This document shows, piece by piece, positions 1 through 64,000 of a DNA stretch of 64,000 nt. Source of the stretch: Candidatus Gallimonas merdigallinarum (GTDB lineage: Bacteria; Bacillota; Clostridia; Christensenellales; Borkfalkiaceae); assembly GCA_904390485.1 (NCBI GenBank), contig CAJFLU010000007.1, positions 5,009-69,008 of the forward strand, read 5' to 3'. A program made the translations under genes and the position numbers. Positions within the stretch are counted from its first letter, which is position 1. Each line of letters opens with the position of its first letter. Under the pieces are notes generated by a model, which was not told where the DNA came from, made no database searches, and worked only from the letters and a program-made list of their open reading frames with translations.

Positions 1-1817
1 ACGCGCGGGAAGGCTATAATTTTATCAACGTGCGCGGGAAAGTGGTTTCTTGCAGCTCCAAACGCGGAAAATACAGCTTGTGGGACTGCGGAATCATGGC
101 GGTCAAGGCGTGGGTCCTGCTCTCCGTGCTCCCGCGCGGAACGGTGGAGAGCTGCGCGGAGCTGCGCGTCGAAAACGGAGAGTTCGTCTCCGACGCGCCC
201 GTCGCGCCCGTGAGCCTCTCCAAGATCCTGCGCACCGACAAGTGCGATCTCGTCACGGCAACGTTCGAGTGGACGCGCATCACGGATATCACCTCGTTCT
301 ACGAGTACGTCGATAAAGTCACCAAAAACAACAATAACACGATCGCTTATAACTGCAAGGGCGTGGAAATCGTCAATATGCTCGAAAGCAAGCTGGTCGT
401 GGCGAACAGTCTCAGAAATATCGTCATCGTCAACACGCGCGACGCGATCTATATCTCCGATAAGGCGCGCGAAGCGGACGCGAAGAGCATCGGACAGAAA
501 TATTACAACGGCAAGAAACGCTATTTCGACGTACAGCCCAAGCGTTACACCACATGGGGTACGGCGGAGACGCTGTACACGACCGATCAGATCGAGGTCA
601 GTAAAGTCGTCGTCTATCAGGGAGAGCGGGTCGCCTATCAGTGCAAGCGCGGGTATTCGGCAAACTTTCTCATTTTGCAGGGTTCGGCGATCCTCCGCGG
701 CAAGAATACCGAGATCGATTATTCCGTCGATCAGAGCATTTTTATAGCCGATTCGGCGCAATATGAAGTCGTCAATACGGGCAAAGGCGCGCTGGAACTG
801 CTGTGTACCATCCGCCGTCAGAGGGCGAGCACGCACAAGCGCAAAGAGTCGGTCGACCTGCTCGTCAAACTTGCGCCCGTCTTTAAAGATAATCTTTGGG
901 GCGGAACGAAGATCCGCGACGTTTTCCACAAAGACGTCGGGGACATGGAGATCGTCGCCGAGAGCTGGGAGCTATCCGCGCATCCCGACGGAGAATCGAC
1001 GATCGCCGAAGGGGAGTTCGCGGGAATGCCCTTTTCCGAATACGTTGACATCATCGGAAAAGAGCGGCTCGGCTGGAAGGCGCAGGGGTATGAAAAGTTC
1101 CCCGTCATGGTCAAGTTCATCGACGCCAAGCAGAATCTCTCCATACAGGTGCATCCCGCCGACGAGTATGCGCTCACCGTGGAGAGGCAATACGGCAAGA
1201 GCGAAATGTGGTATGTTCTGGACGCGGAGGAGGGCGCGTGTATTTACGTCGGGTTCAACCGCGACGTCACGCCCGAGGAGCTGCGCCGTAGGATCGCGGA
1301 CGATACGCTCATGGAGGTCCTGAACAGGGTACCCGTGCGGAAGGGGGACGCGTATTTCCTTGCGGCGGGTACGGTGCACGCCATCGGCGCGGGGTGTTTC
1401 ATCTGCGAGGTGCAGCAGTCCTCCAACGTCACCTATCGGCTCTATGATTACAGCCGTCGGGATAAAAACGGAAATCTGCGCGAACTGCACGTCGACAAAG
1501 CGCTCGACGTTCTGGATATGCGCGCCGTTACGCCCAAGACGTTCGATCGGTACAACGCCGTCATGAGCACGGACTTTGTCAAATCGGTCATCGGGGAATG
1601 CAAATACTTTTCGGTGACGCAGTACTTTGTCGACGGCGAGTGCGATCTGCCGCAGTCGGAGGCGAGTTTTCAGGCGATCGTCGTCATTGAAGGCGGCGGA
1701 ACGGTTTCGGACGAGCGGCTGTCCTATCCCTGCGCCGCAGGAGATACGTTCTTCGCCGCCTCCAAGGAGCGCGTAACGTTGAAAGGAAAAATGAAGGTAC
1801 TTGTTGCAAACGTTTGA
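1..1817 (+). CDS. Partial (5' end outside window) fusion protein: mannose-1-phosphate guanylyltransferase-like part + type II PMI-like cupin + complete type I mannose-6-phosphate isomerase (ManA-like) domain
   Basis: Frame is open from nt 3 to the listed GTG at 30, so the gene continues upstream. C-terminal ~320 aa carry class I PMI motifs (FKDNLWGG, ESWELSAHP, LSIQVHP, SEMWYVL, GTVHAIGAG, QQSSNVTYRLYDY). Preceding TTWGTAETLY...VVYQGERVAYQ...LILQGSA has ManC-type cupin architecture. Confidence 0.75.
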   Translation, partial: AREGYNFINVRGKVVSCSSKRGKYSLWDCGIMAVKAWVLLSVLPRGTVESCAELRVENGEFVSDAPVAPVSLSKILRTDKCDLVTATFEWTRITDITSFYEYVDKVTKNNNNTIAYNCKGVEIVNMLESKLVVANSLRNIVIVNTRDAIYISDKAREADAKSIGQKYYNGKKRYFDVQPKRYTTWGTAETLYTTDQIEVSKVVVYQGERVAYQCKRGYSANFLILQGSAILRGKNTEIDYSVDQSIFIADSAQYEVVNTGKGALELLCTIRRQRASTHKRKESVDLLVKLAPVFKDNLWGGTKIRDVFHKDVGDMEIVAESWELSAHPDGESTIAEGEFAGMPFSEYVDIIGKERLGWKAQGYEKFPVMVKFIDAKQNLSIQVHPADEYALTVERQYGKSEMWYVLDAEEGACIYVGFNRDVTPEELRRRIADDTLMEVLNRVPVRKGDAYFLAAGTVHAIGAGCFICEVQQSSNVTYRLYDYSRRDKNGNLRELHVDKALDVLDMRAVTPKTFDRYNAVMSTDFVKSVIGECKYFSVTQYFVDGECDLPQSEASFQAIVVIEGGGTVSDERLSYPCAAGDTFFAASKERVTLKGKMKVLVANV

Positions 1818-1827
1818 GGAGACTGAA

Positions 1828-2886
1828 ATGAAATATATCATCAACGGACGATTCTTATCTCAAAGGATAACGGGTGTTCAACGATATGCCCGTGAAATCA
1901 TTTCTGAACTTGATAAGATTTGCGCTGATTTGGATATAGAAATTGCAGTTCCCGGCAACGTGGATGAGATTCCCTCTTATACAAATATTAAAATTGTCAA
2001 AATCGGAAAGAGAACAGGCGTTTTATGGGAACAGACGACTTTTTCTCGTTATGTAAAAAAACATCATGCGATTTCTGTCAATCTGTGCAATTCAATGCCT
2101 TTAAGCGGCAGGAAGATCGTAGCGATACATGATGTAAAAGTGAAAGCGCATCCGGAATTTTTCAGCTGGAAATTTCGAGTATGGTATAATGTTCTATTCA
2201 AAAATGCAGTGAAAAAAGCAGACGCTTTGATCACTGTATCAGAGTTTTCCAAACAAGAGATCATGAAGTATTATGAATGCGATGAAAAGAAAATCCATGT
2301 CGTATATAATTCATGGCAGCATTACAGCGAAGTTTCAACGGATTGCGCAATCTTAGAAAAGTTTCATCTTGCAGAACATGAATACATTTTTGCGCTCGGA
2401 AGTTTGGAACCAAATAAGAATTTAATGTGGATTCTTGAAACCGCCAAAAATAATCCGAATGAAAGATTTATTGTTGGAGGAGGAATCAATAAAGCAGTAT
2501 TTGCTGAACAAAAGTGGGATCTTCCGAAGAATGTTTATTTGATCGGCTATTTGTCAGATATTGAGGCGAAAACGTTGATGCAATATTGTAAAGCATTTGT
2601 ATTCCCCTCTTTTTATGAAGGATTCGGGATCCCTCCCATGGAAGCCATGGTGGCAGGCGCTTCCAATATAATTGTTTCTGATATTCCCGTCATGCATGAG
2701 ATATTTCATGATTTCGTGCTGTATATTCTTCCTGACAGGTTTGATTATTCGATGCAGGAGCTCATTGGAGCTTTGCCGGCGGATGGACGTAACTACACGA
2801 GTCTGTTGGAACAATATTCTTGGATTAAATCTGCTCAAATGTTTTATCGCATTTTAATCGGGGCAGGGCAAGGCAAAAACGCGTGA
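1828..2886 (+). CDS. Glycosyltransferase family 4 (GT-B, mannosyl/rhamnosyl-transferase-like)
   Basis: Start moved to MKYIINGRFLSQRITGVQRYA (typical GT4 N-terminus). C-terminal EGFGIPPMEAMVAGA (E-x7-E region). Confidence 0.8.
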   Translation: MKYIINGRFLSQRITGVQRYAREIISELDKICADLDIEIAVPGNVDEIPSYTNIKIVKIGKRTGVLWEQTTFSRYVKKHHAISVNLCNSMPLSGRKIVAIHDVKVKAHPEFFSWKFRVWYNVLFKNAVKKADALITVSEFSKQEIMKYYECDEKKIHVVYNSWQHYSEVSTDCAILEKFHLAEHEYIFALGSLEPNKNLMWILETAKNNPNERFIVGGGINKAVFAEQKWDLPKNVYLIGYLSDIEAKTLMQYCKAFVFPSFYEGFGIPPMEAMVAGASNIIVSDIPVMHEIFHDFVLYILPDRFDYSMQELIGALPADGRNYTSLLEQYSWIKSAQMFYRILIGAGQGKNA

Positions 2887-4307
2887 GAGTTTATCCTTTT
2901 TCAATTATCATCGTTCTCATCTTATTAGTGCTGTTGATACGCGATTGGCATCGAGGGATCAAACAGTATTTTAAGCATGTATTTTATCTCTATGTCAGTG
3001 TAGTTTTATTTTCCAATATTGGAAATTTTATCGAAATCGGATCGTTTACGCTCACGAACCGGGCATTTTTATCGGTGTTTACTTTTTTAATTGCCGCTTT
3101 GGTGATTGTCTTTGACAAGGGCTATGATGTAAAAATCATGTTTGCCGGAATTGGTTTATATTTAAGCGTTGTTATCGGATATTTTATGCTGGTCGTATTC
3201 CCATATAAGTACGGGGTTATTCGGTTGCTTTCCCAATGGGATGGCTATGTCGCTGGAAATATCGGGTTGGATTATCTTACGTCAATATCATTTGACTTTG
3301 AGGCAATCTTTAAAATTGTTCATTTTCCCATCGTATTGGCGGTTGCATATAGAGTCTTGGCAGAGAGACAAGAGAAGAGACATTTTTTGGAGTTGCTGTT
3401 AAGAATCTCAAATTTCGTTTTGTTGTATTCTATTGCAGAAATGATTGTTGTAAAGGTATTTTCAATTCCGATAAACGCACATGTTTTAAGGCCTATATTT
3501 GGAGAGAGTGAGGCGACCTTTGTATACACTAACAGATTGCAAGGGCTTTTTAAAGAGGCATCGCATTATGCGAGCGCATTGTTTATTTGGGGACTTTTAA
3601 ATATTTTTGAGATTTGCTCTTTGAGGAAAAGCGGGAAGACCGCGAAAAGAAGTAAGGATACGATAAGATTTATTCTTATCATGATCTTGTTAGTAGCATC
3701 GACTTCGTTTGTGGGGCTTTTCTACTTCGGATTATTGCTTGTGGCGTATCTTTTCTACTGCACAAGACTTAATAATGTGGAAATTGTCGCATGTTTGGGT
3801 GTTGTTGGAATTCTATTATTTTTCATGGTAACAAACGCTTCTTTTATGGGAGCGATCGGATTGGATTCGCTGTATCAGCGAATTGATCGTGCTATCGAGA
3901 CGATTAACCGGTTGTTTCATGGAGAGGTTGGAACAGTCTCATCGGAAGGAGCAAGATTCACAAGCATTTTCTCCATGCTGCAAATTTTGATCAGGCGACC
4001 GTTTTTCGGCGTTGGAGCAGGGATAACGGATGCGCATTCTACTTTGTTTGCGACATTGGGCAATCTGGGACTGATCGCGACGGGCTTTTTGGCTTACATT
4101 TATATTCGCTTTGGTCGCGTTTCAAATCATAAATTATCATTGTATGTTATAGTATTCTTATATTTATCGTTTGCCGGATCATTCGGAGCTGCTTTCGATT
4201 TCCAATACCCGCTTATTTTCCTGTTTGCGGGATATGCGTTTGAAAAAGAAAAGGAAATTTGCGCAGAACAAGATCGGCAGATGGTATGCGAGAAACTGTT
4301 GGTATAA
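2883..4307 (+). CDS. Wzy / O-antigen ligase-like polytopic membrane protein (putative repeat-unit polymerase)
   Basis: GTGA start/stop overlap with the upstream GT. About 10-12 hydrophobic segments. Wzy_C-like stretch RRPFFGVGAGITDAHSTLFATLGNLGL. Confidence 0.65.
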   Translation: MRVYPFSIIIVLILLVLLIRDWHRGIKQYFKHVFYLYVSVVLFSNIGNFIEIGSFTLTNRAFLSVFTFLIAALVIVFDKGYDVKIMFAGIGLYLSVVIGYFMLVVFPYKYGVIRLLSQWDGYVAGNIGLDYLTSISFDFEAIFKIVHFPIVLAVAYRVLAERQEKRHFLELLLRISNFVLLYSIAEMIVVKVFSIPINAHVLRPIFGESEATFVYTNRLQGLFKEASHYASALFIWGLLNIFEICSLRKSGKTAKRSKDTIRFILIMILLVASTSFVGLFYFGLLLVAYLFYCTRLNNVEIVACLGVVGILLFFMVTNASFMGAIGLDSLYQRIDRAIETINRLFHGEVGTVSSEGARFTSIFSMLQILIRRPFFGVGAGITDAHSTLFATLGNLGLIATGFLAYIYIRFGRVSNHKLSLYVIVFLYLSFAGSFGAAFDFQYPLIFLFAGYAFEKEKEICAEQDRQMVCEKLLV

Positions 4308-4357
4308 AACATTTTTGTATAAAACATTGATATGAAAAGTTTAAAAAGGAGAGTTGT

Positions 4358-5254
4358 ATGAAAGGTATCATCTTAGCGGGGGGGAGTGGAACGCGGCTGT
4401 ATCCGCTTACTAGAGTTACAAGCAAACAGTTGTTGCCGATTTACGACAAGCCGATGATCTATTATCCGCTTTCGGTGCTGATGAATGCGGGGATCAGGGA
4501 TATTCTCATCATTTCCACGCCGCAGGATACACCGCGGTTTGAAGAATTGTTCGGAGACGGGCATCGCCTCGGGCTGAATCTGCAATATGCTGTGCAGCCG
4601 TCGCCGGACGGACTTGCACAGGCGTTCATCATCGGGGAACAGTTCATCGGAAGCGACAGCGTCGCGATGGTCTTGGGTGACAACATCTTTGCAGGACACG
4701 GGCTGAAAAAGCGCCTGCGCGCCGCGGTGGAGAATGCCGAAAAGGGACACGGGGCGACCGTATTCGGATATTATGTCGACGATCCGGAGAGGTTCGGGAT
4801 CGTGGAGTTCGATAAAAATGGCAAGGCGGTTTCCTTGGAAGAGAAACCCAAGCAGCCGAAGAGCAACTATTGCGTCACAGGATTGTATTTCTACGACAAT
4901 AAGGTGGTGGAGTACGCAAAGGGCCTGAAACCTTCTGCGCGCGGGGAGTTGGAAATTACGGACCTCAATCGCATCTATCTGCAAAAAGAGAGCCTGCACG
5001 TAGAAATTCTCGGGCAGGGATTCACTTGGCTGGACACGGGTACGCATGAAAGTATGGTGGATGCGACCAACTTCATCAAGGCGGTTGAAACGCATCAGCG
5101 CCGCAAGGTTGCTTGCATTGAGGAGATCGCATACCTTAACGGGTGGATCACCAAAGAACAGGCGCTGAAATTGTGCGAGCCGATGATGAAAAACGGATAC
5201 GGACAGTATCTGAAAGACGTCATCGACGGAAAATATTTAGATGGACTGTACTGA
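4358..5254 (+). CDS. rfbA: Glucose-1-phosphate thymidylyltransferase
   Basis: [59 protein letters not shown] upstream. Confidence 0.95.
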
Positions 5255-5262
5255 GGGCGCAT

Positions 5263-6207
5263 ATGGATGTTTCGGTGATCATGATCAACTATAATACGTT
5301 TGATCTGACGAAAGATGCGTTAAATAGCATTTTTGAAAATACAAAAGATCTCAAATATGAGATTATTTTGTTGGATAATAATTCGCCGGACGGGTCGGGA
5401 GAAAAATTAAATAAGATGTTTGGAAGTAGGATTACCTACATTCAGACAGGAAGCAATCTCGGAACATCCAAGGCATTTAATGAAGGGGTATCACGCGCAA
5501 CCGGAAAATACGTCCTATGGTTAAATACGGATATTTTACTCAGAGAGAATTTTATTAAAACGCTTTTTGACTACATGGAGAGTCATCCGAAATGTGGAAT
5601 ATGTGGCGGAAATGTTTTGGATTTCGATGGGAATCCTACACATTCTTTTCGGAAAAAATTTCCTTGTTTACGGGAAGAGCGGAAAAATAAGAGTATTATA
5701 GTAGCTGTTTATCGAAAATTGTTTCAAAAGCCGTTCTATGATCAGTATAATTATACCAATGTGCCTATGCGGGTTGGCTATATTACAGGCGCCGACATGA
5801 TGATTCGGTCATCTCTCTTTGAGAAAGTCGGAAAGTTTGACGCGGATATTTTTATGTATTCCGAGGAAGTTGAATTTACATGGCGCGCAGTGACTCGAAC
5901 GGGTATGACGGTTATGGCTATACCAAATGCACATATTTTCCATTTGGAGGGTGCAAGTTTCAGGACAAGCGCAGATTCATTTAATGAGGTCCGCTTTACC
6001 AATGGGGTAAAAGGTTCCCTTTTGATGTATATGAAATGTTACGGGGAGACGGCGGCGAAGAAATACCTGACAATATTAAAGCGTTCGTATCTGAAATTCG
6101 GTGTAGTCTCAGCGTTGCTCTTTATGCGGCAGAAAAGGAAAATGTACGTTAAAAAAAGAGCCATTGTAAAAGACCTGTTTCATTGCTTTTTTGGACAGTC
6201 CGATTGA
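5263..6207 (+). CDS. Glycosyltransferase family 2
   Basis: Start moved to MDVSVIMINYNT. DNNSPDGS and the GADMMIR region are typical of GT2 rhamnosyltransferase-like enzymes. Confidence 0.8.
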   Translation: MDVSVIMINYNTFDLTKDALNSIFENTKDLKYEIILLDNNSPDGSGEKLNKMFGSRITYIQTGSNLGTSKAFNEGVSRATGKYVLWLNTDILLRENFIKTLFDYMESHPKCGICGGNVLDFDGNPTHSFRKKFPCLREERKNKSIIVAVYRKLFQKPFYDQYNYTNVPMRVGYITGADMMIRSSLFEKVGKFDADIFMYSEEVEFTWRAVTRTGMTVMAIPNAHIFHLEGASFRTSADSFNEVRFTNGVKGSLLMYMKCYGETAAKKYLTILKRSYLKFGVVSALLFMRQKRKMYVKKRAIVKDLFHCFFGQSD

Positions 6208-6242
6208 TGCAAGATTTATATTTTATTGGAGGAAAATAACAA

Positions 6243-7265
6243 ATGACGATTATTGTGACAGGCGGCGCCGGATTTATCGGCAGCAATTTCATTTTTCATA
6301 TGCTCGGGAAATATCCCGATTACCGCATTGTGTGCCTCGATAAGCTCACATACGCGGGGAATCTTTCTACGCTGAAAAGCGTTATGGACAAGCCGAATTT
6401 CCGCTTTGTGAAGGCAGATATCTGCGACAGAGAGGCGGTTTACCGTCTTTTTGAAGAGGAAAAACCCGATATTGTGGTCAACTTCGCGGCGGAAAGTCAT
6501 GTGGACAGAAGCATAGAAGATCCCGGGATCTTCTTGCAGACGAATATTATGGGCACCGCAGTGCTGATGGACGCCTGCCGTAAGTACGGCATCAGACGTT
6601 ACCATCAGGTTTCGACGGATGAAGTGTACGGCGATCTGCCGCTCGATCGTCCCGATTTGTTTTTCACGGAAGAAACGCCTTTGCACACTTCCAGCCCGTA
6701 TTCGAGTTCCAAAGCGGCGGCGGATCTTCTGGTGCTCGCTTACCACAGGACGTACGGACTGCCTGTGACCATCAGCCGTTGTTCCAACAACTACGGACCT
6801 TATCATTTCCCCGAGAAGCTGATTCCGTTGATGATTGCAAATGCGCTCAACGATAAGCCGCTTCCCGTATACGGAAAAGGGGAGAATGTGCGCGACTGGC
6901 TGTATGTGGAGGACCACTGCAAAGCGATCGACCTCATTATTCATAAAGGAAGAGAGGGTGAGGTTTACAACGTCGGCGGTCACAACGAAATGAGGAATAT
7001 TGACATCGTTAAGCTCATCTGTAAGGAGCTGGGGAAACCCGAAAGCCTTATAACGTACGTTGCAGACCGCAAGGGACACGATATGCGCTATGCGATCGAT
7101 CCGACCAAGATTCATAACGAGCTTGGCTGGCTGCCTGAAACGAAGTTTGCGGACGGCATCAAAAAGACGATTCAATGGTATCTTGACAACAGAGAATGGT
7201 GGCAGGAGATCATCTCGGGCGAATATCAGAACTATTATCAGAAAATGTACGGAAACAGAGGTTGA
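6243..7265 (+). CDS. rfbB: dTDP-glucose 4,6-dehydratase
   Basis: IIVTGGAGFIGSNF, STDEVYG, YSSSKAAAD, full-length SDR-e architecture. Confidence 0.95.
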   Translation: MTIIVTGGAGFIGSNFIFHMLGKYPDYRIVCLDKLTYAGNLSTLKSVMDKPNFRFVKADICDREAVYRLFEEEKPDIVVNFAAESHVDRSIEDPGIFLQTNIMGTAVLMDACRKYGIRRYHQVSTDEVYGDLPLDRPDLFFTEETPLHTSSPYSSSKAAADLLVLAYHRTYGLPVTISRCSNNYGPYHFPEKLIPLMIANALNDKPLPVYGKGENVRDWLYVEDHCKAIDLIIHKGREGEVYNVGGHNEMRNIDIVKLICKELGKPESLITYVADRKGHDMRYAIDPTKIHNELGWLPETKFADGIKKTIQWYLDNREWWQEIISGEYQNYYQKMYGNRG

Positions 7266-7294
7266 GGGAAACTGGTTTTGGAGCCCAAAAAGAA

Positions 7295-8155
7295 ATGAAA
7301 ATAATTGTTACCGGCGTTAAGGGTCAGCTCGGCTATGACGTCGTCAATGAATGTCAAAAACGCGGGTACGATGCGATCGGCGTAGACGTTGAAGAGGTGG
7401 ATATCACCAATCCCGAAGCGGTTGACCGTGTGATTGCAGAGGCAAATCCCGACGCTGTGATTCATTGTGCCGCATGGACTGCGGTAGATGCGGCGGAAGA
7501 TCCTGAAAATGTAGCCAAAGTGCGCGCCGTCAATGCAGACGGCACGCAGAATATCGCAAATGTCTGCAAAAAGTTAAATTGCAAGCTTCTCTATATTTCA
7601 ACCGACTATGTGTTTGACGGGCAGGGCAGTGAGCCGTGGCTTCCCGATCAGAAGGACTATCGTCCGCTCAACGTCTATGGGCAGACCAAACTCGAAGGCG
7701 AACTTGCCGTTGCGAATACGGTGGAAAAGTATTTCATTGTACGCATTGCATGGGTATTCGGTGTAAACGGGAAGAACTTCATCAAGACAATGCTGAACGT
7801 CGGCAAAACGCATGATACGATACGCGTTGTCAACGATCAGATCGGCACGCCGACATATACTTACGATCTTGCGCGGTTGCTTGTCGATATGGCGGAGAGC
7901 GAAAAGTACGGTTACTATCATGCGACGAATGAGGGTGGGTATATCAGCTGGTATGACTTTGCCTGTGAAATTTTCCGTCAGGCGGGGTATCCGACGAAGG
8001 TGATCCCCGTCACGACCGCGGAATACGGACTTTCCAAAGCCAAGCGCCCGTTCAACAGTCGTCTGGACAAGCATAAACTTGTTGAGAACGGGTTTACGCC
8101 GCTTCCTGACTGGAAGGATGCTTTAAAAAGATATTTAAAGGAAATCGGATATTGA
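7295..8155 (+). CDS. rfbD: dTDP-4-dehydrorhamnose reductase
   Basis: Start moved to MKIIVTGVKGQLG. STDYVFDG, YGQTKLEGE motifs. Confidence 0.9.
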   Translation: MKIIVTGVKGQLGYDVVNECQKRGYDAIGVDVEEVDITNPEAVDRVIAEANPDAVIHCAAWTAVDAAEDPENVAKVRAVNADGTQNIANVCKKLNCKLLYISTDYVFDGQGSEPWLPDQKDYRPLNVYGQTKLEGELAVANTVEKYFIVRIAWVFGVNGKNFIKTMLNVGKTHDTIRVVNDQIGTPTYTYDLARLLVDMAESEKYGYYHATNEGGYISWYDFACEIFRQAGYPTKVIPVTTAEYGLSKAKRPFNSRLDKHKLVENGFTPLPDWKDALKRYLKEIGY

Positions 8156-8156
8156 T

Positions 8157-8762
8157 ATGGGACAAATTACGGTAGAAAAAAACGTCGGAGGTATTGAAGG
8201 GCTGCACGTCATTACGCCTGCCGTACATGGCGACAGCCGCGGATATTTCATGGAGACGTATTCGCAGCGCGATATGGAGGAGGCGGGTATCTATCATACG
8301 TTCGTTCAGGATAATCAGTCCATGAGTACGAAGGGCGTGCTTCGCGGGCTGCACTTCCAAAAAAATTTTCCGCAGACAAAGCTGGTCCGCGTCATCAAAG
8401 GGCGGGTTTTTGACGTTGCCGTTGATCTCAGAAAAGACAGCGCAACATATGGGAAGTGGTATGGCGTTGAACTGACGGAGGAGAACAAGAAGCAATTCCT
8501 CATTCCCCGTGGGTTTGCGCACGGATTTTTGGTGCTTTCCGATACGGCGGAGTTCTGTTATAAGTGTGACGATTTCTATCATGCCAACGACGAAGGCGGG
8601 CTTGCGTGGAACGATCCGTCGATCGGCGTTGTATGGCCCGAAGTTGTCGGCGAATACCGCGGAAGCGCTTCGGCGGAAGGGTATCGCTTGCAGGATGGCA
8701 CCTCGCTCAATTTGAGCGAGAAAGATCAGAAGCGTGGGAGGATCGAATCGCAACATGGATAA
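8157..8762 (+). CDS. rfbC: dTDP-4-dehydrorhamnose 3,5-epimerase
   Basis: DSRGYFMETY, GVLRGLHFQ, KLVRVIKGRVFDVAVDLR, IPRGFAHGF. Confidence 0.95.
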   Translation: MGQITVEKNVGGIEGLHVITPAVHGDSRGYFMETYSQRDMEEAGIYHTFVQDNQSMSTKGVLRGLHFQKNFPQTKLVRVIKGRVFDVAVDLRKDSATYGKWYGVELTEENKKQFLIPRGFAHGFLVLSDTAEFCYKCDDFYHANDEGGLAWNDPSIGVVWPEVVGEYRGSASAEGYRLQDGTSLNLSEKDQKRGRIESQHG

Positions 8763-10239
8763 AACCAAAGAGCGGGGTCGTTTCGACGAATTTATCAATG
8801 TTACCAATAAGCTAAAAAAAATTGTGGCAAAAGCCATAGAAAAAAAGAAATACGATAAAGCGCTTGTTCTAATTTCTACCATTGCACGTTTGTCGTATGA
8901 AATGAATCAAAGTTATACCGATCAGATTCTGGAAGAATGGCTTTTAAGGATCGGACAAGCAATTTTTCAAAATTTTCCGGAAGAGAAAATCGTTACAGAT
9001 GATAATGTTGTTGTATTTTATGATGGATTTGGGGAGGATCGGCGTGGCTTAGCCTTGATTTACCTAAAAGCATTAGGGGGAAAGTATAAGGTAGTTTATG
9101 TAACCAATGAGTCGGCTCGAAATAAAATTCCAAGTATAGAAAAAATAATTGCAGAACATCACGGGGAAATTGTTTTTTTTAAAAACAATTTTAACGTGTC
9201 AAGCAGCAAGGAGATATATTATACCATTTTACATGCGAGAGCCGGACATGCGTTCTTTTATACTACTCCGTGGGATACCGCGGCGGTTATTGCATTTAAT
9301 TGTCTGAAAGATACAGGGATAAAGCGATATCTAATCAACTTAACCGACCATGCCTTTTGGCTTGGGGTGCATGCATTTGATTATTGTATTGAGTTTAGGG
9401 ATTATGGGGCTTATATTTCCAACCAATATAGACAGATCCCGCTTGCAAAGTTGCGCCTACTTCCGTATTATCCAATCATCGATGATGCGGTGGAGTTTGA
9501 GGGATATCCATTTCCGTTTGACGAGACAAGCCAAAAACTTGTTTTTTCCGGAGGAGCGCTATATAAGACTTTGGGCGCCGGAAATTTGTATTACCAAATC
9601 GTGCGGCATATATTGGAGTCGCATCTGGAAGTTGTTTTTTGGTATGCCGGCGAGGGCGATGATAGCCAATTGAAACATGTTATGCAGGAATTTCCGGGGC
9701 GCGTATATCATACAAAGGAGCGAAAAGATTTATATCAAATATTGCGTCGTGCCAGTTTCTATTTGAACACCTATCCGATCGTTGGAGGATTGATGTTTCA
9801 ATATGCCGCCGTGGCGGGAACTGTGCCATTGACGTTAAAGTATGATGATGAGGCGGATGGATACTTATTGGGGCAAGAGCAGCTTAAAGTAGTGTATTGT
9901 TCGTTAGAAGAGCTGTACAAAGAGATAGACCGTTTGCTGTTTGATCAAGATTACGTAAGAGGCAAAGCGGAACGCCTAAAAGCATCTGTGATCAGTTCGC
10001 ATAAATTTAGTATCGAACTAGATAAAATTATGAATGGGCTGCCTACGGGTGATTCGATAGAATTAAATCCTGTTGATACGAAAGCCTTGAAAAAAACATA
10101 TCTTGACCGATTTTCTTTGAGTAAATTACGCTATTCTATGGTAAGTTTGGTGAATCTTAAATATCTTATTTGGATTTTTCCTCTTGCCTCCATAAAAAAA
10201 ATGCTAAAGTGGATTACTAAAAATATGTTTGCGGAGTAA
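8755..10239 (+). CDS. Hypothetical protein, possible GT-B-like glycosyltransferase (unassigned family)
   Basis: 494-aa ORF from MDKTKERG, overlapping the rfbC stop by 8 nt. I recognise no diagnostic motif. The alternating beta-alpha pattern is suggestive of a Rossmann-like fold only. Confidence 0.4.
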   Translation: MDKTKERGRFDEFINVTNKLKKIVAKAIEKKKYDKALVLISTIARLSYEMNQSYTDQILEEWLLRIGQAIFQNFPEEKIVTDDNVVVFYDGFGEDRRGLALIYLKALGGKYKVVYVTNESARNKIPSIEKIIAEHHGEIVFFKNNFNVSSSKEIYYTILHARAGHAFFYTTPWDTAAVIAFNCLKDTGIKRYLINLTDHAFWLGVHAFDYCIEFRDYGAYISNQYRQIPLAKLRLLPYYPIIDDAVEFEGYPFPFDETSQKLVFSGGALYKTLGAGNLYYQIVRHILESHLEVVFWYAGEGDDSQLKHVMQEFPGRVYHTKERKDLYQILRRASFYLNTYPIVGGLMFQYAAVAGTVPLTLKYDDEADGYLLGQEQLKVVYCSLEELYKEIDRLLFDQDYVRGKAERLKASVISSHKFSIELDKIMNGLPTGDSIELNPVDTKALKKTYLDRFSLSKLRYSMVSLVNLKYLIWIFPLASIKKMLKWITKNMFAE

Positions 10240-10246
10240 TTGAGTT

Positions 10247-10654
10247 ATGCAAGTGGTTAAATATGTATTTCAGCCGCATGGAGACGAACGCGGGCAGTTG
10301 GTAGCATTAGAGGAAGAGAAAGATATTCCTTTTAAAATCAAGCGCGTGTACTATATGTATGACACCGCAGAGGGTGTTACGAGAGGATATCATGCGCATA
10401 AGAGTTTGGAGCAGATTTTAATTTGCATCCACGGGAGTTGTAAAATACGGCTTGATAACGGGTTTGAAAAGAAAGTCGTCCCGTTAGAAAAGCCATACGA
10501 AGGGCTGTATGTTGCCAACAATATGTGGAGAGAAATGTTTGATTTCTCCCCAGATGCAGTTCTGATGGTTTTGGCATCGGAACTGTACGACGAGAATGAT
10601 TATATTCGCAATTATGATGAATTTCTTCAATTTGTAAAAGAAAATCGAAAATAA
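10247..10654 (+). CDS. dTDP-4-keto-6-deoxyhexose 3,4-ketoisomerase (FdtA/QdtA, WxcM-like cupin)
   Basis: 135 aa. HGDERGQLVALE, IKRVYYMYD, RGYHAHK, typical FdtA-size cupin. Confidence 0.8.
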   Translation: MQVVKYVFQPHGDERGQLVALEEEKDIPFKIKRVYYMYDTAEGVTRGYHAHKSLEQILICIHGSCKIRLDNGFEKKVVPLEKPYEGLYVANNMWREMFDFSPDAVLMVLASELYDENDYIRNYDEFLQFVKENRK

Positions 10655-10680
10655 TTCATATTTCAGTCAAAGGAGACGCT

Positions 10681-11781
10681 ATGGAAGTACCGTTTTTATC
10701 CCTGCAAGATGTAACGAATAAAAATTTCGAAGAGCTGAGCGCCGCAGTAAACCGCGTTGTATCCAGCGGATGGTATCTGCAAGGGAATGAGACAGAACAG
10801 TTTGAAAAGGATTTTGCGAAATTCATTGGAACAAATCATTGCATTGGAGTTGCCAATGGATTGGATGCGATCATTTGGATTTTTCGCGCTTATATCGAAC
10901 TCGGCATTATGAAGCCGGGGGACGAAGTGATTGTGCCGGCCAATACTTATATTGCTTCCATCTTGGCAATCACTGAAAATAATCTTGTTCCTGTTCTTGT
11001 CGAGCCGGATATCCATACTTATGAGATTGACGACAGCAAAATCGAGGCAGCCATTACCGATCGGACGCGCGCCATTTTGATTGTTCATTTGTATGGAAGA
11101 TGCGCCTATACGGAAAAAATCGGTGCGCTTTGCCAAAAATATAATTTGAAACTCGTAGAAGACAATGCACAAGCGCATGGGTGTATGTATCATGGGCAGC
11201 GGACGGGAAGTTTCGGAGACAGCGCGCATAGTTTTTATCCCGGGAAAAATCTTGGAGCCTTCGGCGATGCGGGTGCGGTTACAACCAATGACAAACTTTT
11301 GGCCGATACAATTCGTTCGCTTGCCAATTATGGTTCCAGCCGTAAATATGTTTTTAAATATAAGGGTAGAAACAGTCGAATCAGTGAAATCAATGCAGCA
11401 GTCCTTGATGTAAAACTCCAATATCTTGATGCGGATAATCAGCGCCGCATTGAAATCGCAAAGCGATATATCGAGGGGATCAAAAACCCTGCAATCATTC
11501 TGCCTGAATACCCGCACGACACAACGAATGTTTTTCATATTTTCCCTATTCGGACAGGCGATCGCGATGTATTGCAGGCATACTTGAAAGAAAATGGGGT
11601 ACAGACAATTATTCATTATCCGATTCCGCCGCATAAACAGGAAGCGTATAAAGAGTGGAATCATTTGTCTTTCCCGATTACGGAGCAAATTCATGCGGAA
11701 GAGCTGAGTCTGCCCATGAGCCCTACGCTGACAGACGAACAGGTGGAGTATGTTGTTGATTGCATAAATCGGTTTGCGTGA
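10681..11781 (+). CDS. DegT/DnrJ/EryC1-family PLP sugar aminotransferase (FdtB/QdtB-like)
   Basis: WYLQGNE, VANGLDA, EDNAQAHG, SFYPGKNLGAFGDAG (PLP-Lys region), adjacent to the ketoisomerase. Confidence 0.85.
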   Translation: MEVPFLSLQDVTNKNFEELSAAVNRVVSSGWYLQGNETEQFEKDFAKFIGTNHCIGVANGLDAIIWIFRAYIELGIMKPGDEVIVPANTYIASILAITENNLVPVLVEPDIHTYEIDDSKIEAAITDRTRAILIVHLYGRCAYTEKIGALCQKYNLKLVEDNAQAHGCMYHGQRTGSFGDSAHSFYPGKNLGAFGDAGAVTTNDKLLADTIRSLANYGSSRKYVFKYKGRNSRISEINAAVLDVKLQYLDADNQRRIEIAKRYIEGIKNPAIILPEYPHDTTNVFHIFPIRTGDRDVLQAYLKENGVQTIIHYPIPPHKQEAYKEWNHLSFPITEQIHAEELSLPMSPTLTDEQVEYVVDCINRFA

Positions 11782-11807
11782 AGGGAATATAGATATTTAG
11801 GAGCAAT

Positions 11808-12797
11808 ATGATGGCTTTTTCGTGTACTTTTTTTAATTGTAATGATGAACCGGCATGGGATAATTTCATGCTCAATAAAAGCATGAATGGAACGTTTTTG
11901 CAAACAAGAAAGTTCATCAACTACCACAAAGACGGGAAATTTCAGGATTGTTCCGTGATAATAAGGAAGGGCAGCGAGATCGTTGCGCTGATATTGGCAT
12001 GCGTTGTTGAAGAGGAAGGGAAGAAAACATTTTTTGCGCATAAAGGTACGACTTTTGGGGGCATAACAATTGCAAAATCGGTTTACTCGGCGTCATCGAT
12101 TGATGAGATCACCAAGGCGCTGTTGTTCTTTTTACAGGAAAACGGATTTCAAAAGATATACTTAAAGATGGTTCCGAACCTGTATCAGAGAGAAAATACA
12201 GATCTCTTGGATTATTTTCTTGTCAAAAATGACTTCAAATGTTACAATGAGCTGAATTATTATCTCGATTTAAGGAAGTATCGCGACGATATTGCTGCTC
12301 AATTTTCATCCAGTAAGAGAAGGGATTATCGGTATTCTTTGAAGAGCGGTTTTACATTCCGCAAGCTGGATACGCGCGAGGAGATTGCCGCGTATTATCA
12401 AATTCTTTTGATGAATTTGAATAAACTCGGTCTGAAACCGGTGCATACGCTTGATGATTTGTTTGATTTAAAATTTAATCGCTTTGAAGACAGGATCGAG
12501 TTTTTTGGGGTTTATATAGAGCGAGAGATGGTTGCCGGAAGTATGTTGTTCCGGTTTAACGATAAACTCGTGCATACACAGTATCTTTCTTCCGATGAAA
12601 ATTATCTGAAGTTTTTCCCGATGGATTTCTTGATTTATAACCTGATCGAAAGCGCGATCAACTGCGGGATGGAAATATTTTCTTTTGGAATATGTACGGA
12701 AAATCAGGGCAGATATTTGAACCTGGGATTGTCCAGGTTTAAGGAGGGGTTCGGTACGCAGTTTTGTATCAATCGCTCCTATGAAAAAGATTTATAA
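11808..12797 (+). CDS. FemAB-like / GNAT-fold acyltransferase (Acetyltransf_6-like)
   Basis: 329 aa with duplicated GNAT-like halves. C-terminal LSRFKEGFG resembles the FemX/FemAB FK-x-x-FG motif. Sits directly after the aminotransferase. Confidence 0.55.
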   Translation: MMAFSCTFFNCNDEPAWDNFMLNKSMNGTFLQTRKFINYHKDGKFQDCSVIIRKGSEIVALILACVVEEEGKKTFFAHKGTTFGGITIAKSVYSASSIDEITKALLFFLQENGFQKIYLKMVPNLYQRENTDLLDYFLVKNDFKCYNELNYYLDLRKYRDDIAAQFSSSKRRDYRYSLKSGFTFRKLDTREEIAAYYQILLMNLNKLGLKPVHTLDDLFDLKFNRFEDRIEFFGVYIEREMVAGSMLFRFNDKLVHTQYLSSDENYLKFFPMDFLIYNLIESAINCGMEIFSFGICTENQGRYLNLGLSRFKEGFGTQFCINRSYEKDL

Positions 12798-12924
12798 CGT
12801 AGTAATCTTTCCATTATAGAGAAAGCTTTTAATCGATTTTGAATCGTACATCGTGCATTATGCTGTGACGTAAAGCTTCATGTGCGTTTATTTGTAATTA
12901 ACAGTCATAAGCAATATTGGCAAA

Positions 12925-14430
12925 ATGGCAAATATATTTAGAAAATTTAAAGAATCATCGATCGAAGTAAAAGCTTCGATCGCATATATGTTTTGCAGTG
13001 TAATACAAAGATCGTTATCTTTTATTACAATGCCGTTATTTACGAGACTGCTGACGACTACCCAATACGGTCAATATACGATTTATTCTTCTTGGGTTTC
13101 GATTTTCTCGATTTTTTTAACGTTGAATTTGGCATACGGAACTTTTAGCCCCGCAATGATGAAATTCAAGGATGACCGAGAGGGCTATATTGCGTCCGTA
13201 CAAGGAATTTGCACGGTTTTATCCGCTGTTTTTTTGGCGATATATTTGCCGTTTAGAAATACCTTTAATGTTTTGCTTGAAATGCCAACATTTCTTGTTG
13301 TGGCAATGGTTTTGGAGATTATTTTTACATGCTCGTTTTCTTGTTGGTGCGGCAAAAAAAGATTTGAGTACAAATATATAAGCGTAATTGTTATAACGTT
13401 GCTGATAGCGTTTGCATCCCCGCTTGTTGCTTTTGTTTTAGTGCAATGCTTCGAAGAGAAAGGCTATGCAAGAATTATCGGCTATGCGTTGGTGGCAAGT
13501 ATTGTCGGCGTTGTATTCTATGTTTTGAATTTTGTAAAAGGGAAAAATTTTTTCAATAAAGAATATTGGAAGTATGCGCTTACTTTCAATATCCCACTTA
13601 TTATTTACTACCTTTCGCAGGTAGTATTCAACCAGAGCGATCGGCTTATGATCAACTATCTGTGCGGAACAGACAAAGCCGGTATCTATGGTGTGGCGTA
13701 TAATTTGGCGATGATATTATCATTTATCATCAGCTCCATTTCGAGCGCCTATATGCCGTGGCTTTATAATAAAATAAAGCAGAAAGAGCATAAAGCCAAT
13801 CAAAAAGTTTCGCTGTACATTGCGATCCTCATGGCGGTTTTAATAAGCTTTATTATTTGGCTGGCTCCGGAAATCATTCTGATTATGGCAGGAGAGGCAT
13901 ATATGGAAGCAATTTGGATCGTTCCCCCTGTGGCAGCGAGCTTATTGCTTTTGTTGTACACCGATTTTTCAACGAATATTGAATTTTATTACAAAAAAAG
14001 AGTAGGACTGATCATTGCGTCAGTATTTGCCGCCGTATTGAATATTGTTTTGAATGCGATCTTTATTCCGAAATTTGGCTTTATCGCGGCGGGCTATACG
14101 ACATTATTGAGTTATATTGTATTTGCTGTTAGCAATTATTTGGTGATCTTGCGCTATGTTCGCAAAGGGAGAGAATTATACGGCATCTACAACATTAAGC
14201 TGCTGCTCTTGGTATTTTTAGTCTTTATGATCGTGAATGCCTGTGCGATGCTGTTATACGATTTTATGATCGCCAGGATATGTATCATGGCGGCAACGGC
14301 AATTGTTCTGTTTGCATTCAGGAAGAAGATTATAAAATATTTCAAACAGCTGTTGTCGAAGGAAGAGCGGAAAGAGGAAGAGCAGAAAGAGGAACAGAAA
14401 GAGGAGGTAGAGCAGCCAAAAAATGAGTAA
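12925..14430 (+). CDS. wzx: Wzx-type polysaccharide flippase (MOP superfamily)
   Basis: About 12-14 TM segments and a polysaccharide-biosynthesis-protein N-terminus (SIAYMFCSVIQRSLSFITMPLFTRLL). Low-complexity KEERKEEEQKEEQKEE tail. Confidence 0.8.
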   Translation: MANIFRKFKESSIEVKASIAYMFCSVIQRSLSFITMPLFTRLLTTTQYGQYTIYSSWVSIFSIFLTLNLAYGTFSPAMMKFKDDREGYIASVQGICTVLSAVFLAIYLPFRNTFNVLLEMPTFLVVAMVLEIIFTCSFSCWCGKKRFEYKYISVIVITLLIAFASPLVAFVLVQCFEEKGYARIIGYALVASIVGVVFYVLNFVKGKNFFNKEYWKYALTFNIPLIIYYLSQVVFNQSDRLMINYLCGTDKAGIYGVAYNLAMILSFIISSISSAYMPWLYNKIKQKEHKANQKVSLYIAILMAVLISFIIWLAPEIILIMAGEAYMEAIWIVPPVAASLLLLLYTDFSTNIEFYYKKRVGLIIASVFAAVLNIVLNAIFIPKFGFIAAGYTTLLSYIVFAVSNYLVILRYVRKGRELYGIYNIKLLLLVFLVFMIVNACAMLLYDFMIARICIMAATAIVLFAFRKKIIKYFKQLLSKEERKEEEQKEEQKEEVEQPKNE

Positions 14431-15757
14431 GTTGAAGTCATTTTTATCGCGAAATAAAAAATGTATTCTTTTCAGACCTATTTTTTTTGCGCATGCCGTA
14501 CTCAAACATTTTAAGAGCAATATCGCAGATGTTCAATCAAGAAGACGAATTAAAAGGGTGATCCGACGGGCGAGCCTGCAAAGCAAATCGCGAAAAATAA
14601 GGGTTCTTTTTCTTGTAATAGACAGCAATACATGGAACAAATTAAAGCCATTGTATGATGCGATGCACCGGCGGGAAAATATTGAACTGAAAATAGTTTG
14701 CATGATGCCGATGCCAAAACAGCAGGACACCTCTGTCACATATCGATATTTCAAAGACCACGGCTATGATTGTATCGATGCAAGAGTAGGGGATGGCCCG
14801 TGGGATGTTGACGATAAGACTTCGCAATGGTTCGATATTCGCGCGCTCGAGCCAGATTATATCTTTTATGGGGAACCGTATAATGCCTATTTTCCTGCGC
14901 AGTACCGTTCCCAGGTAACATCGCAATATGCGAAAATATGCTTTGCGTCGTATGGGGTAACGATTCTTAAAAATTTTTTATATATCCAGCCAAGGGATTT
15001 TTGCAGGGATGTTTATTTCAGATATGCAACGAGCGAGGAAGAGAAAAATTTTATCATTTCGCAATACAGAAAGTTTTATAAAAAAGGGCTGCAAAAGATA
15101 AAGTATATCGGGAATTTGGTGTTTTCCGAATTTTATAAGGCGCGCGATGCCCGTTGTGAAGCTTGGGCCTTTTCTAAAAACAAGTTTAGGGCGATCTGGA
15201 CGCCTCGTTGGACGACCGACGAAAAGATCGGCGGCAGTAATTTTTTAAGATATAAAGATATTTTGCTCGATTATGCCAAAACGCATAAAGAAATGGATTT
15301 TCTATTGAGGCCGCATCCGATGGCATTGGATAATTTTGTCAAGACGGGGCAGCTGAGCGAAGAAGAAGCGGCGGCATTCAAACAGACTTGTCTCGAAGAG
15401 AGCAACTTGTCGCTTGATGTGCAAAAGTATTATGCAAATACTTTTTGGCATTCAGATGTTTTGATCGGAGATATTTCTTCTATTCTTGTAGAATATTTCA
15501 TTACAGGTCATCCGATCATCTTTTGTAAAACATTGCATTCCGAGCAGCAGCCGCTCAAGTTTTTTGAGAAAATACTCAGCTGTTGCTATATAGCGGATAA
15601 TCAGGCGGAACTCATCTTGCATTTAGAGCAACTTGCGGCAGGGCATGATCCGCTGAAAACAAAGAGAGAAAGCTGTATTGCGGAATTATTCAACTATGAT
15701 TTTGAAGGCGTAGCCGATAAAATGATAGACGACATTATTTCCGATTTTTACACTTAA
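14423..15757 (+). CDS. CDP-glycerol/CDP-ribitol glycerophosphotransferase family protein (TagB/TagF-like)
   Basis: RVLFLVIDSNTWNK, LLRPHPM, SDVLIGDISSILVEYFITGHPIIF match the TagF-family C-terminal core. Overlaps the wzx stop by 8 nt. Confidence 0.7.
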   Translation: MSKLKSFLSRNKKCILFRPIFFAHAVLKHFKSNIADVQSRRRIKRVIRRASLQSKSRKIRVLFLVIDSNTWNKLKPLYDAMHRRENIELKIVCMMPMPKQQDTSVTYRYFKDHGYDCIDARVGDGPWDVDDKTSQWFDIRALEPDYIFYGEPYNAYFPAQYRSQVTSQYAKICFASYGVTILKNFLYIQPRDFCRDVYFRYATSEEEKNFIISQYRKFYKKGLQKIKYIGNLVFSEFYKARDARCEAWAFSKNKFRAIWTPRWTTDEKIGGSNFLRYKDILLDYAKTHKEMDFLLRPHPMALDNFVKTGQLSEEEAAAFKQTCLEESNLSLDVQKYYANTFWHSDVLIGDISSILVEYFITGHPIIFCKTLHSEQQPLKFFEKILSCCYIADNQAELILHLEQLAAGHDPLKTKRESCIAELFNYDFEGVADKMIDDIISDFYT

Positions 15758-15777
15758 ATGGATTAGGAGAAAAAAGT

Positions 15778-16488
15778 ATGAACATTGCATTGATCATTGC
15801 GGGCGGATCGGGACAACGGATGGGGCAGGATATCCCAAAGCAGTTTCTCAACGTGCACGATCGCCCCGTCATTATTTATACGTTGGAGGCTTTTGAACGG
15901 CATCCGAACATCGATGCGATCGAGGTCGTCTGCGTGGATGGTTGGGAAACGATTTTAACGGCATACTGCAAACAATTTAATATAACCAAGCTTGAAAACA
16001 TTGTGAAAGGGGGCGATAACGGACAATCGTCTATCCGCAATGGGATCACGGATATTGCTTCAAGACATAAGCCGGAGGATCTGGTGCTCATTCACGACGC
16101 GATCCGTCCCATGGTATCGGAGGATATTATTTCAGATTGTATTCGGGTCGCATCGAAATATGGCAATGCGATCACATCCATTCCGTGTATGGAAGCCATG
16201 TTGCGTACAGCCGATGGCGTCAGCAGCCGCGAACAAATTGCGCGCGACAACTTAAAAAGAACACAAACGCCGCAGGCTGCGCGTTTAGGGGAGTTGACGG
16301 AAGCGCATAAACGTGCTTTGGAACTGGGCATCACTTCCTCGGTGGCGACATGTACGATGTTTATAGAACTTGGAAAGACGCTGTATTTTTCTATGGGATC
16401 GGAGAAGAATATTAAGCTTACGACGACGGAGGATTTTGAGATCTTCAAAGCGCTTTTATCGGCAAGGCACGATTCTTGGTTGAAGTGA
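15778..16488 (+). CDS. IspD/TarI-family cytidylyltransferase (probable alditol-phosphate cytidylyltransferase)
   Basis: IIAGGSGQRMG, PKQFL, IHDAIRP, RTQTPQA. Context is a TagF-like gene and a reductase rather than isoprenoid genes. Confidence 0.8.
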   Translation: MNIALIIAGGSGQRMGQDIPKQFLNVHDRPVIIYTLEAFERHPNIDAIEVVCVDGWETILTAYCKQFNITKLENIVKGGDNGQSSIRNGITDIASRHKPEDLVLIHDAIRPMVSEDIISDCIRVASKYGNAITSIPCMEAMLRTADGVSSREQIARDNLKRTQTPQAARLGELTEAHKRALELGITSSVATCTMFIELGKTLYFSMGSEKNIKLTTTEDFEIFKALLSARHDSWLK

Positions 16489-16496
16489 GGCAGAAG

Positions 16497-17546
16497 ATGA
16501 CGTTATATGATAGTGCACTCTATCGCAAAGAAGTGCAGGAGATCGCCGATCTTCCGATAGAATGGAGAAAATTACAAAACAAGACGGTGCTTATTTCCGG
16601 CGCGACGGGGATGATCGGGAGTTTTTTGACCGACGTCCTTCTCTATAAATGGGAAGTGTTGCATTGCCGTGTAATAGCCTTGGGGCGGGATCTTAAAAAG
16701 GCGCAAGATCGATTTGGCGCATGGTTGGATGGAGACCGCTTGCAATTTTATCCTTGCGATGTGTGCCAAGGTGTCAGCATATCGGAAGAGGCGGACTTTG
16801 TTTTGCATCTTGCCAGCAATACACATCCTCTTGCGTATGCCAAGGCGCCCGTCGAAACAATTTTGACCAATATAACAGGCACAAAGAATTTGTTGGATTA
16901 TGCTCGTGTCGGGCATATAACGCGGTTTATCTTTGCATCGACAGTGGAGATTTACGGCGAAAATCGCGGAGATGTAGAACAGTTCGATGAGCAATATTGC
17001 GGATACATTGATTGCAACACGATGCGGGCGGGCTATCCGGAGAGCAAGCGGGCAGGGGAAGCACTGTGTCAGGCGTATATCCATCAATATGGGCTTGATG
17101 TGGTGATCCCGCGGTTTCCGAGGCTGTATGGTCCGACCATGCAGTCGGAGGACTCAAAAGCCTCTTCTCAGTTTATTAAAAAAGCGGTCGCGGGAGAGGA
17201 TATCATATTAAAATCAAAGGGCGATCAATATTTTACGTATTGCCATGTCGCGGATGCAGTAAGCGGACTGTTATATTGTTTGCTCCAAGGGGCTTGTGGG
17301 GAAGCTTATAATATTGCGAGCGGGCAGTCGGATATTCATTTATGCGATTTGGCAAAAATCGCAGCCGATTGTGCGGGGACAAAAGTCAAGTTTGAGCTCC
17401 CGGATGCAGTTGAAAAGTCCGGTTATAGCAAAGCAATGACGTCACGGTTGGATGGAACGAAACTCATGTCCTTAGGTTGGCGAGAAAAGTTTTCTTTGCC
17501 CATGGGGCTCAAAGAGACGATCCGTATTTTACGGGAAATGAAATAA
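16497..17546 (+). CDS. NAD(P)-dependent extended SDR (epimerase/dehydratase fold), candidate sugar-phosphate reductase
   Basis: Start moved to MTLYDS (RBS GAGG upstream). ISGATGMIGSF glycine motif, YPESKRAGE (Y-x3-K). Confidence 0.7.
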   Translation: MTLYDSALYRKEVQEIADLPIEWRKLQNKTVLISGATGMIGSFLTDVLLYKWEVLHCRVIALGRDLKKAQDRFGAWLDGDRLQFYPCDVCQGVSISEEADFVLHLASNTHPLAYAKAPVETILTNITGTKNLLDYARVGHITRFIFASTVEIYGENRGDVEQFDEQYCGYIDCNTMRAGYPESKRAGEALCQAYIHQYGLDVVIPRFPRLYGPTMQSEDSKASSQFIKKAVAGEDIILKSKGDQYFTYCHVADAVSGLLYCLLQGACGEAYNIASGQSDIHLCDLAKIAADCAGTKVKFELPDAVEKSGYSKAMTSRLDGTKLMSLGWREKFSLPMGLKETIRILREMK

Positions 17547-17605
17547 GGCTATCGGCATCGCCTGATCACGATCATAAGACAGGGACGGCAGAGTGAGTAA
17601 ACGCC

Positions 17606-18067
17606 ATGATCGATCTTACCAATTTGGAGCATTACCGCGAGGGGAACAGGCTGGAGGCGAAGCTCGCACTCGGTGGGTTCCCGCACAGCGTTTGGGAGAC
17701 CTATTCCGCTTTCGCCAACACGGCAGGCGGGATCATTCTGCTCGGGGTGGAGGAGCGTCAAGATCATTCGCTGCATGCCGTCGACCTGCCCGCGCCCGAA
17801 AAGCTCATAGAGGAGTTTTGGGAGACGGTGAACGACCCGCAAAGGGTGAGCGCCAACTTGCTGCGGGCGGAGGATGTACAACTGCACATCGTGGAGTGGA
17901 ACCGCATCGTGGTGATCACCGTGCCGGAGGCGCCGCCCGCCCGCAAGCCCGTCTATCTGGGGCGGGATCCGCTCCTCGGGACGTACCGCCGCAGCGGAGA
18001 GGGGGATTACCGCTGTACGCCCGCGGAGGTGCAAGCCATGCTCCGCGCGGCACGCAGCGCGCGTTAA
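17606..18067 (+). CDS. AlbA_2 (Schlafen-type, divergent AAA) domain protein, probably truncated
   Basis: EGNRLEAKLALGG...FANTAGGIILLGVEE...VVITVPEAPPARKPVYL is the N-terminal AlbA_2 module of longer putative regulators. Only 153 aa, poor RBS. Confidence 0.45.
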   Translation: MIDLTNLEHYREGNRLEAKLALGGFPHSVWETYSAFANTAGGIILLGVEERQDHSLHAVDLPAPEKLIEEFWETVNDPQRVSANLLRAEDVQLHIVEWNRIVVITVPEAPPARKPVYLGRDPLLGTYRRSGEGDYRCTPAEVQAMLRAARSAR

Positions 18068-18181
18068 ACGGCTTTGGAGGATGCGCCGTCCGTTGCATCG
18101 GCGGGGCGTCTTGCCGCGCTGCGCCAAACAGCAATGCCGTCACCGCACAAAATTCTGCAAGAAATCTCGCCACACGGCGCA

Positions 18182-18221
18182 AACGCCTCGGAAGCGTCAT
18201 CCGCTTGCGGGGCGTTTTTTT
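18182..18221 (+). terminator. Candidate intrinsic terminator
   Basis: AACGCC...GGCGTT outer stem with inner CCGC-TT-GCGG, followed by T7. Confidence 0.45.
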
Positions 18222-18317
18222 CATGCTCATTATGGGAAGATTGCCGCAAAAGGCGCGGAATTTACGTTTATCAACGGCGGATTGAGGCGAAAAAGGGAGA
18301 TTTCAAGCGATGCTTGA

Positions 18318-18346
18318 TTGCATTTCGGGGCGCGGTGTGGTATAAC
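18318..18346 (+). promoter_or_regulatory. Sigma-A-type promoter for the XRE gene
   Basis: TTGCAT - 17 nt - TATAAC with TGg extended -10. Confidence 0.5.
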
Positions 18347-18374
18347 GGAAGAAAAGAACGAACGGAGGCATATC

Positions 18375-19325
18375 GTGTTCGATACGGTGAAAGTGGGAAA
18401 GATCATTGCGCAAAAACGCAAGGAGCACAACATGACGCAGCTTGCGCTTGCCGATCGGCTCGGCGTGAGTTTTCAGGCGGTGAGTAATTGGGAGCGCGGC
18501 AATTCCATGCCCGATATTTCCAAGCTCCCCGAGCTTGCGGAGCTGTTTGAATGCTCCATCGAGGAGCTTTTGGGTGGCGGCGCGCCCGCGGCGAAGGTGG
18601 AGCAGATCGCAAAGGAGGGTGCGGACGATCTGTCGCTCGGCGATCTTGCGGAAGTCGCCTCCGTGCTCACGCCCGATCTGCTCGATGAAGCTGTGCAGAA
18701 GGCGAGCGGACACCGTACTGCGCCGAACGGCGGCTCGCCCTGTCGCATTCGGATAGAGGACGGCGTTGTCAAATCCGTCGAGTATCTGAACGACGACGAG
18801 GCGGACGACGATGACGACGAACGGGAGGAAAGCGGGCGGTCTGCGGACGGCGGGACGTTTTGCCACGTTCATATCGGGAACGGAAAAATCCGCTCTGCCG
18901 GATATTCCGGCGATGACAAATCGGACGAAGAGGAAGCCAAGAAAAACGGGCATGGTGGGGGAGCAGACGACGAACGGGAGCGCAGAACGCGTATTGGCGA
19001 ACTGACCGCGCTTGCGCCCTTCCTTTCGGAGGAGCGTCTCGCGCAGCTTGCCGAAGAATGCCTGCAAGACGGCTATACGGTGCGGGAGCTTGTTCCGCTC
19101 GCGCCCTTCCTCGGCGGGGAGATGCTCGGAAAGCTCGTTGCAAAGAACGAGATCCGCGGAAAAATGCTCGTGTACCTTGCGCCCTTTCTGTCGGGCGAAA
19201 CGCTGCGCGAGGCGGCGCTCGCCGCCCTCAGACGGGGTGAAAAGATCGATAAAGGACTGTATCCGTTCCTTTCGGAAGAGATTTTCAGCGAGATCCTGAA
19301 AACGGTGGGACGGAAGGGGAACTGA
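18375..19325 (+). CDS. XRE-family HTH regulator with long repetitive C-terminal region
   Basis: GTG start after GGAGG. KRKEHNMTQLALADRLGVSFQAVSNWERG is a Cro/C1 HTH. The C-terminus has acidic tracts and repeated LAPFLS-x-E motifs. Confidence 0.75.
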   Translation: MFDTVKVGKIIAQKRKEHNMTQLALADRLGVSFQAVSNWERGNSMPDISKLPELAELFECSIEELLGGGAPAAKVEQIAKEGADDLSLGDLAEVASVLTPDLLDEAVQKASGHRTAPNGGSPCRIRIEDGVVKSVEYLNDDEADDDDDEREESGRSADGGTFCHVHIGNGKIRSAGYSGDDKSDEEEAKKNGHGGGADDERERRTRIGELTALAPFLSEERLAQLAEECLQDGYTVRELVPLAPFLGGEMLGKLVAKNEIRGKMLVYLAPFLSGETLREAALAALRRGEKIDKGLYPFLSEEIFSEILKTVGRKGN

Positions 19326-19336
19326 CGGAAAAAACT

Positions 19337-19364
19337 GCATAAAAATCCACAGCCTCCGCATAAT
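19337..19364 (+). promoter_or_regulatory. Candidate forespore (sigma-G/F-like) promoter of spoVT
   Basis: GCATA - 17 nt - CATAAT. Consensus recalled from B. subtilis work, not computed. Confidence 0.4.
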
Positions 19365-19385
19365 GACAGTATACGGAGGTTTTTT

Positions 19386-19931
19386 ATGAAGGCAACGGGA
19401 ATTGTAAGAAGGATCGACGAGCTTGGGCGCGTGGTCATTCCGAAGGAGATACGGCGGACGCTGCGCATCCGCGAGGGCGATCCCCTTGAACTGTTTACCG
19501 ACCGCGACGAGCTGATGCTCAAAAAATATTCGCCCATTGCGAGCGTGGAACGCTTCTCGGAGGGGACGGCGAAATCGCTGCACGAGCAGAGCGGGTATCT
19601 CGCCGCCATTTCGGACGCGGACAACATTCTGCACGCGTTTGGCACGGGAAGAAAGGCTCTGATGGGGCGCGCCGTGTCCGATGAGATCACGGAACTCATG
19701 TCGGCGCGCGGGAGCCATCTGGCGAGCCTTGCCGAGGGCGGGAGCGTTCTGCCCGTCGTCAAGGACGGAGAGACGAATTTCACGGCGCAGTTCGTCGTGC
19801 CTATCGTGGCGGGCGGAGACTGCCTCGGCGCGGTCATTCTGCTGTCCTCGGAGGAGGGCGCGGTCATGGAGTCGTCGGCGGTCAAGCTCGCGCGGCTGAC
19901 GGCGGATATTATTGCGAGCCAATTTGAGTGA
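19386..19931 (+). CDS. spoVT: Stage V sporulation protein T (AbrB-family regulator with GAF-like domain)
   Basis: MKATGIVRRIDELGRVVIPKEIRRTLRIREGDPLE (SpoVT/AbrB swapped-hairpin N-terminus), 181 aa, followed by yabM/yabN-like genes as in Bacillus. Confidence 0.9.
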   Translation: MKATGIVRRIDELGRVVIPKEIRRTLRIREGDPLELFTDRDELMLKKYSPIASVERFSEGTAKSLHEQSGYLAAISDADNILHAFGTGRKALMGRAVSDEITELMSARGSHLASLAEGGSVLPVVKDGETNFTAQFVVPIVAGGDCLGAVILLSSEEGAVMESSAVKLARLTADIIASQFE

Positions 19932-20134
19932 GTTCACAGATTTTTCCCGAACTGACGGGAAAAATCTTCGTGATTTCTCAGAAAAACCCAATGTTCGCTG
20001 CGCTCTGCATTCGGTTTTTCTCGCCGCCGCTGTTTCGCAACAGTATAGCTCGCGGCGGCTCACTTTTCTGCAAAAGCGCAGGTATGCGCAAATTGAGGGC
20101 GCTGGCGCAAAATGCGATTTTGCTTGCGCGAGAT
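19932..20134 (+). repeat. Structured intergenic repeat, copy A (full length)
   Basis: Starts 1 nt after the spoVT stop. GTTCACAGA-TTTTTCCCG-AACTGA-CGGGAAAAA ... GCGCAGGTATGCGCAAA ... GCAAAAT-GCG-ATTTTGC-TTGCGCGAGAT. Aligns with 26214-26419. Confidence 0.75.
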
Positions 20135-20162
20135 TTAGAATTCTTTTTGTAAACGATAAGTT

Positions 20163-20193
20163 AAGGGCGCAAAATGCGATTTTGCTTGCGAGA
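20163..20193 (+). repeat. Extra copy of the 3' module of the repeat (GGGCGCAAAATGCGATTTTGCTTGCGAGAAT)
   Basis: Near-identical to 20103-20134. Confidence 0.7.
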
Positions 20194-20291
20194 ATGCGGG
20201 TGCAGGCGCATGGGGGGAGCCGCGCGAAGATTGCTGCCGTACGGACGGAGCGGAACAGGGGCGATGGCGTTTTGCGCCGCGCCCTTACATA

Positions 20292-21752
20292 ATGAAGCAC
20301 GCAGTATTTTTCAGACACGTCGCCGTCGTCAGCCTCGGCGGACTCATCGCAAAGGGGATCGGCGCGCTCTACCGTATCCCGCTCGCCAATCTTCTGGGCG
20401 GGTACGGCATGGGGCTGTATCAGATGGCGTATCCGCTCTTCTGCCTCATGCTCACCTTTTCCTCTGCGGGCGTGCCGGCTGCGCTCGCGCGGACGGTCGC
20501 CGCGGAGCGGGCGGCGGGCAAGGACAGCGGCACGCTGAAAACCGCGCTGCGGCTGTTTGCGATCCCGGGACTTTTGGGGACTGCGCTCATGTGCCTGCTT
20601 GCGCCCGCCGTCGCCCGCTGGCAGGGCGACGGCGGGCTTGTCGGGTGCTATCTCGCTCTCGCGCCCGCCGTCCTGCTTGTCGCGCTCGTCGCGGTGCTGC
20701 GGGGGTATTATCAGGGAAAGAGCGATATGCTCCCCACGGCGCTCTCGGAGATCGTGGAACAGATCGTCAAGGCGGGGGCGGGATTGGCGTTCGCTTCGCG
20801 CTTTGCGGGCGATCCCGTCCGCGCCGCGCAGGCGGCGCTGCTCGCCGTGACCGTCTCCGAGCTGTTCGCGCTCTTTTTCCTTGCCGCGCGCGCCCGCGGA
20901 GAGGGGCGCGTACGCTTGGGGAAGCGGCTTTCCGTGCGCCGCCCCGCGGACATGGGTGTGTTCTTTGCCGCCCTGCCCGTCATGGCTGCCGCCGCGCTCC
21001 TGCCGCTCTCGCATATGCTGGACAGCGTCGTCATCGTGCGGCTTTTGTCCCGCCATACGGCGGAGGCGGTCTCGCTGTACGGTCTGTTCGCGGGGAGCGC
21101 GGCTTCCCTCATCGGACTGCCCGCGACGGTTTGTTACGGTCTGGTGGCGGCGTCCGTGCCTGCCGTGGCGGCGTGTGCCTCGCGCGGGGAGGAAGAGGAG
21201 GCGCGCCGCCGCGCCGCGCTTGCCGTGCTCGTCACCGTCGCGCTTGCCGCGCCCTGCGCGGTGGGGCTGTTCGTCCTCGCGCGCCCCGTTGTCGCGCTCC
21301 TGTATCCGTCGCTGACGGCGGGGGAGGCGGAAACGCTCGTTACGCTCCTCCGCCTTTCGTCCGTCTCCGCAGCGTCGCTCGCGGGGCTGGATACGCTCTC
21401 CGCCTGCCTGACGGGCATGGGGAAGGCGAAATGCGCCGCGCTCTCCATGCTCGTCGCCGTGTGCGTCAAGTTTCTCGTGCAGCAGACGCTCGTGGGCGAT
21501 CCCGCGTGGTCGGTCTACGGCGCGGCGGTTGCCGCCAACGCCTGCTATCTGGTTGCTTTTTTCCTCGATTTGTTTTATACTATCAGAAAAAAACGGGTGA
21601 AGGGTTATGATCACAGTCATCGGATTGGGCGCAGAGCGGGGCGACGTAACGGCGCGCGGACTTGCCGCGGCAAAGGCGGCGGACAGAGTGTTCGTGCGCA
21701 CGCAAACGCATCCGTCGGCGCAGAGCTTGACGGACGCGGGGATCGCGTTTGA
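20292..21752 (+). CDS. MOP-superfamily flippase (YabM / SpoVB / MurJ-like)
   Basis: GGLIAKGIGALYRIPLANLLGGYGMGLYQMAYPLF, about 12+ TM segments, position after spoVT. Last ~48 codons overlap the next gene. Confidence 0.8.
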   Translation: MKHAVFFRHVAVVSLGGLIAKGIGALYRIPLANLLGGYGMGLYQMAYPLFCLMLTFSSAGVPAALARTVAAERAAGKDSGTLKTALRLFAIPGLLGTALMCLLAPAVARWQGDGGLVGCYLALAPAVLLVALVAVLRGYYQGKSDMLPTALSEIVEQIVKAGAGLAFASRFAGDPVRAAQAALLAVTVSELFALFFLAARARGEGRVRLGKRLSVRRPADMGVFFAALPVMAAAALLPLSHMLDSVVIVRLLSRHTAEAVSLYGLFAGSAASLIGLPATVCYGLVAASVPAVAACASRGEEEEARRRAALAVLVTVALAAPCAVGLFVLARPVVALLYPSLTAGEAETLVTLLRLSSVSAASLAGLDTLSACLTGMGKAKCAALSMLVAVCVKFLVQQTLVGDPAWSVYGAAVAANACYLVAFFLDLFYTIRKKRVKGYDHSHRIGRRAGRRNGARTCRGKGGGQSVRAHANASVGAELDGRGDRV

Positions 21753-22998
21753 GAGTTTCGACGAGTTCTACGAGCGCAGCCGCAGCTACGACGCGCTCGT
21801 GAAAAACATCGTGCGCGAGGTGCGCCGCGCGGGAAAGGAGCAGAACGTCTGCTACTGCGTGGACGGCTCTCCCGCGGAGGACAGGGCGGCGCGCGCGCTC
21901 ATGCAATATCGCCAAACGATCGCCGTCGACGGCGTTTCCAAGGCGTCCGCGGCGGCGGCAAAGGCGGGGATCGGCGATTTCCTCGCCCTTTCGGCGTACG
22001 ACGTGACGGCGGCGAAGCTCGTCCGCCCGCTCGTCGTGTACGATCTTGCCGACAGGGTGCAGGCGGCGGACGTCAAGCTCGCGCTCTGCGACGCGTTCGG
22101 CGACGAATCGCCCGCGTTCTTCGTCTGCGGCAGCAAGGCGCAAAAGATCGCGCTCTTCGAGGCGGACCGCCAGAAGTCGTACGACGCGACCTGCGCGCTC
22201 GTCCTGCCCGACGTGCCGCTTCTGGAAAAGAAACGGTTCGATCTTTGGGATTTCATCGCCATTTTAAAGCGTCTGCGCGCGCCCGACGGCTGCCCGTGGG
22301 ACAGGGTGCAGACGCATTCGAGCATCCGCATCAACGCCATCGAAGAGGCTTACGAGCTGGTGGACGCGATCGACGCGGACGACCCCGCGAAGATGTGCGA
22401 GGAGGCGGGCGACGTCATCATGCAGGCGGCGTTCCACACCCTCATCGAGGAGGAGCGCGGCAACTTCAACATGACGGACGTTCTCTCCGGGGTGTGCGAG
22501 AAGCTCATCACGCGGCACACGCACGTGTTCGGGAGCGACAGGGCGGCGGGCGCGGACGGCGCGCTCACCGTGTGGGAAAAGAACAAGATGAAGGAGAAGG
22601 GACAGGAGACGTTCTCCGACTCCGTCAACGACGTTCCCGAAGGCTTCCCCGCGCTGCTGCGCGCGCAGAAGGTGCGCAAGCGCATGGAAAAAGGGGGCTG
22701 GGCGCGCGGAACGGCGGCGGAGGTCTCCGCCCGTCTCTCGTCGTCTCTGACCGCCTTTGAAAACGCCAAGGAGAAGGCGGATGCCGAGGCTGCGCTCTCC
22801 GAAATTTTGTGGGAGTGCGCCGCGCTAGGGCGCACGGCGGGCGTGGACTGCGAGCAGGCGCTCCTTGACCGCGCAAAGCGCGCGCAGAAGGAGTACACGG
22901 CGTTCGAGGCGCGCGTGCTTGCGGACGGCAAGGACGTGAACGCGCTCTCCGCGGAGGAACGCGCGCGGTACATGGACGAGGCGAAGCGTGATTCGTGA
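21607..22998 (+). CDS. mazG: YabN-type protein: tetrapyrrole-methylase-like domain fused to MazG NTP pyrophosphohydrolase
   Basis: MITVIGLGAERGD N-terminus. CPWDRVQTHSSIRINAIEEAYELVDAI and EEAGDV MazG motifs. Confidence 0.85.
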   Translation: MITVIGLGAERGDVTARGLAAAKAADRVFVRTQTHPSAQSLTDAGIAFESFDEFYERSRSYDALVKNIVREVRRAGKEQNVCYCVDGSPAEDRAARALMQYRQTIAVDGVSKASAAAAKAGIGDFLALSAYDVTAAKLVRPLVVYDLADRVQAADVKLALCDAFGDESPAFFVCGSKAQKIALFEADRQKSYDATCALVLPDVPLLEKKRFDLWDFIAILKRLRAPDGCPWDRVQTHSSIRINAIEEAYELVDAIDADDPAKMCEEAGDVIMQAAFHTLIEEERGNFNMTDVLSGVCEKLITRHTHVFGSDRAAGADGALTVWEKNKMKEKGQETFSDSVNDVPEGFPALLRAQKVRKRMEKGGWARGTAAEVSARLSSSLTAFENAKEKADAEAALSEILWECAALGRTAGVDCEQALLDRAKRAQKEYTAFEARVLADGKDVNALSAEERARYMDEAKRDS

Positions 22999-23962
22999 GC
23001 TGAATATCGCGGGCATGGTATGCCCGAACAACGTGTTCCTCGCGCCGCTCGCGGGATATACGAACTATCCCTTCCGCACCATGTGCATGCGTCTCGGCGC
23101 GGGGCTGACGTTTACGGAGATGGTGAGCTGCAAGGGGCTTGCCTACGGCAGCGAGGAGACGAGAAAGCTCCTTTATTGCGGCGAGGAATCGCCCAAGGCG
23201 GCGCAGATCTTCGGGAGCGATCCCGCGATCATGCGCGCGGCGTGCGAGAGCGAGGACTTGTCGCCCTTCGACCTCATCGATATCAACATGGGCTGCCCCA
23301 TGCCCAAGATCGTCTCGAACGGCGACGGCAACGCGCTCATGGAAAATCTCCCGCTTGCGGAGAAGGTCATCTCCGAATGCGCAAAGAGCGGGAAACGGAT
23401 CTCCGTCAAGTTCCGCATCGGCGTTGCGCCCGAAAAAAAGATCGCCGCGGAGTTTGCGCGGTTGTGCGAGGGCGCGGGGGCGTGCATGATCACGGTTCAC
23501 GGCAGAACGCGCGACAAGCTGTATGCGGGCGCGCCCGATTACGCGGAGATCGCCGCGGCAAAGAACGCCGTGCATATCCCCGTCATTGCGAACGGCGGGA
23601 TCTGGTCGAGGAGCGACGCGGAAAAGATGACGGAGCGCACGGGGGCGGACGGGGTGATGATCGCCCGCGCCGCGCTCTACCGCCCGCAGACGTTCTGCGA
23701 TATTCTCGGCACGGAAGCGCCGCCCATGCGCGAACTCTTTTTCCGCCAGCTTGACGAAACGCTTGCGCTGTACGGCGAGCGGTTCGCAATCGTCTTTATG
23801 CGCAAGATGGCGGCGTTCTACTGCAAGGGCGTCAGGGGCGCGGCGGAGTACAAGCGGCGGCTCTTTTCGGCGGATACCGTCGAAGCCCTCCGCGCCGTGG
23901 CGGAAGAGGTGTTTCCCGAAGGCGCGTTCTCCGCGCCGCCCGAAACGGGCGTTTCATCGTAA
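22988..23962 (+). CDS. dus: tRNA-dihydrouridine synthase
   Basis: FLAPLAGYTNYPFR, IDINMGCP, TVHGRTR, IANGGI. Confidence 0.9.
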   Translation: MIRELNIAGMVCPNNVFLAPLAGYTNYPFRTMCMRLGAGLTFTEMVSCKGLAYGSEETRKLLYCGEESPKAAQIFGSDPAIMRAACESEDLSPFDLIDINMGCPMPKIVSNGDGNALMENLPLAEKVISECAKSGKRISVKFRIGVAPEKKIAAEFARLCEGAGACMITVHGRTRDKLYAGAPDYAEIAAAKNAVHIPVIANGGIWSRSDAEKMTERTGADGVMIARAALYRPQTFCDILGTEAPPMRELFFRQLDETLALYGERFAIVFMRKMAAFYCKGVRGAAEYKRRLFSADTVEALRAVAEEVFPEGAFSAPPETGVSS

Positions 23963-24022
23963 AATATGCCGTAAAAACGCGCATGGCGGGAAGCGTATCC
24001 CCCCATTGCAAACATATTATAA

Positions 24023-24053
24023 AGGCGTGTAGACGAAAATACGCGCCTTTTTT
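24023..24053 (+). terminator. Intrinsic terminator after dus
   Basis: AGGCGTGTA-8 nt-TACGCGCCT (one G.U) followed by T6. Confidence 0.7.
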
Positions 24054-24059
24054 GCTGTC

Positions 24060-24093
24060 GGCATGGAAAATTTCGGCAAATCCATGCCGTTTT
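24060..24093 (+). terminator. Second hairpin / terminator
   Basis: GGCATGGA-13 nt-TCCATGCC then GTTTT. Confidence 0.5.
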
Positions 24094-24115
24094 ACTGTAC
24101 TTTTTTTTGCGCCTG

Positions 24116-24124
24116 TGGTATAAT
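24116..24124 (+). promoter_or_regulatory. Extended -10 element (TGgTATAAT), candidate gyrB promoter
   Basis: Perfect TATAAT with a TG motif 175 nt upstream of gyrB. No clear -35. Confidence 0.5.
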
Positions 24125-24204
24125 AAATTCGGTTAAAATCTCCCCATGGGAATGGGATTTGTGTCAAGGAACGCAACGCGGCTTTTTGGGAAGAGGATTT
24201 AAAA

Positions 24205-24277
24205 ATCTCGCGCAAGCAAAATTGCATTTTGCGCATACCTGCGCGCCGCGACGACGTCAGTTCGGAAAAATCTGTGA
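24205..24277 (-). repeat. Structured intergenic repeat, copy C (internally deleted, inverted orientation)
   Basis: Reverse complement reads CTCACAGATTTTTCCGAACTGACG...GCGCAGGTATGCGCAAAATGCAATTTTGCTTGCGCGAGAT, i.e. both termini of copy A without the ~125-nt middle. Confidence 0.7.
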
Positions 24278-26212
<1,935 letters not shown>

Positions 26213-26213
26213 A

Positions 26214-26419
26214 GGTTCACACTTTTTTCCGCGAACTGACGCGGAAAAAAGTCGTGACTTTGAGAGACAACCCGCGGGTACGCCTGCGGCTGACCGCGTG
26301 TTTTCTCTCTGCGGCGCAATCGCAACATAATAGCGCGCCGCATTCACTCTTTCCCCATAAGCGCAGGTATGCGCAAATGTGGGGCGCGGGCGCAGGGAAA
26401 CCCTGCTTGCGCGAGTGAT
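26214..26419 (+). repeat. Structured intergenic repeat, copy B (full length)
   Basis: Starts 2 nt after the gyrB stop. GTTCACAC-TTTTTTCCGCG-AACTGA-CGCGGAAAAAA ... GCGCAGGTATGCGCAAA ... GCAGGG-AAA-CCCTGC-TTGCGCGAG. Confidence 0.75.
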
Positions 26420-26428
26420 TATAACTTG

Positions 26429-26500
26429 CCTCCCTCACTGAGGGAGGTGGCGCGGCAAAGCCGTGACGGTGGGAGTTCTTGCCCTCCCTGTGCAAGGGGG
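26429..26500 (+). repeat. Two CCTCCC-type hairpins (CCTCCCT-cactg-AGGGAGG; CCTCCCT-gtgca-AGGGGG)
   Basis: Read directly. A related hairpin is at 29534-29554. Confidence 0.6.
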
Positions 26501-26749
26501 CGCAGAAAAGCTGCGACGGAAGGGTTGTCTTGCTATCAGTTCGTTGCAAAAGGCGTCACTGCGTTATGCCTACTTGCTATAAATTACAGATACAAGCAGG
26601 GTTGCCCTGCGCAGTATGCCTCAATTTGCCGCTCACGCGGCTTTCAGGTAGGTGTGAATGCGGGCGAACTATAATTGTAAGCCCCTAAGGTTCGCCCGCA
26701 GAGCGGGAGGTGCTGTCAGGCACAAAGTGCCGTGTCAGCTCAGATCACG

Positions 26750-26781
26750 AAATTTTGTCGTCCCTTTGGACGAGAAAATTT
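26750..26781 (+). promoter_or_regulatory. Long hairpin in the gyrA leader
   Basis: AAATTTTGTCGTCC-CTTT-GGACGAGAAAATTT, 13 of 14 positions paired, ends 12 nt before the gyrA RBS (AAGGAG). Confidence 0.5.
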
Positions 26782-26802
26782 GTGAAGAGTTAAGGAGTTT
26801 TT

Positions 26803-29433
26803 ATGGCTAAAAAAGAGACAAGTCCCGAGCTGACCGAAGAATTTAAAAAGACGCTCGAAATGACCAAGATCCTCGACGTCGAGGTCGACGACGAACTGAA
26901 ACGCTCCTTCATCGCCTACGCGATGGCGGTCAATAAGTCCCGCGCCATTCCCGACGTGCGCGACGGACTCAAACCCGTTCACAGGAGAATCCTCTACTCC
27001 ATGCACGAAATGGGGCTGTACAACGAGAAGGCGTACCGCAAGTGCGCGCGTATCGTCGGTGACGTTCTGGGTAAATTCCACCCGCACGGCGACATTTCGG
27101 TGTACGACGCGCTCGTGCGTCTGGCGCAGGATTTCTCCATCAACTTCCCGCTCGTCGACGGACACGGCAACTTCGGCTCGGTGGACGGCGATCCCCCCGC
27201 GGCAATGCGTTATACCGAGGCGCGCCTAAGTAAGCTCGCCGCGGAAATGCTGCGCGATCTCGATAAGGAGACGGTGGATTTCTTCCCCAACTTCGACGGC
27301 AACGAGATGGAACCCGCCGTGCTCACGGCGCGCTTCCCCAACCTGCTCGTCAACGGCTCGGACGGTATCGCCGTCGGTATGGCGACGAATATCCCGCCGC
27401 ATAACCTCGCCGAGGTCATCGACGGCACGGTCGCGCTCATCGAAAATCCCGACATTACGGTCGACGAACTGATGAACTACATCCCCGCGCCCGACTTCCC
27501 CACGGGCGGCATCATCATGGGGCGCAGCGGGATCCGCAAGGCGTACCGCACGGGGCAGGGGAACATCGTCATCCGCTCCAAATGCGAGATCGAGGAGCAC
27601 GGCACGGGCGGGAATTTAAGAAGCCGCATCGTCGTCACCGAAATTCCCTATCAGGTCAACAAAGCCCAGCTCATCGAGACGATCGCGAACATGGTGCGCG
27701 ATAAACGTCTCGAAGGCATTTCGGATATCCGCGAGGAGTCGGGGCGCGACGGTATGCGCGTCGTCATCGAATGCAAGAAGGACGCGAACCCGCAGGTCGT
27801 CCTGAACTCCCTCTACAAGCATACCAATTTGCAGACTTCCGACGGCATTATCCTTTTGGCGCTCGTCGAGAACGGCACCGAGCCGAAAGTGCTCAACCTG
27901 CGCGAGATTCTCGTGTATTATCTCGACCACCAGAAGGAAGTCATCGTCCGCCGCACGAAGTTCGATCTTGCCCGCACCGAGGAGCGCGCGCATATCGTCG
28001 AAGGGCTTGTCCTTGCGCTCGCCAATATCGACGAGGTCATCAAAATCATCAAGGAATCGGCGGATAAGAACGAGGCGACGGAACGCCTGACCGCCGCGTT
28101 CGAGCTTTCCGAACGGCAGGCGAACGCGATTCTCGAAATGCGCTTGCAGCGTCTCACTTCCCTCGAAGTGGAGAAGCTCAAAGAGGAGCTGGAAGGACTG
28201 CGCGCCACCATCGCCGACCTCAAAGATATTCTCGCAAACGAATGGCGCGTGCTCGAAATCATCAAGAACGATCTGCTTGCCATCAAGGCGAAATATCCCT
28301 CCGAAAGAAAGACGGAGATCTCCGTCGATTACGGCGAGATCGAGGACGAGGACCTCATCGACGAGGAGGACGTCGTCATTTCCATGACCCATTCGGGCTA
28401 TGTGAAGCGTTTCCCCGTTGCCGAATACCGCGCGCAGAACCGCGGCGGCGTGGGCATTACGGGGCATCGCCCGAAGGAGGACGACTTCGTCGAGCAGATG
28501 TTCGTATGCTCCACGCATAACAATATCCTGCTCTTCTCCAACTTCGGCAAGGTGTACTCCATCAAGGGGTATCAGATTCCCGAGGCGAACCGCACCGCGC
28601 GCGGACGGGCGATCGTCAATATCGTCCAGCTCAACGCGGGCGAGAAGATCGCCGCCATTCTGCCCGTTGCGGAAAACGGCACGGGGTATCTTGTGATGGC
28701 GACCAAGAACGGTCTCATCAAAAAGACCGCCACGAGCGAGTTCGACCGCATCATGCGCAGCGGCAAGATCGCCATTAAAATTTCCGAGGGAGACGAACTC
28801 ATCTCCGTACAGTTCGCGACAGGCTCGGACGAGATCGTCGTCGCCTCGCGTTCCGGCAAGTGTATCCGCTTCTCCGAAGAGAACGTCCGCCCGATGGGGC
28901 GCGATACGATGGGCGTGCGCGCCATCAACCTCGCGGAGGGCGACGCCGTCGTCGATATGCTCGTTCTCAAAGAGGGGTACGATATTCTCACCGTCTCCGA
29001 GAACGGCTACGGCAAGCGCACCGATCCCGCCGATTACCGCGTGCAGACGCGCGGCGGCAAGGGCATCAAGGCGGGCGTGTTCAACGAAAAGACGGGCGCG
29101 CTTGTGAATATGAAGCTCGTCTCCGATGACGACGATGTCATGCTCGTCACGTCTGCGGGCATCGTCATCCGTATGCACGCGGAGAGCATTTCGCAGATCG
29201 GGCGCAATACCCGCGGCGTGCGGCTCATGAACGTGCGCGACGGCGTGGTCGCCACCGTTGCCGTCACCGAAAAGGACGACGAGGCGGAAGTCGAAGCGCC
29301 CGAAGAGACGGCTGCCGACCTCTCGCCCGAGGACCTCGCCGAGGGCGCGGACGAAACGGAAGAGAGCGACGTCACGCCCGAAGGGGAGAGCGGGAAGGAT
29401 TCCCCCGCAGAACCCGAAACGGACGGCGAATAA
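26803..29433 (+). CDS. gyrA: DNA gyrase subunit A
   Basis: [26 protein letters not shown], active-site region [10 protein letters not shown], six C-terminal beta-pinwheel repeats, acidic ~50-aa tail. Confidence 0.98.
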
Positions 29434-29466
29434 TCCGTTCGGGATAACAGTTGAAAGATAATGAAT

Positions 29467-29492
29467 GCGCCCGCGGCTTTTGCCGCGGGCGC
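29467..29492 (+). terminator. Hairpin after gyrA
   Basis: GCGCCCGCGGC-TTTT-GCCGCGGGCGC, perfect 11-bp stem. Weak U tail. Confidence 0.6.
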
Positions 29493-29533
29493 AGCGCTTT
29501 CAAAAGCGGGAGGGGAACGCGCGTCTTTTCCTG

Positions 29534-29554
29534 CCTCCCCTGTGTAAGGGGAGG
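29534..29554 (+). repeat. CCTCCC-type hairpin (CCTCCCC-tgtgtaa-GGGGAGG)
   Basis: Same motif class as 26429-26500. Confidence 0.55.
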
Positions 29555-29626
29555 TGTTGAGTGAAGCGAAACGAAGGGGGGAATGCGGGCGCAAAGCGAT
29601 GATCGGCGCGTTGCGCAACATATCAA

Positions 29627-29656
29627 GCCGCCCGCCGCAATTTTGCGGCGGGCGGC
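29627..29656. terminator. GC-rich palindrome between convergent gyrA and PHP-phosphatase genes
   Basis: GCCGCCCGCCGCAA-TT-TTGCGGCGGGCGGC. Confidence 0.5.
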
Positions 29657-29726
29657 TCTGTCGCTTACAAAATTCCGATTGCTTTGTATCCCGTCAGGGG
29701 CGGTTTTGCGGTGCATCTGAGCGCGG

Positions 29727-30548
29727 TCAGATTTCCACAAAGTGCCGTTTGCCGCAGTCGGGAACCGCGATATGCGTGAAGCCGATGGCGCGGAGCGCGG
29801 AAACGACGGTTTCCCGTCCCGCGCAGATGCGGTCTGCGCCGTGCGCGTCCGAGGCGAACGAGACGAGCCGCCCGCCGAGGGCAAAGTACCGTTGAAGCAC
29901 GTCCGTGGCGGGGATAAAATCTCCCGCGCCGCGCGCGGACGAGTTGACTTCCAGAATTTTATCGCGCGCGATGACCCCGCGCAGAATGTCGTCGAGGAGG
30001 TCCGCATAGTCCGTATAGCGCATGGCGCGGTCGGGGTAGGGGGCATTCCGCGCAACGTAGCCGAGGTGCGCCACAATGTCGTAACGGTAGGGCGCGTCCA
30101 GACTCTCGCGTACGCGCAGAAGGTAGGCGCGGTAGGCGGTCTCCTTCGTCTTGCCGACGAAGTATTCCGCAAACCACGCGTCATGCCCGTCCACCGTATG
30201 CACGCTGTTCACGACGAAGTCGGGCTTGTACCGCGCGATCAGGTCCGCATACATGGCATGGGCGCGTGCGTTCGGCGTGTATCCGAACTCGCCGCCGACG
30301 AGAAGGCGGGTACCATGTCCGCGTTCGGCTTGCAGTTTGCGCGCGCAGGCGAAGTAAGCCGCCGCGTCGGTCATGGGTACGGTTTTTCCCTCGACGAGGA
30401 CGCCGTCGGCGAGATAGTCGTAGTCGAAGTGCTCGGAAACGCCGTAGTAGGCGACGCCGAGCTCCTCCGCGCGGGCGAGCATATCCGCGAGCGGGGTGAT
30501 CCCGTCCGCGGAAAACGTGCTGTGCGTGTGTACGTCGGTAAGTTTCAT
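29727..30548 (-). CDS. PHP-family histidinol-phosphatase-like hydrolase (HisJ/HisK family)
   Basis: Start moved to MKLTDVHTHSTFSADG. SEHFDY, NSVH, AHLGY, FASDAH metal-ligand blocks. Confidence 0.8.
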   Translation of the reverse strand: MKLTDVHTHSTFSADGITPLADMLARAEELGVAYYGVSEHFDYDYLADGVLVEGKTVPMTDAAAYFACARKLQAERGHGTRLLVGGEFGYTPNARAHAMYADLIARYKPDFVVNSVHTVDGHDAWFAEYFVGKTKETAYRAYLLRVRESLDAPYRYDIVAHLGYVARNAPYPDRAMRYTDYADLLDDILRGVIARDKILEVNSSARGAGDFIPATDVLQRYFALGGRLVSFASDAHGADRICAGRETVVSALRAIGFTHIAVPDCGKRHFVEI

Positions 30549-30569
30549 GCCTGCATTATAGCACGACCG

Positions 30570-30674
30570 CGCGCCGAATGCAAGCATCGGAACGCGGTTG
30601 CGCGCCGTGTGCAAGCATCGGAACGCGGTTGCGCGCCGAATGCAAGCATCGGAACGCGGTTGCGCGCCGTGTGC
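30570..30674. repeat. 31-bp tandem repeat, 3 full units plus a 12-nt partial
   Basis: CGCGCCG(AA/TG)TGCAAGCATCGGAACGCGGTTG at 30570, 30601 and 30632. Units 1 and 3 are identical, unit 2 differs at 2 nt. Confidence 0.9.
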
Positions 30675-30679
30675 GCGGC

Positions 30680-31594
30680 TCAGAGGACGCGCCGCCCCGT
30701 GATAAAGTACTTCTGCCGCGTGGCGGACATCTGTTCGATGACGGCGTAGTCGCTCGCCGTGTGCAGGATATAATTTTCGCCGAGGTAGAGCGCAACGTGT
30801 CCGATGCGTTCCACGCCCGTCTTGTTGTACCGCTGCGCGTTGGTGTAGAACAGGAGGTCTCCGCGCCGGATATCCTTCCACGCCACGGGCGTGCCCTGTT
30901 TCACCTGCGTGCGGGTGGTCACGTCGAGCATGATCCCCGCACCCTTGTAGAAGATATACTGCATGAGCGAGGAGCAGTCGAACGCGTCCGTCGTGAAGTT
31001 TTTCAAAAAATTCCCCTTGCCGTCGTGCAGGCGGACCGCGCCGTACACATAGGGAACGCCCAGAAGTTTCAGCCCCTCGTCGATGACGCGCTCGACCGCG
31101 TCGCTCGCCTTGGGCAGCGTTGCAACGGAGGTGTACGCCGTCTTTGCGCTCACATAGGCGGTCTTTCCGCGGTAGCGCGTCTCGTACCAGTCGCCGTTTC
31201 TGCCCGCAAGGTGCAGCATATCGCCGCTGTCCACCTGCCCGAGCGAGGTGTACGACGTGCCCGCGCCCCTGCGCACGTTGAGTCCGTTCGTATTCACCAG
31301 CACATACTCCGCGTGCAGACTGACGGCGGGAACGTCCGGTTCAGGCTCGGGCTGTTCGGGCGTCTCCTCGGGAACTTCGGGGGATTCTGGCTGCGTTTCA
31401 TCGTCGGGGAGCGCGGGCGCTTCGGGGAGCGTCTCCTCGGGGAGTTCGGGAAATTGCGTATCCTGATCGGGCAGGACGATCGCCGCGTCGTCGTCCGCGT
31501 TGTCCGTATTTCCTCCGCACGCCGCCAGAACGGGCGCAATGCCCATCAGGAGCGCAAGGGAGCAAGCAGTGGCTGCAATCATGTGTTTCTTCAT
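30680..31594 (-). CDS. Lipoprotein with SH3b domain and NlpC/P60 cell-wall peptidase domain
   Basis: Lipobox VLAAC, Pro/Glu-rich linker, SH3_3-like LNVRRGAGTSYTSLGQV, catalytic FDCSSLMQYIF ... GHVALYLG. Confidence 0.85.
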   Translation of the reverse strand: MKKHMIAATACSLALLMGIAPVLAACGGNTDNADDDAAIVLPDQDTQFPELPEETLPEAPALPDDETQPESPEVPEETPEQPEPEPDVPAVSLHAEYVLVNTNGLNVRRGAGTSYTSLGQVDSGDMLHLAGRNGDWYETRYRGKTAYVSAKTAYTSVATLPKASDAVERVIDEGLKLLGVPYVYGAVRLHDGKGNFLKNFTTDAFDCSSLMQYIFYKGAGIMLDVTTRTQVKQGTPVAWKDIRRGDLLFYTNAQRYNKTGVERIGHVALYLGENYILHTASDYAVIEQMSATRQKYFITGRRVL

Positions 31595-31704
31595 GGCAAG
31601 TACCTTCCTTGTTTGATTTCTCGGGTGTATTCTATCAGAACGGACGTTCCCAAAGCAAGAAAATCATACAGGTAAGCTGTTGGCAAAAGAGGGAAATACA
31701 GGGC

Positions 31705-31733
31705 TTGACGATTGCGCCGCGGCGTGGTATAAT
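31705..31733 (+). promoter_or_regulatory. Sigma-A promoter for the alpha/beta hydrolase gene
   Basis: TTGACG - 17 nt - TATAAT with TGg extended -10. Confidence 0.65.
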
Positions 31734-31783
31734 AACGGCACGACAACGGTCGCGTTCCGCCCGTCGGCGGGAAAGGGGCAGAT

Positions 31784-32680
31784 ATGGAATTTGTAAGTTT
31801 TGACGGCAAGAAAATTTTCGTGCGGACGTGGGAGGACGTCGAACGCCCGCGCGGGGTGGTGCAGATCGTACACGGCATGACGGAGCATACCGCCCGTTAC
31901 GACGCGTTCGCGCGCTTTCTCAACGAACGCGGATTCATCGTCGTGGCGGACGATCACCGCGGGCACGGCGGCACGGACGGGCAGACGCTCGGCTGGTGCG
32001 AAGGGGATATGTTCGCCGATACCGTCCGCGACGAGGGGGCGATCACCGACTTTTTCAAAAACAAGTACCCCGATCTGCCCTGTATTCTGTTCGGGTTCTC
32101 GTACGGGTCCTTCCTGACGCAGAGCTATCTGGGCAAATACGGCGACAAGCTCGCGGGCGCGGTCATCGCGGGGAGCAGCTATAAAAAGGATTTCGAGGTG
32201 TATCTCGGCGCGGCAGTGGCGGCGCTGGGGAAGGCGTTCTGCGGAAAACAAAAGCCCGCGCGGCTCATAGAAAAACTTTCCTTCGGGGCGTACGCCAAGA
32301 AGTTCGAGGACCGCGAGTGGCTGAGCACGGACGCCGAAAACAACGCGCGCTATCACGGCGATCCGCTGTGCGGATTCACCTGCTCCCATCAGTTTTACGC
32401 GGACTTCTTCCGCGGGCTGAAAAAGCTGTACACGAAAAAATATGCCGCCGCGCTGCCGCGGGAGCTGCCCGTGCTCATCGCATCGGGCGCGGACGATCCC
32501 GTCGGGAACATGGGCAAGGGCGTAAAGAAGCTGTATCGCTTCTATACGCAAAAGGCGGGAATGCGCAGCGTTTCGCTGAAACTCTTCGAGGGCTCGCGCC
32601 ACGAGTTTTTAAACGAGGCGGAACGCCGCGACGAAACGTGGAACGCCGTGCTCGGATTTTTGGAGGAATGCTGCAAGTGA
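31784..32680 (+). CDS. Alpha/beta hydrolase (lysophospholipase / monoacylglycerol lipase-like)
   Basis: VVQIVHGMTEHTARY, DHRGHG, nucleophile elbow GFSYGS, GADDPV. Confidence 0.8.
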   Translation: MEFVSFDGKKIFVRTWEDVERPRGVVQIVHGMTEHTARYDAFARFLNERGFIVVADDHRGHGGTDGQTLGWCEGDMFADTVRDEGAITDFFKNKYPDLPCILFGFSYGSFLTQSYLGKYGDKLAGAVIAGSSYKKDFEVYLGAAVAALGKAFCGKQKPARLIEKLSFGAYAKKFEDREWLSTDAENNARYHGDPLCGFTCSHQFYADFFRGLKKLYTKKYAAALPRELPVLIASGADDPVGNMGKGVKKLYRFYTQKAGMRSVSLKLFEGSRHEFLNEAERRDETWNAVLGFLEECCK

Positions 32681-32713
32681 TTCCGCGCCCTGCCCAAAAG
32701 AAAAGTACAAAAA

Positions 32714-32741
32714 ACCGCCCCGCGGATTGCCGCGGGGCGGT
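32714..32741. terminator. Bidirectional intrinsic terminator between convergent genes
   Basis: A-run, ACCGCCCCGCGG-ATTG-CCGCGGGGCGGT (12-bp stem), then T-run. Confidence 0.75.
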
Positions 32742-32770
32742 CGGTTTTCAGTTGAATGCGCGCTCTGCGC

Positions 32771-33220
32771 TCAGTTGATGACCTTGGGGTCGAAATTGAG
32801 CGTGTACTTGTTCGCGCCGCGGTCGTCGGGGAAGATGGTCGCGCCCGAAACGACGGGGAGCGTGAGCGGGTTGACGAGCGCGTCCGCCGTCAGGTTGGTC
32901 ACGGCGGCTCTGAGATAGGGGAAGATGGTCTCCGTCGCGTTGATGGCGAAGATGCGCTTGTCCTCGTCCGTCTCCATGTTCTGCACCTCGAACACGCCCA
33001 CGAAGCGCGCCAGCAGGTTGAAGGGCTTGGGCGATTCTTCCGTGCTCTCGATCTTGCATTCCAGCACGACGATGTTGATCTTCGGGTTCTCCGTGACGTG
33101 GCGGATCTGACGGGAGAACAGGGGCTTGATCTCAAATTTGGTATCGGGCGTCGCCTTTACGGGGTTGACCTTGAACGAAAGCTCGTCCGCAGTCAGTGCT
33201 TTCAAAGAATATTCGATCAT
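32771..33220 (-). CDS. SecB-like chaperone family protein
   Basis: Start moved to MIEYSLK (RBS GAGGT). TIFPYLRAAVTNLTADALVNPLTLPVV parallels E. coli SecB [28 protein letters not shown] (recalled from memory). Size 149 aa. Confidence 0.55.
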   Translation of the reverse strand: MIEYSLKALTADELSFKVNPVKATPDTKFEIKPLFSRQIRHVTENPKINIVVLECKIESTEESPKPFNLLARFVGVFEVQNMETDEDKRIFAINATETIFPYLRAAVTNLTADALVNPLTLPVVSGATIFPDDRGANKYTLNFDPKVIN

Positions 33221-33251
33221 TTTTCTACCTCTGATGATTTCTGTAAATCCC

Positions 33252-33280
33252 ATTGTACCACGCGCGGCGGGAAATGTCAA
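33252..33280 (-). promoter_or_regulatory. Near-consensus sigma-A promoter for the SecB-like gene
   Basis: On the minus strand: TTGACA - 17 nt - TACAAT with TGg extended -10. Confidence 0.65.
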
Positions 33281-33391
33281 TTCCCTTTGTGTACAAAATT
33301 GCCGTGCGGGCGGCGGATGGGGAAAAACCGCGTCGAATCCCGGGGAAACGCGCCGCCTTCGCCGTCCGTCTGCGGGAAGGCGCGCCGCGGA

Positions 33392-33838
33392 TCAGCGGTC
33401 GTCCGACCGCCCCAATAAATAATCCGGCGATACCTGAAAATAATCGGCGAGCAGTTCTAAAATCTCAAAGGAGGGCATCTGCCGCAGGGCGTACCATTTC
33501 GAGATGCAGCTTTTATCGAAGTGGCACGCCTTCGCGACTTTGTAAAAGGTGACTCCTTTCTCCGCGCGGAGCGTTTCGAGCCGTTCGTGGAAGCTCTCCG
33601 GACGGGCGGCGGGCGTGAACGCGTCGTTATCCGACCGCCCGAGCAGGTACGCGAGCGGAACGCGGAAGTAATCCGCCATGCGCGCCAGCACGACGGGCTT
33701 GGGCAGAATGCCGTAATTGTAGGCGTTGGAGAAGGAGCGGTAATCCACACCCATCTCTTTTGCGACCTGCGTGCGGTTCAGATCCCTTTCTTCGACCAAA
33801 TCGTGCAGCCTGTCCCTGAAATCAACACAAACCGACAT
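33392..33838 (-). CDS. XRE-family protein with two tandem HTH domains
   Basis: Start moved to MSVCVDF (RBS GGAGAG). Two Cro/C1-type units, each ending in YLLGRSD. Confidence 0.75.
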   Translation of the reverse strand: MSVCVDFRDRLHDLVEERDLNRTQVAKEMGVDYRSFSNAYNYGILPKPVVLARMADYFRVPLAYLLGRSDNDAFTPAARPESFHERLETLRAEKGVTFYKVAKACHFDKSCISKWYALRQMPSFEILELLADYFQVSPDYLLGRSDDR

Positions 33839-33888
33839 AACAACTCTCCGTTCGACAAAATAAGACACCCCCGCGCTTCCCCGCAGCC

Positions 33889-33917
33889 TTTACATCGCCG
33901 CCCCGTTGTGATACAAT
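33889..33917 (+). promoter_or_regulatory. Sigma-A promoter reading toward the interrupted gene
   Basis: TTTACA - 17 nt - TACAAT with upstream TG. Confidence 0.6.
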
Positions 33918-34045
33918 ATAGATGTTCCAAAAGAGGATGAACGCAGGGAGTATGCGCGTAGGCTTGGCGTCAACTACAATATATGCTTATTTTGCGTTCA
34001 AATAGGTGAGCATATGTATACGCTCTATTATTTAAGGAGAAAATT

Positions 34046-34105
34046 ATGACGGAAAACGAAAGAATGAAGCCCGTGCGGACGGTGATCAGCATGACGGAGT
34101 CAGAG
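34046..34105 (+). pseudogene. 5' fragment (20 codons) of a small gene interrupted by the mobile element
   Basis: AAGGAGA RBS then ATG. MTENERMKPVRTVISMTESE is in frame with 60160-60441 once the element is removed. In the current state the ORF runs into element DNA and stops at 34138. Confidence 0.65.
34091..34105 (+). repeat. attL core (ATGACGGAGTCAGAG)
   Basis: Identical 15-mer at 60145-60159, located at the composition break. Confidence 0.7.
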
Positions 34106-34186
34106 GTTGTATTAAAACGCAATAAATGGCTATTGTAAGGGTTAAAACGGCCTAAAATATACTAAAAAACCCGAGTTTTGACCAAT

Positions 34187-34222
34187 CTACCCTTATCTTC
34201 CCCACAAATTACCCCACAATTG
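34187..34222 (+). repeat. Arm-type repeat block, left (CTACCCTTATCTT-CCCCACAAATT-ACCCCACAATT)
   Basis: Matches the block at 60005-60042 in the same orientation. Confidence 0.6.
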
Positions 34223-34275
34223 AAATTATTATTCTAATTAGGTGGATTACATAATGCAATCCATCTGTCAGATGT

Positions 34276-35502
34276 TTATAGGATAGAAACAGGGCAATAC
34301 CAAGCGTTTTTGTTGTAGGGGATCAGCTCATCATTCATACAGATAATTAAACCTGTCTGTATTTCAAGATTTAGTTTTTCAAGTGTCTTAAAGTTTTTAT
34401 CGGCATCGGAAGGGTTCTTACTTTTTTTGATTTCGATCGGATAAGCCTTATTTCCTTTCAAAATCAGAAGGTCGATTTCTTTCTTATCGATATCGCGGTA
34501 GTAATACATATCAACGTGTTTTCCTGCATTATAGTAGCTTTTTATCAGTTCGGAAACGACATAGGTTTCAAAGTATGCGCCCGCCATGTTGCCGTTTTCA
34601 AGCGTATCTGCATTCGGCCAACGGCAGAGATATGCCGCAAGTCCCGTATCCATAAAATATACTTTCGGTGTTTTTACAAGGCGGTTTGTAACGTTGTTAA
34701 AATAGGGGTGAAGAATGTAAATGACACCGGAACGTTCCAAAATGCTTACCCAATTTTTCACGGTAGGGGCGGAAACGCCGATTTCTTTGGAAATTTCGTC
34801 GTATTTCAATTCCTGTGCCGTGCGCGCTGCCATATAGACGAGAAAGGAATAAAACTCGTTCAGTTTTCCCACTTGCGCCAAGTCCTTGATATCTCGTTCG
34901 AGATAGGTGTTCACGTAGTCCATATAATAACGATCACGTTCTATGTCGGATACGTGCAATTTCGGCATACCTCCACGGAAAATCAAATCGAATATTTCGT
35001 GGATATTTTTGTGCTTCATTATTGTCGCACGTTCTTTTAACGCATTGATTTCGGGGCAGAACAGCCCGACTTCCCGCCCATCGAGTTCCGCTTGGGAAAG
35101 CCCTGCTAAATCAAATACGGCAACTCTGCCCGCAAGCGACTCTGAAACGTTCTGCATCATGCGAAATTTCTGAGAACCGGTCAGCCAGAACATTCCGTTA
35201 TTGTCTTCGCCGTCGAGAGCCTTTTGATCCACGATACGCTTCATTTCTAACAAAATGGATGGAACGCGTTGAAACTCGTCAATCAAAAGAGGAGTGCCGT
35301 ATGTTTCGAAGAAAAGCGCGGGGTCTGTTTCGGCAAGCCGACGAGCGTTCATATCGTCAAGCGTTACATATTTACGCCCGGTTTCTTTGATATGGTTGAG
35401 CATTGTGGACTTCCCAACTTGCCGTTGTCCGCAGACCATAACGACGGGATAATTTTTTGAAGCGAGCTTCACTTGCTCTTCCAGATGTCGACGAATATAC
35501 AT
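34276..35502 (-). CDS. AAA+ ATPase (AAA_14 + DUF4143-type)
   Basis: Start moved to MYIRRHLEEQV. Walker A GQRQVGKST, LLIDEFQ Walker B-like, C-terminal DUF4143-like region. Confidence 0.7.
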   Translation of the reverse strand: MYIRRHLEEQVKLASKNYPVVMVCGQRQVGKSTMLNHIKETGRKYVTLDDMNARRLAETDPALFFETYGTPLLIDEFQRVPSILLEMKRIVDQKALDGEDNNGMFWLTGSQKFRMMQNVSESLAGRVAVFDLAGLSQAELDGREVGLFCPEINALKERATIMKHKNIHEIFDLIFRGGMPKLHVSDIERDRYYMDYVNTYLERDIKDLAQVGKLNEFYSFLVYMAARTAQELKYDEISKEIGVSAPTVKNWVSILERSGVIYILHPYFNNVTNRLVKTPKVYFMDTGLAAYLCRWPNADTLENGNMAGAYFETYVVSELIKSYYNAGKHVDMYYYRDIDKKEIDLLILKGNKAYPIEIKKSKNPSDADKNFKTLEKLNLEIQTGLIICMNDELIPYNKNAWYCPVSIL

Positions 35503-35698
35503 AAAATCACCATTCCGAGAAAAATAAAGTGTAACTTTATTATACTCAAAACAAAGTGGTTTGTCAAATAAAAAATGTAACATCGAAAATAAATATTTTT
35601 TAAGGATACCGTTCTCGAAAGGGAACGGCATTTTTTTATTTATAATTGTAATGAGCTTTTCAAAACTTGGATTATATTTACCTTTTTTTCAAAAACTA

Positions 35699-35727
35699 TT
35701 GGCAATGATTTAATTGTATTTTATAAT
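35699..35727 (+). promoter_or_regulatory. Sigma-A promoter of the AraC-family gene
   Basis: TTGGCA - 17 nt - TATAAT. Confidence 0.6.
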
Positions 35728-35755
35728 ACGGGTAGCGATCGAGCCCGAAAATCGT

Positions 35756-35793
35756 GCGGGATATATCCCGCATTCGGTATGCAATACCGAATG
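35756..35793. promoter_or_regulatory. Two abutting perfect palindromes in the AraC leader
   Basis: GCGGGATA|TATCCCGC (16 bp) and CATTCGGTAT-gca-ATACCGAATG (10-bp arms). Confidence 0.55.
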
Positions 35794-35818
35794 AAACTTC
35801 TTAACGAGGGAGGAAGCA

Positions 35819-36694
35819 GTGAATAAGTTGATATTCGATTTTAATGACAGCAAGTGCGAATTGGAAGTTTCACGGGTCGGGCAGGAGTATTGCCTGCCCC
35901 GAAAGTTGCATGAAAAACGGAAGGCGAGAAAGTACTCTTTGCACTGCATTTTTTACGGCTACGGCACGTTGATTAAAAACGGGAAAGAAATCAGCTTGAC
36001 GAAAGGCAATATGTTTTTGCTTTACGAAAACGAGGAACAAGAATACTTTCCCGATCCGATGGCACCTTGGGCTTATTATTGGATTGATTTCATCGGCGAA
36101 GGCGTGGAAAAAGTGCTTGCCGCTTGCGGGTTTTCAAGAGAAAAACCCTATATTTATTTAGGTGATAATGCCAATAATATATACAATCTTTTTCGGTCGC
36201 TTGCGGAAGAGTACGACGGCAGCTCATTGAATTCGCTCAGTTGTATGGGGTATACGCTCTTATTGTTTCAGAACCTGATCCAATATTGTAATCAATATGA
36301 AAAAAGGTTTACCGTAAAATCGGCGCGGTTCAAAGTCTTTCGGGATATTCTCATCTTTATCAATAATAATTACCGCATGAATTTTACGCTCGACGAAATC
36401 GCTGAAAAAATGAACGTTACCAAAAAGCAGCTTATTACGATGTTTAACGATTTTGCGGACATGACTCCCGTCAATTATATCAACCGTTTCCGCATATCCA
36501 CTGCGTGCGTGATACTGTCGGAATCTTCTGTAGGGATCAAAGCCGTTTCCCAAATGGTGGGGATCGAAGATGAAGCATATTTTACGAGAATGTTTACGAA
36601 ATGGAAGGGGATGAGTCCGCGCGAATATCAAAAGGCGCAGGTTTGCGAAGATCCCTATCAATGGTTAAAGGAAAAAAATCTTGATTTCTGTTGA
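35819..36694 (+). CDS. AraC-family transcriptional regulator (cupin sensor + HTH_18)
   Basis: GTG start after GAGGGAGG. C-terminal FTLDEIAEKMNVTKKQL ... YFTRMFTKWKGMSPREY. Confidence 0.85.
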   Translation: MNKLIFDFNDSKCELEVSRVGQEYCLPRKLHEKRKARKYSLHCIFYGYGTLIKNGKEISLTKGNMFLLYENEEQEYFPDPMAPWAYYWIDFIGEGVEKVLAACGFSREKPYIYLGDNANNIYNLFRSLAEEYDGSSLNSLSCMGYTLLLFQNLIQYCNQYEKRFTVKSARFKVFRDILIFINNNYRMNFTLDEIAEKMNVTKKQLITMFNDFADMTPVNYINRFRISTACVILSESSVGIKAVSQMVGIEDEAYFTRMFTKWKGMSPREYQKAQVCEDPYQWLKEKNLDFC

Positions 36695-36739
36695 GGCGGC
36701 TCGGCGGAATTCGGGAAATAAATATGTTAAGGAGAAGTT

Positions 36740-38524
36740 ATGAAGAAGTCAATGAAGCTTGCGGCGGTCGCGCTTGGTGCGTGCATGCTGCTGCCGTTCG
36801 CGGCGTGCGGAGACGACGTTCCGGAGGGTTCGACGGAAATTTCGTTCTGGTACGACACGACGATGTCGCAAAACAGGTATTACGAGGAGCTTGCCCGCAC
36901 CTACAACGAGGGGCAAGGGAAAATCGACGGCGTTTATGTCCGTCCCGAGCTGACGGGCGGAATCAGTAAAGGGGCGCGTCCCTATCTTACCAAGGATTCC
37001 CCCAACGTCATGACGATCGACGAGACGGTGTTCAAGGATTTTGCAATCGACGGATTGTATACCGATTTAACGGAATATTACGAAAACGACAAAGCGTTCT
37101 ACAACGAAAACGACGTTCCCGCAGGGCTTGCGAACCGCAACCGTTTCACGCGCAATACGGGCGGCGTTTCATATGCGGGCGAAGGACAGCAGCTCGTGGG
37201 ACTTCCGTTCGGCGCGACGCCGTACGTCGTGCTTTATAATAAAAAAGCGTTCAGCGATTATAAAATCAATATCGTTTCCTGCGAGGAGAAAAAGCTGAAA
37301 ACGCAGTATCCTTCTTTACAGCCGCACGGCTATGCGGAATACCTCAATTCGCCCTTCGAGGGGGCGGAAGCCTCAACCAATCTTGCGGGAGAGACGGTGT
37401 ACAAGGTGTTTAACAACCGCATTCCCATGAACTGGGAGGAAATGCGCTATCTTTCAAAATGCTTCACCAAGACGAAGGATAACGGCAGCGGCGGCACGGT
37501 CGGTTATAATCCTTCCTCGCCCACGGCGTACGGGTACGTCACCGAGTGGTGGTTCAACTACGCCTGGACGGTCGGCGGCGACTGCGTGGGATACAACGGC
37601 GAAAAGTACGAGCTTACGCTCGGCGACAAGACGCCGAACTACCTTGTAACCGCAAAGGACGGCGTGACCGTAAACAACGTTCACTATGCGGCAGGCGAGA
37701 CGTTGCGCTACGAAGATAAAGTAAAGCTCACTTCGAAGGATGGGCTCTACGAATTGCCTTCTACCTATACGGCGATTGCGGAGATCAACCGTTTCCCTAT
37801 ACCGGAAGGTAAATCTTACGACGACGGCGTACCCGGTTACGGCATTTCTTATCCCGATTCTACCGACCGCGTTACGGCGTTTACTTCCGAACTTGTCGCA
37901 ATGGCGACGCTCGGTCCCGTTACGCTTGCCGAGCTTGACAGAAATATGCGCGGCAACTACGATATCGCGCCCTGTCAGCAGTATCGGCTGTATAAGGACG
38001 GAAGCGTCTATTATAACGGGGAAAAGAACTTTAAGAACGAATATCTTAAAGTCATCGGAAAAGACGGCTACACGGGCGAGCTTGCCGTTGTCGGCGACAC
38101 GCCCGTGACGGGAAATATCGCCGCCTGCGCGGAGTCGCCTTCGCTCGTCGTGCCCAAAAATTCCGATCCCGAAAAACACGAGGCGAGCTGGAAGTTTATC
38201 CGCTGGGCGGCAGGTCCCGACGGGCAGAAGATCCTTGCCCAGACGGGCATTGTCCCCAATCAGCAGAGCGTAGCTCTTTCCGACGATTACCTGAAAACGC
38301 GCACCGACATCAACTTATATGCGCGTTCGCTGACCGCGACGATCGCCGATATCGGCGACTGGGCGTATTTCCAGAACGGCGATTGGGTAAAGGGCTGGTC
38401 GGGCGCCTTCAACGACGACGTCCGTTTCGGAAACATGAAATTCGCGGACTTTCTGACCGATAAAAAATCTGCGGCAGAGACGGCGATCAACGGCATGAAG
38501 ATTGTGATAAAGGGAAGATATTAA
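36740..38524 (+). CDS. ABC transporter sugar-binding lipoprotein (family 1 SBP, large variant)
   Basis: Lipobox PFAAC. Followed by two MalF/MalG-type permease genes. Confidence 0.8.
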   Translation: MKKSMKLAAVALGACMLLPFAACGDDVPEGSTEISFWYDTTMSQNRYYEELARTYNEGQGKIDGVYVRPELTGGISKGARPYLTKDSPNVMTIDETVFKDFAIDGLYTDLTEYYENDKAFYNENDVPAGLANRNRFTRNTGGVSYAGEGQQLVGLPFGATPYVVLYNKKAFSDYKINIVSCEEKKLKTQYPSLQPHGYAEYLNSPFEGAEASTNLAGETVYKVFNNRIPMNWEEMRYLSKCFTKTKDNGSGGTVGYNPSSPTAYGYVTEWWFNYAWTVGGDCVGYNGEKYELTLGDKTPNYLVTAKDGVTVNNVHYAAGETLRYEDKVKLTSKDGLYELPSTYTAIAEINRFPIPEGKSYDDGVPGYGISYPDSTDRVTAFTSELVAMATLGPVTLAELDRNMRGNYDIAPCQQYRLYKDGSVYYNGEKNFKNEYLKVIGKDGYTGELAVVGDTPVTGNIAACAESPSLVVPKNSDPEKHEASWKFIRWAAGPDGQKILAQTGIVPNQQSVALSDDYLKTRTDINLYARSLTATIADIGDWAYFQNGDWVKGWSGAFNDDVRFGNMKFADFLTDKKSAAETAINGMKIVIKGRY

Positions 38525-39516
38525 TGGAAAAGAGTGAAGAAGGCGTAAAAGCGGCTGCGGCGGAGGAAAAATCCGAAGCCAAAAAGCCGCTGCGCAAAAA
38601 GACAAAGTGGACGAAGGAAAGCGTCGTCGGTCTCGTGATTCTTTTGATCCCGCTCGTCGGCTATCTGATTTTCAGCGGCTTTCCCGTTGTCATTTCCTTC
38701 ATCATTCAGTTCGCCGATATGGATCGTTTCGATCTCGGAACGCTCAAATGGAACAATTTTGCGAATTTTTCCGCAGTGTTCACGGACGGGAGATTCTGGC
38801 ATTCGATCGGGATCACCTTCTGGCTGCTTGCGACGCAGATCGTGTCGCTTCTGATCGCGCTGTTGATGGCGGCGCTCCTGTCGCGCGACGTAAAGGGATC
38901 GAAGATATTCCAGATACTTTATTTTGTGCCGTATATTTGTTCGACGATCGCTATTTCCGTCATGTGGATGTGGATTTTCGACGGCAGTCTGCAAGCGGAC
39001 GGCGTTACGCGCGGAGGGGTGCTCAACAGCATTCTCGGCACGAATATCAACTGGCTGGATAATCCGGACAATCCGGGAACGCTCACCTGGGCGATCTTCA
39101 TTTCGATCGTATGGCGCGCGCCCGGATACGGTATCGTCATGTATATCGCGGCGTTCAAGGCGGTCAATCCCGCCCTACACGAGGCGGCTCAGCTCGACGG
39201 AGCAAACGCATTTCAGCGTTTTATCCACGTCACGCTTCCGGGGATTGCTCCCACGACGCTCTATCTTGCTATGGCGGGCGTGACTGCGGGTATGGGGATA
39301 TTCGGCGAAGCGACGATCATGGCGCCGATCAACTGGGATCAGGTTGCGGGAAGGGACGACATGGGACTGACCGCCATGTACTATATCTATCTCGAAGGGG
39401 TGAAGTCGGCGCGCATGCCGACGGCGGCGGTTATGAGTTGGTTTATGTTTATCATTACCTTTATTCCGTCGTTCCTGCTGTTACGCTGGCGGAATAAAAA
39501 GGAGGAAGCGTTATGA
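38524..39516 (+). CDS. Carbohydrate ABC transporter permease (MalF-like)
   Basis: Six TM segments, EAA-loop region HEAAQLDGANAFQRFIHVTLP. Confidence 0.85.
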   Translation: MEKSEEGVKAAAAEEKSEAKKPLRKKTKWTKESVVGLVILLIPLVGYLIFSGFPVVISFIIQFADMDRFDLGTLKWNNFANFSAVFTDGRFWHSIGITFWLLATQIVSLLIALLMAALLSRDVKGSKIFQILYFVPYICSTIAISVMWMWIFDGSLQADGVTRGGVLNSILGTNINWLDNPDNPGTLTWAIFISIVWRAPGYGIVMYIAAFKAVNPALHEAAQLDGANAFQRFIHVTLPGIAPTTLYLAMAGVTAGMGIFGEATIMAPINWDQVAGRDDMGLTAMYYIYLEGVKSARMPTAAVMSWFMFIITFIPSFLLLRWRNKKEEAL

Positions 39517-40403
39517 GAAACGAAAAAACTTCCTCGAAACGCAGAACGAAACTGATTGCCGATATCGTCACTTATATCGGATTGGCAATTTATTTCCTGA
39601 TTCTCGTTTTGCCGTTTATTATCATTATTATCACTTCGTTTGCTTCCGACTACGAGATTTCGCACAGCATCGGATTCGTATGGGCGCCGAAGTTTTCTAC
39701 CGAAGGGTACGAGGTGCTGTTCAAAAACGATCCGTATGCGGTCGGCGGAGTGCCGTCCATCTTGCGCGGATTTTTGAATACGCTTTGGATGACGACCATC
39801 CCTACGGTGGTGGGACTGCTCGTTTCGGGTGCGGCGGCGTATGTTTACGCCAAAGTGAAAGTGCCGGGGAAAAACATTCTGTTTATGATCGAAATCGCGA
39901 CCATGAGTATTCCGCTCGGCGCGTTCGGCATGGTGAGCTATTTGTTCTATTCGGCAATCGGCTGGCAAAAGAGCATTCTGCCGCTATTTATTCCGGGAAT
40001 GTTCGGAAGTGCGGGAACGATTTTCTTTTTGAGAATGTATTTCGAGGGGATCAACAAAGAAATCGTGGAGGCGGCTAAAATCGACGGCGTCGGTACGATC
40101 GGAATTTACTTCCGCATGATGATCCCGCTTTCGATTCCCGCGTTTTTAGCGCAATTCATCTTTGCGTTTGTGGGCGGCTACAACGATTATCAGGGACCGC
40201 TATTATATCTCGTCGGCAATAAATCTATGTGGACGTTGCAGCTTTCCATGTCGCAGATCGTTTCGTTCGTCGGTTCGGAGGGCGGTTACAAAAACGTGCA
40301 GTGCGCTTCTGCGCTCGTCGGGCTTCTTCCCATGCTCCTGCTGTATTGCTTCGTGCAGAAGTTCTTCATTGCGGGAATCGCGGTAGGCGGCGGAAAAGAA
40401 TAA
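39513..40403 (+). CDS. Carbohydrate ABC transporter permease (MalG-like)
   Basis: EAA-loop VEAAKIDGVGTIGIYFRMMIP. 4-nt overlap with the upstream permease gene. Confidence 0.85.
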   Translation: MRNEKTSSKRRTKLIADIVTYIGLAIYFLILVLPFIIIIITSFASDYEISHSIGFVWAPKFSTEGYEVLFKNDPYAVGGVPSILRGFLNTLWMTTIPTVVGLLVSGAAAYVYAKVKVPGKNILFMIEIATMSIPLGAFGMVSYLFYSAIGWQKSILPLFIPGMFGSAGTIFFLRMYFEGINKEIVEAAKIDGVGTIGIYFRMMIPLSIPAFLAQFIFAFVGGYNDYQGPLLYLVGNKSMWTLQLSMSQIVSFVGSEGGYKNVQCASALVGLLPMLLLYCFVQKFFIAGIAVGGGKE

Positions 40404-40419
40404 AAACAAGGAGAAAACT

Positions 40420-42285
40420 ATGAGGAAAATAACAAAAACAGTTTGTATCGCGCTCACGGGCTGTCTTGCCGCGGCGGCGCTTGCGGGCTGCGGGTCGGAA
40501 ACAAAAACCGTGCTCGAACTGCCATATTACGACGGCACGGAATACACGAGCGAGCTTCACGACGTTCCCGAATACAACCGCGAGCTGTGGCGTTCCAACG
40601 TAAATGCAGCGCGCATCATGGAGCTTGCCGATCCGCAGGTTTTCGACAATACCTCGCGCGACGGATACTACTACATCTATGCGACAAACGATATGACGAC
40701 CTCCCGCACGAAGGACTTTATCGAGTGGGAATTCATGGGCACGATTTTGGAAACGCCGAGCGGTTGGGCAGACCGGTGGGCTCCCGAAGTAATCTACGAC
40801 GAGGAAACGGAAAAGTACTTGTACTTTTTCAGCGCGACCGCGCAATCGGGTGCGTCCTGCGTGTTATATCTTGCAACTTCGGATCGTCCTTACGGGCCAT
40901 TCGAGCTCGTGGACTTTTCGGACGCGGATAGCTGTTTCGGCGCAGAGAACGTGCATACGTACTCCGACAATGATTCGCCGTTGACGAAGGACGATTTTCA
41001 GAACGCTTTCGACAAATACACTTATTTTGATCCCGTCAAATTCGGCGCGGTGTTGAATCAAAAATACGGAACGTCGATTTCGACGACGCATATTCCCACG
41101 ATCGATCCGCACCCGTTTATCGTTCCCGAAACGGACGAGGCGCACGGGGGCGAAAAGTATCTCTACGTTTCGCTTGACGATCCCTATTATTCGGGATTGG
41201 ATCGCGGAATCTTGGCTATTCGATGCGATAACTGGTTCAAGCCCGATTATTCCACGGCAGAGGTGGTAACGCGCGTGGGTTATTCGACGATAGAGGATTA
41301 TAATAGGGCGAAAGCCGGAGAAGAAGTGAAGACGTTATGGTTCGAGCTGGCGGGTACGGCGCTCGTCAACGAGGGACCCGAAGCTTATTATCATAACGGG
41401 AAATATTATCTCACGCTCTCCTATTGCGGATACGGTGATCCCGGATACGGCGTCGTGCAGGCGGTCGGCGATTCGCCGCTCGGACCTTTCCGTAAACTCA
41501 CCGAAGCAGAAAACGGCGTGCTCTTAAGCTACGATGCAGGCGGAAACACTAAGGCTTCGGGAACGGGACACCATTCTTTCTTTGAAATCGGCGACAAGTT
41601 GTATATTGCTTATCACCGCCATTCGGTATACGGTACGACGGACGGCGGAAGAGAGCTTGCCTTAGACGAGATAAAATGGTTGAAAACCGAGGATATCGAC
41701 GGAAACGAGATCGAGGTCATGTACGTGAACGGACCGACCGTGACCGTACAACCCAGATTCGATAACGAAGCGGAATACAAAAACATTGCAGAGCAGGGAA
41801 CGGTAAAGCTGGAAAAGGGCAAGTTTGCTAACGGCTCTTCCGCCGAGTATATGAATGACGGATTGCTTTCGATGAATACTGTCGTCAATCAGGACTTTGT
41901 AAACGCACACGTGAAGGAAACGCAGATTACTCAAACGAGCACGTTCTCTATCACGTTCAACGAACTGAAAACCGTGCGCGGATTTATGGTTTACGACTCT
42001 AAGCTGAAAGAAGAAGTATTCCGTAAGATCAAGAATATCGAATTTATCGGCGAGGAGAACGGACAGGAAATCACTTATTACATTGCCGAATTAAACCTCG
42101 ACGAGCGCTCGAATATCGTCATCAGCAGTTTCGACGGTTCGGTGCGCAACACGGTACGCGGCGGCGGAGTGTATGCGGAATTCGATGCAATCAAGGTAAA
42201 GCAGATCAAATTCACGGTGGAAGTGCCCGAAAATCAAACGCAGGTCGGCATTGCCGAGATCGCCGTGCTCGGCAAGGTGCAATAA
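40420..42285 (+). CDS. Lipoprotein glycoside hydrolase family 43 with C-terminal discoidin/CBM32-like module
   Basis: Lipobox LAGC. GH43 blocks ADPQVF, WAPEVIYD, IDPHPF, NEGPEAYYHNGKYYL. C-terminal F5/8-type-C-like 150 aa. Confidence 0.8.
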   Translation: MRKITKTVCIALTGCLAAAALAGCGSETKTVLELPYYDGTEYTSELHDVPEYNRELWRSNVNAARIMELADPQVFDNTSRDGYYYIYATNDMTTSRTKDFIEWEFMGTILETPSGWADRWAPEVIYDEETEKYLYFFSATAQSGASCVLYLATSDRPYGPFELVDFSDADSCFGAENVHTYSDNDSPLTKDDFQNAFDKYTYFDPVKFGAVLNQKYGTSISTTHIPTIDPHPFIVPETDEAHGGEKYLYVSLDDPYYSGLDRGILAIRCDNWFKPDYSTAEVVTRVGYSTIEDYNRAKAGEEVKTLWFELAGTALVNEGPEAYYHNGKYYLTLSYCGYGDPGYGVVQAVGDSPLGPFRKLTEAENGVLLSYDAGGNTKASGTGHHSFFEIGDKLYIAYHRHSVYGTTDGGRELALDEIKWLKTEDIDGNEIEVMYVNGPTVTVQPRFDNEAEYKNIAEQGTVKLEKGKFANGSSAEYMNDGLLSMNTVVNQDFVNAHVKETQITQTSTFSITFNELKTVRGFMVYDSKLKEEVFRKIKNIEFIGEENGQEITYYIAELNLDERSNIVISSFDGSVRNTVRGGGVYAEFDAIKVKQIKFTVEVPENQTQVGIAEIAVLGKVQ

Positions 42286-42297
42286 GGAGGGAAGAAG

Positions 42298-43326
42298 ATG
42301 AAAAAGAAATTGCTTGCGGTTACGCTTTCGGCAATTACGCTTGCGGCGTCATGCGGAGCTTTGGCGGCGTGCAATAGCGAAACGCAGTACAACGTAATAA
42401 ATTCGAATCGGGAGTATACTTTCGAACGTTATAAAAAAAGTACTGCCGTTCTCGATGAAGAGGTCACGCTCGACGGCGAATTTACCGAAGATTTTTACAC
42501 GGGCAGAAATTGGTTTTACGGAAAAAAGCGTTTGGGTCAGGTCACGGCGGACGTAAGGCTAACGACTTACACGGGTAAAAACGGCATTTATCTTGCCGCG
42601 CACGTAGAGGAGAGCACGATCGTCTACTACAATGCTGCGAAAATCTCTTCGTGGAACAGCGGACTTGAATTTTATTTCGCGTTCGGCGAGGCAAATACGT
42701 GGCAGGACGGCTTTTACGAGATCACCGCAACGGCGGGCGAACAGCTCGACGTGCGCAGGGCGGAGATTTCGGCAGGCGGGAGTTTCCGCAACATGGCGCT
42801 TACAAGGGAAACCACGCCCCAAATTGCGGTAAAGCGCGTGGGCGATTTGTTGGGCGAAACGTGTCAGGAATATCAGTTCGAGATATTCTTGCCTTATTCG
42901 TTGTTTGGGCGGACGACCCGTCCCGACACAATGAATATCGACATCTGCCATCACGCCGCGACGAGCTCGGCGCTGAAAAACGAACGTGATCGCTACGACT
43001 TCGGCGGAAACGAGCTTTCTTTCTACGGATGGCTGAATCCGAAGGGGGGTTATACGTTCAATGCAAACGGCTTTGTAAGCAACAAGCTTGCGATTTCTGC
43101 GACGGGCGGCGGAACGGTTGCGGAGAGCCACAGAAACGAATATGCGGTGACGGGCGATATCGTTGAGTTTATCATAACGCCCGAGAGCGGTAAAAAACTT
43201 GCAAAAATCGAAGTGGAAAACGGCGGCGCAGTGCAGGATCTCACCGCTTCCGTGCAGAACGGAAAACTTTCGGTTGTGTGTAAAGGCGATATTTCGGTAA
43301 ACGCGATGTTTGCCGACGAAAATTAA
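42298..43326 (+). CDS. Lipoprotein, possible CBM9-like carbohydrate-binding protein with C-terminal InlB-B-repeat-like domain
   Basis: Lipobox LAAC. VTLDGEFTEDFYTG ... LEFYF pattern. The assignment is tentative. Confidence 0.45.
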   Translation: MKKKLLAVTLSAITLAASCGALAACNSETQYNVINSNREYTFERYKKSTAVLDEEVTLDGEFTEDFYTGRNWFYGKKRLGQVTADVRLTTYTGKNGIYLAAHVEESTIVYYNAAKISSWNSGLEFYFAFGEANTWQDGFYEITATAGEQLDVRRAEISAGGSFRNMALTRETTPQIAVKRVGDLLGETCQEYQFEIFLPYSLFGRTTRPDTMNIDICHHAATSSALKNERDRYDFGGNELSFYGWLNPKGGYTFNANGFVSNKLAISATGGGTVAESHRNEYAVTGDIVEFIITPESGKKLAKIEVENGGAVQDLTASVQNGKLSVVCKGDISVNAMFADEN

Positions 43327-43369
43327 ACAGGAAGCGTCAATCGAAGATTGATAGAAATAAGGAGGAATT

Positions 43370-46300
43370 ATGAAACACAAAAAACTGATCGGCATTTTGG
43401 CAACGAGCGCGCTTCTGCTCGGTTCTGCGGCAACGTTTGCGGCGTGCGGCGGAGGAAATCACACGATCGAACGGGTGGAGGAAACGCAGGCGACGTGTAC
43501 CGAAGGCGGACATGCGGCGTATTACAAGTGCACCGACGACGGCTGCGATAAGCTCTTTTCCGATATCGAGGGCAAGCACGAAATCACGTGGGACGACGTG
43601 GAAAAGACAGATCCGCTCGGACACAATATGACGAAAGTCGACGCGAAAGACGCTAGCTGTACAGAGGACGGTGCAAAGGAGCACTATCATTGCGAACGTT
43701 GCGAGAACGACTTTAAGGACGAAGCGGGTGCAACCGCGGAGACGGACGCCGCGATTCCCGCGCTCGGTCACGACATGAAGGTTGTGGATAAGGTGATTCC
43801 CGTTACGGGTCATCCCGGCGTTAAGGCGCATTACCGTTGCGAACGGGAAGACGCGGAATATTTCGACAGCTTCGGCGACAAAAAAGTGACGGACGAGAAC
43901 AGGCATGAACTCGAATACGATATGCTCACGACCGCGCCGAGCGGCTGGTTCGACGTGCATCACGATTTCTCTCATACCAACGATGCCGACCCGTATGTTA
44001 CAATCACGGGCGAAAACGGCTTGAACGTGGCAACGAACGAGTATTATACCGATATCGCGTACACCGCCCGCGTGCAGAAGGCAAACGTAAATAGACAGTT
44101 TATCGTCCTCTTCTTCGAAAATCAGGCGATTTATTCCGTTTCCGTCGATAACGGTAAAATCAAGTGCGACAGCGAAATGTCGGGTTGGGGTTACGGAACG
44201 GAGCAAGGCTATTCTTACTTAAATGACGGAGAATGGGAGCATACGCTCTCCGCGGGCGAGCAGGACTGTTACGAGGGCAACGGCTTAGAAGTGACGCTTG
44301 CGCGCAAAGGCAAAACGGTAAAGGTGCTTGTAAACGGGCAGGTAGTTCATTCCGTAACCCTTGCCGACGAGTATGAAGCGACGCTTGCAAAGGGCGGTAT
44401 GCTTGTATGGAACGCCGTTCCGAGCGTTAAATATTACTTCCGCGCAGAGGCGCAGGCGAAAGCGCCCGAGGCGCCTAAGGTTACGGTTGCTCCCGTCGAT
44501 GCGGCGCAGGGCAGCGTTACGCTCAACAAGGAGACATTTGCTTACGGCGACGAGCTCGTCGTCACTGTTACGCCGACCGACGATTATGTATTCGATACGT
44601 TGTTTGTGAACGGGCGGGAGATCATCAAGCTTACGGACGGAACGTATACGACCACGGCGACGAATATTGTAAACATTTCGGTCGTGTTCAAGGCAAGAGA
44701 ATACGGCTCGGTGAATGCGACCGTTACGGGCAAAAAGCACGGCGTTACCGGCAATTCGATTGCCGAAAACGCTGCGTTCGAGTTGGTTGGCAAAAATCAA
44801 ACGTATTCGGGTTCGCTTTCGAATGGGAAACTGAACGTAAATAAAGTACTTACGGGCGAATATACGCTGAAAATTGCAAATCACCTTAGCGGAACGATTA
44901 GCGTGGAAAAAGATACGGCATACGAAACGGCGATAGTGCTCGAATACGATATGCTTGCAGTGAACAATACCAACGGAATCGGTGCGGATAAAGTCGATCT
45001 TTCGCATCAGAACGACGAAGAGAGCTACATTAACGTGACGGGTAGCGACGGACATCTCAACGTGACCGCCAATGAGAGATATAACGACGTGATGGTAACG
45101 GCGATCTTCAAACGCGAAAATATTTGGAATCAGCGTATGGGCTTCCTGCTTGCGTTCTCCGATAAAGAGGGCGTACAGCTCGGTTTCGATACATTCGGCG
45201 ACGCAAGCAACGTTACGCTTCACTTCTGGTATGATGGAGAACATCATTCGGGATATGCGAGCGTAAGAGATTATTATAACTTCAACAGCTTTGCTCGTTT
45301 GAACGGGAAGTTTAACTTAAACGGCTGCGCTCCGTTAAAATCGGAATGGCTTGCAAAATTCAACGGCGACGGATTGGAAGTTTCGCTTGTAAGAAAGGCG
45401 AACTTGATTCTCGCGATGGTGGAAGGCGAAATCGTCGGTTCGGTTGAAGTGGATTCGAAGTACGCGGCGGATACCGTTCAGCTTGGATTCTTTGCGGAGT
45501 GGGTAAATCCCATGCAGATTCCGTTTGAGATCACGACAATGCTTCCCAATTTTGAAACTCCTACGTTCGAGCTCACGCAAGGACAGAACGGCACGGTGAC
45601 AAAGACCTCGGGCGACACCTATTCCGTATGGGAAAAGATCACGCTCAATATCGAACCTGCATCGAACTACCGTTTAAAACAGCTCACCGTCAACGGCGTT
45701 GTGATCACGGGCAACAAGACGGAATATTCCTTCTATCCCGTAGCTGGTGCAAACACGGTAGTTGCGGAGTTCGAGCAAATTCCTTACGGCAATGTTTCGT
45801 TTAGTGCGGACGATAAGTGGAATGCGGACGGACTTGTTATAACGTTCCAAAGAAACGGAGAAACGAAAACGGTTACGCTCGGCGACAATGCCGTGATTGA
45901 AAACATGATGATGGATCGCTGGACGGCGACGGCGGTTGTCGGAAATGTGACCGTTTCGCTCGGCGAAATTTATATCGACGCGGAAGAAATCACCCTCGAT
46001 TTGGCGAAGATGTTCAATGACGCCGCTCTTGCGAATAACAGAATCGTGAGTGCAAATCTGGCTACGGGCGAATTTGTTTACAATACGCAGCCTGATGGAG
46101 CAACACTGTGGCTCAATACGGTTGATATTGCACAGGGTAGCACCTTTGTCGCAACTAAAATTTCTCTTCCCGCTGAATCGAAGGAATTTTTGAAAAATTC
46201 GGGCGATAAACATGAAACGTTCAGTATTTACCTGAAAGTCGGCAATGAGGAAAAGAACGTTACGCTTTGGTGGAAGCAGGATGAGAATGCGTTCAAGTTC

Positions 46301-46609
46301 TTCTCGCTTGATAATTGGCAAGGAACCGACAATCTATCTGCCGAGTTGAAAAACGCGTTTATCGACGGCGACGGGTTCTATGTGGTTTGGGCTTACAATA
46401 CCGAAAGCGGAAAATATGAAATTTATGCGGGCTTGACCCCTCAAACCGTTACGAAGATCGGCGAATGGGATACGGGTCTTCCCCAAAACGGATCGTTAGC
46501 GGCGATCGGTTTCGGTGATGGGTTCAAGTGGGGCGGTGAGTCTTATCAGCTCAACATTCAAATGAACTGTGGCTCAACGTTGAACGAGGCGCTCGGAATC
46601 GAGGAGTAA
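43370..46609 (+). CDS. Large (1079 aa) surface lipoprotein with Cys-rich N-terminal repeats and duplicated beta-sandwich-like modules
   Basis: Lipobox FAAC. Repeated C-TEGG/C-TEDG ... Y-x-C-x-x-C units. Two ~190-aa internal repeats beginning (L)EYDML. Confidence 0.6.
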   Translation: MKHKKLIGILATSALLLGSAATFAACGGGNHTIERVEETQATCTEGGHAAYYKCTDDGCDKLFSDIEGKHEITWDDVEKTDPLGHNMTKVDAKDASCTEDGAKEHYHCERCENDFKDEAGATAETDAAIPALGHDMKVVDKVIPVTGHPGVKAHYRCEREDAEYFDSFGDKKVTDENRHELEYDMLTTAPSGWFDVHHDFSHTNDADPYVTITGENGLNVATNEYYTDIAYTARVQKANVNRQFIVLFFENQAIYSVSVDNGKIKCDSEMSGWGYGTEQGYSYLNDGEWEHTLSAGEQDCYEGNGLEVTLARKGKTVKVLVNGQVVHSVTLADEYEATLAKGGMLVWNAVPSVKYYFRAEAQAKAPEAPKVTVAPVDAAQGSVTLNKETFAYGDELVVTVTPTDDYVFDTLFVNGREIIKLTDGTYTTTATNIVNISVVFKAREYGSVNATVTGKKHGVTGNSIAENAAFELVGKNQTYSGSLSNGKLNVNKVLTGEYTLKIANHLSGTISVEKDTAYETAIVLEYDMLAVNNTNGIGADKVDLSHQNDEESYINVTGSDGHLNVTANERYNDVMVTAIFKRENIWNQRMGFLLAFSDKEGVQLGFDTFGDASNVTLHFWYDGEHHSGYASVRDYYNFNSFARLNGKFNLNGCAPLKSEWLAKFNGDGLEVSLVRKANLILAMVEGEIVGSVEVDSKYAADTVQLGFFAEWVNPMQIPFEITTMLPNFETPTFELTQGQNGTVTKTSGDTYSVWEKITLNIEPASNYRLKQLTVNGVVITGNKTEYSFYPVAGANTVVAEFEQIPYGNVSFSADDKWNADGLVITFQRNGETKTVTLGDNAVIENMMMDRWTATAVVGNVTVSLGEIYIDAEEITLDLAKMFNDAALANNRIVSANLATGEFVYNTQPDGATLWLNTVDIAQGSTFVATKISLPAESKEFLKNSGDKHETFSIYLKVGNEEKNVTLWWKQDENAFKFFSLDNWQGTDNLSAELKNAFIDGDGFYVVWAYNTESGKYEIYAGLTPQTVTKIGEWDTGLPQNGSLAAIGFGDGFKWGGESYQLNIQMNCGSTLNEALGIEE

Positions 46610-46630
46610 GCCGATATACAGGCGCAGGCA

Positions 46631-46662
46631 CTCCCGCCGTTAAAACGGCGGGAGCAAATTTT
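46631..46662 (+). terminator. Intrinsic terminator inside the cargo locus
   Basis: CTCCCGCCGT-TAAA-ACGGCGGGAG then CAAATTTT. Confidence 0.65.
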
Positions 46663-46674
46663 AAGAGGTTTGCT

Positions 46675-48120
46675 ATGAAATTTTTGAAACGAATACTCGG
46701 CGTATTTTTATCGGCGGTGTGTCTTCTTTGTTTTGCCGCTTGCGGCGAAACGGACTACGGCACGCTAACGGTTGCTGATATCGAAAACTTAAAAATCGGC
46801 GAAACGCGGGAAATTTCCGCCTTGTTTTCTAACGAAGAATACGCTTCGGCAATCGAATACGAGTTCAAGGGAAACGCGATCAAGATCGAAGACGGAATGG
46901 TGACCGCGCTATCGGGCGGGCGCACGGTTCCCGTTACGGCAAAAACAAAGCACCACGAAACGACGTTCACGGTAAAAACTTCTACCGAGCGGTACGATAA
47001 CGGCACGCTTACGATTGAGAATATCGAAAATCTTCCCGTCGGGCAGAGAATAAAAATAAACGCCGTATTTACGCCGTCGGGCGTGTATGAGCCCATTTCT
47101 TATACGTTTGAGGGAAACGATATCGAGATTTCAAACGGTTACGTCCGTGCGCGTGTGCCCGATAAAACGGTTACCGTAACGGCGAAAACGGCTCATCACG
47201 AAGTGACCTTTACAGTGTCGACCGTCTGCCCCGATGAGGTAAAATATTACGATATTTATATCATTGCGGGGCAGAGCAATGCGGCGGGCTATTCCTCCAA
47301 GGGGGGAAATCTCGGCGGCGTATTCGAAAATATCAGCTATGCGGGCGAAGTCAATGCGCCGCGCAACGGCGGAACTCCTGCGCAAAGCTATCTTTCTTAT
47401 CCGTTTTTGTCGGAGGTGAAAGAGGGGCTCGGAAAAGGCTCGTCGTTTATCGGTCCCGAATACGGTATGGCGGAGACTTTAAACGGTCATTATTCCGAGA
47501 GCAACCGCGCTATGATTTTGAAAACGGCGGCAGGCGGTACAAGTCTTTTCAATTCGACGGGCGGCGAAAACAACGATTGGGGAAATTGGTATCCCCGTTC
47601 ACAATGGGGTAGAAATACCGTGAACGCTTCCGCAAGTCCGATGGGAGTACTCTATCAGAGTCTGGTCGATAATTTTGCTGCCGTTTATTCACAGCTTGTC
47701 GAATACGGATATACGCCGCGTGTGCAGGGTATGGCGTGGATGCAGGGCGAGGCGGATTTGGGCAATCCGAACGGCTATAAAACGCTGTTGAAGGCGTTAA
47801 TCACGGATATCCGCACCGACTTAAAGGAAATCACGGGCGACGAGAGTCTTGAAAGTATGCCGTTTGTAATCGGGGAAATTGCAACTTCGTTTGCCTATGC
47901 AAATAATTCGCAGGTGCCCGCGTTCGTAACAATGCAGCGCGCCGTCGCCTCTGAAATGGAAAACGTATATACGGTCAAGACGGATGATTTGATCATCGTA
48001 AATGCCGACGGCACGGTAAACGGAACGGACCAATATCATTTTAATAAAAACGATTCCCGTACGCTCGGCAAACGCTTCGGCGAGGCGCTTTGGAACAATG
48101 CCCGCCGCGACAATAATTGA
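46675..48120 (+). CDS. Lipoprotein: two Ig-like repeats + SASA-type (sialate O-acetylesterase-like) carbohydrate esterase domain
   Basis: Lipobox FAAC. IIAGQSNAAGYS (GQSN motif), WMQGEAD. Confidence 0.75.
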   Translation: MKFLKRILGVFLSAVCLLCFAACGETDYGTLTVADIENLKIGETREISALFSNEEYASAIEYEFKGNAIKIEDGMVTALSGGRTVPVTAKTKHHETTFTVKTSTERYDNGTLTIENIENLPVGQRIKINAVFTPSGVYEPISYTFEGNDIEISNGYVRARVPDKTVTVTAKTAHHEVTFTVSTVCPDEVKYYDIYIIAGQSNAAGYSSKGGNLGGVFENISYAGEVNAPRNGGTPAQSYLSYPFLSEVKEGLGKGSSFIGPEYGMAETLNGHYSESNRAMILKTAAGGTSLFNSTGGENNDWGNWYPRSQWGRNTVNASASPMGVLYQSLVDNFAAVYSQLVEYGYTPRVQGMAWMQGEADLGNPNGYKTLLKALITDIRTDLKEITGDESLESMPFVIGEIATSFAYANNSQVPAFVTMQRAVASEMENVYTVKTDDLIIVNADGTVNGTDQYHFNKNDSRTLGKRFGEALWNNARRDNN

Positions 48121-48129
48121 GGGGCATTT

Positions 48130-49536
48130 ATGAAATTTTTGAAACGAATACTCGGTATATTTTTATCCGCGGTGTGTCTTCTTTGTTTTGCCGCCTGCGG
48201 TGAAAAAGACTACGGCACGCTAACGGTTGCCGATATCGAAAATTTAAAAATCGGTGAAACTCGGGAAATTTCCGCCGTGTTTTCCAACGGGGAATACGCT
48301 TCGGCAATCGAATACGAATTCAAGGGCAACGCAATCAAAATCGAGGAAGGAAAGGTGACCGCGCTTTCGGGCGGGCGGACGGTGCCCGTTACGGCAAAGA
48401 CAAAGCACCACGAAACGACGTTCACGGTAAAAACTTCTACCGAGCGGTACGATAACGGCACGCTTACGATCGAAAATATCGAAAATCTTCCCGTCGGGCA
48501 GAGGGTGCAAATAAACGCAGTGTTCACGCCGACTGGCGTGTACGAACCCATTTCTTATACGTTCGAAGGGGATGATATTGAAATTTTAAACGGATATATT
48601 ACGGCAATCGTTCCCGATAAAACGGTTGAAATTACCGCAAAAACGAGGTATCATGAAATTATGTTTACTGTAAAAACTGTGCGCCCTGTAACGCTTGTGC
48701 GCAACGTAACCGCATGGGTGGGATATCACGCCAGTCCGCTTCCCGACGTGTCTTATTTCAAAGAGGGCGAAGCGATTACGTGGAGCGGGGAAAATCCCGA
48801 AATCGCCGTGCTCGATAAGACGAAGCGCACCCTGTCTGCGGTTGCGGCGGGATCGTTTACGCTCACCGCGCAGACCGAGGGCTATTCCGAGATTTATAAT
48901 GTTACTGTAAAGTCCGTTTCGAAAACAGGCAAAAAATGGCAGCTCGATCAGGATAAAACGGATTATGCCAATCAAATGAAGAGCAAGTGGAACACCGACG
49001 GAAACGACGGAAAGACGACGCTGTTTATCGGCGATTCCTTCTTCGACGTGCGCTATTTCTGGACGAACTTTTACAGTTTGTACGCTGGGAAAGACGCGAT
49101 TTGTGCGGGGATCAGCGGGGCGACAACGTACGATTGGGAACAGTATGCAGAAACGTTTTTAAGGCAAACCGCACCGAAGAATCTTGTTGTAAATCTCGGC
49201 ACGAATAATTTTTACGACGATCACGATTCGTCGGAAACGGCAACCGAGAGTTTGCAGAGAATGTTCACGCTCATTCACAGCATTCTGCCCGATACGAAGA
49301 TTTATTACTTTGCCATTACACAGCGGAGCGATACCTCGTATAAAACGGGCGTGAGCGAAACGAACGCCGCCATGAAAGCCTGGTGTGAGGGATATTCCTT
49401 TATAACCTTCCTTGATACCGAACAGGCGTTGACGGTGGACACGCTTTTGTCGGACGGAATTCATCCCAAATTAGAGACTTACAATGTGTTTATGGGTGCG
49501 CTTGCACAGAGCAAAATAGAGATGGAAAATAAATAG
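48130..49536 (+). CDS. Lipoprotein: the same two Ig-like repeats + extra Ig-like domain + SGNH/GDSL hydrolase domain
   Basis: Lipobox FAAC. SGNH blocks LFIGDSF, GISGAT, LGTNN, SDGIHP. Confidence 0.75.
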   Translation: MKFLKRILGIFLSAVCLLCFAACGEKDYGTLTVADIENLKIGETREISAVFSNGEYASAIEYEFKGNAIKIEEGKVTALSGGRTVPVTAKTKHHETTFTVKTSTERYDNGTLTIENIENLPVGQRVQINAVFTPTGVYEPISYTFEGDDIEILNGYITAIVPDKTVEITAKTRYHEIMFTVKTVRPVTLVRNVTAWVGYHASPLPDVSYFKEGEAITWSGENPEIAVLDKTKRTLSAVAAGSFTLTAQTEGYSEIYNVTVKSVSKTGKKWQLDQDKTDYANQMKSKWNTDGNDGKTTLFIGDSFFDVRYFWTNFYSLYAGKDAICAGISGATTYDWEQYAETFLRQTAPKNLVVNLGTNNFYDDHDSSETATESLQRMFTLIHSILPDTKIYYFAITQRSDTSYKTGVSETNAAMKAWCEGYSFITFLDTEQALTVDTLLSDGIHPKLETYNVFMGALAQSKIEMENK

Positions 49537-49543
49537 AAATAAT

Positions 49544-51055
49544 ATGGGTTTGGTATTGGAAAAGACAAAGCTTCAAAAGAGCGAACAGAGAAGTTATTAT
49601 TGCACCTGGTTGGCGCAGAATTTTCTCGCGTCGGAAACGGGAGAAAAGCGTGCCGCCGTGCGCCCCGAATTTACGGGTGATCAGGGCGCAAACTGCGCAC
49701 GCGACAAGGTGAACGAACGCACAGTGTTTGGTAAGGGCGGCATGGCGCAAGTCAATGCGCGTGAAGATCTCTATCTCGTGCTCGACGACGGCTGGGACGT
49801 GCCGTTCGATTTTGATCCTTATGTACATAAGGATTACTTTGGCTCGCTCGAAGTGAATGAGCAGCGTTTTCCCTGTGCAAAGGGTAGCCCCGCGGAAAGG
49901 CTGAAAATACTCAACGAGCGAGCAAAGGGCTTGGGTTGGAAAGGAATCGGTATCTGGGTAGCGGCGCAAAAGTGCGGCAAGGATAATAATTCGCCCTTTT
50001 CCGAGGCGGACAAAGAATATTGGCGGGAGCGGATACTTTGGTGCAAACAGGCGGGCGTAACGTATTGGAAAGTGGATTGGGGAACGTTGGAACACGACAA
50101 TGCGTTTCGTAAGTTTTTAACCGATACTGCACGGGAGCTATATCCCGAGCTTACGATCGAACAGGCAATTTGCTGTCCGCCCGTCAACGGTGTGACCGAG
50201 CGGTTGCAGCGCGGAGAAGTAGGAAGATTTCAAGACGATGAAAAAATCAGCGGGCTTTCCAAGCAAGCCGTATCGTTCAGCGAAGTATTCCGCACGTACG
50301 ACGTAACGCCGCAGTTTTCCGTGGCGAGTACGTTGGACAGAGCCGCATATTTATTGTCGTATGCGAAGGGCTATTTGAACGTGGAGGACGAGTTGTACCT
50401 TGCGGCGGCTCTGGGCTGTCAGATGGGCATTATGCGTTCGGTCTACGGCAAGGGGTTGGACGATTGGGACGATAGTGACCGATTGCGCGAAGCGGACGCC
50501 GCGCTGTTCTGGCAGAGAATCGCGCCGCCGTTTGCAGGCGGAAGCGTGGAAATCAGCAAAGAAATTCTTACGGACGAGTGGACGTTTCAAGAAAACGAGT
50601 TTTGGTATCAACCGATAAACGGACGGACGATCCGTCAGGGCGCGCCCGCAGCCGTATCGCGCAACGCGCCGCTACCGGAAGTTTCGGCAGGACAAACGGG
50701 TGCAAAACCGTTCGTTGTCTGCGCGCTCAATCCGAACGGTGTGTATTCCGTCGCTGTGCTTCCCCGCACGTTGAACGGGAAGCGGGCTTACGTCGGGGGA
50801 GATATTATTTGCTCTTTGAAAAAGATGCCCGAAAAGATTGCCGTTTTCGGCTTTGCCGACAGTTTTGAATTTCAGTGGTACCAGGGCAAAGCGGTAAACC
50901 TTACGGCGGTAAGTATGCTCAGCGGGAGCGAAGTCGAGATTCCGCTTTCGGAAAAGGGCAACAGCTTTCAACTCGATGCGGACTTAATGAAAAAACTATG
51001 GAAAACCGACGATAAATCTGCCCCCGCGGTGTTGCTTACGCTACGCGGTAATTGA
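49544..51055 (+). CDS. Uncharacterised cytoplasmic protein, possibly a distant clan GH-D (GH27/36-like) TIM-barrel glycosidase
   Basis: LVLDDGWD and VTYWKVDWG resemble the DDGW and K-x-D motifs present in the neighbouring GH36 (DDGWFG, YVKWDMN). No signal peptide. Confidence 0.4.
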   Translation: MGLVLEKTKLQKSEQRSYYCTWLAQNFLASETGEKRAAVRPEFTGDQGANCARDKVNERTVFGKGGMAQVNAREDLYLVLDDGWDVPFDFDPYVHKDYFGSLEVNEQRFPCAKGSPAERLKILNERAKGLGWKGIGIWVAAQKCGKDNNSPFSEADKEYWRERILWCKQAGVTYWKVDWGTLEHDNAFRKFLTDTARELYPELTIEQAICCPPVNGVTERLQRGEVGRFQDDEKISGLSKQAVSFSEVFRTYDVTPQFSVASTLDRAAYLLSYAKGYLNVEDELYLAAALGCQMGIMRSVYGKGLDDWDDSDRLREADAALFWQRIAPPFAGGSVEISKEILTDEWTFQENEFWYQPINGRTIRQGAPAAVSRNAPLPEVSAGQTGAKPFVVCALNPNGVYSVAVLPRTLNGKRAYVGGDIICSLKKMPEKIAVFGFADSFEFQWYQGKAVNLTAVSMLSGSEVEIPLSEKGNSFQLDADLMKKLWKTDDKSAPAVLLTLRGN

Positions 51056-51083
51056 GCGGTCTTTATTACGGAAGGAGATAAAA

Positions 51084-53036
51084 GTGGATAAAACAATTTA
51101 TTTGGGTGCGGCGTACTATCCCGAACTGTGGGATGAGAGCGAAGTGGAAAAGGACATTGCCCGTTGCAAAGAGTTAGGCGTAAACTGTTTGCGCGTGGGC
51201 GAATTCGCATGGGGCAAAATGGAACCGAAAGAGGGAAAATACGATTTTGCTTGGCTTTTACGCGTGGTAGAAAAACTGCACGAAAACGGCATATATACCG
51301 TGATGTGCACGCCCACCTGTACGCCGCCGAGATGGATGCTGAACAAATACCCCGAAATGCGCAGAGTCATGCCCGATCTGATCAAATCGGACGTATCCTC
51401 ACGGTGTCACGTGTGCAAGTCGTCGCCCGTAGCGCGGGAGAAGAACAAACAAATCGTCACGCAAATGGCGAAGGTATTTGCGGGGCACAAGGGAATCATC
51501 GGTTGGCAGATCGACAACGAAATTTTCCCTTACGGCGACGGTTGTTTCTGCGAAAACTGTAAAAAGGGTTTCCGTTCGTACTTAAAAGAAAAATTCGGGT
51601 CGGAGAAAAAGCTGAATAAGGCATGGGGTATGGCGCGCTGGTCGCTTGAATACGATTCGTTTGAAGAGGTCGAACCGCCCTACCCCGCGCAGTGGCGGCA
51701 CCCTTCCTTACAAAAGGCATGGTGGGCTTATCAGTGCGGACTTATAAAATCTTTCATTGAAGAACAGGCGCAAATCTTACATAACTACGGTTGCGGGAAC
51801 GTCGGCACGGATATGATGGCGCAAAATTATTTGGACTATTATGCCGTGAACGAGAAATTAGACGTCGTACAGTACAATCATTACGATACGGCGGATCGGC
51901 TCTATACGAATGCCTTTGCATACGATTTTCTGCGTTGTGTAAAGGATAAACCGTTTTGGGTAACGGAGACGCAGGTCGGCTGGAACGGGAGCAATTATGC
52001 CGACTGCGGCTACCGCGCCGTCGGGGCTTGCTATGCAAATACCTGGCTGCCGATCGCAAAGGGCGCGGAGATGAATTTGTATTGGCTGTTCCGCACGCAT
52101 CCGAACGGGCATGAAATCGGGCACGGTGCGCTGTACTCTACGGCGGGCAGAAGCTACCGCGTAAGCGAAGAAGTGAAGAAGGCGGGCGAAGAATTTGTAA
52201 AATGCGAAAAATTCTTAACAGAAACAAAAATTGAAAGCAAAATTGCTTTGCACTATTCGGCGATGGCGATGAATTCGTTTTCCTTCGCGCCGCTCATCAA
52301 GGATTTTGACTACCGTCAAACAATCCTCGAAATATATCACGCGGCGTTGCGCCACTATAACGTAGACGTCATCGACACGCCGCATACGCTCGACGGATAC
52401 GAAGTGATTGTATCTCCTTTCCTTGCGTGTGCGGACGAAAACGGTTTTAAGGAACGTATCACCGAATGGGTAAAGCAGGGCGGCACGTGGATCGTAGGCC
52501 CGATGAGCGATATCATGGACGGCAACGTGAGCCGTTACGCGCACGCGCCGTACGGCTTTTTGGAAGAGCTTGCGGGGGTATATACGAAGTATCAGAAGCC
52601 CGTTGCAAACGACGTTTTCAAGGCGCAGTGGATGAACGACGGCGACTGTAAAATCGGCATGTGCTACGACGCATACGAGTGCTTAGAGGGGACGAAGAGC
52701 CTTGCTCACTATACGGCGGGCGAGTTCACGTCGCTCTCGGTGATTACCGAGCGGAACGTAGGAAAGGGAAAAATCATTCTCGTGGGAAGCGTTATTTCGG
52801 ACGGCGATTTACTGCGGCTTGTGGGCCGTGCGCCGATTGCGGAAGCAAGCGATAACGTTGTACTCGTAGAGCGGATCGGAGAAGAGCAGGGAATGATTGC
52901 CGTAGAAATCGAAAATAAGAGCGGATATCTAGTATTGGACGGAGAATATACCGATCTAATAACAGGAAAAAATTTGACGGGCAAAATCGAGGTTTCGCCC
53001 TATGAAGTTTTTGTATTGAAAAAAGGAAGTAAATAG
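51084..53036 (+). CDS. Glycoside hydrolase family 42 beta-galactosidase
   Basis: GAAYYPELW, LRVGEFAWGKMEP, GWQIDNE, Cys cluster C-x-C-x2-C, 650 aa. GTG start. Confidence 0.9.
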   Translation: MDKTIYLGAAYYPELWDESEVEKDIARCKELGVNCLRVGEFAWGKMEPKEGKYDFAWLLRVVEKLHENGIYTVMCTPTCTPPRWMLNKYPEMRRVMPDLIKSDVSSRCHVCKSSPVAREKNKQIVTQMAKVFAGHKGIIGWQIDNEIFPYGDGCFCENCKKGFRSYLKEKFGSEKKLNKAWGMARWSLEYDSFEEVEPPYPAQWRHPSLQKAWWAYQCGLIKSFIEEQAQILHNYGCGNVGTDMMAQNYLDYYAVNEKLDVVQYNHYDTADRLYTNAFAYDFLRCVKDKPFWVTETQVGWNGSNYADCGYRAVGACYANTWLPIAKGAEMNLYWLFRTHPNGHEIGHGALYSTAGRSYRVSEEVKKAGEEFVKCEKFLTETKIESKIALHYSAMAMNSFSFAPLIKDFDYRQTILEIYHAALRHYNVDVIDTPHTLDGYEVIVSPFLACADENGFKERITEWVKQGGTWIVGPMSDIMDGNVSRYAHAPYGFLEELAGVYTKYQKPVANDVFKAQWMNDGDCKIGMCYDAYECLEGTKSLAHYTAGEFTSLSVITERNVGKGKIILVGSVISDGDLLRLVGRAPIAEASDNVVLVERIGEEQGMIAVEIENKSGYLVLDGEYTDLITGKNLTGKIEVSPYEVFVLKKGSK

Positions 53037-53037
53037 T

Positions 53038-55194
53038 ATGATCAAAGCAAACGGAAAAACCTTTTTATTGCAGGGAAAAAATTACAGCTATGCGATGCAC
53101 GTGCTGGAATCGGGCTTTTTACAGCACTTGTATTACGGCGGAAAAATTACGGAAACCGATTTGGATTATTTAATCGAAATCGGCGATACCAATGCGCCGC
53201 ATATCGATATGAACATGGACATGGCGTTCGATAGAATGCTCTCCGAATACGGTTTTTACGCGCGCGGCGATTACAGGGAAGCGACCGCCGTCTTTGAGCG
53301 GAAAGACGGGGCAAGTATGTCGCGTCTGCGCTATCAAAGCTACCGTGTGGAAAAGGGCGCGCCGAACGTAAAGGGTATGCCGCACGTGCGCCAAGGGGAC
53401 GAGACGCTTGTCATTACCCTCAAAGACGATTTTTCCGATATCTCGGTGGATTTGTATTACACCGTTTGCGACAATTCGGACGTGCTTGTCCGCAGCTCGG
53501 TCATTCGCAACACGGGGCGCGAGTCGATCATGCTTAAAAAAGCGTTCTCCTTCCGCGCGCAGCTGCCAAACGGCAATTACCGCATGATGCGTCTTGCCGG
53601 CACTTGGGGACAGGAGCGCATTCCCGAAATTGCGCCTATCGCGCACGGAATTACCCGCTTGCAATCCATTCAAGGTTGTACTTCCCATAACACGAATTGT
53701 TTTATGGGCATTCTCAAAGAGGGCTGCACGGAGGATTCGGGCGAGTGCCTCGGCATACAGCTTATATACAGCGGCTCGTTTGCCTTAACGGCAGAGTGGT
53801 GCAAAAACGGTCCGCTCACGTTGCAGGGCGGCATCTGCGATACGGGCTTTTCATGGGAGCTGAACGGCGGAGAAGAATTCGTTACGCCGCAGGTCTTGCT
53901 CACCTATTCGGGCGAAGGAATCGGGGGCATGTCGCGGAGCATCCACGACTTTTTGCGCGAGCGCGTAATCAACCCCGCATACGTCTATAAGCGTCGCCCG
54001 ATCGTGGTGAATAACTGGGAGGCAACTTATTTCGATTTTAACGAAGAAAAGCTTTTCCCGATCATCGACGAAGCGGGAAAGCTCGGGATCGATACGTTTG
54101 TATTGGACGACGGCTGGTTCGGAAAACGCGACAGCGACTGGTCGGGACTTGGCGATTGGTTCGTGAACGAGAAAAAGCTGAAAGGCGGGTTAAAAACGAT
54201 TATCGACCGCTGTAAGAAGAACGGCTTAAAATTCGGCTTGTGGTTTGAGCCGGAGATGGTGAACGAGGACAGTGATTTATTCCGCACGCACCCTGATTGG
54301 GCGATCCATAAAGACGGGGTAGAGCCTTGCAGAAGCCGTCAACAGCTTGTATTGGATTTCACGCGCAAAGATGTAGTAGACTATATTTTCGGCGTCGTTT
54401 CCAAGGTGCTCAAAGAGAACGAAATTTCCTACGTGAAATGGGATATGAACCGCAATATTACCGAGGTGTATTCGGCTCAGCTTCCTGCGCACCGTCAGGG
54501 TGAGTTTATGCACCGCTATATTTTAGGCGTGTATGATTTGGCAGAGCGGCTGACTTCCGCATTCCCGAACGTATTTTTCGAAGGCTGTGCAGGCGGAGGC
54601 GGAAGATTCGACGCGGGTATGCTCTATTACTTTTCTCAGATTTGGACGAGCGACGACACCGACGGATTCGAGCGTACAAAGATCGAGTGGGGGACTTCTG
54701 TTTGCTATCCGCTGTCCGCCATGAGCTGTCACGTTTCCGTCTGCCCCAATCACCAAACGCAGAGAATCACTCCCTTTGAAACGCGCGGGAACGTAGCGAG
54801 CCTCGGCGCGTTCGGGTACGAGCTCGATCTTTCCAAGATGACGGAAGAGGAAAAGGCGCTCACCAAAGCGCAGATAGAAAGCTACAAGCGCACGAGTGAG
54901 CTGATTTTGAAAGGTGACTTGTACCGCTTGATGAATCCGCTTGAAAAGAACTATTTCTGTGTTATGGTCGTCAGCAAGGATAAGAGCGAGGCTTACGTTG
55001 TGGGAGAACGTATTCTGGGAATTCCATGCGACTATAATCAATACCTCTATCTGTGCGGCTTAGATGAGAACGCGCTCTACAAAATTGAGGAGCTGAACAT
55101 TACGGCAAGCGGTAAAGCGCTTCAAAACGCGGGCTTGCTTTTGCCGAAGCTTTCCGATTTCGGCAGTTGGGCGTGGCATCTGAAAAAAGTATAA
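53038..55194 (+). CDS. Glycoside hydrolase family 36 alpha-galactosidase
   Basis: NNWEATYFDF, FVLDDGWFGKRD, YVKWDMNR, CAGGGGRFD, WTSDDTD. Confidence 0.9.
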   Translation: MIKANGKTFLLQGKNYSYAMHVLESGFLQHLYYGGKITETDLDYLIEIGDTNAPHIDMNMDMAFDRMLSEYGFYARGDYREATAVFERKDGASMSRLRYQSYRVEKGAPNVKGMPHVRQGDETLVITLKDDFSDISVDLYYTVCDNSDVLVRSSVIRNTGRESIMLKKAFSFRAQLPNGNYRMMRLAGTWGQERIPEIAPIAHGITRLQSIQGCTSHNTNCFMGILKEGCTEDSGECLGIQLIYSGSFALTAEWCKNGPLTLQGGICDTGFSWELNGGEEFVTPQVLLTYSGEGIGGMSRSIHDFLRERVINPAYVYKRRPIVVNNWEATYFDFNEEKLFPIIDEAGKLGIDTFVLDDGWFGKRDSDWSGLGDWFVNEKKLKGGLKTIIDRCKKNGLKFGLWFEPEMVNEDSDLFRTHPDWAIHKDGVEPCRSRQQLVLDFTRKDVVDYIFGVVSKVLKENEISYVKWDMNRNITEVYSAQLPAHRQGEFMHRYILGVYDLAERLTSAFPNVFFEGCAGGGGRFDAGMLYYFSQIWTSDDTDGFERTKIEWGTSVCYPLSAMSCHVSVCPNHQTQRITPFETRGNVASLGAFGYELDLSKMTEEEKALTKAQIESYKRTSELILKGDLYRLMNPLEKNYFCVMVVSKDKSEAYVVGERILGIPCDYNQYLYLCGLDENALYKIEELNITASGKALQNAGLLLPKLSDFGSWAWHLKKV

Positions 55195-55206
55195 ACGGAG
55201 AGTTAT

Positions 55207-56940
55207 ATGAAAAAAACAGAATATCCGCGTCCTCAATTTCAAAGAGAAGAGTGGTTGTCCCTCAACGGCGAATGGGAGTTTGCCTACGACGATTCCGACG
55301 AGGGAATTAAAAACGGGTATGATACGGGAACGGTTTTACTCCCCCTTAAAATTAACGTTCCGTTTACCTATCAGTACGAAGCAAGCGGTATCGGTGATAC
55401 CGCTTGCCACGAACGTGTATGGTACAGAAGAACATTCAAAGTAAAGCCCAATAAACGTGTATTATTGTGCTTTAACGGCAGCGATTATATTACCGACGTA
55501 TGGGTGAACGGTAAACACGCTACAACGCACACGGGTGGGTTTGCGCCCTTTTCTTGCGATATAACCGATTATCTAAATGGGGAAGAAAACGTCCTCGTCG
55601 TACGGTGCTACGATAGTTTGGAAACAGCTGTTCCGCGCGGAAAGCAGAGCTGGAAGGCCGAACCGTTCGGTTGTTACTATGTGCCCAATACGGGTATCTG
55701 GCAGAGTGTTTGGCTGGACTTCTTCGGCACGGATTGTGTGGAAAGCTATACCTTACAATCAGATATAGACAATCGAGCAATCAGGGGTGAAATTCATACG
55801 CTGTACGGAAAGGCAGACGAGGCGGAAATCACTCTTTCTTTTCAAGGGAAGCTTTTACAAAAGCAGCGCATTGTGTTGCCGCAGAAACGCACAAGGTTTG
55901 CAATCGAGCTTGCAGACTGCGCATTCGATTTTAACGACATGCTTTGGTCGCCCGAAAAGCCAAATTTGATTTACGTGGATGTGGTGCTTTATGCAAACGG
56001 TGTGGAGTGCGACAAGGCGCATACCCGACTTGGAATGCGCAAAATTCATATCGACAAAGCGGGAAAAATCTGTCTGAATAACCGTCCGTATTTTCAACGG
56101 CTCATTCTTGATCAGGGCTATTGGGTGGAGAGCGGCTTAACACCGCCAAGTGCCGAGGCGCTCAAAAAGGATATTGAGCTTGCCAAAGCAATGGGATTTA
56201 ACGGCGCGCGAAAGCATCAGAAACTTGAAGATCCGTATTTTTACTATTATGCGGAAGAGCTAGGCTTCCTCACTTGGTGCGAAATGCCGAGCGCGTATAC
56301 GTTCTGCGTGGAAGAGGTCGCGGCAATTACAAACGAGTGGCAGGAGATTATCAAAGTTGCCAAAAATTTTACGAGCAATATTGTCTACGTTCCGCTCAAC
56401 GAAAGCTGGGGTGTGCGTGAGATCGGCGTAAACAAAGAGCAACAAGAGTTCGCGCGCAGTTTGTATCATTTAACCAAGTGTTTAGATTGCGAAAAGCTCA
56501 TTTCCACGAACGACGGATTCGAGAACGTCAATCCGACGGATATTGTTTCCATTCACGATTACGACATTGCCAAGGCGGAGCAGTTCCCCATAAAGTACAA
56601 AGCGGGGGATTATAACGGACTCTGTCCGCAGGGTTGGAAATTATTCGCCGAGGGCAATTCTTACGAGGGACAGCCCGTACTGTTCACAGAGTTTGGAGGC
56701 ATGATGCTCAAAGAACAAGGCGTCGAAGGCTGGGGCTATAACGGCTGTGAAGAGAATGCAGAATCCTTTTGCAAGCACCTCGAAGAGCTTGTTAAGGGCA
56801 TTGCACAAACGGAGTTTCAGGGCTTTTGTTATACGCAGTTGACCGACGTACAGCAAGAGGTGAACGGGCTTTTGCGTGCCGATCATACGCCAAAGTTTGA
56901 TTTGGCGAAGATAAAGAATTTAACAGAAAAAATCATATAA
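55207..56940 (+). CDS. Glycoside hydrolase family 2 enzyme (specificity not assignable)
   Basis: YPRPQFQREEWLSLNGEWEF, VWVNGKHATTHTGGFAPF, NGARKHQK, acid/base PLNESWG, ~577 aa short GH2 form. Confidence 0.8.
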   Translation: MKKTEYPRPQFQREEWLSLNGEWEFAYDDSDEGIKNGYDTGTVLLPLKINVPFTYQYEASGIGDTACHERVWYRRTFKVKPNKRVLLCFNGSDYITDVWVNGKHATTHTGGFAPFSCDITDYLNGEENVLVVRCYDSLETAVPRGKQSWKAEPFGCYYVPNTGIWQSVWLDFFGTDCVESYTLQSDIDNRAIRGEIHTLYGKADEAEITLSFQGKLLQKQRIVLPQKRTRFAIELADCAFDFNDMLWSPEKPNLIYVDVVLYANGVECDKAHTRLGMRKIHIDKAGKICLNNRPYFQRLILDQGYWVESGLTPPSAEALKKDIELAKAMGFNGARKHQKLEDPYFYYYAEELGFLTWCEMPSAYTFCVEEVAAITNEWQEIIKVAKNFTSNIVYVPLNESWGVREIGVNKEQQEFARSLYHLTKCLDCEKLISTNDGFENVNPTDIVSIHDYDIAKAEQFPIKYKAGDYNGLCPQGWKLFAEGNSYEGQPVLFTEFGGMMLKEQGVEGWGYNGCEENAESFCKHLEELVKGIAQTEFQGFCYTQLTDVQQEVNGLLRADHTPKFDLAKIKNLTEKII

Positions 56941-57007
56941 ATAATTTTTTTGAATCTATTGAATGGTTAACCACCATAGAGCAAATAAATAGTTGCTAAA
57001 TAAGGTT

Positions 57008-57044
57008 AAAGTCGGTGATACGAGAATTTATCAGCGACTTTTTT
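57008..57044 (+). terminator. Intrinsic terminator after the GH2 gene
   Basis: AAAGTCG ... CGACTTT stem with inner TGAT/ATCA pairs, followed by a T-run. Confidence 0.55.
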
Positions 57045-57177
57045 ATGCTCTTTTTTCGGTGTCTTTCGCTTTATTGAGAGTGAAAGAGAATACAATTTGG
57101 AGGTTAAAACAATGACAATTAGACCGCCTTAATCGGCAGACAAGTGGAAAACAAAAGCCCCCTGCAAGGGCGAACGG

Positions 57178-57228
57178 GATACAAAAGCGAAGCGTTGTAT
57201 CTTAGTGAGATAAGGTTACAAAGTAACC
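57178..57228 (+). promoter_or_regulatory. Candidate oriT region (two inverted repeats)
   Basis: GATACAA-10 nt-TTGTATC (57178-57201) and GGTTAC-aaa-GTAACC (57214-57228), 27-77 nt upstream of the relaxase gene. Confidence 0.4.
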
Positions 57229-57254
57229 GACATTAAAAAAAGGAGAAAACAGTT

Positions 57255-58484
57255 ATAAGTTATCAAGTTATACGAGTGCAAAAATTTACAAAGGGATCGT
57301 TAGGTAAAATAGGTGGAGAATCCGAACGGACAAGCAACGGACACCGCAACGAAGATATTGACAGCGAGAGAACGCCGCTCAATTACTATTTTAAAAAATC
57401 AGACGGCGGGTTTACATCCACATGGAAAAGTATTTTGAATGAGCTGAATGCTACGTTCAAGGAAACGAAGAAGTCGACGGCGTTTGAAGGGATTATAGTA
57501 ACCTCGGATAAGGCATTTTTTCAGCGGCTTGGTTACGTTGCGGGAGACGAGCCGCCACCCGAGGTGATGAGATTTTTTAATCGGGCTTACAATTTCATAT
57601 TGCGAGAAATCGGGTATCACGGCACAGATCAAAACATTATCTCTGCCGTGATTCATTTTGACGAAACCACGCCGCATTTACAGCTTTATTATCTGCCTAT
57701 CATTGATAAGGGCAAGAAGAAAGTTTATGCCAAAGGCGTGGACGGGAAAGTTTTGCGGAACGAGAAGGGTTCACCGATACAAGCAAAGGATGAACACGGG
57801 AGAGCAATCTATGAATTGAATGAATTGGAACAACCCAAAGTGTGTTCGTCAGATTTTTGGGAACAACGAGGCGGGCAGTTATCGTTCGGTAATTTACAGG
57901 ACGCATTCTATGATGAGGTCAGTATTCGATACGGATTGGAACGCGGCGAAGTCGGCAGCAATAAAAAACATACCACGAAGTATGAGTGGCAGAAGCAACA
58001 ACAGGAAGCCGAGCTTGCGAAAATAGAAGCGCGGGCAGCAATCCGTGAAGATCAGGCGAGCTTTGCTACCGCTATGCGGGACAGGGCGATGAATGAGCTG
58101 AATGAGATTAATGAGCGGAAAGAAATAGCAAGTGAGGAACTCAAACCGTTACAGAAGTATTTAGACGCATTCAAAGAGGCGTTGAAGGGTGATTTGCCAC
58201 TTTCACCTACGAAGTTACGGAAAATGATAGTAGGGCTGACAACCGAATATAAGCGGCTTGAAAGCGAAAAGAAAATTACCGACAGGGACAGAAAAAATCT
58301 TTTTGAGGAATTGCAGAAAGTAGAAAAACGTATTCCCGAATTGGAAAAGTATAAGGCCTTCGTTTCCCTTTTAGTCGATTATGCGCCCGATAAATTAGAG
58401 GAAGCGAAACGAGCGGCGAACGAGAGAAGGAATACACCAAAACCGCCAATCAAAATAAAGACAAGCGGCAATTATAAATTATAA
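57255..58484 (+). CDS. MobV-family (Pre/Mob) relaxase, possibly degenerate
   Basis: HFDETTPHL motif III region and coiled-coil C-terminus. The conserved N-terminus ISYQVIRVQKFTKGSLG starts at an ATA codon 9 nt after AGGAG. The first canonical start is GTG at 57276. Confidence 0.7.
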   Translation: MSYQVIRVQKFTKGSLGKIGGESERTSNGHRNEDIDSERTPLNYYFKKSDGGFTSTWKSILNELNATFKETKKSTAFEGIIVTSDKAFFQRLGYVAGDEPPPEVMRFFNRAYNFILREIGYHGTDQNIISAVIHFDETTPHLQLYYLPIIDKGKKKVYAKGVDGKVLRNEKGSPIQAKDEHGRAIYELNELEQPKVCSSDFWEQRGGQLSFGNLQDAFYDEVSIRYGLERGEVGSNKKHTTKYEWQKQQQEAELAKIEARAAIREDQASFATAMRDRAMNELNEINERKEIASEELKPLQKYLDAFKEALKGDLPLSPTKLRKMIVGLTTEYKRLESEKKITDRDRKNLFEELQKVEKRIPELEKYKAFVSLLVDYAPDKLEEAKRAANERRNTPKPPIKIKTSGNYKL

Positions 58485-58693
58485 AAATTTATAGTGCAAA
58501 TTGCTTGCAATTTGCAGAAAAATAAGGTAGGATACAAACCCAGTCGGGAATGTATCTCTCATACAACTTAATACAAAATGACAACTGAATAATTGAAAAA
58601 TTATAAGGAGAAGTTTTGTGAATATGGTAAGAGAACATAGTAGCCATTTAGCGAGAGAACATTGTAGCTACACAAATAACAATGTAAGGAGAT

Positions 58694-59989
58694 TTGAAAC
58701 AACAAGAACTAATTGAAATTTTAACGCAACTCAACACTCTTGATTTGAAGGGCGAACAGAAAACTGAAATGACAGCGAAAGTATTGCAGATGGCGGCAGA
58801 TTCCGTTACTCTCGAAACGCTGAAATCGTTACTCGTATCCGACAAATCAAAACAGACGGCAACACCCGTATTCGAGGAAGCCGTCAGACCTTTGGGAAGA
58901 AAGTCAAAACTCGGGTTTACTTTAACGAAAAAGGAGATAAAAAGTATGCCCGAAAAACACAGAAAAATATTTGCCTGTGAAAACAGGATCATTCCGTATC
59001 GCTTTCATAAGGGCGTGTACGAAGCACATTACCGCAGAGACGGTTTCAAAGTATTCGCTTGCGCAAAAGACTTTAACCAAATGCGCAAGAAGTTCGCAGA
59101 AAAGCTGTTAGCGCAGATGAACGGAGAAATGCCTGTAGTTATTATTGAGAAGGCAAAGCCGTATCGCGCCGCGTTATTCCGCGATTATCTGAACGAGTGG
59201 CTTGAAATCAAGCGTAAAACCTGTAAGCCTTCTACTTGCAAGGAATACGAGCGATTATGTAGTTACAATTTAATACCTGCGTTCGGAGAAAAGCGTTTAG
59301 ACGAATTAACTCGTCCTGTACTTCAAAAGTATTTGTTTGATTTGGTAGAAGAAGGGAAACACCGTACAGCGGAGAAATTACAGCAAATCCTGTGTTGCGT
59401 CTTTGATTTAGCAGTGGAAGATTTGAATATCGTTTCCCCGATGAAGAAGATCGTATTGCCGTATCACGAAGCGAAGAAGGGTTCCGCACTTACGAAAGAG
59501 GAAGAACGACAACTTGTAGATTGGTGTATTGCTCACAAGGATAACGAAGCGGCTTCCGCATTGCTTGTGTTGCTCTACTTCGGTTTACGTCGTTCCGAGC
59601 TGATAACCTTAGAGGTTGAAAACGAAATGCTTTCTTGTACCACGAGTAAGGAACGAATGGGGCGAAATGAAGTTAAAAGGAGTATTCCTTTCACGCCCGT
59701 GTTCAAGCGAGTATTGCCATACGTAGACTTTGAGAAGGCAAAGAATACTAATGTGAACACGATTTACACGACCTTCAAGCGGCTATTCCCGAAACGCCAC
59801 ACGCATGAACTAAGGTACAATTTTATTACGAGAGCCAAAGAATCGGGTTGCAATTTGGAAGCGGTTATGCTCTGGGCAGGACATTCTTTCGATAAAGACG
59901 TAAAGAGTTCCGCCGTTGACAGAGGCTATACAGACTACTCCAATGAATACTTGATTCAAGAGGCTCAAAAAATTGACTATCCGTTATAA
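58694..59989 (+). CDS. int: Tyrosine recombinase / integrase
   Basis: SAM-like N-domain, then GLRRSEL (Arg), HELRYNF (H-x-x-R), AGHS, RGYTDY (Tyr). The exact start is uncertain: TTG at 58694 lies very close to the RBS, and ATGs follow at 58769 and 58790. Confidence 0.85.
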   Translation: MKQQELIEILTQLNTLDLKGEQKTEMTAKVLQMAADSVTLETLKSLLVSDKSKQTATPVFEEAVRPLGRKSKLGFTLTKKEIKSMPEKHRKIFACENRIIPYRFHKGVYEAHYRRDGFKVFACAKDFNQMRKKFAEKLLAQMNGEMPVVIIEKAKPYRAALFRDYLNEWLEIKRKTCKPSTCKEYERLCSYNLIPAFGEKRLDELTRPVLQKYLFDLVEEGKHRTAEKLQQILCCVFDLAVEDLNIVSPMKKIVLPYHEAKKGSALTKEEERQLVDWCIAHKDNEAASALLVLLYFGLRRSELITLEVENEMLSCTTSKERMGRNEVKRSIPFTPVFKRVLPYVDFEKAKNTNVNTIYTTFKRLFPKRHTHELRYNFITRAKESGCNLEAVMLWAGHSFDKDVKSSAVDRGYTDYSNEYLIQEAQKIDYPL

Positions 59990-60004
59990 TTAGGATACAT
60001 AAAA

Positions 60005-60042
60005 CTACCCCACATTTTCCCCACAATTTACCCCACAATTTT
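60005..60042 (+). repeat. Arm-type repeat block, right (CTACCCCACATTTT-CCCCACAATTT-ACCCCACAATTTT)
   Basis: Three direct CCCCACAWTT units. Matches 34187-34222. Confidence 0.6.
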
Positions 60043-60074
60043 GAAGTGAGTAGAGGAAAAAGGACAGCAAAAAA

Positions 60075-60108
60075 GGCGATTTTTAGCCTAAAAACGCTAA
60101 AAATCGCC
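60075..60108 (-). terminator. Intrinsic terminator positioned just after the tRNA-like 3' end (minus strand)
   Basis: GGCGATTTTTA-12 nt-TAAAAATCGCC. On the minus strand it is followed by T6 (60069-60074). Confidence 0.6.
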
Positions 60109-60114
60109 CTAAAC

Positions 60115-60159
60115 TGGCTGGGGTAGCTGGATTCGAACCAACGAATGACGGAGTCAGAG
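60115..60159 (-). other. 3' half of tRNA-Gln(CUG) including encoded CCA. Not an intact tRNA.
   Basis: Minus strand reads CTCTGAC (anticodon loop, CUG) TCCGT CATTC GTTGG TTCGAAT CCAGC TACCCCA G CCA. It parallels E. coli tRNA-Gln ...CAUUCCGAGGUUCGAAUCCUCGUACCCCAGCCA (from memory). No 5' half follows. Confidence 0.7.
60145..60159 (+). repeat. attR core (ATGACGGAGTCAGAG)
   Basis: Identical to 34091-34105. Corresponds to the anticodon loop, 3' anticodon stem and part of the variable loop of the tRNA-Gln fragment. Confidence 0.7.
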
Positions 60160-60441
60160 TTTTCTCTTCTTGCGCAGCTCGTCTTTCTGGGGAATTACAT
60201 CGTCAACGGATGCAGAAGTCCGAAGGAGGAGCTCGGGGAGTACAACGCGCTCGCGGATATGATCTATCGGGAGCGGTACGCGCAGACGACGGGCATATGC
60301 GATCGGGAGGCGGCCGAGGAGAACGAGATCGCGGACGTGCGCGACAGACTGTACGACGAGGTGCGGGAATATCTGGAAGCGTTTGAAGAGGACGTACTGC
60401 GGGAAGGGGCGTTCGGGAAGGCGGAGTGCGCCGCCCTGTAA
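60145..60441 (+). pseudogene. Distal part of the interrupted small gene (98-codon ORF starting at the ATG inside the att core)
   Basis: MTESEFSLLAQLVFLGNYIV... continues the frame of 34046-34105. GC-rich like the host. Function unknown. Confidence 0.6.
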
Positions 60442-60470
60442 ACGCCCGCAACTGCATAACGGAACGGGGG

Positions 60471-60510
60471 AGCCGCCCGCGCGCGGAAACGCGCGCGGGC
60501 GGCTTTTTTC
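60471..60510 (+). terminator. Strong intrinsic terminator
   Basis: AGCCGCCCGCGCGCG-GAAA-CGCGCGCGGGCGGCT followed by T6. Confidence 0.85.
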
Positions 60511-60626
60511 GTTGCGGAAAACCGCGCCGTTCCGCCGTTTTTCCCGCTGTAAAACGCGTCGCGCGTCCGCATTGCGGGGCGGCGGAAAATTTTCCGAAAA
60601 AGGTGAAAAAATTTACGGCAAAACGC

Positions 60627-60654
60627 TTGCAAAATCCCGCAGACAGAATATAAT
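60627..60654 (+). promoter_or_regulatory. Sigma-A promoter for the MATE gene
   Basis: TTGCAA - 16 nt - TATAAT. Confidence 0.5.
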
Positions 60655-60695
60655 ATCATGCAGCCGCGGGAAGAGCTGCGGCGGGCAGGAATCTT

Positions 60696-62135
60696 ATGAA
60701 AGATCTCACCAAGGGCAATCCGTTCAAACTCATTTTATTTTTCGCGCTTCCCGTGTTTGTCGGCTGCGTGTTCCAGCAGCTGTACAATATGGCGGATACC
60801 ATCATCGTCGGCAACACCGTCGGCGCGGCGGCGTTTACGGGCGTCGGGCTGACGGGGGCGGTCAACTTTCTCGTTCTCGGGTTCGTCAACGGACTGACGG
60901 CGGGGTTCTCCGTCAAGGTCGCGCAGGCGTTCGGCGCGAACGACGAGGAGAAGATGCGCCGCGCCGTGGGCATGAGCTATCTTTTGTGCATTGTCGTTGC
61001 CGCGGCGGCGACGGCGATCGCCGCGCCGCTCACCGCGCCCCTGCTTCGCCTGATGCAGACGCCCGCCGCCTACTACGATTACGCGTATTGGTACCTGCTC
61101 GTCATTTTCTGCGGGATCGGCGCGACGGTATTTTATAACATAGTGGCGGGACTTCTCCGCGCCGTCGGCGATTCGCGCACGCCGCTCGTCTTTCTCGTCC
61201 TTGCCGCGATCCTGAATGTGGGGCTGGATTTTGCCTTTATCGTCGGATTCAGATGGCATTACTGCGGCGCGGCGATCGCCACCGTGCTCTCGCAGCTCAT
61301 TTCGGGCGCGGCGTGCCTTGTCTATGCGCTCTGCCGCTATCCCGCGCTCCGTCCCAGACGGTCGGATTTCAGATGGGATACCCGCCTCGCGATGGGGCAT
61401 TTTGCCGTCGGGCTGCCCATGGCGTTGCAGTTCTCCATCACCGCCATCGGCTGCATCGTCCAGCAGACCGCGCTCAACGGGCTGGACGCCTCCTATCCCG
61501 GGGCGGTCACGGCGTACACCGCCGCGTCGAAGATCGATAACATCGCCAATCAGGCGTTCGCCGCGCTCGGAACGGCGTTCGCCACCTATGCCGCCCAGAA
61601 CTACGGCGCGGGGGAGTACGGGCGCATCCGCCGCGGCGTCTTTGTGGGCATGGTCTACGTGTTGGCGAGCGCGGTCATCGGGTTCGCCTTCGCCGTCGGG
61701 CTGTGCGAACCGCTCATGAAGCTCTTTCTCAATACCGATCTGAGCGCGGACGTTGCGGACAATTACGACGCGATCATCGGCTACGGCAGGCAGTATCTGC
61801 TGTGGCAGTGCGCGTTCTATCCCTTCCTCGGCGCGATCTTCGTTTTCCGCAACACGTTGCAGGGCATCGGCAAGAGCGCGGTCACGACGTTTGCGGGCGT
61901 CACGGAGCTGGCGGGGCGCATTCTCGCGTCGCTCGTGTTCGTGCGCATCTGGGGATTTGCCGGCATTTGCTCCTCCAACCCCGTCGCGTGGGTCGCCGCC
62001 GTGATGTTCCTCGTTACGACCTACATCGTCGTCATGCGCCGTCAGGCAAAGGGGGAGATCCCCGACGGGCGCACCCGTTCGCACCGCAGAAGGCTGCGCC
62101 GAAGCTGCCGCATCGCCGTCAGGAAGGCTTCCTGA
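60696..62135 (+). CDS. MATE-family efflux transporter
   Basis: LTKGNPFKLILFFALPVFVGCVFQQLYNMADTIIVG N-terminus, 12 TM segments, internal duplication. Confidence 0.85.
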   Translation: MKDLTKGNPFKLILFFALPVFVGCVFQQLYNMADTIIVGNTVGAAAFTGVGLTGAVNFLVLGFVNGLTAGFSVKVAQAFGANDEEKMRRAVGMSYLLCIVVAAAATAIAAPLTAPLLRLMQTPAAYYDYAYWYLLVIFCGIGATVFYNIVAGLLRAVGDSRTPLVFLVLAAILNVGLDFAFIVGFRWHYCGAAIATVLSQLISGAACLVYALCRYPALRPRRSDFRWDTRLAMGHFAVGLPMALQFSITAIGCIVQQTALNGLDASYPGAVTAYTAASKIDNIANQAFAALGTAFATYAAQNYGAGEYGRIRRGVFVGMVYVLASAVIGFAFAVGLCEPLMKLFLNTDLSADVADNYDAIIGYGRQYLLWQCAFYPFLGAIFVFRNTLQGIGKSAVTTFAGVTELAGRILASLVFVRIWGFAGICSSNPVAWVAAVMFLVTTYIVVMRRQAKGEIPDGRTRSHRRRLRRSCRIAVRKAS

Positions 62136-62153
62136 ACAGGATAAAACAGACGA

Positions 62154-62181
62154 AGGATCGCAAACGGAGCGGTCCTTTTTT
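62154..62181 (+). terminator. Intrinsic terminator after the MATE gene
   Basis: AGGATCGC-7 nt-GCGGTCCT followed by T6. Confidence 0.6.
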
Positions 62182-62235
62182 ATGATTTTCTTCCGCCGCC
62201 GATAAATCGCCGCGAAAGGGACAAACTGAACGTAT

Positions 62236-62787
62236 ATGAGTACCCTTCACGCAGAGCGCGGCGGGAAACTGACCGCCGCAATCTCTTTGTTCTTTCTCTT
62301 TTCCTTTCTCGGCTGGGTTCTGGAAAAACTGTGGTTCATATTCGCCTACGGCGCGAACGTCGACAGGGGTTTTCTCACCCTGCCGTTCTGCACGGTGTAC
62401 GGTTCCGCGCTCCTTTTGATCCGCGCCCTGCTCGGCGAACCCTTTCTCCGCGAGCAGTCCTATCCGCGCAACGTCCTGCGCTTTCTGTGCTATGCCGCGC
62501 TCGCCGCACTCATCGCCTCGGCGGCGGAACTTGCAACGGGGCTGTTGTTTGAGCACGCCTTCGGGATACGGCTGTGGTCGTACCGCGACTGCCCGAACAA
62601 CCTGCTCGGCTACGTCTGTCTGCCCGCGAGCGTGGGGTGGGGATTCCTCATTCCGTTCGCCCTGCAAGCGGTCTGGTTCCCGCTCGAACGCCGCCTCGCG
62701 CTCGCGGACGGCGTTGTGCTCCGCGCCGTCAACGGCGTGCTCGCGTGCGCGCTCGTTCTCGACTTCTTTCTCACCGCGTTCGCGTAA
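62236..62787 (+). CDS. Small polytopic membrane protein (putative ABC-transporter type IV / DUF1113-like)
   Basis: FSFLGWVLEKLW ... LWSYRD pattern, 4-5 TM segments. Confidence 0.5.
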   Translation: MSTLHAERGGKLTAAISLFFLFSFLGWVLEKLWFIFAYGANVDRGFLTLPFCTVYGSALLLIRALLGEPFLREQSYPRNVLRFLCYAALAALIASAAELATGLLFEHAFGIRLWSYRDCPNNLLGYVCLPASVGWGFLIPFALQAVWFPLERRLALADGVVLRAVNGVLACALVLDFFLTAFA

Positions 62788-64000
62788 ACACGCGCGCGCC
62801 GTCGAGATACGCCGCTTCGATCTTCACACTTTCCGATTCCTGCGGCGGAAGGGCGAGCGGATCGCGGTCGCAGACGAGAAAATCCGCCCGCATTCCCGTG
62901 CATATCCGTCCGCGGTCGGCAAAGCCGTACTGCCGCGCGGCGTTTTGGGTGAGCGCAAGAAGGGCGTTCCGCACGGAGATCTCCTGCCCGCGGAAGCGCG
63001 TGCCGTCCGCCGTCGTCCGCAATGCGGCGCACGCCGCCGCTTCGAGGGGCGCGGGCTTGCAGACGGGGGTATCCTGATGCAGCGTGAAGGGAATGCCGAA
63101 TGTAAGCGCGCTCCGCGCGGGCGAAATGCGCGCCGCCCGCTCCCTGCCGAGGTTTTTCAGGTGCGTTTCGCCCCAATAGCGGATATGCGCGGGGAAGAAG
63201 GAGACGGTCACGCCGAGCGCCGCGGCGCGGGAGAGCTGGTCGTCGCCGATGATCTGCCCGTGAATGAGCACAGGGCGGATGCGCGCGCGGTCGGCGGGGG
63301 AGAGCCGTCCGAGCGCGCCGAGGAAGCGTTCCGCCGCGCCGTCTCCGTTGCAGTGCGCGAGGAGCTGCGCGCCGCGGGCGGCGGCAAAGGCGCACGCCTC
63401 GTCCGCCTCCCGCTCCGTCATCGTGGGCGTTCCGTATCCGCCGCCGCGGTACGGCTCCCGTAAAAAGGCGGTCCGCTGCTGCGGCGACCCGTCGAAAAAG
63501 ATCTTCATGCCGCCGATATGCAGGCGGCTTTTTTCGTGCGGCGGAAAGCGGCGGAGCGCCTCGTCGTAGTCGGAGGGCGCGGGGTAGGCGACCACGTCCG
63601 CGCGCAGACAGCCGCGCGACAGGAGCGCCTCGTAGAGGGGGAACATTTCGCGCGAAAGCAGCCCTTCCTGCGCAACGCTGATCCCGCCCGCGAAATAGTC
63701 GTCCTGCGCCTGCGCAAAGGCGGAAAAGACCGCGTCCGTCCCGGGCATGGGTACGCGCTTCGCCGCCGCGAGGTACTCCGTCTCTTCGAGCGCGCCCGCG
63801 CGCACGCCTCTGAGAACGCGCCGCGCCGCGGCGTTGAACATTCCCGCGTGACCCGACCGCGCCTGCAAATGCAGGGGGCGCGGCGTTTCGTCCAGCGCGT
63901 CGGGCGGGGGAAAGCGGTCGGCGTTTTTCACGGTGACGAACGCGTTCTCTGAAAGATGATGCGCGCGTGCGAACGTCTCCGCGCAGGCGATATACTCTTC
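62771..64000 (-). CDS. Amidohydrolase family protein (Amidohydro_3-like), partial, N-terminus beyond window
   Basis: The frame stays open from 63931 to the window edge (23 further sense codons). MKIFFDGS, LLAHCNGD, VLIHGQ, TLHQDTPV, GMRADFLVCD. Confidence 0.7.
   Translation of the reverse strand, partial: EEYIACAETFARAHHLSENAFVTVKNADRFPPPDALDETPRPLHLQARSGHAGMFNAAARRVLRGVRAGALEETEYLAAAKRVPMPGTDAVFSAFAQAQDDYFAGGISVAQEGLLSREMFPLYEALLSRGCLRADVVAYPAPSDYDEALRRFPPHEKSRLHIGGMKIFFDGSPQQRTAFLREPYRGGGYGTPTMTEREADEACAFAAARGAQLLAHCNGDGAAERFLGALGRLSPADRARIRPVLIHGQIIGDDQLSRAAALGVTVSFFPAHIRYWGETHLKNLGRERAARISPARSALTFGIPFTLHQDTPVCKPAPLEAAACAALRTTADGTRFRGQEISVRNALLALTQNAARQYGFADRGRICTGMRADFLVCDRDPLALPPQESESVKIEAAYLDGARVFTRTR

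Follow-up and report, generated by a model that had tools for sequence, protein, structure and literature searches.

A 26-kb integrative mobilizable element carrying sugar-degrading genes inside a small protein-coding gene of Candidatus Gallimonas merdigallinarum

Given an earlier note that had proposed an integrative mobilizable element (IME) of about 26 kb within a small protein-coding gene, we asked what this island is and how it came to lie in such a gene. The window, by which we mean the whole 64-kb stretch of DNA analyzed, comes from Candidatus Gallimonas merdigallinarum. Gene content, empty sites, and copies in other hosts all bear out the proposal. The island, consisting of window positions 34106-60144 plus one 15-bp core, is an IME of 26,054 bp; it is a clear instance of an already known element type and carries sugar-degrading genes. 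Considering the evidence jointly, we regard it as very likely that this 26,054-bp IME has tRNA-Gln(CUG) as its normal target and here occupies a chance look-alike within a 113-codon host gene.

The interrupted gene and its empty site

A repeat search of the window finds ATGACGGAGTCAGAG exactly twice, both times on the plus strand and at the positions first reported: the left copy (34091-34105) forms the attL core and the right copy (60145-60159) the attR core. The caution in the earlier note that such a match could be due to chance was well placed, as some 18 further direct repeats of 15-20 nt, all unrelated, occur in the window (~1.9 pairs expected under uniform composition). Since the 15-mer by itself is not beyond chance, the case for insertion rests on comparative evidence, which we judge to be strong. 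The composition breaks described at both junctions are real, with a computed G+C of 0.485 inside the interval versus 0.60 to the left of it and 0.64 to the right, and the element is foreign in composition relative to its flanks. The hand counts for single lines (22/60 at 59281-59340 in the integrase and 37/60 at 21001-21060 in host DNA) are also correct.

The left flank contains the 5′ fragment of the host gene (34046-34105, plus strand), which comprises codons 1-20 and whose last 15 nt are the attL core. Upstream, a consensus scan places a candidate promoter at 33889-33917 on the plus strand, with TTTACA, a 17-nt spacer, and a TG-extended TACAAT. This site matches the consensus at 10/12 positions in addition to the TG extension, as befits its earlier description as near-consensus, and is also present in two empty-site loci, L001 and L002. 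The 3′ fragment (60145-60441, plus strand) still begins with the core's in-frame ATG, from which gene finders predict a protein of 98 aa; this exact product is recorded in 44 blocks, always beside the same integrase and relaxase. Joining 34046-34105 to 60160-60441 yields on translation a single frame of 113 codons, MTENERMKPVRTVISMTESEFSLLAQ..., and full-length 113-aa homologues that are 93% identical and cover 100% of the restored protein occur on more than 100 contigs. The earlier note had taken the two flanks for halves of one host gene, a view that would have failed had homologues never carried such an N-terminus; these homologues do carry MTENERMKPVRTVIS, and the view stands. Because the insertion leaves the body of the gene without the promoter, the ribosome-binding site, and the first 15 codons, the host gene is probably inactivated.

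The search for an uninterrupted site proposed in that note was successful. L001 and L002 are collinear with window positions 24381-34108 and 60145-64000 at ~98% identity, joined through the core, with nothing between the two gene halves. Their flanks are those of the window: the gene upstream encodes an HTH regulator and the one downstream a MatE transporter. The interval is thus missing from both loci, contrary to what would be seen if it were ancestral and syntenic with no empty site. It is scarcely credible that the arrangement is an assembly artefact in which island and host contigs were fused through their shared 15-mer. The related records are indeed metagenome assemblies, but the same right junction recurs in no fewer than 22 contigs, which come from many different samples and assemblers (including L056-L060 and L065), 15 nt is far shorter than assembler k-mers such as k141, and one reciprocal recombination event accounts for both junctions.

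Backbone, cargo, and mobility

Pfam searches recover each of the components first described for the interval, namely an integrase, a MobV relaxase, an AAA ATPase, and a catabolic cargo. The 431-aa tyrosine integrase (58694-59989, plus strand) contains Phage_int_SAM_3, Phage_int_M, and Phage_integrase domains. Residues R299, K319, H371, R374, H397, and Y412 are all present; across 18 relatives all are invariant except R374, which is kept in 17/18. The enzyme adjoins the right end of the element and would act as a heterobivalent-type tyrosine recombinase. Candidate arm-type integrase-binding sites are found by motif search on the plus strand at 34198-34220 in the left arm (TTCCCCACAAA and TACCCCACAAT) and at 60006-60039 in the right arm (TACCCCACATT, TTCCCCACAAT, and TACCCCACAAT). 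Allowing at most one mismatch, there are four matches in 64 kb, all within ~140 bp of the element ends, so the matching TACCCCACAAT-like arm repeats reported previously are confirmed.

The relaxase gene (57252-58484, plus strand) is placed by Pfam in Mob_Pre (1.6e-24, above the cut-off) and is probably of the MobV family; the public collection records its exact 402-aa product in 511 blocks. Inverted repeats, already noted upstream of this gene, are recovered by repeat search (57008-57020/57029-57041 and others) and mark 57008-57095 on the plus strand as a candidate oriT region. The first canonical start codon of the relaxase is a GTG at 57276, and an AAGGAG lies further upstream at 57240-57245. 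The relaxase sequence contains HFDETTPHLQLY, and the conserved N-terminus SYQVIRVQK is present only with an ATT or ATA start; comparison of the sequence and its copies thus implies such a start at 57252 or 57255. We take the marks of a MobM-type (pMV158) relaxase to be an N-terminal motif I resembling SYxVxRxQK and a histidine-rich motif. A conserved N-terminus without a canonical start codon counts against the IME reading. At the left end of the backbone lies a gene for a 451-aa AAA_14/DUF4143 ATPase (34276-35631, minus strand; Pfam 4e-47 and 7e-23), the exact protein being recorded in 237 blocks of the same collection.

The cargo occupies ~21 kb between the ATPase gene and the relaxase/integrase end, with all genes on the plus strand and assigned by Pfam. 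It begins with an AraC-family regulator (35819-36694; HTH_18, AraC_binding), followed by an ABC sugar importer (36740-40403; SBP_bac_8, BPD_transp_1) composed of a solute-binding protein (36740-38524) and two permeases (38524-39516 and 39513-40403), with no ATPase subunit in this stretch by Pfam. A GH43 glycoside hydrolase (40420-42285; Glyco_hydro_43, 1e-28) precedes two large proteins of 342 and 1079 aa (42298-46609) that contain a divergent InlB B-repeat (Flg_new_2) domain, have no NCBIfam match, and from their domain content are probably surface-associated or secreted. The segment 46675-51055 encodes a SASA-type carbohydrate esterase (46675-48120), a GDSL esterase (48130-49536), and a 503-aa protein without a Pfam family match (49544-51055); at their 5′ ends, the two esterase genes carry a near-identical module. 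The final segment (51084-56940) encodes a GH42 β-galactosidase (51084-53036), a GH36 α-galactosidase (53038-55194), and a GH2 enzyme (55207-56940), with Pfam values of 5e-95, 4e-152, and 4e-15, respectively; GH2-type NCBIfam matches for the last fall below the cut-off. In its gene content, the cargo looks like a Gram-positive glycan-utilization locus.

Assignment to the IME class draws on three features: a site-specific recombinase of the element's own (the 431-aa integrase, by Pfam and catalytic residues), att direct repeats with an empty site in relatives (the 15-bp repeat and the precise empty sites L001 and L002), and a relaxase without a complete conjugation module (Mob_Pre, with no type IV secretion or coupling families). 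The domain scan covered every ORF of at least 290 aa in 34.1-60.1 kb, and among these neither Pfam nor NCBIfam detects conjugation-pore, coupling, replication, or phage structural proteins. An integrative and conjugative element was rejected on the absence of type IV secretion and coupling protein domains from the scanned ORFs, and a prophage or phage satellite on the absence by Pfam of capsid, terminase, portal, and phage-regulatory genes. No excisionase (RDF) gene was recognized among the small ORFs inspected near the right end.

With a relaxase and neither a coupling protein nor type IV secretion genes, the island would depend for its movement from cell to cell on a conjugative element in the same host that provides the mating pore. 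The search for a circular form, also proposed previously, came back empty: the attP junction has no match in JGI metagenomes, the one collection queried, where an exact 70-nt match was required. The exact restored 113-aa protein with Glu-Ser is likewise absent from a collection of 15 billion proteins. With no excision product of this lineage on record, this copy may be immobile at its present site. We think it unlikely, though with an appreciable chance of being right, that the island has decayed into an immobile catabolic remnant that is fixed in its lineage and is no longer an active IME. The searches described above gave no circular form, excision footprint, or recognizable RDF, the host-side core arms here are not tRNA-like and may hinder excision, and other copies of the element show decay, with IS1595 in place of the integrase or truncated integrases. 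Against this, the integrase and relaxase reading frames are intact with conserved catalytic residues, and the identity of the relaxase and ATPase proteins across hundreds of assemblies, in differing flanking contexts, implies that they spread recently.

The tRNA-Gln target and the off-target site

The tRNA-like arm previously noticed, which lies at the right end, is not incidental. The minus strand of 60115-60159 is the 3′ half of a tRNA-Gln(CUG), the first 15 nt of which are the attR core; it spans the anticodon loop, 3′ anticodon stem, variable loop, T arm, acceptor 3′ strand, discriminator, and CCA. ARAGORN calls a tRNA-Gln(ctg) in L064 and L067 whose nt 31-75 are identical to this segment, and the one in L003 is near-identical. 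Identical or nearly identical copies of the right arm thus sit in real tRNA-Gln genes of other Clostridia and Christensenellaceae. Among integrase relatives in GTDB genomes, a tRNA-Gln(ctg) lies on the opposite strand downstream of the integrase match in 23/43, within ~650 bp in all 23 and at ~100-290 bp in 22; most of the others are on truncated contigs or in tandem arrays. On these sequence comparisons, the anticodon-loop region of tRNA-Gln(CUG) is the normal target of the integrase family. As the element bears the 3′ half of tRNA-Gln(CUG), integration there rebuilds the tRNA gene, and the insertion into the host gene is an off-target, secondary-site event. ARAGORN finds no whole tRNA gene in the 64-kb window; that the host's own tRNA-Gln(CUG) gene is not seen there counts against the off-target reading.

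Independent copies, for which a search had been suggested, are found in other hosts (L003, L064, L067, and L046-L055). L003, from a Christensenellaceae metagenome-assembled genome, is 94.9% identical to window positions 48685-60002 along 11.3 kb and continues into tRNA-Gln(ctg), and in L064 and L067 an identical relaxase and arm lead into the called tRNA gene; in these three the tRNA is regenerated. L046-L048, L050, L053, and L055 match the window from 34091 to 45.6 kb at 93-98%. In L046-L048, L050-L053, and L055 the tRNA-Gln 3′ half and core precede the same left end, and these loci together with L062 show the displaced 3′ fragment. L048 and L066 lie on one contig, where the element spans ~26 kb.

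Every uninterrupted host allele seen in empty-site DNA reads ATGACGGCGGCAGAG, a 13/15 match to ATGACGGAGTCAGAG: attL has A at 34098 and T at 34100, where all uninterrupted alleles have C and G. At the protein level, uninterrupted variants (n at least 18) are all MTAAEF or MTAEEF, and none is MTESEF. A different element, L061, occupies the same position in a related strain and keeps the host-type core in its attR. The site before insertion was thus probably a 13/15 match to the element, and the perfect 15-bp repeat was probably created in part by recombination, changing host codons from Ala-Ala to Glu-Ser.

These alleles also bear on whether the element is ancestral at this locus and the empty sites are later precise deletions or excisions, which we hold to be very improbable. 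Close strains do include both occupied and empty states, and precise excision is normal integrase activity. Both junctions in the window are, however, of the element type (A, T), so excision would leave ATGACGGAGTCAGAG, whereas the empty alleles all carry C and G and the restored Glu-Ser protein is not on record. The divergent G+C of the interval, the presence of the same element at tRNA-Gln in unrelated hosts, and uninterrupted host-protein homologues at ~60% identity argue further for insertion.

On the sequence comparisons, the element recombined with a chance tRNA look-alike at codons 16-20 of the host gene. Strand exchange would have taken place around the complement of the anticodon loop, at approximately positions 8-14 of the 15-mer, so that both mismatched bases would fall in the overlap region, and mismatch repair or replication would have fixed the element version at both junctions, giving the perfect repeat and the change to Glu-Ser. 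Such an outcome is not the simplest one, as it requires mismatch repair or a second integration cycle. Alternatively, the recipient strain may already have carried a Glu-Ser allele, making its site a 15/15 match. A second pseudo-site of the same element (L049 and L054; empty version in L040) has a core identity of AGTCAG only, which we take as support for the proposed crossover region.

We consider it improbable that the host gene is instead a true second primary target, maintained as an attachment site for tRNA-Gln-type integrases of dual specificity. The exact same position is used by two different elements, with L061 carrying a tRNA-Gln-like arm and an unrelated integrase whose C-terminus is only 26% identical to that in the window, and the occupied state is common (the 44 blocks above). 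The host site nonetheless resembles the tRNA half in the 15-nt core alone (13/15), with no match to its other 30 nt, and ~5 chance matches of 13/15 are expected in a 3-Mb genome (991 of 4^15 sequences × 6e6 positions). The prevalence of tRNA-Gln among the integrase relatives, the use of a second, unrelated pseudo-site with 6-nt identity, and the failure of distant host-protein homologues (LTREKC) to keep the core sequence likewise speak against such a second target.

Relationship to known elements

Among IMEs, those with tyrosine integrases insert into tRNA genes, and use of secondary sites is described for both NBU1 and SGI1 (PMC5704250). NBU1 and NBU2 integrate primarily into a tRNA gene (Leu or Ser) through a short, 13-14-bp common core, and NBU1 turns to secondary sites above all where its primary site is missing (PMC5704250). 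Like these Bacteroides elements, the window element pairs a tyrosine integrase with one relaxase and an oriT (here a candidate) and lacks mating-pore genes. It differs in its host phylum (Bacillota/Clostridia), its MobV/Mob_Pre relaxase, and its cargo, a 21-kb glycan-utilization locus in place of resistance genes. The tyrosine recombinases IntDOT of CTnDOT and IntN1 of NBU1 tolerate heterology in the overlap region. The window junctions similarly imply sites that would have differed at two positions in or next to the presumed 7-bp overlap; unlike IntDOT and IntN1, this case comes from sequence comparison and has a pre-existing matching allele as an alternative.

MOBV1 IMEs are abundant in gut Clostridia, with some at secondary sites (PMC12084326), and those of Firmicutes (streptococcal, Faecalibacterium) are site-specific, form tandem accretions, and are in some cases annotated at secondary sites (PMC5357655, PMC5704250, PMC12084326). 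They combine a MobV (pMV158 MobM-like) relaxase with a tyrosine integrase, and the window element likewise has a tyrosine integrase and a relaxase that is probably of this type; named relaxase families are defined by at least 40% relaxase identity, and the window relaxase is placed by its Mob_Pre match. Its tRNA-Gln(CUG) target and its cargo set it apart from MOBV1 IMEs as described in PMC5357655, PMC5704250, and PMC12084326. The Salmonella island SGI1, as described in PMC5704250 (citing Doublet et al. 2008), is mobilizable; its integrase is of the tyrosine type, it can occupy a secondary site in the chromosome, and it occurs in tandem arrays. The first three features recur here, whereas SGI1 belongs to Gammaproteobacteria, has its primary site at the 3′ end of trmE and not in a tRNA gene, and carries resistance cargo.

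The closest layout is that of a recognized class with an anticodon-centered attP (class A, Williams/Islander; PMC4383910). Islands of this class carry the part of the tRNA that runs from its anticodon loop to its 3′ end, cross over in the anticodon loop, and end in a regenerated tRNA and a displaced 3′ fragment (PMC4383910). The window element bears this same tRNA segment, and its tRNA-sited sister copies share the whole layout. Unlike class A islands, the window copy has protein-coding host sides without a tRNA; 15 nt inside a protein-coding gene replace the displaced tRNA fragment, and the target gene is consequently not regenerated.

Empty sites and the divided host gene

Two exact plus-strand copies of the 15-mer ATGACGGAGTCAGAG, and no others, are present in the window (34091-34105 and 60145-60159), and removal of 34106-60159 joins 34046-34105 to 60160-60441 in a single frame of 113 codons (MTENERMKPVRTVISMTESEFSLLAQLVFLGNY...), as the earlier note had proposed. 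The promoter-like site that it placed at 33889-33917 matches 10 of 12 consensus positions and carries a TG extension. Its hand counts of G+C (22/60 and 37/60) are both exact, and composition does break at the junctions: G+C is 0.485 in 34106-60144, versus 0.60 in the left host flank and 0.64 in the right, with values of 0.40-0.42 at the backbone ends of the element and 0.50 in its cargo. The host is a Clostridia-like bacterium of high G+C. The caution that the 15-mer is weak evidence by itself was well placed. About 18 further, unrelated direct repeats of 15-20 nt are present in the window, and we dropped the 15-mer as a statistical argument; since it is uninformative alone, the case must rest on comparison with other sequences.

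Searches with the restored 113-aa protein as query yielded full-length homologues (93% identical, 100% coverage), and homologues of the right-half product begin MTENERMKPVRTVIS. One uninterrupted variant of the host protein is found on 107 contigs. The predicted empty site exists in two loci, L001 and L002, where the uninterrupted gene has the same neighbors, with an HTH regulator on its upstream side and a MatE transporter on its downstream side. L001 is collinear with window 24381-34108 and 60145-64000 at ~98% (BLAST), and the two aligned blocks overlap by the core only. Full-length homologues carrying MTENERMKPVRTVIS, together with collinear empty sites, thus contradict both alternatives raised in advance, namely that homologues never have such an N-terminus and that the interval is ancestral, syntenic DNA. 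The insertion is a discrete 26,054 bp and is polymorphic among close strains. The occupied state is common too, with the 98-aa product of 60145-60441 present unchanged in 44 blocks (records in the public assembly collection), the same relaxase and integrase always adjoining.

The host protein gives no Pfam match to indicate its function even at E = 0.1, and its homologues are without a precomputed Pfam match. The insertion appears to leave the promoter, the ribosome-binding site, and the first 15 codons on one side and the rest of the gene on the other. The core supplies an in-frame ATG to the 3′ fragment, with no evident ribosome-binding site before this ATG. Two TACAATATA motifs (33910-33922 and 33978-33990) lie in the host intergenic DNA upstream of the interrupted gene and are kept in the empty-site loci; ACAATATATAG, which is similar to TACAATATA, adjoins the tRNA-like arm in several other family members. 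The TACAATATA motifs may reflect coincidence, a promoter or operator of the divergent HTH regulator, or a role in site choice.

Gene content and cargo

Pfam and a repeat search recover every component that had been claimed for the interval: an integrase, a MobV relaxase with upstream inverted repeats, an AAA ATPase, and a catabolic cargo. Pfam assigns an AAA_14/DUF4143 ATPase to 34276-35631 on the minus strand, a Mob_Pre (MobV) relaxase to 57276-58484, and a 431-aa tyrosine integrase to 58694-59989. The cargo comprises, from left to right, an AraC regulator, an ABC solute-binding protein with two permeases, a GH43 enzyme, two large Flg_new_2-domain proteins, a SASA-type esterase, a GDSL esterase, a 503-aa protein without a family match, and GH42, GH36, and GH2 enzymes. 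NCBIfam returned only sub-threshold matches of GH2 and Xer type on the cargo, and no conjugation-pore, coupling, replication, or phage structural genes were found in the interval with Pfam or NCBIfam. With this cargo, a host is predicted to take up and degrade glycans that contain galactose and arabinose. A module of ~500 nt is repeated almost identically at the 5′ ends of the neighboring SASA-esterase and GDSL-esterase genes (46674-47172 and 48129-48627), with runs of up to 71 nt matching exactly, which suggests a recent duplication or domain shuffling within the cargo.

The integrase and relaxase reading frames are both intact. Integrase residues R299, K319, H371, R374, H397, and Y412 are present; R374 is unchanged in 17 of 18 relatives and the other five in all 18. 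The relaxase gene is preceded by inverted repeats (57008-57020 with 57029-57041, among others). For transfer, the relaxase would nick a candidate oriT at ~56990-57110, after which a conjugative element in the same cell would supply the pore for mobilization. In the region 57240-57278, the conserved, MobM-like N-terminus of the relaxase, SYQVIRVQK, lies before the first canonical start, GTG at 57276. This GTG is GTA in L003, a sister copy at tRNA-Gln, and every relaxase copy at 91-100% identity retains AAGGAG with ATT-ATA after it; this conservation points to a non-canonical start codon, ATT or ATA. A perfect 10-nt palindrome pair, TGCAAATTGC-GC-GCAATTTGCA, is located at 58495-58516 between the relaxase stop and the integrase start and could be an operator or terminator governing integrase expression. 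No plausible small ORF for an excisionase is present on the plus strand between these two genes.

The low-G+C stretch at 1801-17500 (0.37-0.49 in host DNA of 0.60-0.65) was considered as a second mobile island and set aside, as no recombinase was seen in it. It is a surface-polysaccharide biosynthesis cluster with GT4/GT1 and GT2 glycosyltransferases, RmlA-, RmlB-, and RmlD-like enzymes, a DegT aminotransferase, a FemAB-like protein, and a Wzx-type flippase, and probably represents a variable glycan locus subject to horizontal exchange, not a mobile element.

The tRNA-Gln(CUG) target

The tRNA-like arm mentioned in the earlier note proves to be the 3′ half of tRNA-Gln(CUG). Read on the minus strand from 60159 to 60115, it runs CTCTGAC TCCGT CATTC GTTGG TTCGAAT CCAGC TACCCCA G CCA, corresponding in order to the CUG anticodon loop, 3′ anticodon stem, variable loop, T arm, acceptor 3′ strand, discriminator, and CCA, and the core equals tRNA nucleotides 31-45. 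Scans of the window for a whole tRNA or another RNA family (ARAGORN and Rfam at gathering thresholds) were empty; the arm is half a tRNA only. The proposed arm repeats, TACCCCACAAT-like and on the plus strand, are found near both element ends at 34198, 34210, 60006, 60017, and 60029; with at most one mismatch the motif has four matches in 64 kb, all at the element ends. This layout fits candidate arm-type integrase-binding sites.

Scanning GTDB genomes with the integrase identified 43 loci in MAGs of Christensenellaceae and other Clostridia (best match 96%). ARAGORN places tRNA-Gln(ctg) on the opposite strand in 23 of the 43; measured downstream from the integrase match, the distance is at most ~650 bp and, in 22 of those 23, ~100-290 bp. 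In the tRNA-Gln loci of these relatives, the same 15-mer is followed by TCCGTTGCCTTACCGCTTGGCGACACCCCA, the tRNA 5′ half. L003 provides an independent copy in another host, of the kind that the earlier note had asked for: it aligns with window 48685-60002 for 11.3 kb at 94.9% and beyond that enters the tRNA. In two further sister copies (L064 and L067), the relaxase and arm are identical to those of the window and the arm is joined to a complete tRNA-Gln. The exact ATPase protein of the element is present in 237 blocks. In the left-end copies L046-L048, L050-L053, L055, and L062, the tRNA-Gln 3′ half and core precede the same left end (GTTGTATTAAAACG...), and left-end loci compared with the window are 93-98% identical over ~11.5 kb. 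L048 and L066 are parts of a single contig in which the element spans ~26 kb. At several loci, other elements have accreted in tandem at tRNA-Gln. Judged from these sequences, the natural target of the element is tRNA-Gln(CUG). An anticodon-centered attP characterizes a class of tRNA-integrating islands (PMC4383910), which the element fits; it also agrees with the description of tyrosine-integrase IMEs in PMC5704250.

A large-serine-recombinase element splits the IME's own tRNA-like arm right after ...TGGCTG, at ~6845 in L066 and at ~440 in another locus, L040 (equivalent to window 60120). Given this interruption, the tRNA-Gln acceptor end, or the element's copy of it, may be targeted by yet another element type.

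Secondary-site insertion, mobility, and known systems

The host sides of both window junctions are protein-coding, not tRNA. The initial reading of an IME insertion is upheld and extended to an IME at a secondary attachment site, with the repeat apparently made in part by recombination. The empty-site core is ATGACGGCGGCAGAG, which differs from the element core at position 8 (C not A) and position 10 (G not T), and both window junctions carry the element bases (34098 and 34100; 60152 and 60154). At least 18 uninterrupted protein variants all have MTAAEF or MTAEEF where the core is translated, and MTESEF occurs in none. The recipient site would have been a 13/15 match before insertion; by our own arithmetic, ~5 such matches are expected by chance per 3-Mb genome. 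Integration would occur by integrase-mediated recombination between attP and a pseudo-attB that mimics the anticodon loop. Both mismatches would fall between the staggered cuts, producing a heteroduplex that repair or replication would settle to the element version at both junctions. Alternatively, a Glu-Ser allele may already have been present in the recipient strain before insertion.

If recombination rewrote the core, we infer a crossover at about core positions 8-14, which are complementary to the anticodon loop, and two further cases fit this placement. In a related strain with a flank 95% identical to that of the window (L061; ERZ28614069 scaffold_18167, 900-975), a different element occupies exactly the same host codon. 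Its tyrosine integrase is unrelated (the C-terminal fragment is only 26% identical to the window's), its tRNA-Gln-like arm is of another sequence type, and its attR keeps the host-type core ATGACGGCGGCAGAG. In L049 and L054 (~11520-11545), the window's element is inserted in a different protein-coding gene, where its left junction and the core have only AGTCAGAG in common. The empty version of this gene in L040 (5730-5760) reads ...CAACTGACTTTTCGC... in tRNA-strand orientation, so identity with the core before insertion was just AGTCAG. The gene holding this second pseudo-site lies in what looks like another mobile element.

We advance only tentatively, as a rather doubtful generalization, that the tRNA-Gln family of integrases, as well as an unrelated one sharing that target, can recombine with crossover-mismatched sites (13/15; AGTCAG only), overwriting host codons. 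Few tyrosine recombinases are homology-tolerant, those of the CTnDOT and NBU1 type. If crossover heterology is indeed tolerated, these integrases would join that small group, and this would explain the presence of one 26-kb glycan-utilization island in hosts of ~41% to 64% G+C, including lineages without an available tRNA site.

The circular junction that the first reading suggested seeking was not detected: an exact 70-nt attP pattern with two degenerate positions had 0 matches in JGI metagenome contigs. A second scan with the element left end as query gave one match, L062, in the natural tRNA context. As an excision footprint, the restored 113-aa Glu-Ser protein is absent from the collection by exact look-up, in which any other polymorphism would hide one. 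Decay of the element is seen in L068 and L071 (5306-6343), where the relaxase is identical and an IS1595-family transposase gene takes the integrase's place, and in L063, where truncation of the integrase falls at the position corresponding to window 59838.

A complete sugar locus (ABC importer, GH43, GH42, GH36, GH2, and esterases) appears to move as a single mobilizable unit among gut Clostridia. The relaxase is unchanged in 511 blocks of public assemblies, and the element is useful for following how dietary-glycan metabolism spreads horizontally among Gram-positive bacteria of the gut. Taken together, the primary site, the pair of secondary sites, and the empty alleles form a natural off-target record that narrows the crossover to the anticodon-loop complement, points to rewritten host codons, and bears on off-target prediction for tRNA-targeting integrases as genome-engineering tools. 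No new principle emerges and the current understanding of such elements is unchanged; the value lies in the off-target record and the widespread sugar cargo.

A limited literature search found no earlier description of this particular element. Its closest analogs are NBU1/NBU2, SGI1, and the MOBV1 IMEs. NBU1 and NBU2, which are IMEs with a tyrosine integrase, target tRNA genes and have a short common core, and secondary-site integration is documented for NBU1; SGI1 also makes use of a secondary site and can be arranged in tandem arrays; MOBV1 IMEs abound in Firmicutes, gut Clostridia included, and some are annotated at secondary sites (PMC5704250, PMC5357655, PMC12084326). The window element differs from all of these in its tRNA-Gln(CUG) anticodon-loop target, its glycan-utilization cargo, and its natural record of two pseudo-sites with their empty alleles.

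Follow-up and report, generated by a model that had tools for sequence, protein, structure and literature searches.

Integrative mobilizable elements (IMEs) that combine a tyrosine integrase with a MobV relaxase are known from Firmicutes, examples being IMESag-rpsI, Tn6215-type elements and IME_Sag2603_tRNAlys; they insert within the 3′ part of tRNA genes, and the IME review describing them (PMC5704250) uses neither 'carbohydrate' nor 'sugar'. In Bacteroides, polysaccharide utilisation loci (PULs) for porphyran, agarose and carrageenan are carried by ICEs (bioRxiv 10.1101/2020.06.09.142968, PMC8845570). The Gram-positive PULs (gpPULs) of Roseburia and Eubacterium rectale have been described as chromosomal, and the words 'mobile' and 'integrase' are absent from that report (PMC5320581). 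Gum arabic and type II arabinogalactan are used by Bifidobacterium longum with a GH39 GAfase, the GH43_24 enzyme Bl1,3Gal and the GH43_22/34 enzyme BlArafE (PMC8939339). Here, a 26,054-bp element of a gut Clostridia bacterium was analysed, located at positions 34106-60159 of the window, i.e. the whole 64,000-nt stretch under study. The best overall explanation, which we consider very probable, is that it represents an IME whose cargo operon falls within the gpPUL definition (PMC5320581). A transferable glycan trait on so small an IME would mean that a nutritional capacity passes horizontally between bacteria.

Backbone and attachment sites of the element

The element contained 16 genes. A block of 13 glycan-related genes made up 81% of its length, and the backbone consisted of a tyrosine integrase, a Mob_Pre relaxase and a DUF4143 ATPase. 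The following features were located at the ends and in the backbone:

34046-34105, plus strand: 5′ part of a host ORF of 113 codons, which the insertion interrupts and which resumes at 60160-60441
34091-34105, plus strand: attL core ATGACGGAGTCAGAG, the left of the two direct-repeat copies and reverse-complementary to the anticodon-loop region of tRNA-Gln, CTCTGACTCCGTCAT
34200-34223, plus strand: left-end CCCCACAA(A/T)TT repeats, putative integrase arm sites
34276-35631, minus strand: AAA_14/DUF4143 ATPase (Pfam, 4e-47 and 7e-23)
57255-58484, plus strand: Mob_Pre (MOBV-type) relaxase (Pfam Mob_Pre, 1.6e-24)
58694-59989, plus strand: tyrosine integrase (Pfam Phage_int_SAM_3, Phage_int_M and Phage_integrase)
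60006-60041, plus strand: right-end CCCCACA(A/T)TTT repeats in three copies, candidate arm sites
60115-60159, minus strand: element-borne 3′ half of tRNA-Gln(CUG), with the attR core as its final 15 nt (60145-60159)
60160-60441, plus strand: 3′ part of the host ORF, the joined parts giving an uninterrupted 113-aa ORF

The 15-nt direct repeat occurred exactly twice in the window, at 34091-34105 and 60145-60159, while none was expected from 100 shuffles. No tRNA gene was called inside the window. The 45 nt at the right end corresponded to the 3′ half of a tRNA-Gln(ctg) called by ARAGORN in five other loci (L002, L010, L011, L013 and L033), in which the right end of the element was fused to the tRNA-Gln 5′ half, and at the left end, eight loci showed the element next to the displaced 3′ half of the tRNA. 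The usual target is tRNA-Gln(CUG), and the insertion in this genome is at a secondary site within the host 113-codon ORF. A third att site had only CTGACT in common, indicating that the crossover takes place in the anticodon loop. The genes gyrB and gyrA were found just upstream of the insertion, gyrA some 4.6 kb before the split ORF, indicating a chromosomal location. An empty site was present on contig L115 (98.7-98.9% identity over 9.3 kb), where the 113-aa ORF was intact and both flanks were joined precisely at the 15-nt core. Both attL and attR carried the element-type core and the empty site differed from it at 2 of 15 positions, so that a simple crossover model requires strain polymorphism or conversion. 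The arm-site motif was confined to the two ends of the element (three exact matches, 0.06 expected). The integrase would normally act at the anticodon-loop region of tRNA-Gln(CUG), where the inserted element brings a replacement for the tRNA 3′ half; in this genome, a small chromosomal ORF would have served as secondary site and been split.

The ORF listed for the relaxase begins at GTG 57276 and its Mob_Pre match at profile position 9; the N-terminal residues ISYQVIR, absent from that ORF, were encoded in frame from 57255. The index of the contig collection listed an integrase of identical sequence in 308 blocks, and the DUF4143 ATPase gene accompanied the element in every left-end locus. Pfam searches revealed no T4SS or coupling-protein gene among the 16 genes, and neither an oriT nor an excisionase or helper element was recognised for the 26-kb element. 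Lacking conjugation-pore genes, it would have to borrow the mating apparatus of a helper; both excision and transfer are predicted from sequence.

Copies in other genomes and base composition

Copies with 98-100% identity were found in at least six right-flank contexts without mutual homology, and the 26-kb unit recurred in full, ATPase gene through tRNA half, at three kinds of att site. That other bacteria carry near-identical copies at different genomic positions indicates that the glycan trait moves horizontally. It is very improbable that the block is an ordinary chromosomal PUL beside an integrase/relaxase remnant which has not moved as a unit. One relative (L027/L032, MAG MGBC162833) did carry cargo, comprising at least the second permease through GH36, without integrase and relaxase, and related cassettes were present in Christensenellaceae-labelled MAGs. 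The fetched locus of this relative begins at that permease. Cargo without integrase and relaxase, the case that the first-pass annotation had named as refuting, occurred in this one instance; a retained 234-nt GH2 remnant indicates a decayed or truncated copy of the element rather than ancestral synteny. The recurrence of the complete unit among unrelated flanks, the exact junction of the empty site and the G+C content of the cargo, 10-13 points below that of the host flanks, likewise speak against an immobile locus, and chimeric assemblies are unlikely because identical junctions recurred across independent samples. The description of the PUL as cargo of a mobilizable element was thus upheld by the direct repeat, the tRNA-Gln 3′ half, the empty site and the unrelated flanks.

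A composition of the cargo distinct from that of the backbone, reported earlier from short stretches, was also seen at gene level: G+C was 50.6% in the cargo, 41-44% in the backbone genes, and 60.6% and 64.0% in the host flanks. Stepwise assembly, proposed because of the AT-rich AraC gene, was not supported, since AraC homologues in related loci showed a like contrast with their neighbours (L038, 40.7% versus 53-54%; L040, 46% versus 52-56%). The AT-richness of this gene is a trait of its lineage.

Gene content of the glycan operon

The glycan block (35819-56940) comprised 13 co-directional genes, with coordinates matching the ORF list exactly and intergenic gaps of -4 to 65 bp:

35699-35727, plus strand: sigma-70-like promoter before AraC, TTGGCA-17-TATAAT (consensus match only, 11/12)
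35819-36694, plus strand: AraC-family regulator (Pfam AraC_binding and HTH_18)
36740-38524, plus strand: solute-binding lipoprotein, 594 aa (Pfam SBP_bac_8; signal peptide plus FAAC)
38524-39516 and 39513-40403, plus strand: two ABC permeases (BPD_transp_1 in both) without a cognate ATPase gene
40420-42285, plus strand: surface GH43 lipoprotein (Pfam Glyco_hydro_43, 1e-28) with an unassigned C-terminal domain of about 200 aa
42298-43326, plus strand: 342-aa lipoprotein with a C-terminal InlB B-repeat-like domain (Flg_new_2, 3e-4, under the curated cut-off)
43370-46609, plus strand: repetitive 1079-aa lipoprotein, N-terminal Cys-rich RYYR-CCHC-like modules followed by ConA/LamG-like beta-sandwiches and B-repeats
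46675-48120, plus strand: SASA-family acetylesterase lipoprotein (Pfam SASA, 8e-20)
48130-49536, plus strand: GDSL/SGNH esterase lipoprotein (Lipase_GDSL_2, 4.5e-14)
49544-51055, plus strand: 503-aa protein lacking a signal peptide, its predicted fold GH27/GH31-like (clan GH-D-like; AF2, pLDDT 91.8)
51084-53036, plus strand: GH42 beta-galactosidase, cytoplasmic (Pfam Glyco_hydro_42, 5e-95; PDB 6LVW, 1.8e-68)
53038-55194, plus strand: GH36 alpha-galactosidase, AgaA-like, cytoplasmic (Pfam Melibiase/GH36, 4e-152; PDB 4FNR, 6e-192)
55207-56940, plus strand: GH2 group III (GH2_19-like) enzyme, cytoplasmic (Pfam GH2 N-terminal domains; PDB 7XYR, 4.9e-91, and 7SF2)
57008-57050, plus strand: terminator-like hairpin closing the operon (13-nt arms, 92% complementary), followed by the T-run TTTTTATGCTCTTTTTT

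The operon is presumably expressed. Pfam calls and an LSGG[QE] search agreed with the earlier reading of a co-directional block with an AraC regulator, a solute-binding protein (SBP) and two permeases but no ATPase: there was no ABC_tran match in the element, and the sole LSGG[QE] match among the six translated frames of the window, at position 4372, fell beyond the element, where stop codons interrupt the frame. gpPULs typically have CUT1-type ABC systems that lack an ATPase. All six proposed lipobox proteins showed a signal peptide followed by AAC or AGC plus G or N, four of them using F-A-A-C; their lipoprotein status is a reading of this pattern. The 5′ ends of the SASA and GDSL genes were repeated (300 nt at 91% identity within the window), with cross-alignments reaching 543 nt.

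The glycoside hydrolase and esterase calls made earlier were supported by Pfam and PDB. The GH43 protein contained the catalytic motifs ADP and NEGPE and matched 4QQS (HoAraf43, an alpha-L-arabinofuranosidase) and 3KST and 3QZ4 (BT3675, GH43_34). The CBM32 domain assigned to it and the CBM9-like assignment of the 342-aa protein were not supported, as neither gave a Pfam match even at E<=5. A galactose-binding-like fold might still be present in the GH43 C-terminus, which ends in a discoidin-like ...IAEIAVLGK. The 342-aa protein had no significant PDB sequence match (best E, 0.25); a syntenic 344-aa gene was found in its place in the related cassette L157/L158. The 1079-aa protein, annotated before as a repeat protein, was indeed repetitive. 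Its top Foldseek matches were neurexin LNS, laminin LG, BoNT Hc and the YwfG lectin (moderate model, pLDDT 66.6), and by this model it is likely a glycan-binding scaffold.

Among the four signal-less enzymes, the 503-aa protein had no sequence match in Pfam, NCBIfam or PDB, so that its GH-D-like designation stood at fold level only: its model matched 1UAS in Foldseek (E, 7e-10) as well as GH31, 3CC1, 4OGZ and MEL1. It belongs to a discrete family, in which DDGW, K-V-D-W and R-x-Y-D motifs were invariant. The GH2 enzyme retained the NE motif and the EFGG nucleophile motif and also matched the galactofuranosidase (Galf-ase) 9J6N (3.7e-60). Characterised members of GH2_19/group III are alpha-L-arabinofuranosidases and beta-D-galactofuranosidases, not beta-galactosidases (PMC12243196). 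The enzyme is probably a furanosidase, which corrects its reading as a beta-galactosidase.

Proposed function and substrate

Judged from protein families, the lectin-like 1079-aa and 342-aa lipoproteins would hold the glycan outside the cell, while the exo-furanosidase-type GH43 lipoprotein and the two acetyl esterases would strip side groups. Oligosaccharides would then be imported by the large SBP and the two permeases, powered by a shared chromosomal MsmX/MsmK-type ATPase, and might be dismantled in the cytoplasm by GH36, GH42, the GH2 group III furanosidase and the GH-D-like enzyme. Acetylated oligosaccharides that carry Gal and Araf or Galf decorations are the probable substrates. The locus had been called a complete PUL; the gpPUL definition applies, but completeness is unproven, as no endo-acting backbone enzyme was recognised in the locus and ATPase and sugar catabolism genes were absent. 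Lacking a recognised endo-acting enzyme, the locus may be limited to oligosaccharides that other organisms release.

Among single candidates, side chains of the type II arabinogalactan or gum-arabic-like kind rank first, as a possible substrate. The use of an arabinogalactan- or galactan-type glycan, as first suggested, is retained as one candidate only, and none of the eight GH43 PDB sequence matches is named a galactanase. Classical larch-type arabinogalactan is not acetylated, and acetyl esterases fit it poorly. A scavenger of mixed plant oligosaccharides (raffinose-family, acetylated arabino- or galacto-substituted fragments) without a dedicated polysaccharide is rather unlikely. Endo-acting enzymes were absent from the calls, every recognised GH belongs to an exo-type family, GH36 is of the AgaA-like raffinose/stachyose type, and in other loci the front cassette (AraC, SBP, two permeases, GH43, about 343 aa, about 1090 aa) was joined to differing downstream GH sets, as would suit such a system. 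Six surface lipoproteins, including the 1079-aa lectin-like scaffold, would however be a heavy investment for simple oligosaccharides, and the 342-aa or 1079-aa protein might hide an endo-activity. Unlikely, too, is that Galf-containing microbial glycans (fungal galactomannan, bacterial exopolysaccharide or capsule, often O-acetylated) are targeted instead of plant arabinogalactan. The galactofuranosidases within GH2 group III, with the 9J6N match, and those within GH43_34, which comprises Galf-ases besides Araf-ases, would agree with microbial targets, as would the lack of a named galactanase among the GH43 PDB matches and the two acetyl esterases, which suit acetylated microbial polysaccharides. 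Sequence nevertheless does not separate Araf from Galf specificity here, the pairing of GH36 with GH42 is classic for the use of plant galacto-oligosaccharides, and a mannan- or glucan-backbone GH was absent.

Comparison with known systems

The operon resembles the Roseburia and Eubacterium rectale gpPULs in combining an AraC regulator, an ABC importer and GH/CE genes in one locus; it differs in its lipoprotein-anchored surface proteins, in a GH-D-like enzyme without family assignment, and in an enzyme set unlike that of the Ros-5/Eub-2 arabinogalactan loci (PMC5320581). Like the B. longum system (PMC8939339), the proposed scheme trims at the surface with a GH43 of the furanosidase type, imports the products and then takes off alpha- and beta-galactosyl residues inside the cell. 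Neither a GH39 GAfase, a GH43_24 exo-beta-1,3-galactanase nor GH30_5 was detected here; conversely, the B. longum system is without the two acetyl esterases and is anchored by a C-terminal transmembrane segment instead of a lipobox. As in the Bacteroides ICE PULs, a whole utilisation locus is the cargo of an integrative element with short direct repeats at its ends, and a syntenic empty site exists in strains without the trait. The host, in contrast, is a Gram-positive-type Clostridia bacterium with ABC/SBP transport rather than SusC/D, and the vehicle is a 26-kb mobilizable element without conjugation genes, not a self-transmissible ICE. With the MobV IMEs (PMC5704250) the element shares a single tyrosine integrase, a Mob_Pre/MOBV relaxase, the lack of a T4SS, site-specific tRNA insertion in which the element restores the 3′ part of the gene, and an occurrence in tandem with further integrative elements that share its tRNA. 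It differs from them in its target, tRNA-Gln(CUG) with an anticodon-loop crossover, in its secondary sites in protein-coding genes, and in its cargo, a 21-kb, 13-gene glycan-utilisation operon.

Limits, backbone and integration site of the element

34091-34105, left copy of the 15-nt core ATGACGGAGTCAGAG
34106-60159, integrative element, 26,054 bp
58694-59989, tyrosine integrase gene (three integrase Pfam domains)
60115-60159 (minus strand), 45-nt stretch corresponding to the 3′ half of a tRNA-Gln gene, from the anticodon loop to CCA
60145-60159, right copy of the core, terminating the 45-nt stretch

The core was found exactly twice in the window, where no occurrence would be expected by chance. 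Leaving the repeats aside, the flanking sequences, from 34046 on the left and as far as 60441 on the right, fuse into a single ORF of 113 codons, and CCCCACAA(A/T)TT motifs, which are candidate arm sites, are confined to the vicinity of the two element ends. The two-copy core, the tRNA half, the split ORF and the end motifs together place the limits of the element at the positions listed, and the attP junction is predicted to be …GAATGACGGAGTCAGAG joined directly to GTTGTATTAAAACG…. ARAGORN called no tRNA in the window. The insertion is located approximately 4.6 kb downstream of gyrA, with gyrB farther upstream, indicating that the site is chromosomal.

The element contains 16 genes, i.e. a DUF4143 ATPase gene, a 13-gene glycan operon accounting for 81% of the element length, a relaxase gene with a Mob_Pre Pfam match and the tyrosine integrase gene. 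No mating-pore or T4SS gene was present among the 15 genes other than the relaxase gene (ATPase, AraC, 12 glycan-locus genes and integrase). The element thus has its own recombinase, att repeats with a target and an empty site, and a relaxase unaccompanied by mating-pore or T4SS genes, as is characteristic of an IME; by sequence-level criteria the vehicle is a canonical MobV/tyrosine-integrase IME (PMC5704250). The intergenic regions of 335 and 209 bp were inspected for an oriT consensus and an excisionase gene, and neither was recognised. In the ORF list the relaxase gene begins with a GTG codon at 57276. The conserved MOBV N-terminus ISYQVIRVQK can be read in the same frame from ATA at 57255, preceded by AAGGAG at about 57241; the start codon is either non-canonical or has been changed.

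The glycan cargo has a G+C content of 50.6%, as against 41-44% for the ATPase, AraC, Mob and Int genes, in agreement with the first-pass annotation, which had described the cargo as compositionally distinct from the backbone; the host flanks have 60.6% and 64.0%. The window has a second region of foreign composition at 1800-17550, a low-GC (37-49%) surface-polysaccharide biosynthesis cluster in a chromosome of 55-65% GC. It encodes GT4, an RmlA-like nucleotidyltransferase, GT2, RmlB/RmlD-like proteins, a DegT aminotransferase, FemAB/GNAT, a Polysacc_synt flippase and an epimerase.

Junctions and spread in other assemblies

Identical integrase, ATPase and 503-aa proteins were present on many metagenome contigs, and the element was compared with loci on other contigs and assemblies (L-numbers). 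In L002, L004/L010, L011, L013 and L033 its right end adjoins a tRNA-Gln(ctg) 5′ half, the two forming a complete gene, and the displaced tRNA-Gln 3′ half adjoins the element in eight left-end loci. These junctions at both ends identify tRNA-Gln as the canonical attB, where 45 nt are duplicated. A secondary site sharing 15 nt with tRNA-Gln is occupied in the window, L001 and L007. A third site, in ERZ1643251 NODE_719, has only CTGACT in common, which places the crossover in the anticodon loop.

An empty site was found in the Logan contig L115, which matches both window flanks at 98.7-98.9% identity and in which the small ORF is unbroken. Its core (L115 5450-5470) is ATGACGGCGGCAGAG, with two mismatches to the element core, and both window junctions carry the element-type sequence. 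Since a simple crossover would be expected to leave one host-type copy, the mismatch reflects either conversion after integration or a polymorphism between strains that gave rise to the secondary site.

The element is 98-100% identical over at least six right-flank contexts that have no mutual nucleotide homology; indirectly, these copies suggest that it may excise and be mobilised in trans by a helper conjugative element. Its left neighbours are frequently other integrase-bearing elements, indicating tandem accretion at the tRNA. The att repeats, the tRNA-Gln junctions, the empty site and the near-identical copies in different contexts all bear out the earlier proposal that the polysaccharide-utilisation locus is cargo of a mobilizable element.

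A different junction was observed in L003, L005, L009, L012, L015, L016 and L014, where homology to the element does not extend past …AAACTGGCTG, the terminal 6 nt of the tRNA-Gln copy; in the first six of these loci the break lies about 130 nt past the integrase stop codon. Beyond it lies a large serine recombinase gene or, in L014, a chloramphenicol acetyltransferase gene instead. The far end of the presumed nested element is outside the fetched DNA for both the L003-type and the L014 junctions. The arrangement suggests that a second family of mobile elements inserts at the acceptor-stem end of the same tRNA-Gln.

Gene content of the glycan operon

35819-36694, AraC regulator, 45 bp upstream of the SBP gene
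36740-38524, SBP_bac_8 protein (SBP)
38524-39516 and 39513-40403, two BPD_transp_1 permeases
40420-42285, GH43
46675-48120, SASA-family esterase
48130-49536, GDSL esterase
51084-53036, GH42 (Pfam 5e-95)
53038-55194, GH36 (Pfam 4e-152)
55207-56940, GH2

The ORF list reproduced all gene boundaries of the first-pass annotation, and the listed products were confirmed by Pfam. Genes for a 342-aa and a 1079-aa product lie between GH43 and the SASA esterase, and one for a 503-aa product precedes GH42. Intergenic gaps across the 13 genes range from -4 to 65 bp; a promoter-like site near consensus is located upstream of AraC, and a hairpin with a T-run 3′ of the GH2 stop codon. Six products have an N-terminal signal peptide ending in AAC or AGC and are putative lipoproteins, the number originally predicted. 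The absence of an ABC ATPase from the element, also predicted, was borne out by the domain scan and by a search for LSGG[QE] in the six-frame translation of the window, the sole match of which (4372) lies outside the element in a stretch broken by stop codons.

Two domain labels were not reproduced. A CBM32 had been assigned to GH43, and residues 425-621 gave no F5_F8_type_C match at E<=5, only DUF7402 (0.056), although a discoidin-like terminal motif could be seen by eye at the C-terminus. The 342-aa protein, labelled CBM9-like, showed no CBM9 match; the relaxed Pfam scan (E<=5), which covered the GH43 C-terminus, the 342-aa protein and pieces of the 1079-aa protein, yielded neither CBM32 nor CBM9. 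The only Pfam match of the 342-aa and 1079-aa products was to the InlB B-repeat-like Flg_new_2, and the two proteins were unrelated by BLASTP. None of ten cargo proteins was named by NCBIfam above its cut-offs, and PDB sequence searches gave no significant match for the SASA esterase or the 342-aa protein.

A gpPUL has been defined as a single locus combining enzyme, transporter and regulator (Sheridan et al. 2016, PMC5320581). All three were present: GH43, GH42, GH36, GH2 and two esterases, all of exo or debranching types; an SBP with two permeases, the missing ATPase presumably being supplied in trans; and an AraC-family gene. No endo-acting enzyme was recognised among the cargo.

Individual enzymes and surface proteins

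The GH36 protein is AgaA-like (PDB 4FNR, 6e-192), and GH42 is akin by PDB sequence match to characterised beta-galactosidases. For GH2, a LacZ- or GUS-type enzyme was ruled out by better matches to the furanosidase group: 7XYR (4.9e-91, residues 3-576), 7SF2 and 9J6N (3.7e-60), a Streptomyces beta-D-galactofuranosidase of GH2_18, compared with <=1e-22 for GUS and beta-galactosidases. 7XYR has been placed in GH2_19, and group III enzymes are described as having about 580-600 aa, three domains and no signal peptide (PMC12243196). The nearest relatives of the window GH2 belong to group III, and it too has no signal peptide. Its catalytic residues are kept, i.e. the NE acid/base (PLNESWG) and the nucleophile Glu (FTEFGG); 7XYR itself has TV.

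The GH43 protein retains its catalytic motifs, and its closest solved relatives are 4QQS (an H. orenii alpha-L-arabinofuranosidase), 3KST and 3QZ4 (BT3675). BT3675 is an arabinofuranosidase of GH43_34, a subfamily that also includes Galf-ases. None of the eight GH43 PDB sequence matches was named a galactanase.

The 1079-aa lipoprotein contains three internal repeats. Its AF2 model, of moderate confidence (pLDDT 66.6), consists of tandem ConA/LamG-like sandwiches matching neurexin LNS, laminin LG, BoNT Hc and the YwfG lectin, and no catalytic fold was revealed in it. Judged by this model, the protein may be a glycan-binding scaffold. At residues ~30-180 (window 43460-43900) it has Cys/His-rich RYYR-CCHC-like modules that share 35-40% identity with the N-terminal parts of numerous surface proteins of clostridia, in which cohesin, LRR, Big_2 or SLH domains are otherwise found. 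They appear to be a surface module that has been shuffled widely.

The 503-aa protein

The 503-aa protein gave no match against Pfam, NCBIfam or PDB sequences, nor against PDB when a 67-sequence profile was used, and on sequence it belongs to none of GH27, GH31 and GH36. Its AF2 model (pLDDT 91.8) shows a TIM barrel ((beta/alpha)8) followed by a C-terminal beta-sandwich, and Foldseek returned 1UAS (E 7e-10), GH31 glucosidase II, 3CC1, 4OGZ and MEL1, with GH27 and GH31 enzymes as the top matches. The modelled fold resembles that of clan GH-D (GH27/31/36-like), with TM-scores of only 0.3-0.5. Alignment to the window GH36 by hhalign was limited to a local match at DDGW (probability 43%, E 2.4e-4). 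DDGW, K176-V-D178-W and R250-x-Y-D253 are invariant, and the latter two motifs would suit a catalytic Asp pair. A profile search of 1.84 billion representatives closed the family at 811, with members in Clostridia, Verrucomicrobiota, Planctomycetota and Bacteroidota (a Parabacteroides). A literature search for a described new clan GH-D-like family fitting the protein returned nothing relevant.

The closest paralogue, 84% identical, lies in another glycan locus (L028-L031, 1-11515), which encodes a 2013-aa protein, GH3, GH2 (73% identical to the window GH2), GH78 rhamnosidase and GH36. This locus is upstream of PHP, NlpC/P60, hydrolase, SecB and MatE genes, the order of the host flank in the window, which indicates that relatives of the host have a chromosomal locus with the same trio of cytoplasmic enzymes.

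Variants of the element

Full-length but diverged copies are present in L033 (95.5% identical) and L034 (90.8%). Their identity is mosaic; the 503-aa gene product is only 85-89% identical, while its neighbours are 96-100% identical in L033 and 92-97% in L034. L004 has lost the SASA gene, as a result of recombination between repeats in the two esterase genes. Within the window, the 5′ region common to both genes (46674-47216 and 48129-48671) is 91% identical over 300 nt; it reaches 543 nt in cross-alignments and covers the signal peptide, the lipobox and a DUF5666-like module.

Two kinds of locus were considered as possible ancestors of the cargo. As the first-pass annotation had raised, the cargo can occur apart from the backbone: L027/L032 carry it without Mob or Int. 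The fetched sequence opens at the second permease, and the cargo is present from there, if not from further upstream, as far as GH36. An ancestral chromosomal locus was rejected, however, since only a 234-nt GH2 remnant follows, marking a decayed copy. In L038, AraC stands close to the 503-aa gene and GH42, an arrangement that might be taken for an ancestral core. Here AraC is followed without interruption by ~93 nt from the 3′ end of the GDSL gene, and this remnant shows that L038 is a deletion derivative. The AraC homologues of L038 and L040 are likewise AT-richer than their neighbours, and the stepwise assembly formerly deduced from the composition of the AraC gene was accordingly discarded.

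Relatives of the backbone and the cassette

Integrases 74-78% identical, accompanied by Mob proteins 50-52% identical, were found beside the same tRNA-Gln 3′ half in gut metagenome contigs, some of them labelled human gut, with restriction or defence genes as cargo instead. The backbone appears to be a cargo-swapping platform. Among individual loci, L119 (600-7400; human gut) and L120 (400-7700) have integrases 74-75% and relaxases ~51% identical; their cargo consists of two C5 methylases with a MutH-like nuclease, and a ResIII/PLD helicase-nuclease with a NERD protein. The tRNA-Gln 3′ half was matched in L120, not in L119. In more distant relatives the cargo consists of other sugar genes, namely GH95, lacto-N-biose phosphorylase, FucI and GH78, or of AraC with an SBP.

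The front cassette AraC-SBP-permease-permease-GH43-~343 aa-~1090 aa recurs at ~45% identity in L157 (2867-21899) and L158 (1386-20401), with a different downstream GH set and a large serine recombinase directly adjoining. The products following GH43 there have ~344 and ~1095 aa, and in L157 the cassette is preceded by a truncated GH36 of another glycan locus. A more distant version lies beside a Rep protein and a serine recombinase in L040 (1-19344). Cassettes of the window type may also ride serine-recombinase elements.

Discussion

Fibre use in Gram-positive gut bacteria is usually regarded as a fixed species trait. The locus described here is very probably a mobile IME carrying a gpPUL, so that a mobilizable element of 26 kb is able to carry a 13-gene glycan kit between genomic backgrounds that are unrelated. 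The case is cleanly delimited, and an empty site and the canonical tRNA target have been identified, together with secondary sites, deletion variants and one decayed copy. The element and its att site could serve as a natural vehicle for genetics in poorly tractable Clostridia, and the widespread 503-aa family with its GH-D-like fold and the lectin-like scaffold are targets for biochemistry.

From the gene content, the glycan would be bound at the cell surface, where furanosyl and acetyl groups would be removed. The oligosaccharides would then be imported by the ABC system with a shared ATPase, as is established for CUT1 systems (MsmX/MsmK), and alpha-Gal, beta-Gal and furanosyl residues would be released by exo-hydrolysis in the cytoplasm. 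Conceivable substrates are side chains of the arabinogalactan or gum-arabic type, microbial glycans that contain Galf, and mixed plant oligosaccharides; each is a tentative choice at best, as would be any other single substrate.

Two linked propositions, which we regard, taken jointly, as possible rather than probable, go further. Glycan cassettes may be routinely traded on small integrative elements among rodent and other gut Christensenellales-like Clostridia, by at least two kinds of element, i.e. the tRNA-Gln tyrosine-integrase/MOBV IME family and large-serine-recombinase elements (L040, L157/L158); and the conserved cytoplasmic 503-aa protein, judging from its modelled fold, may be the founder of a clan GH-D-type glycoside hydrolase family. 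Its specificity might then concern a linkage beyond the known enzymes of the locus, e.g. beta-L-Arap or alpha-Gal on Araf (gum arabic).

To our knowledge, mobile PULs are hardly documented in Gram-positive gut bacteria, in contrast to Bacteroides, where they are well documented. A gpPUL on a small IME, documented to this extent, is new; the principle of the mobile PUL is already known, having been established for Bacteroides ICEs (bioRxiv 10.1101/2020.06.09.142968, PMC8845570). If cassettes are indeed exchanged routinely, the dietary niche of these Gram-positives would be a horizontally traded commodity, as it is in Bacteroides.

What the first reader, a model, noticed from the sequence alone, without database searches (positions are those of the whole stretch)
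60066..60159. Element arm reproduces the 3' half of tRNA-Gln(CUG), CCA and a terminator, yet no tRNA gene is present: secondary-site integration
On the minus strand, 60159 to 60115 reads anticodon loop CTCTGAC, 3' anticodon stem, variable loop CATTC, T-arm GTTGG-TTCGAAT-CCAGC, acceptor TACCCCA, discriminator G and CCA. An 11-bp hairpin plus T6 (60108 to 60069) follows immediately. This is what a tRNA-targeting integrase element carries so that the target tRNA gene is rebuilt after insertion. The sequence beyond the core (60160 onward) cannot form the 5' anticodon stem (ACGGA is needed, AGAAAA is present) or an acceptor. It is protein-coding instead. The other end (34091-34105) lacks a displaced tRNA 3' end as well. 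The 15-nt crossover core equals the anticodon-loop segment. The simplest reading is integration into a pseudo-attB that matches only the core, which inactivated a host gene.
Basis: partly seen in the sequence, partly recalled or inferred. Interest (0 to 1): 0.7.

Follow-up and report, generated by a model that had tools for sequence, protein, structure and literature searches.

The report
tRNA-Gln mobile element at decoy site
A 26-kb mobilizable gene island that normally inserts into the glutamine tRNA(CUG) gene has here inserted into a look-alike sequence inside a small gene of a chicken-gut bacterium; this is a known kind of off-target event, unusually well documented by natural copies at both kinds of site.

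Summary
Window 60159-60115 (minus strand) is the 3' 45 nt of tRNA-Gln(CUG) with CCA, followed by a 13-15-bp hairpin and a T run. No tRNA gene is present. The 15-nt repeat at 34091-34105 and 60145-60159 bounds a 26-kb integrative mobilizable element (tyrosine integrase, MobV relaxase, a glycan-utilisation cargo of about 20 kb).

The same integrase and element lie beside an intact tRNA-Gln(CUG) in other metagenome contigs. Eight other copies have a displaced tRNA 3' half at the far end. Conspecific contigs (98-99% identical flanks) carry the uninterrupted 113-aa host gene with no tRNA.

Three refinements follow.
- The ancestral target matches the core at only 13 of 15 positions. Both mismatches fall in the hexamer CTGACT (tRNA positions 34-39), which a second secondary site marks as the crossover region.
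- A different tRNA-Gln-type element occupies the same site, with either host-type or element-type bases at its junction.
- A rare uninterrupted allele already carries the element-type 15-mer.

The host gene is split from its promoter and first 15 codons. Loss of function is inferred, not shown.

This is ordinary biology (secondary attachment sites, as for ICEBs1 and SGI1) in a previously undescribed element. Interest is moderate to low.

The parts
34046..34105 (+). First 20 codons of the interrupted 113-aa host ORF (MTENERMKPVRTVISMTESE). A GGAG ribosome-binding site lies upstream. After the junction the frame runs into element DNA and stops after 10 more codons.
   Evidence: Uninterrupted homologues. 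Empty-site DNA.
34091..34105 (-). Left copy of the 15-nt direct repeat CTCTGACTCCGTCAT (tRNA positions 32-46). The inferred crossover hexamer CTGACT is at 34103-34098.
34106..60159 (.). Integrative mobilizable element, 26,054 bp, GC 0.40-0.53 against 0.55-0.69 in the flanks.
   Evidence: GC profile. Gene content. The same element in at least 10 other flanking contexts.
34190..34221 (-). Left-arm repeat block (2 x TTGTGGGG plus one degenerate copy), about 85 nt from the core. Candidate arm-type integrase binding sites.
   Evidence: family D11, 88% identical to 60009-60040; 4 of the 6 window matches lie in these two blocks, against 1.13 expected.
34276..35631 (-). AAA_14/DUF4143 ATPase gene at the left end of the element. 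Its role is unknown.
   Evidence: PF13173 6.7e-23, PF13635 4.2e-47.
35819..40403 (+). AraC-family regulator, then an ABC sugar transporter (solute-binding protein and two permeases).
40420..56940 (+). Glycan-utilisation cargo: GH43, two InlB-B-repeat surface proteins, a SASA esterase, a GDSL esterase, one unassigned 503-aa protein, GH42 beta-galactosidase, GH36 alpha-galactosidase, GH2.
57276..58484 (+). MobV-family (Mob_Pre) relaxase.
   Evidence: PF01076, 87.3 bits, cut-off 25.5. (NCBIfam MobV, 89.6 bits, below its cut-off of 100).
58694..59989 (+). Tyrosine integrase, 431 aa (SAM-like N domain and catalytic domain).
   Evidence: PF14659, PF22022, PF00589. (phrog_1 integrase, 2.2e-38); the GLRRSEL arginine is conserved among the five full-length integrases (the L023 fragment does not cover it), and H371, R374, H397 and Y412 are invariant in all six sequences.
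60009..60040 (-). Right-arm repeat block (2 x TTGTGGGG plus ATGTGGGG), about 105 nt from the core, in the same orientation as the left block.
60067..60110 (-). Intrinsic-terminator-like hairpin (13-15 bp stem, 8-nt loop) and T run, carried by the element directly after the tRNA 3' end.
   Evidence: Identical in all 10 other copies.
60115..60159 (-). Element-borne 3' half of tRNA-Gln(CUG), positions 32-76 including CCA.
60145..60159 (-). Right copy of the 15-nt repeat. The hexamer CTGACT is at 60157-60152. The two positions that differ from the ancestral host site are 60154 and 60152 (34100 and 34098 in the left copy).
60160..60441 (+). Remaining 93 codons of the host ORF. Together with the ATG inside the core (60145) it forms a 98-aa ORF that lacks the native promoter and ribosome-binding site.

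Best explanation
What it is. [quoted passage not shown] Its tyrosine integrase is specific for the anticodon arm of tRNA-Gln(CUG).

How the canonical insertion works. The excised form carries an attP made of an arm repeat block, the core, its own copy of tRNA-Gln positions 32-76 with CCA, a terminator, a second arm repeat block and int. Recombination inside the anticodon loop and stem (within CTGACT, positions 34-39) rebuilds a working tRNA from the host 5' half and the element's 3' half, CCA and terminator. The host's own 3' half is left at the far end.

What happened here. In a Candidatus Gallimonas-like chicken-gut bacterium the same reaction took place at a look-alike sequence at codons 16-20 of a 113-aa gene of unknown function. 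The gene is split from its promoter, ribosome-binding site and first 15 codons. The element's tRNA half and terminator sit there with no partner.

The target site. Its ancestral form (ATGACGGCGGCAGAG) matches the core at 13 of 15 positions, and both mismatches lie inside the strand-exchange region. Resolution of the resulting heteroduplex, or cycles of excision and re-integration, most likely wrote the element's two bases into the host site and so produced the perfect 15-nt repeats.

Shown by sequence comparison: the junction positions, the canonical and secondary sites, the empty sites, and the two junction types.

Inferred: integrase catalysis and arm binding, mobilisation by a helper conjugative element through the MobV relaxase, loss of host-gene function, and the conversion mechanism.

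The confidence of 0.9 is for secondary-site integration of a tRNA-Gln-specific IME. The site-conversion sub-claim is less certain (about 0.55-0.75).
For: Element anatomy.

Canonical site:
- The identical 431-aa integrase is indexed in 308 blocks of the collection.
- In L004, L005 and L007 the element's right end continues into TCCGTTGCCTTACCGCTTGGCGACACCCCA. ARAGORN calls tRNA-Gln(ctg) there, and Rfam scores the L004 gene at 57.7 bits.
- L011-L016, L019 and L020 have the displaced 3' half after the left end, followed by at least six different downstream sequences, some without an encoded CCA. L042 shows a further canonical left junction.

Secondary site 1 (the window):
- The junctions are identical in L001, L024-L028 and L029-L031.
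- Uninterrupted 113-aa alleles with 98-99% identical flanks occur in L021, L022, L032, L039 and L041. All read ATGACGGCGGCAGAG.
- Of 18 distinct full-length protein alleles, 16 read MTAAEF, one MTAEEF and one MTESEF.
- The outgroup Ca. Gallimonas merdigallinarum reads ATGACGGCGGAGGAG, so the host-type bases are ancestral.

Secondary site 2:
- L002 and L018 (one contig) and L017 interrupt an in-frame 373-aa gene.
- The empty allele L044 reads AACTGACTTATC and shares only CTGACT with attP.

Overlap position:
- Both mismatches of site 1 fall at hexamer positions 4 and 6.
- A second, different element in the same site shows the host-type junction in L023 and L046 and the element-type junction in L045.
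- An uninterrupted allele with the element-type 15-mer exists (L040).

Precedent: ICEBs1 secondary sites and unequal attL and attR when the 7-bp spacer differs (PMC3715440). IntDOT tolerates heterology in the overlap (PMC2817482).
Against: - There is no functional evidence: no attP circle or tandem junction was found in the collections scanned.
- No excisionase was recognised.
- The genome's own tRNA-Gln(CUG) could not be examined, so 'secondary because the primary site is absent, divergent or occupied' is untested.
- Two different elements use this site and it exists as a perfect 15-mer allele. In this species it may therefore act as a regular attachment site rather than an accident.
- Element-type bases at both junctions are not what simple heteroduplex segregation predicts (one junction of each type). 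An extra step is needed: mismatch repair, or prior conversion of the site.
- L040 is not a recent excision derivative of the window haplotype. It differs at 33 of 2948 positions in the left flank, as many as a host-type empty allele does.
- The Rfam tRNA model does not score the half-tRNA alone.
Confidence: 0.9

Rival explanations
1. The element-type 15-mer allele of the host gene (as in L040) is a chance standing polymorphism. The element simply integrated into a pre-existing perfect 15/15 match, and no element-driven rewriting of the site occurred.
For: An uninterrupted allele with the perfect 15-mer exists and encodes a full-length protein. It sits on a flank haplotype about 1.1% different from the window's. 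Every copy of this IME seen at the site has the perfect repeat at both ends.
Against: Both derived bases are exactly the element's bases and lie inside the inferred crossover hexamer, while strains differ by only 1-2% in the flanks. My estimate of the chance of those two specific changes is about 1e-5 per site. The outgroup and 17 of 18 full-length alleles have the host-type base at the first position and none but L040 has the second. Element 2 shows both junction types at this site. This is what resolution of a mismatched overlap gives and what is documented for ICEBs1.
Confidence: 0.2
2. In this species the site in the 113-aa gene is a regular, preferred attachment site of this integrase family, not an accidental secondary one. 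It would be a second target adopted alongside tRNA-Gln.
For: Two different elements occupy it. The IME is found there on at least two flank haplotypes 1.6% apart, while its last 3 kb are identical. At least 22 contigs carry the occupied allele.
Against: Empty host-type alleles are far more common: one protein allele alone is on 107 contigs. Both elements carry a tRNA-Gln 3' half, CCA and terminator, which are useless at this site, so tRNA-Gln is what the attP is built for. Most other contexts of the IME are tRNA-Gln. Recombination between strains could spread a single insertion.
Confidence: 0.15
3. The fragment is the remnant of a host tRNA-Gln gene whose 5' half was deleted, with an island next to it.
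For: Only the bare observation of a half tRNA next to an integrase.
Against: The empty locus in conspecific strains is a continuous protein-coding ORF with no tRNA. The fragment, terminator and arm repeats are base-for-base identical in copies of the element sitting in unrelated flanks.
Confidence: 0.01
4. The junctions are an assembly chimera created at a short repeat.
For: None specific. The window probably comes from a metagenome assembly (L001 is 100% identical).
Against: Both junctions recur in independent samples and assemblers: right junction in L001 and L024-L028, left junction in L029-L031. A 15-nt repeat is shorter than usual assembly k-mers.
Confidence: 0.01

Closest known systems
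ICEBs1 of Bacillus subtilis: primary attB in tRNA-Leu (trnS-leu2) and secondary attachment sites (Menard & Grossman 2013, PMC3715440)
   Same: A tyrosine-integrase element whose primary site is a 17-bp stem-loop of a tRNA gene (5-bp inverted repeats around a 7-bp crossover spacer). It also integrates into protein-coding genes that resemble the site with 2-12 mismatches. The best secondary site is used repeatedly. Mismatches in the spacer give attL and attR with different crossover sequences.
   Different: ICEBs1 is self-transmissible and its secondary sites were obtained in the laboratory in a strain lacking attB. Here the element is an IME with a MobV relaxase and the target is the anticodon arm of tRNA-Gln. 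The events are seen in wild chicken-gut populations, a second element shares the site, and the occupied copies have identical element-type bases at both ends. The integrases are not close relatives; no comparison beyond family level was made.
Salmonella genomic island 1 and NBU1: IMEs with secondary att sites (PMC2297512; review PMC5704250)
   Same: These are integrative mobilizable elements with a tyrosine integrase and a preferred site. They use alternative sites at low frequency, especially when the preferred site is absent, and form tandem arrays.
   Different: The SGI1 primary site is the 3' end of thdF/trmE, not a tRNA. Host phylum, relaxase and integrase are different.
Canonical Firmicute IMEs with a tyrosine integrase and MobV relaxase that target tRNA genes (Guedon et al. 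2017, PMC5704250; Coluzzi et al. 2017, PMC5357655)
   Same: Module layout: integrase at one end next to the att site, a MobV relaxase, no T4SS, cargo genes, and integration in part of a tRNA gene with one direct repeat containing the end of the target.
   Different: The cargo here is a glycan-utilisation locus of about 20 kb. The integrase has no close characterised relative: the best phage or plasmid record is 37% identical, and PDB matches are only at E = 1e-4. The host is an uncultured Gallimonas-like Clostridia.
Overlap heterology in tyrosine recombination: IntDOT of CTnDOT (PMC2817482); lambda secondary att sites (own knowledge)
   Same: Recombination proceeds although the overlap regions of the two partners differ, and the products carry one or the other partner's bases.
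   Different: Tolerance of heterology is inferred here from natural junctions only. The cleavage positions were not mapped.

Membership tests
tRNA-gene-specific tyrosine-integrase element (anticodon-loop sublocation) | Encodes a tyrosine recombinase with the catalytic Arg, His-x-x-Arg, His/Trp, Tyr signature | tested here: met
   PF00589 at 30.5 bits (cut-off 27.1), PF14659 and PF22022. phrog_1 integrase at 2.2e-38. The GLRRSEL arginine is conserved among the five full-length integrases, and H371, R374, H397 and Y412 are invariant across all six tRNA-Gln-associated sequences.
tRNA-gene-specific tyrosine-integrase element (anticodon-loop sublocation) | attP carries the 3' part of the target tRNA, so insertion regenerates an intact gene | tested here: met
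   L004, L005 and L007 show host 5' half plus element 3' half. ARAGORN calls tRNA-Gln(ctg) in all three, and Rfam scores the L004 gene at 57.7 bits.
tRNA-gene-specific tyrosine-integrase element (anticodon-loop sublocation) | A displaced copy of the tRNA 3' part lies at the distal end in canonical insertions | tested here: met
   Eight of ten left-end loci, and L042. It is absent in the window, as expected for a non-tRNA site.
tRNA-gene-specific tyrosine-integrase element (anticodon-loop sublocation) | The crossover maps inside the anticodon loop or stem | tested here: met
   attP and canonical attB identity starts at C32. Site 2 shares only CTGACT, positions 34-39. Cleavage positions were not mapped biochemically.
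tRNA-gene-specific tyrosine-integrase element (anticodon-loop sublocation) | Arm-type integrase binding sites on both sides of the core; a recombination directionality factor | tested here: inconclusive
   Direct TTGTGGGG repeat blocks lie 85 and 105 nt from the core, but binding was not tested. No Xis-like ORF was recognised.
Integrative mobilizable element (canonical IME) | Own relaxase but no type IV secretion or coupling-protein genes | tested here: met
   Mob_Pre at 87.3 bits. The NCBIfam MobV equivalog scores 89.6, below its cut-off of 100. No tested ORF hits a conjugation family; the 79-aa and 503-aa ORFs have no Pfam match, and the rest are transport, hydrolase, regulator, surface-repeat or ATPase proteins.
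Integrative mobilizable element (canonical IME) | oriT, and mobilisation by a helper element | not tested
   No oriT search or helper identification was attempted. Transfer is inferred from near-identical copies in flanks of GC 0.38-0.63.
Secondary (pseudo-attB) integration | The same element has a different, preferred site elsewhere | tested here: met
   tRNA-Gln(CUG) in most contexts.
Secondary (pseudo-attB) integration | An unoccupied form of the site exists, is not a tRNA, and resembles attB only partly | tested here: met
   L021, L022, L032, L039 and L041 match 13 of 15 positions with no similarity beyond the core. L040 matches 15 of 15. No tRNA is found in L021.
Secondary (pseudo-attB) integration | The primary site is absent, divergent or occupied in the same genome | not testable with these tools
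   Only 64 kb of the genome is available.

The most novel reading that the evidence does not exclude
Integration and excision by tRNA-Gln-specific elements have rewritten two codons of a host gene (Ala-Ala to Glu-Ser) through resolution of a mismatched overlap. This turned a 13/15 look-alike into a perfect 15/15 attachment site, which now circulates as a rare allele (L040) and carries the IME in the window. It would be a natural example of a new attB being created by the elements that use it.
Probability: 0.55. Interest if true: 0.5.

Novelty: new member of a known kind. Interest (0 to 1): 0.35.

Why it matters
The result gives a clean natural example of target choice by a tRNA-specific integrase. 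One and the same element is seen at its tRNA site, at two look-alike sites, and beside the empty forms of both look-alike sites.

Sequence alone narrows the crossover to six bases of the anticodon loop and stem. It also suggests which flanking bases matter (CT on one side, CCGTCAT on the other).

The element moves a glycan-utilisation locus of about 20 kb between chicken-gut Clostridia. That bears on how carbohydrate-degrading capacity spreads in gut communities.

If the site-conversion reading is right, mobile elements can create their own new landing sites in host genes.

For annotation, an orphan half-tRNA with CCA and a terminator next to an integrase marks an element end, not a decayed tRNA gene.

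Tried and rejected
- Rfam on the fragment alone (E up to 10) gave no tRNA match. The covariance model does not score a half-molecule, so identity to full genes elsewhere was used instead.
- The genome-contig scan with the host protein did not return the window's own species. The best hit was 83% identical, Ca. Gallimonas merdigallinarum. The host is therefore named only to genus level, and its tRNA-Gln could not be fetched.
- Exact look-ups of eight reconstructed protein variants found nothing. These were the window-background allele with ES, AA, AS or EA at codons 18-19, three other backgrounds with ES, and a 98-aa form starting MTAAEF. The uninterrupted element-type allele was later found on another background.
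- I considered L040 as a direct excision product of the window haplotype. This is not supported: 33 differences in 2948 nt of left flank, the same as for a host-type empty allele.
- Independent insertions versus spread by recombination is undecided. Flank haplotypes 1.6% apart carry identical element ends, but the first 245 nt of right flank are identical.
- The degenerate junction pattern would also match an attP circle or a tandem junction. It found none in the metagenome or viral collections.
- Plasmid, phage and PDB searches found no close characterised integrase relative.
- A literature search for the JFBN01 accession found nothing.
- The decayed-host-tRNA reading and the assembly-chimera reading were rejected (see rivals).
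- The third large protein-database search (integrase family breadth) was not run, because the answer would not change the verdict.

Full report
**1. The observation**

Read on the minus strand, window 60159-60115 is CTCTGAC TCCGT CATTC GTTGG TTCGAAT CCAGC TACCCCA G CCA. That is an anticodon loop with CUG, the 3' anticodon stem, a variable loop, a T arm, the 3' acceptor strand, a discriminator and CCA.

A hairpin with a T run follows at 60110-60067. Its MFE is -34.5 kcal/mol, z = -5.07.

The bases 5' of the fragment (…GAGAAAA) cannot pair with TCCGT. ARAGORN finds no tRNA anywhere in the window and Rfam finds none.

The 15-mer CTCTGACTCCGTCAT occurs exactly at 34091-34105 and 60145-60159. Allowing up to 2 mismatches there are 3 matches against 0.11 expected, and none of 100 shuffles reached 3. 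No T arm follows the left copy.

**2. What lies between the repeats**

GC falls from 0.55-0.69 in the flanks to 0.40-0.53 between 34 and 60 kb. The 26,054-bp interval encodes, in order:
- an AAA_14/DUF4143 ATPase
- an AraC regulator
- an ABC sugar transporter
- GH43, two surface-repeat proteins, two esterases, GH42, GH36 and GH2
- a MobV/Mob_Pre relaxase
- a 431-aa tyrosine integrase ending 170 nt from the right repeat

Blocks of TTGTGGGG repeats lie 85 and 105 nt inside each end, in the same orientation. Four of the six matches in the window are there, against 1.13 expected. They look like arm-type integrase sites.

**3. The canonical target**

An exact look-up of the integrase returned many contigs with the same element. 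The right 11.5 kb is 98-100% identical, in flanks of GC 0.38-0.63.
- In L004, L005 and L007 the sequence beyond the core is TCCGTTGCCTTACCGCTTGGCGACACCCCA, the 5' half of the tRNA. ARAGORN calls a complete tRNA-Gln(ctg), and Rfam scores the L004 gene at 57.7 bits.
- A look-up of the left-end ATPase gave ten more loci. In eight of them the left end is followed by CTCTGACTCCGTCATTCGTTGGTTCGAATCCAGCTACCCCA, then at least six different continuations, some without an encoded CCA. This is the displaced 3' half expected at a tRNA site.
- In L011 and L012 the displaced half belongs to another element with a related integrase (40-46% identity), so these are tandem arrays.

The element's target is therefore tRNA-Gln(CUG). 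Its tRNA half, CCA and terminator exist to rebuild that gene.

**4. The window copy is in a protein-coding gene**

Joining 34046-34105 to 60160-60441 gives one 113-aa ORF with a GGAG ribosome-binding site. Uninterrupted 113-aa homologues exist.
- Their contigs L021, L022, L032, L039 and L041 are 98-99% identical to the window flanks. They have the same neighbours (HTH gene, MatE), and no tRNA is found in L021.
- The same two junctions recur in independent samples: L001 and L024-L028 on the right, L029-L031 on the left.
- The host is close to Candidatus Gallimonas from chicken gut.
- After insertion the first 15 codons, ribosome-binding site and promoter are 26 kb away from the rest. An ATG inside the core leaves a 98-aa ORF. 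Inactivation is likely but inferred.

**5. A second secondary site and the crossover region**

In L002 and L018 (one contig) and in L017 the element interrupts an in-frame 373-aa sigma-70-region-4-like gene of another mobile element. The empty allele L044 reads AACTGACTTATC, so attP and this site share only CTGACT. Strand exchange must therefore lie within or at the edges of CTGACT, which is tRNA positions 34-39 (anticodon CUG, A37, C38, U39). The 15-nt repeat in the window is thus wider than the crossover.

**6. The ancestral target matches 13 of 15**

All five empty contigs above read ATGACGGCGGCAGAG where the window reads ATGACGGAGTCAGAG at both ends.
- On the tRNA strand the site is CTCTGCCGCCGTCAT. 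The mismatches are at hexamer positions 4 and 6 (A37 and U39), inside the crossover region. The flanking CT and CCGTCAT match perfectly, and nothing beyond them resembles the tRNA.
- Of 18 distinct full-length protein alleles, 16 read MTAAEF, one MTAEEF and one MTESEF. One MTAAEF allele alone is on 107 contigs.
- The outgroup Ca. G. merdigallinarum has the host-type bases, so the element-type bases are derived.

**7. Recurrent use and both junction types**

A different element sits in exactly the same site. It carries GH1, an integrase fragment only 30% identical, other arm sequences and another variant of the tRNA-Gln 3' half. Its right junction is host-type (CGGCAG) in L023 and L046 and element-type (AGTCAG) in L045.

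A degenerate-pattern scan also found L040. This is an uninterrupted 113-aa gene carrying the element-type 15-mer, on a flank haplotype about 1.1% from the window's.

The IME itself occurs at this site on at least two flank haplotypes 1.6% apart, while its last 3 kb are identical. The first 245 nt of flank are identical too, so independent insertion and recombination cannot be separated.

**8. Mechanism**

The best reading is integrase-mediated recombination between attP and a pseudo-attB with two mismatches in the overlap. The documented consequence for ICEBs1 is attL and attR with different crossover sequences after replication (PMC3715440). The IntDOT work shows that some tyrosine recombinases tolerate overlap heterology (PMC2817482).

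The two junction types of element 2 fit this. Element-type bases at both ends of the IME need one more step. Either mismatch repair acted, or the IME integrated into an allele already converted by an earlier integration-excision cycle; L040 is such an allele.

A chance polymorphism that produces exactly these two bases is improbable. I estimate about 1e-5 per site at 1-2% strain divergence, but it is not excluded.

**9. Comparison with known systems**

The phenomenon is established. ICEBs1 integrates into look-alike sites in yrkM, mmsA and others when its tRNA-Leu site is missing. SGI1 and NBU1 have secondary sites. The module layout is that of canonical Firmicute IMEs with MobV relaxases and tRNA-specific tyrosine integrases.

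The integrase has no close characterised relative: 37% to a metagenomic record, and PDB hits at E = 1e-4. The element is a new member of a known kind.

**10. Verdict**

- It remains unknown whether the genome's own tRNA-Gln(CUG) is absent, divergent or occupied.
- Interest is moderate to low. The population-level evidence for conversion of the site is the only part a specialist might find noteworthy.

Noticed in passing
L003, L006, L009, L010, L008 (loci positions ~11416-11430; corresponds to window 60120): In these copies of the IME the similarity stops after CTGGCTG, so only CAGCCA of the tRNA 3' end is kept. In four of them a large serine recombinase gene abuts directly. L008 has a different sequence with a CAT gene. 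Another element type seems to insert at the acceptor end of the element-borne tRNA half. The rest of the tRNA half was not found within 10 kb.
   Followed up: partly
L011 7529-8707, L012 7529-8863: Tandem arrays at tRNA-Gln. Directly after the IME's left end comes another element's tRNA-Gln 3' half, its own terminator, TTTGGGGAC-type repeats and a related integrase (40-46% identical). This points to a family of elements with the same attP architecture.
   Followed up: partly
L017 and L018, 7541-11500: Secondary site 2 lies in a 373-aa sigma-70-region-4-like gene that belongs to yet another element. That element ends in a 394/408-aa integrase (49% identical) followed by a tRNA-Gln 3' half at ~11470-11498. 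The IME has inserted into a relative of itself.
   Followed up: partly
L023 300-975, L045 and L046 1-2015: 'Element 2' in the same host-gene site carries a GH1 gene and only a 113-aa C-terminal integrase ORF, possibly a decayed integrase. Its tRNA-Gln half differs from the IME's in the T stem and acceptor (CGCCCCA versus TACCCCA).
   Followed up: partly
window 46674-46973 and 48129-48428: A 300-nt direct repeat, 91% identical: the shared N-terminal module (DUF5666-like) of the adjacent SASA-esterase and GDSL-esterase genes.
   Followed up: no
window 34106-41630 versus 48694-60159: Among copies of the IME the left 7.5 kb (ATPase, AraC, transporter) is only 92.6-97.5% identical, while the right 11.5 kb is 98-100% identical. 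This suggests a mosaic history.
   Followed up: no
window 22614-22628 (+): CTCCGACTCCGTCAA matches the att core at 13 of 15 positions and is unoccupied. One mismatch lies inside the CTGACT hexamer. It may be chance or another potential pseudo-site.
   Followed up: no
window ~1800-17500: A second low-GC stretch (0.37-0.49) is a surface-polysaccharide biosynthesis cluster: glycosyltransferases, RmlA/B/D-like enzymes, a DegT aminotransferase and a flippase. It is not a mobile element.
   Followed up: partly
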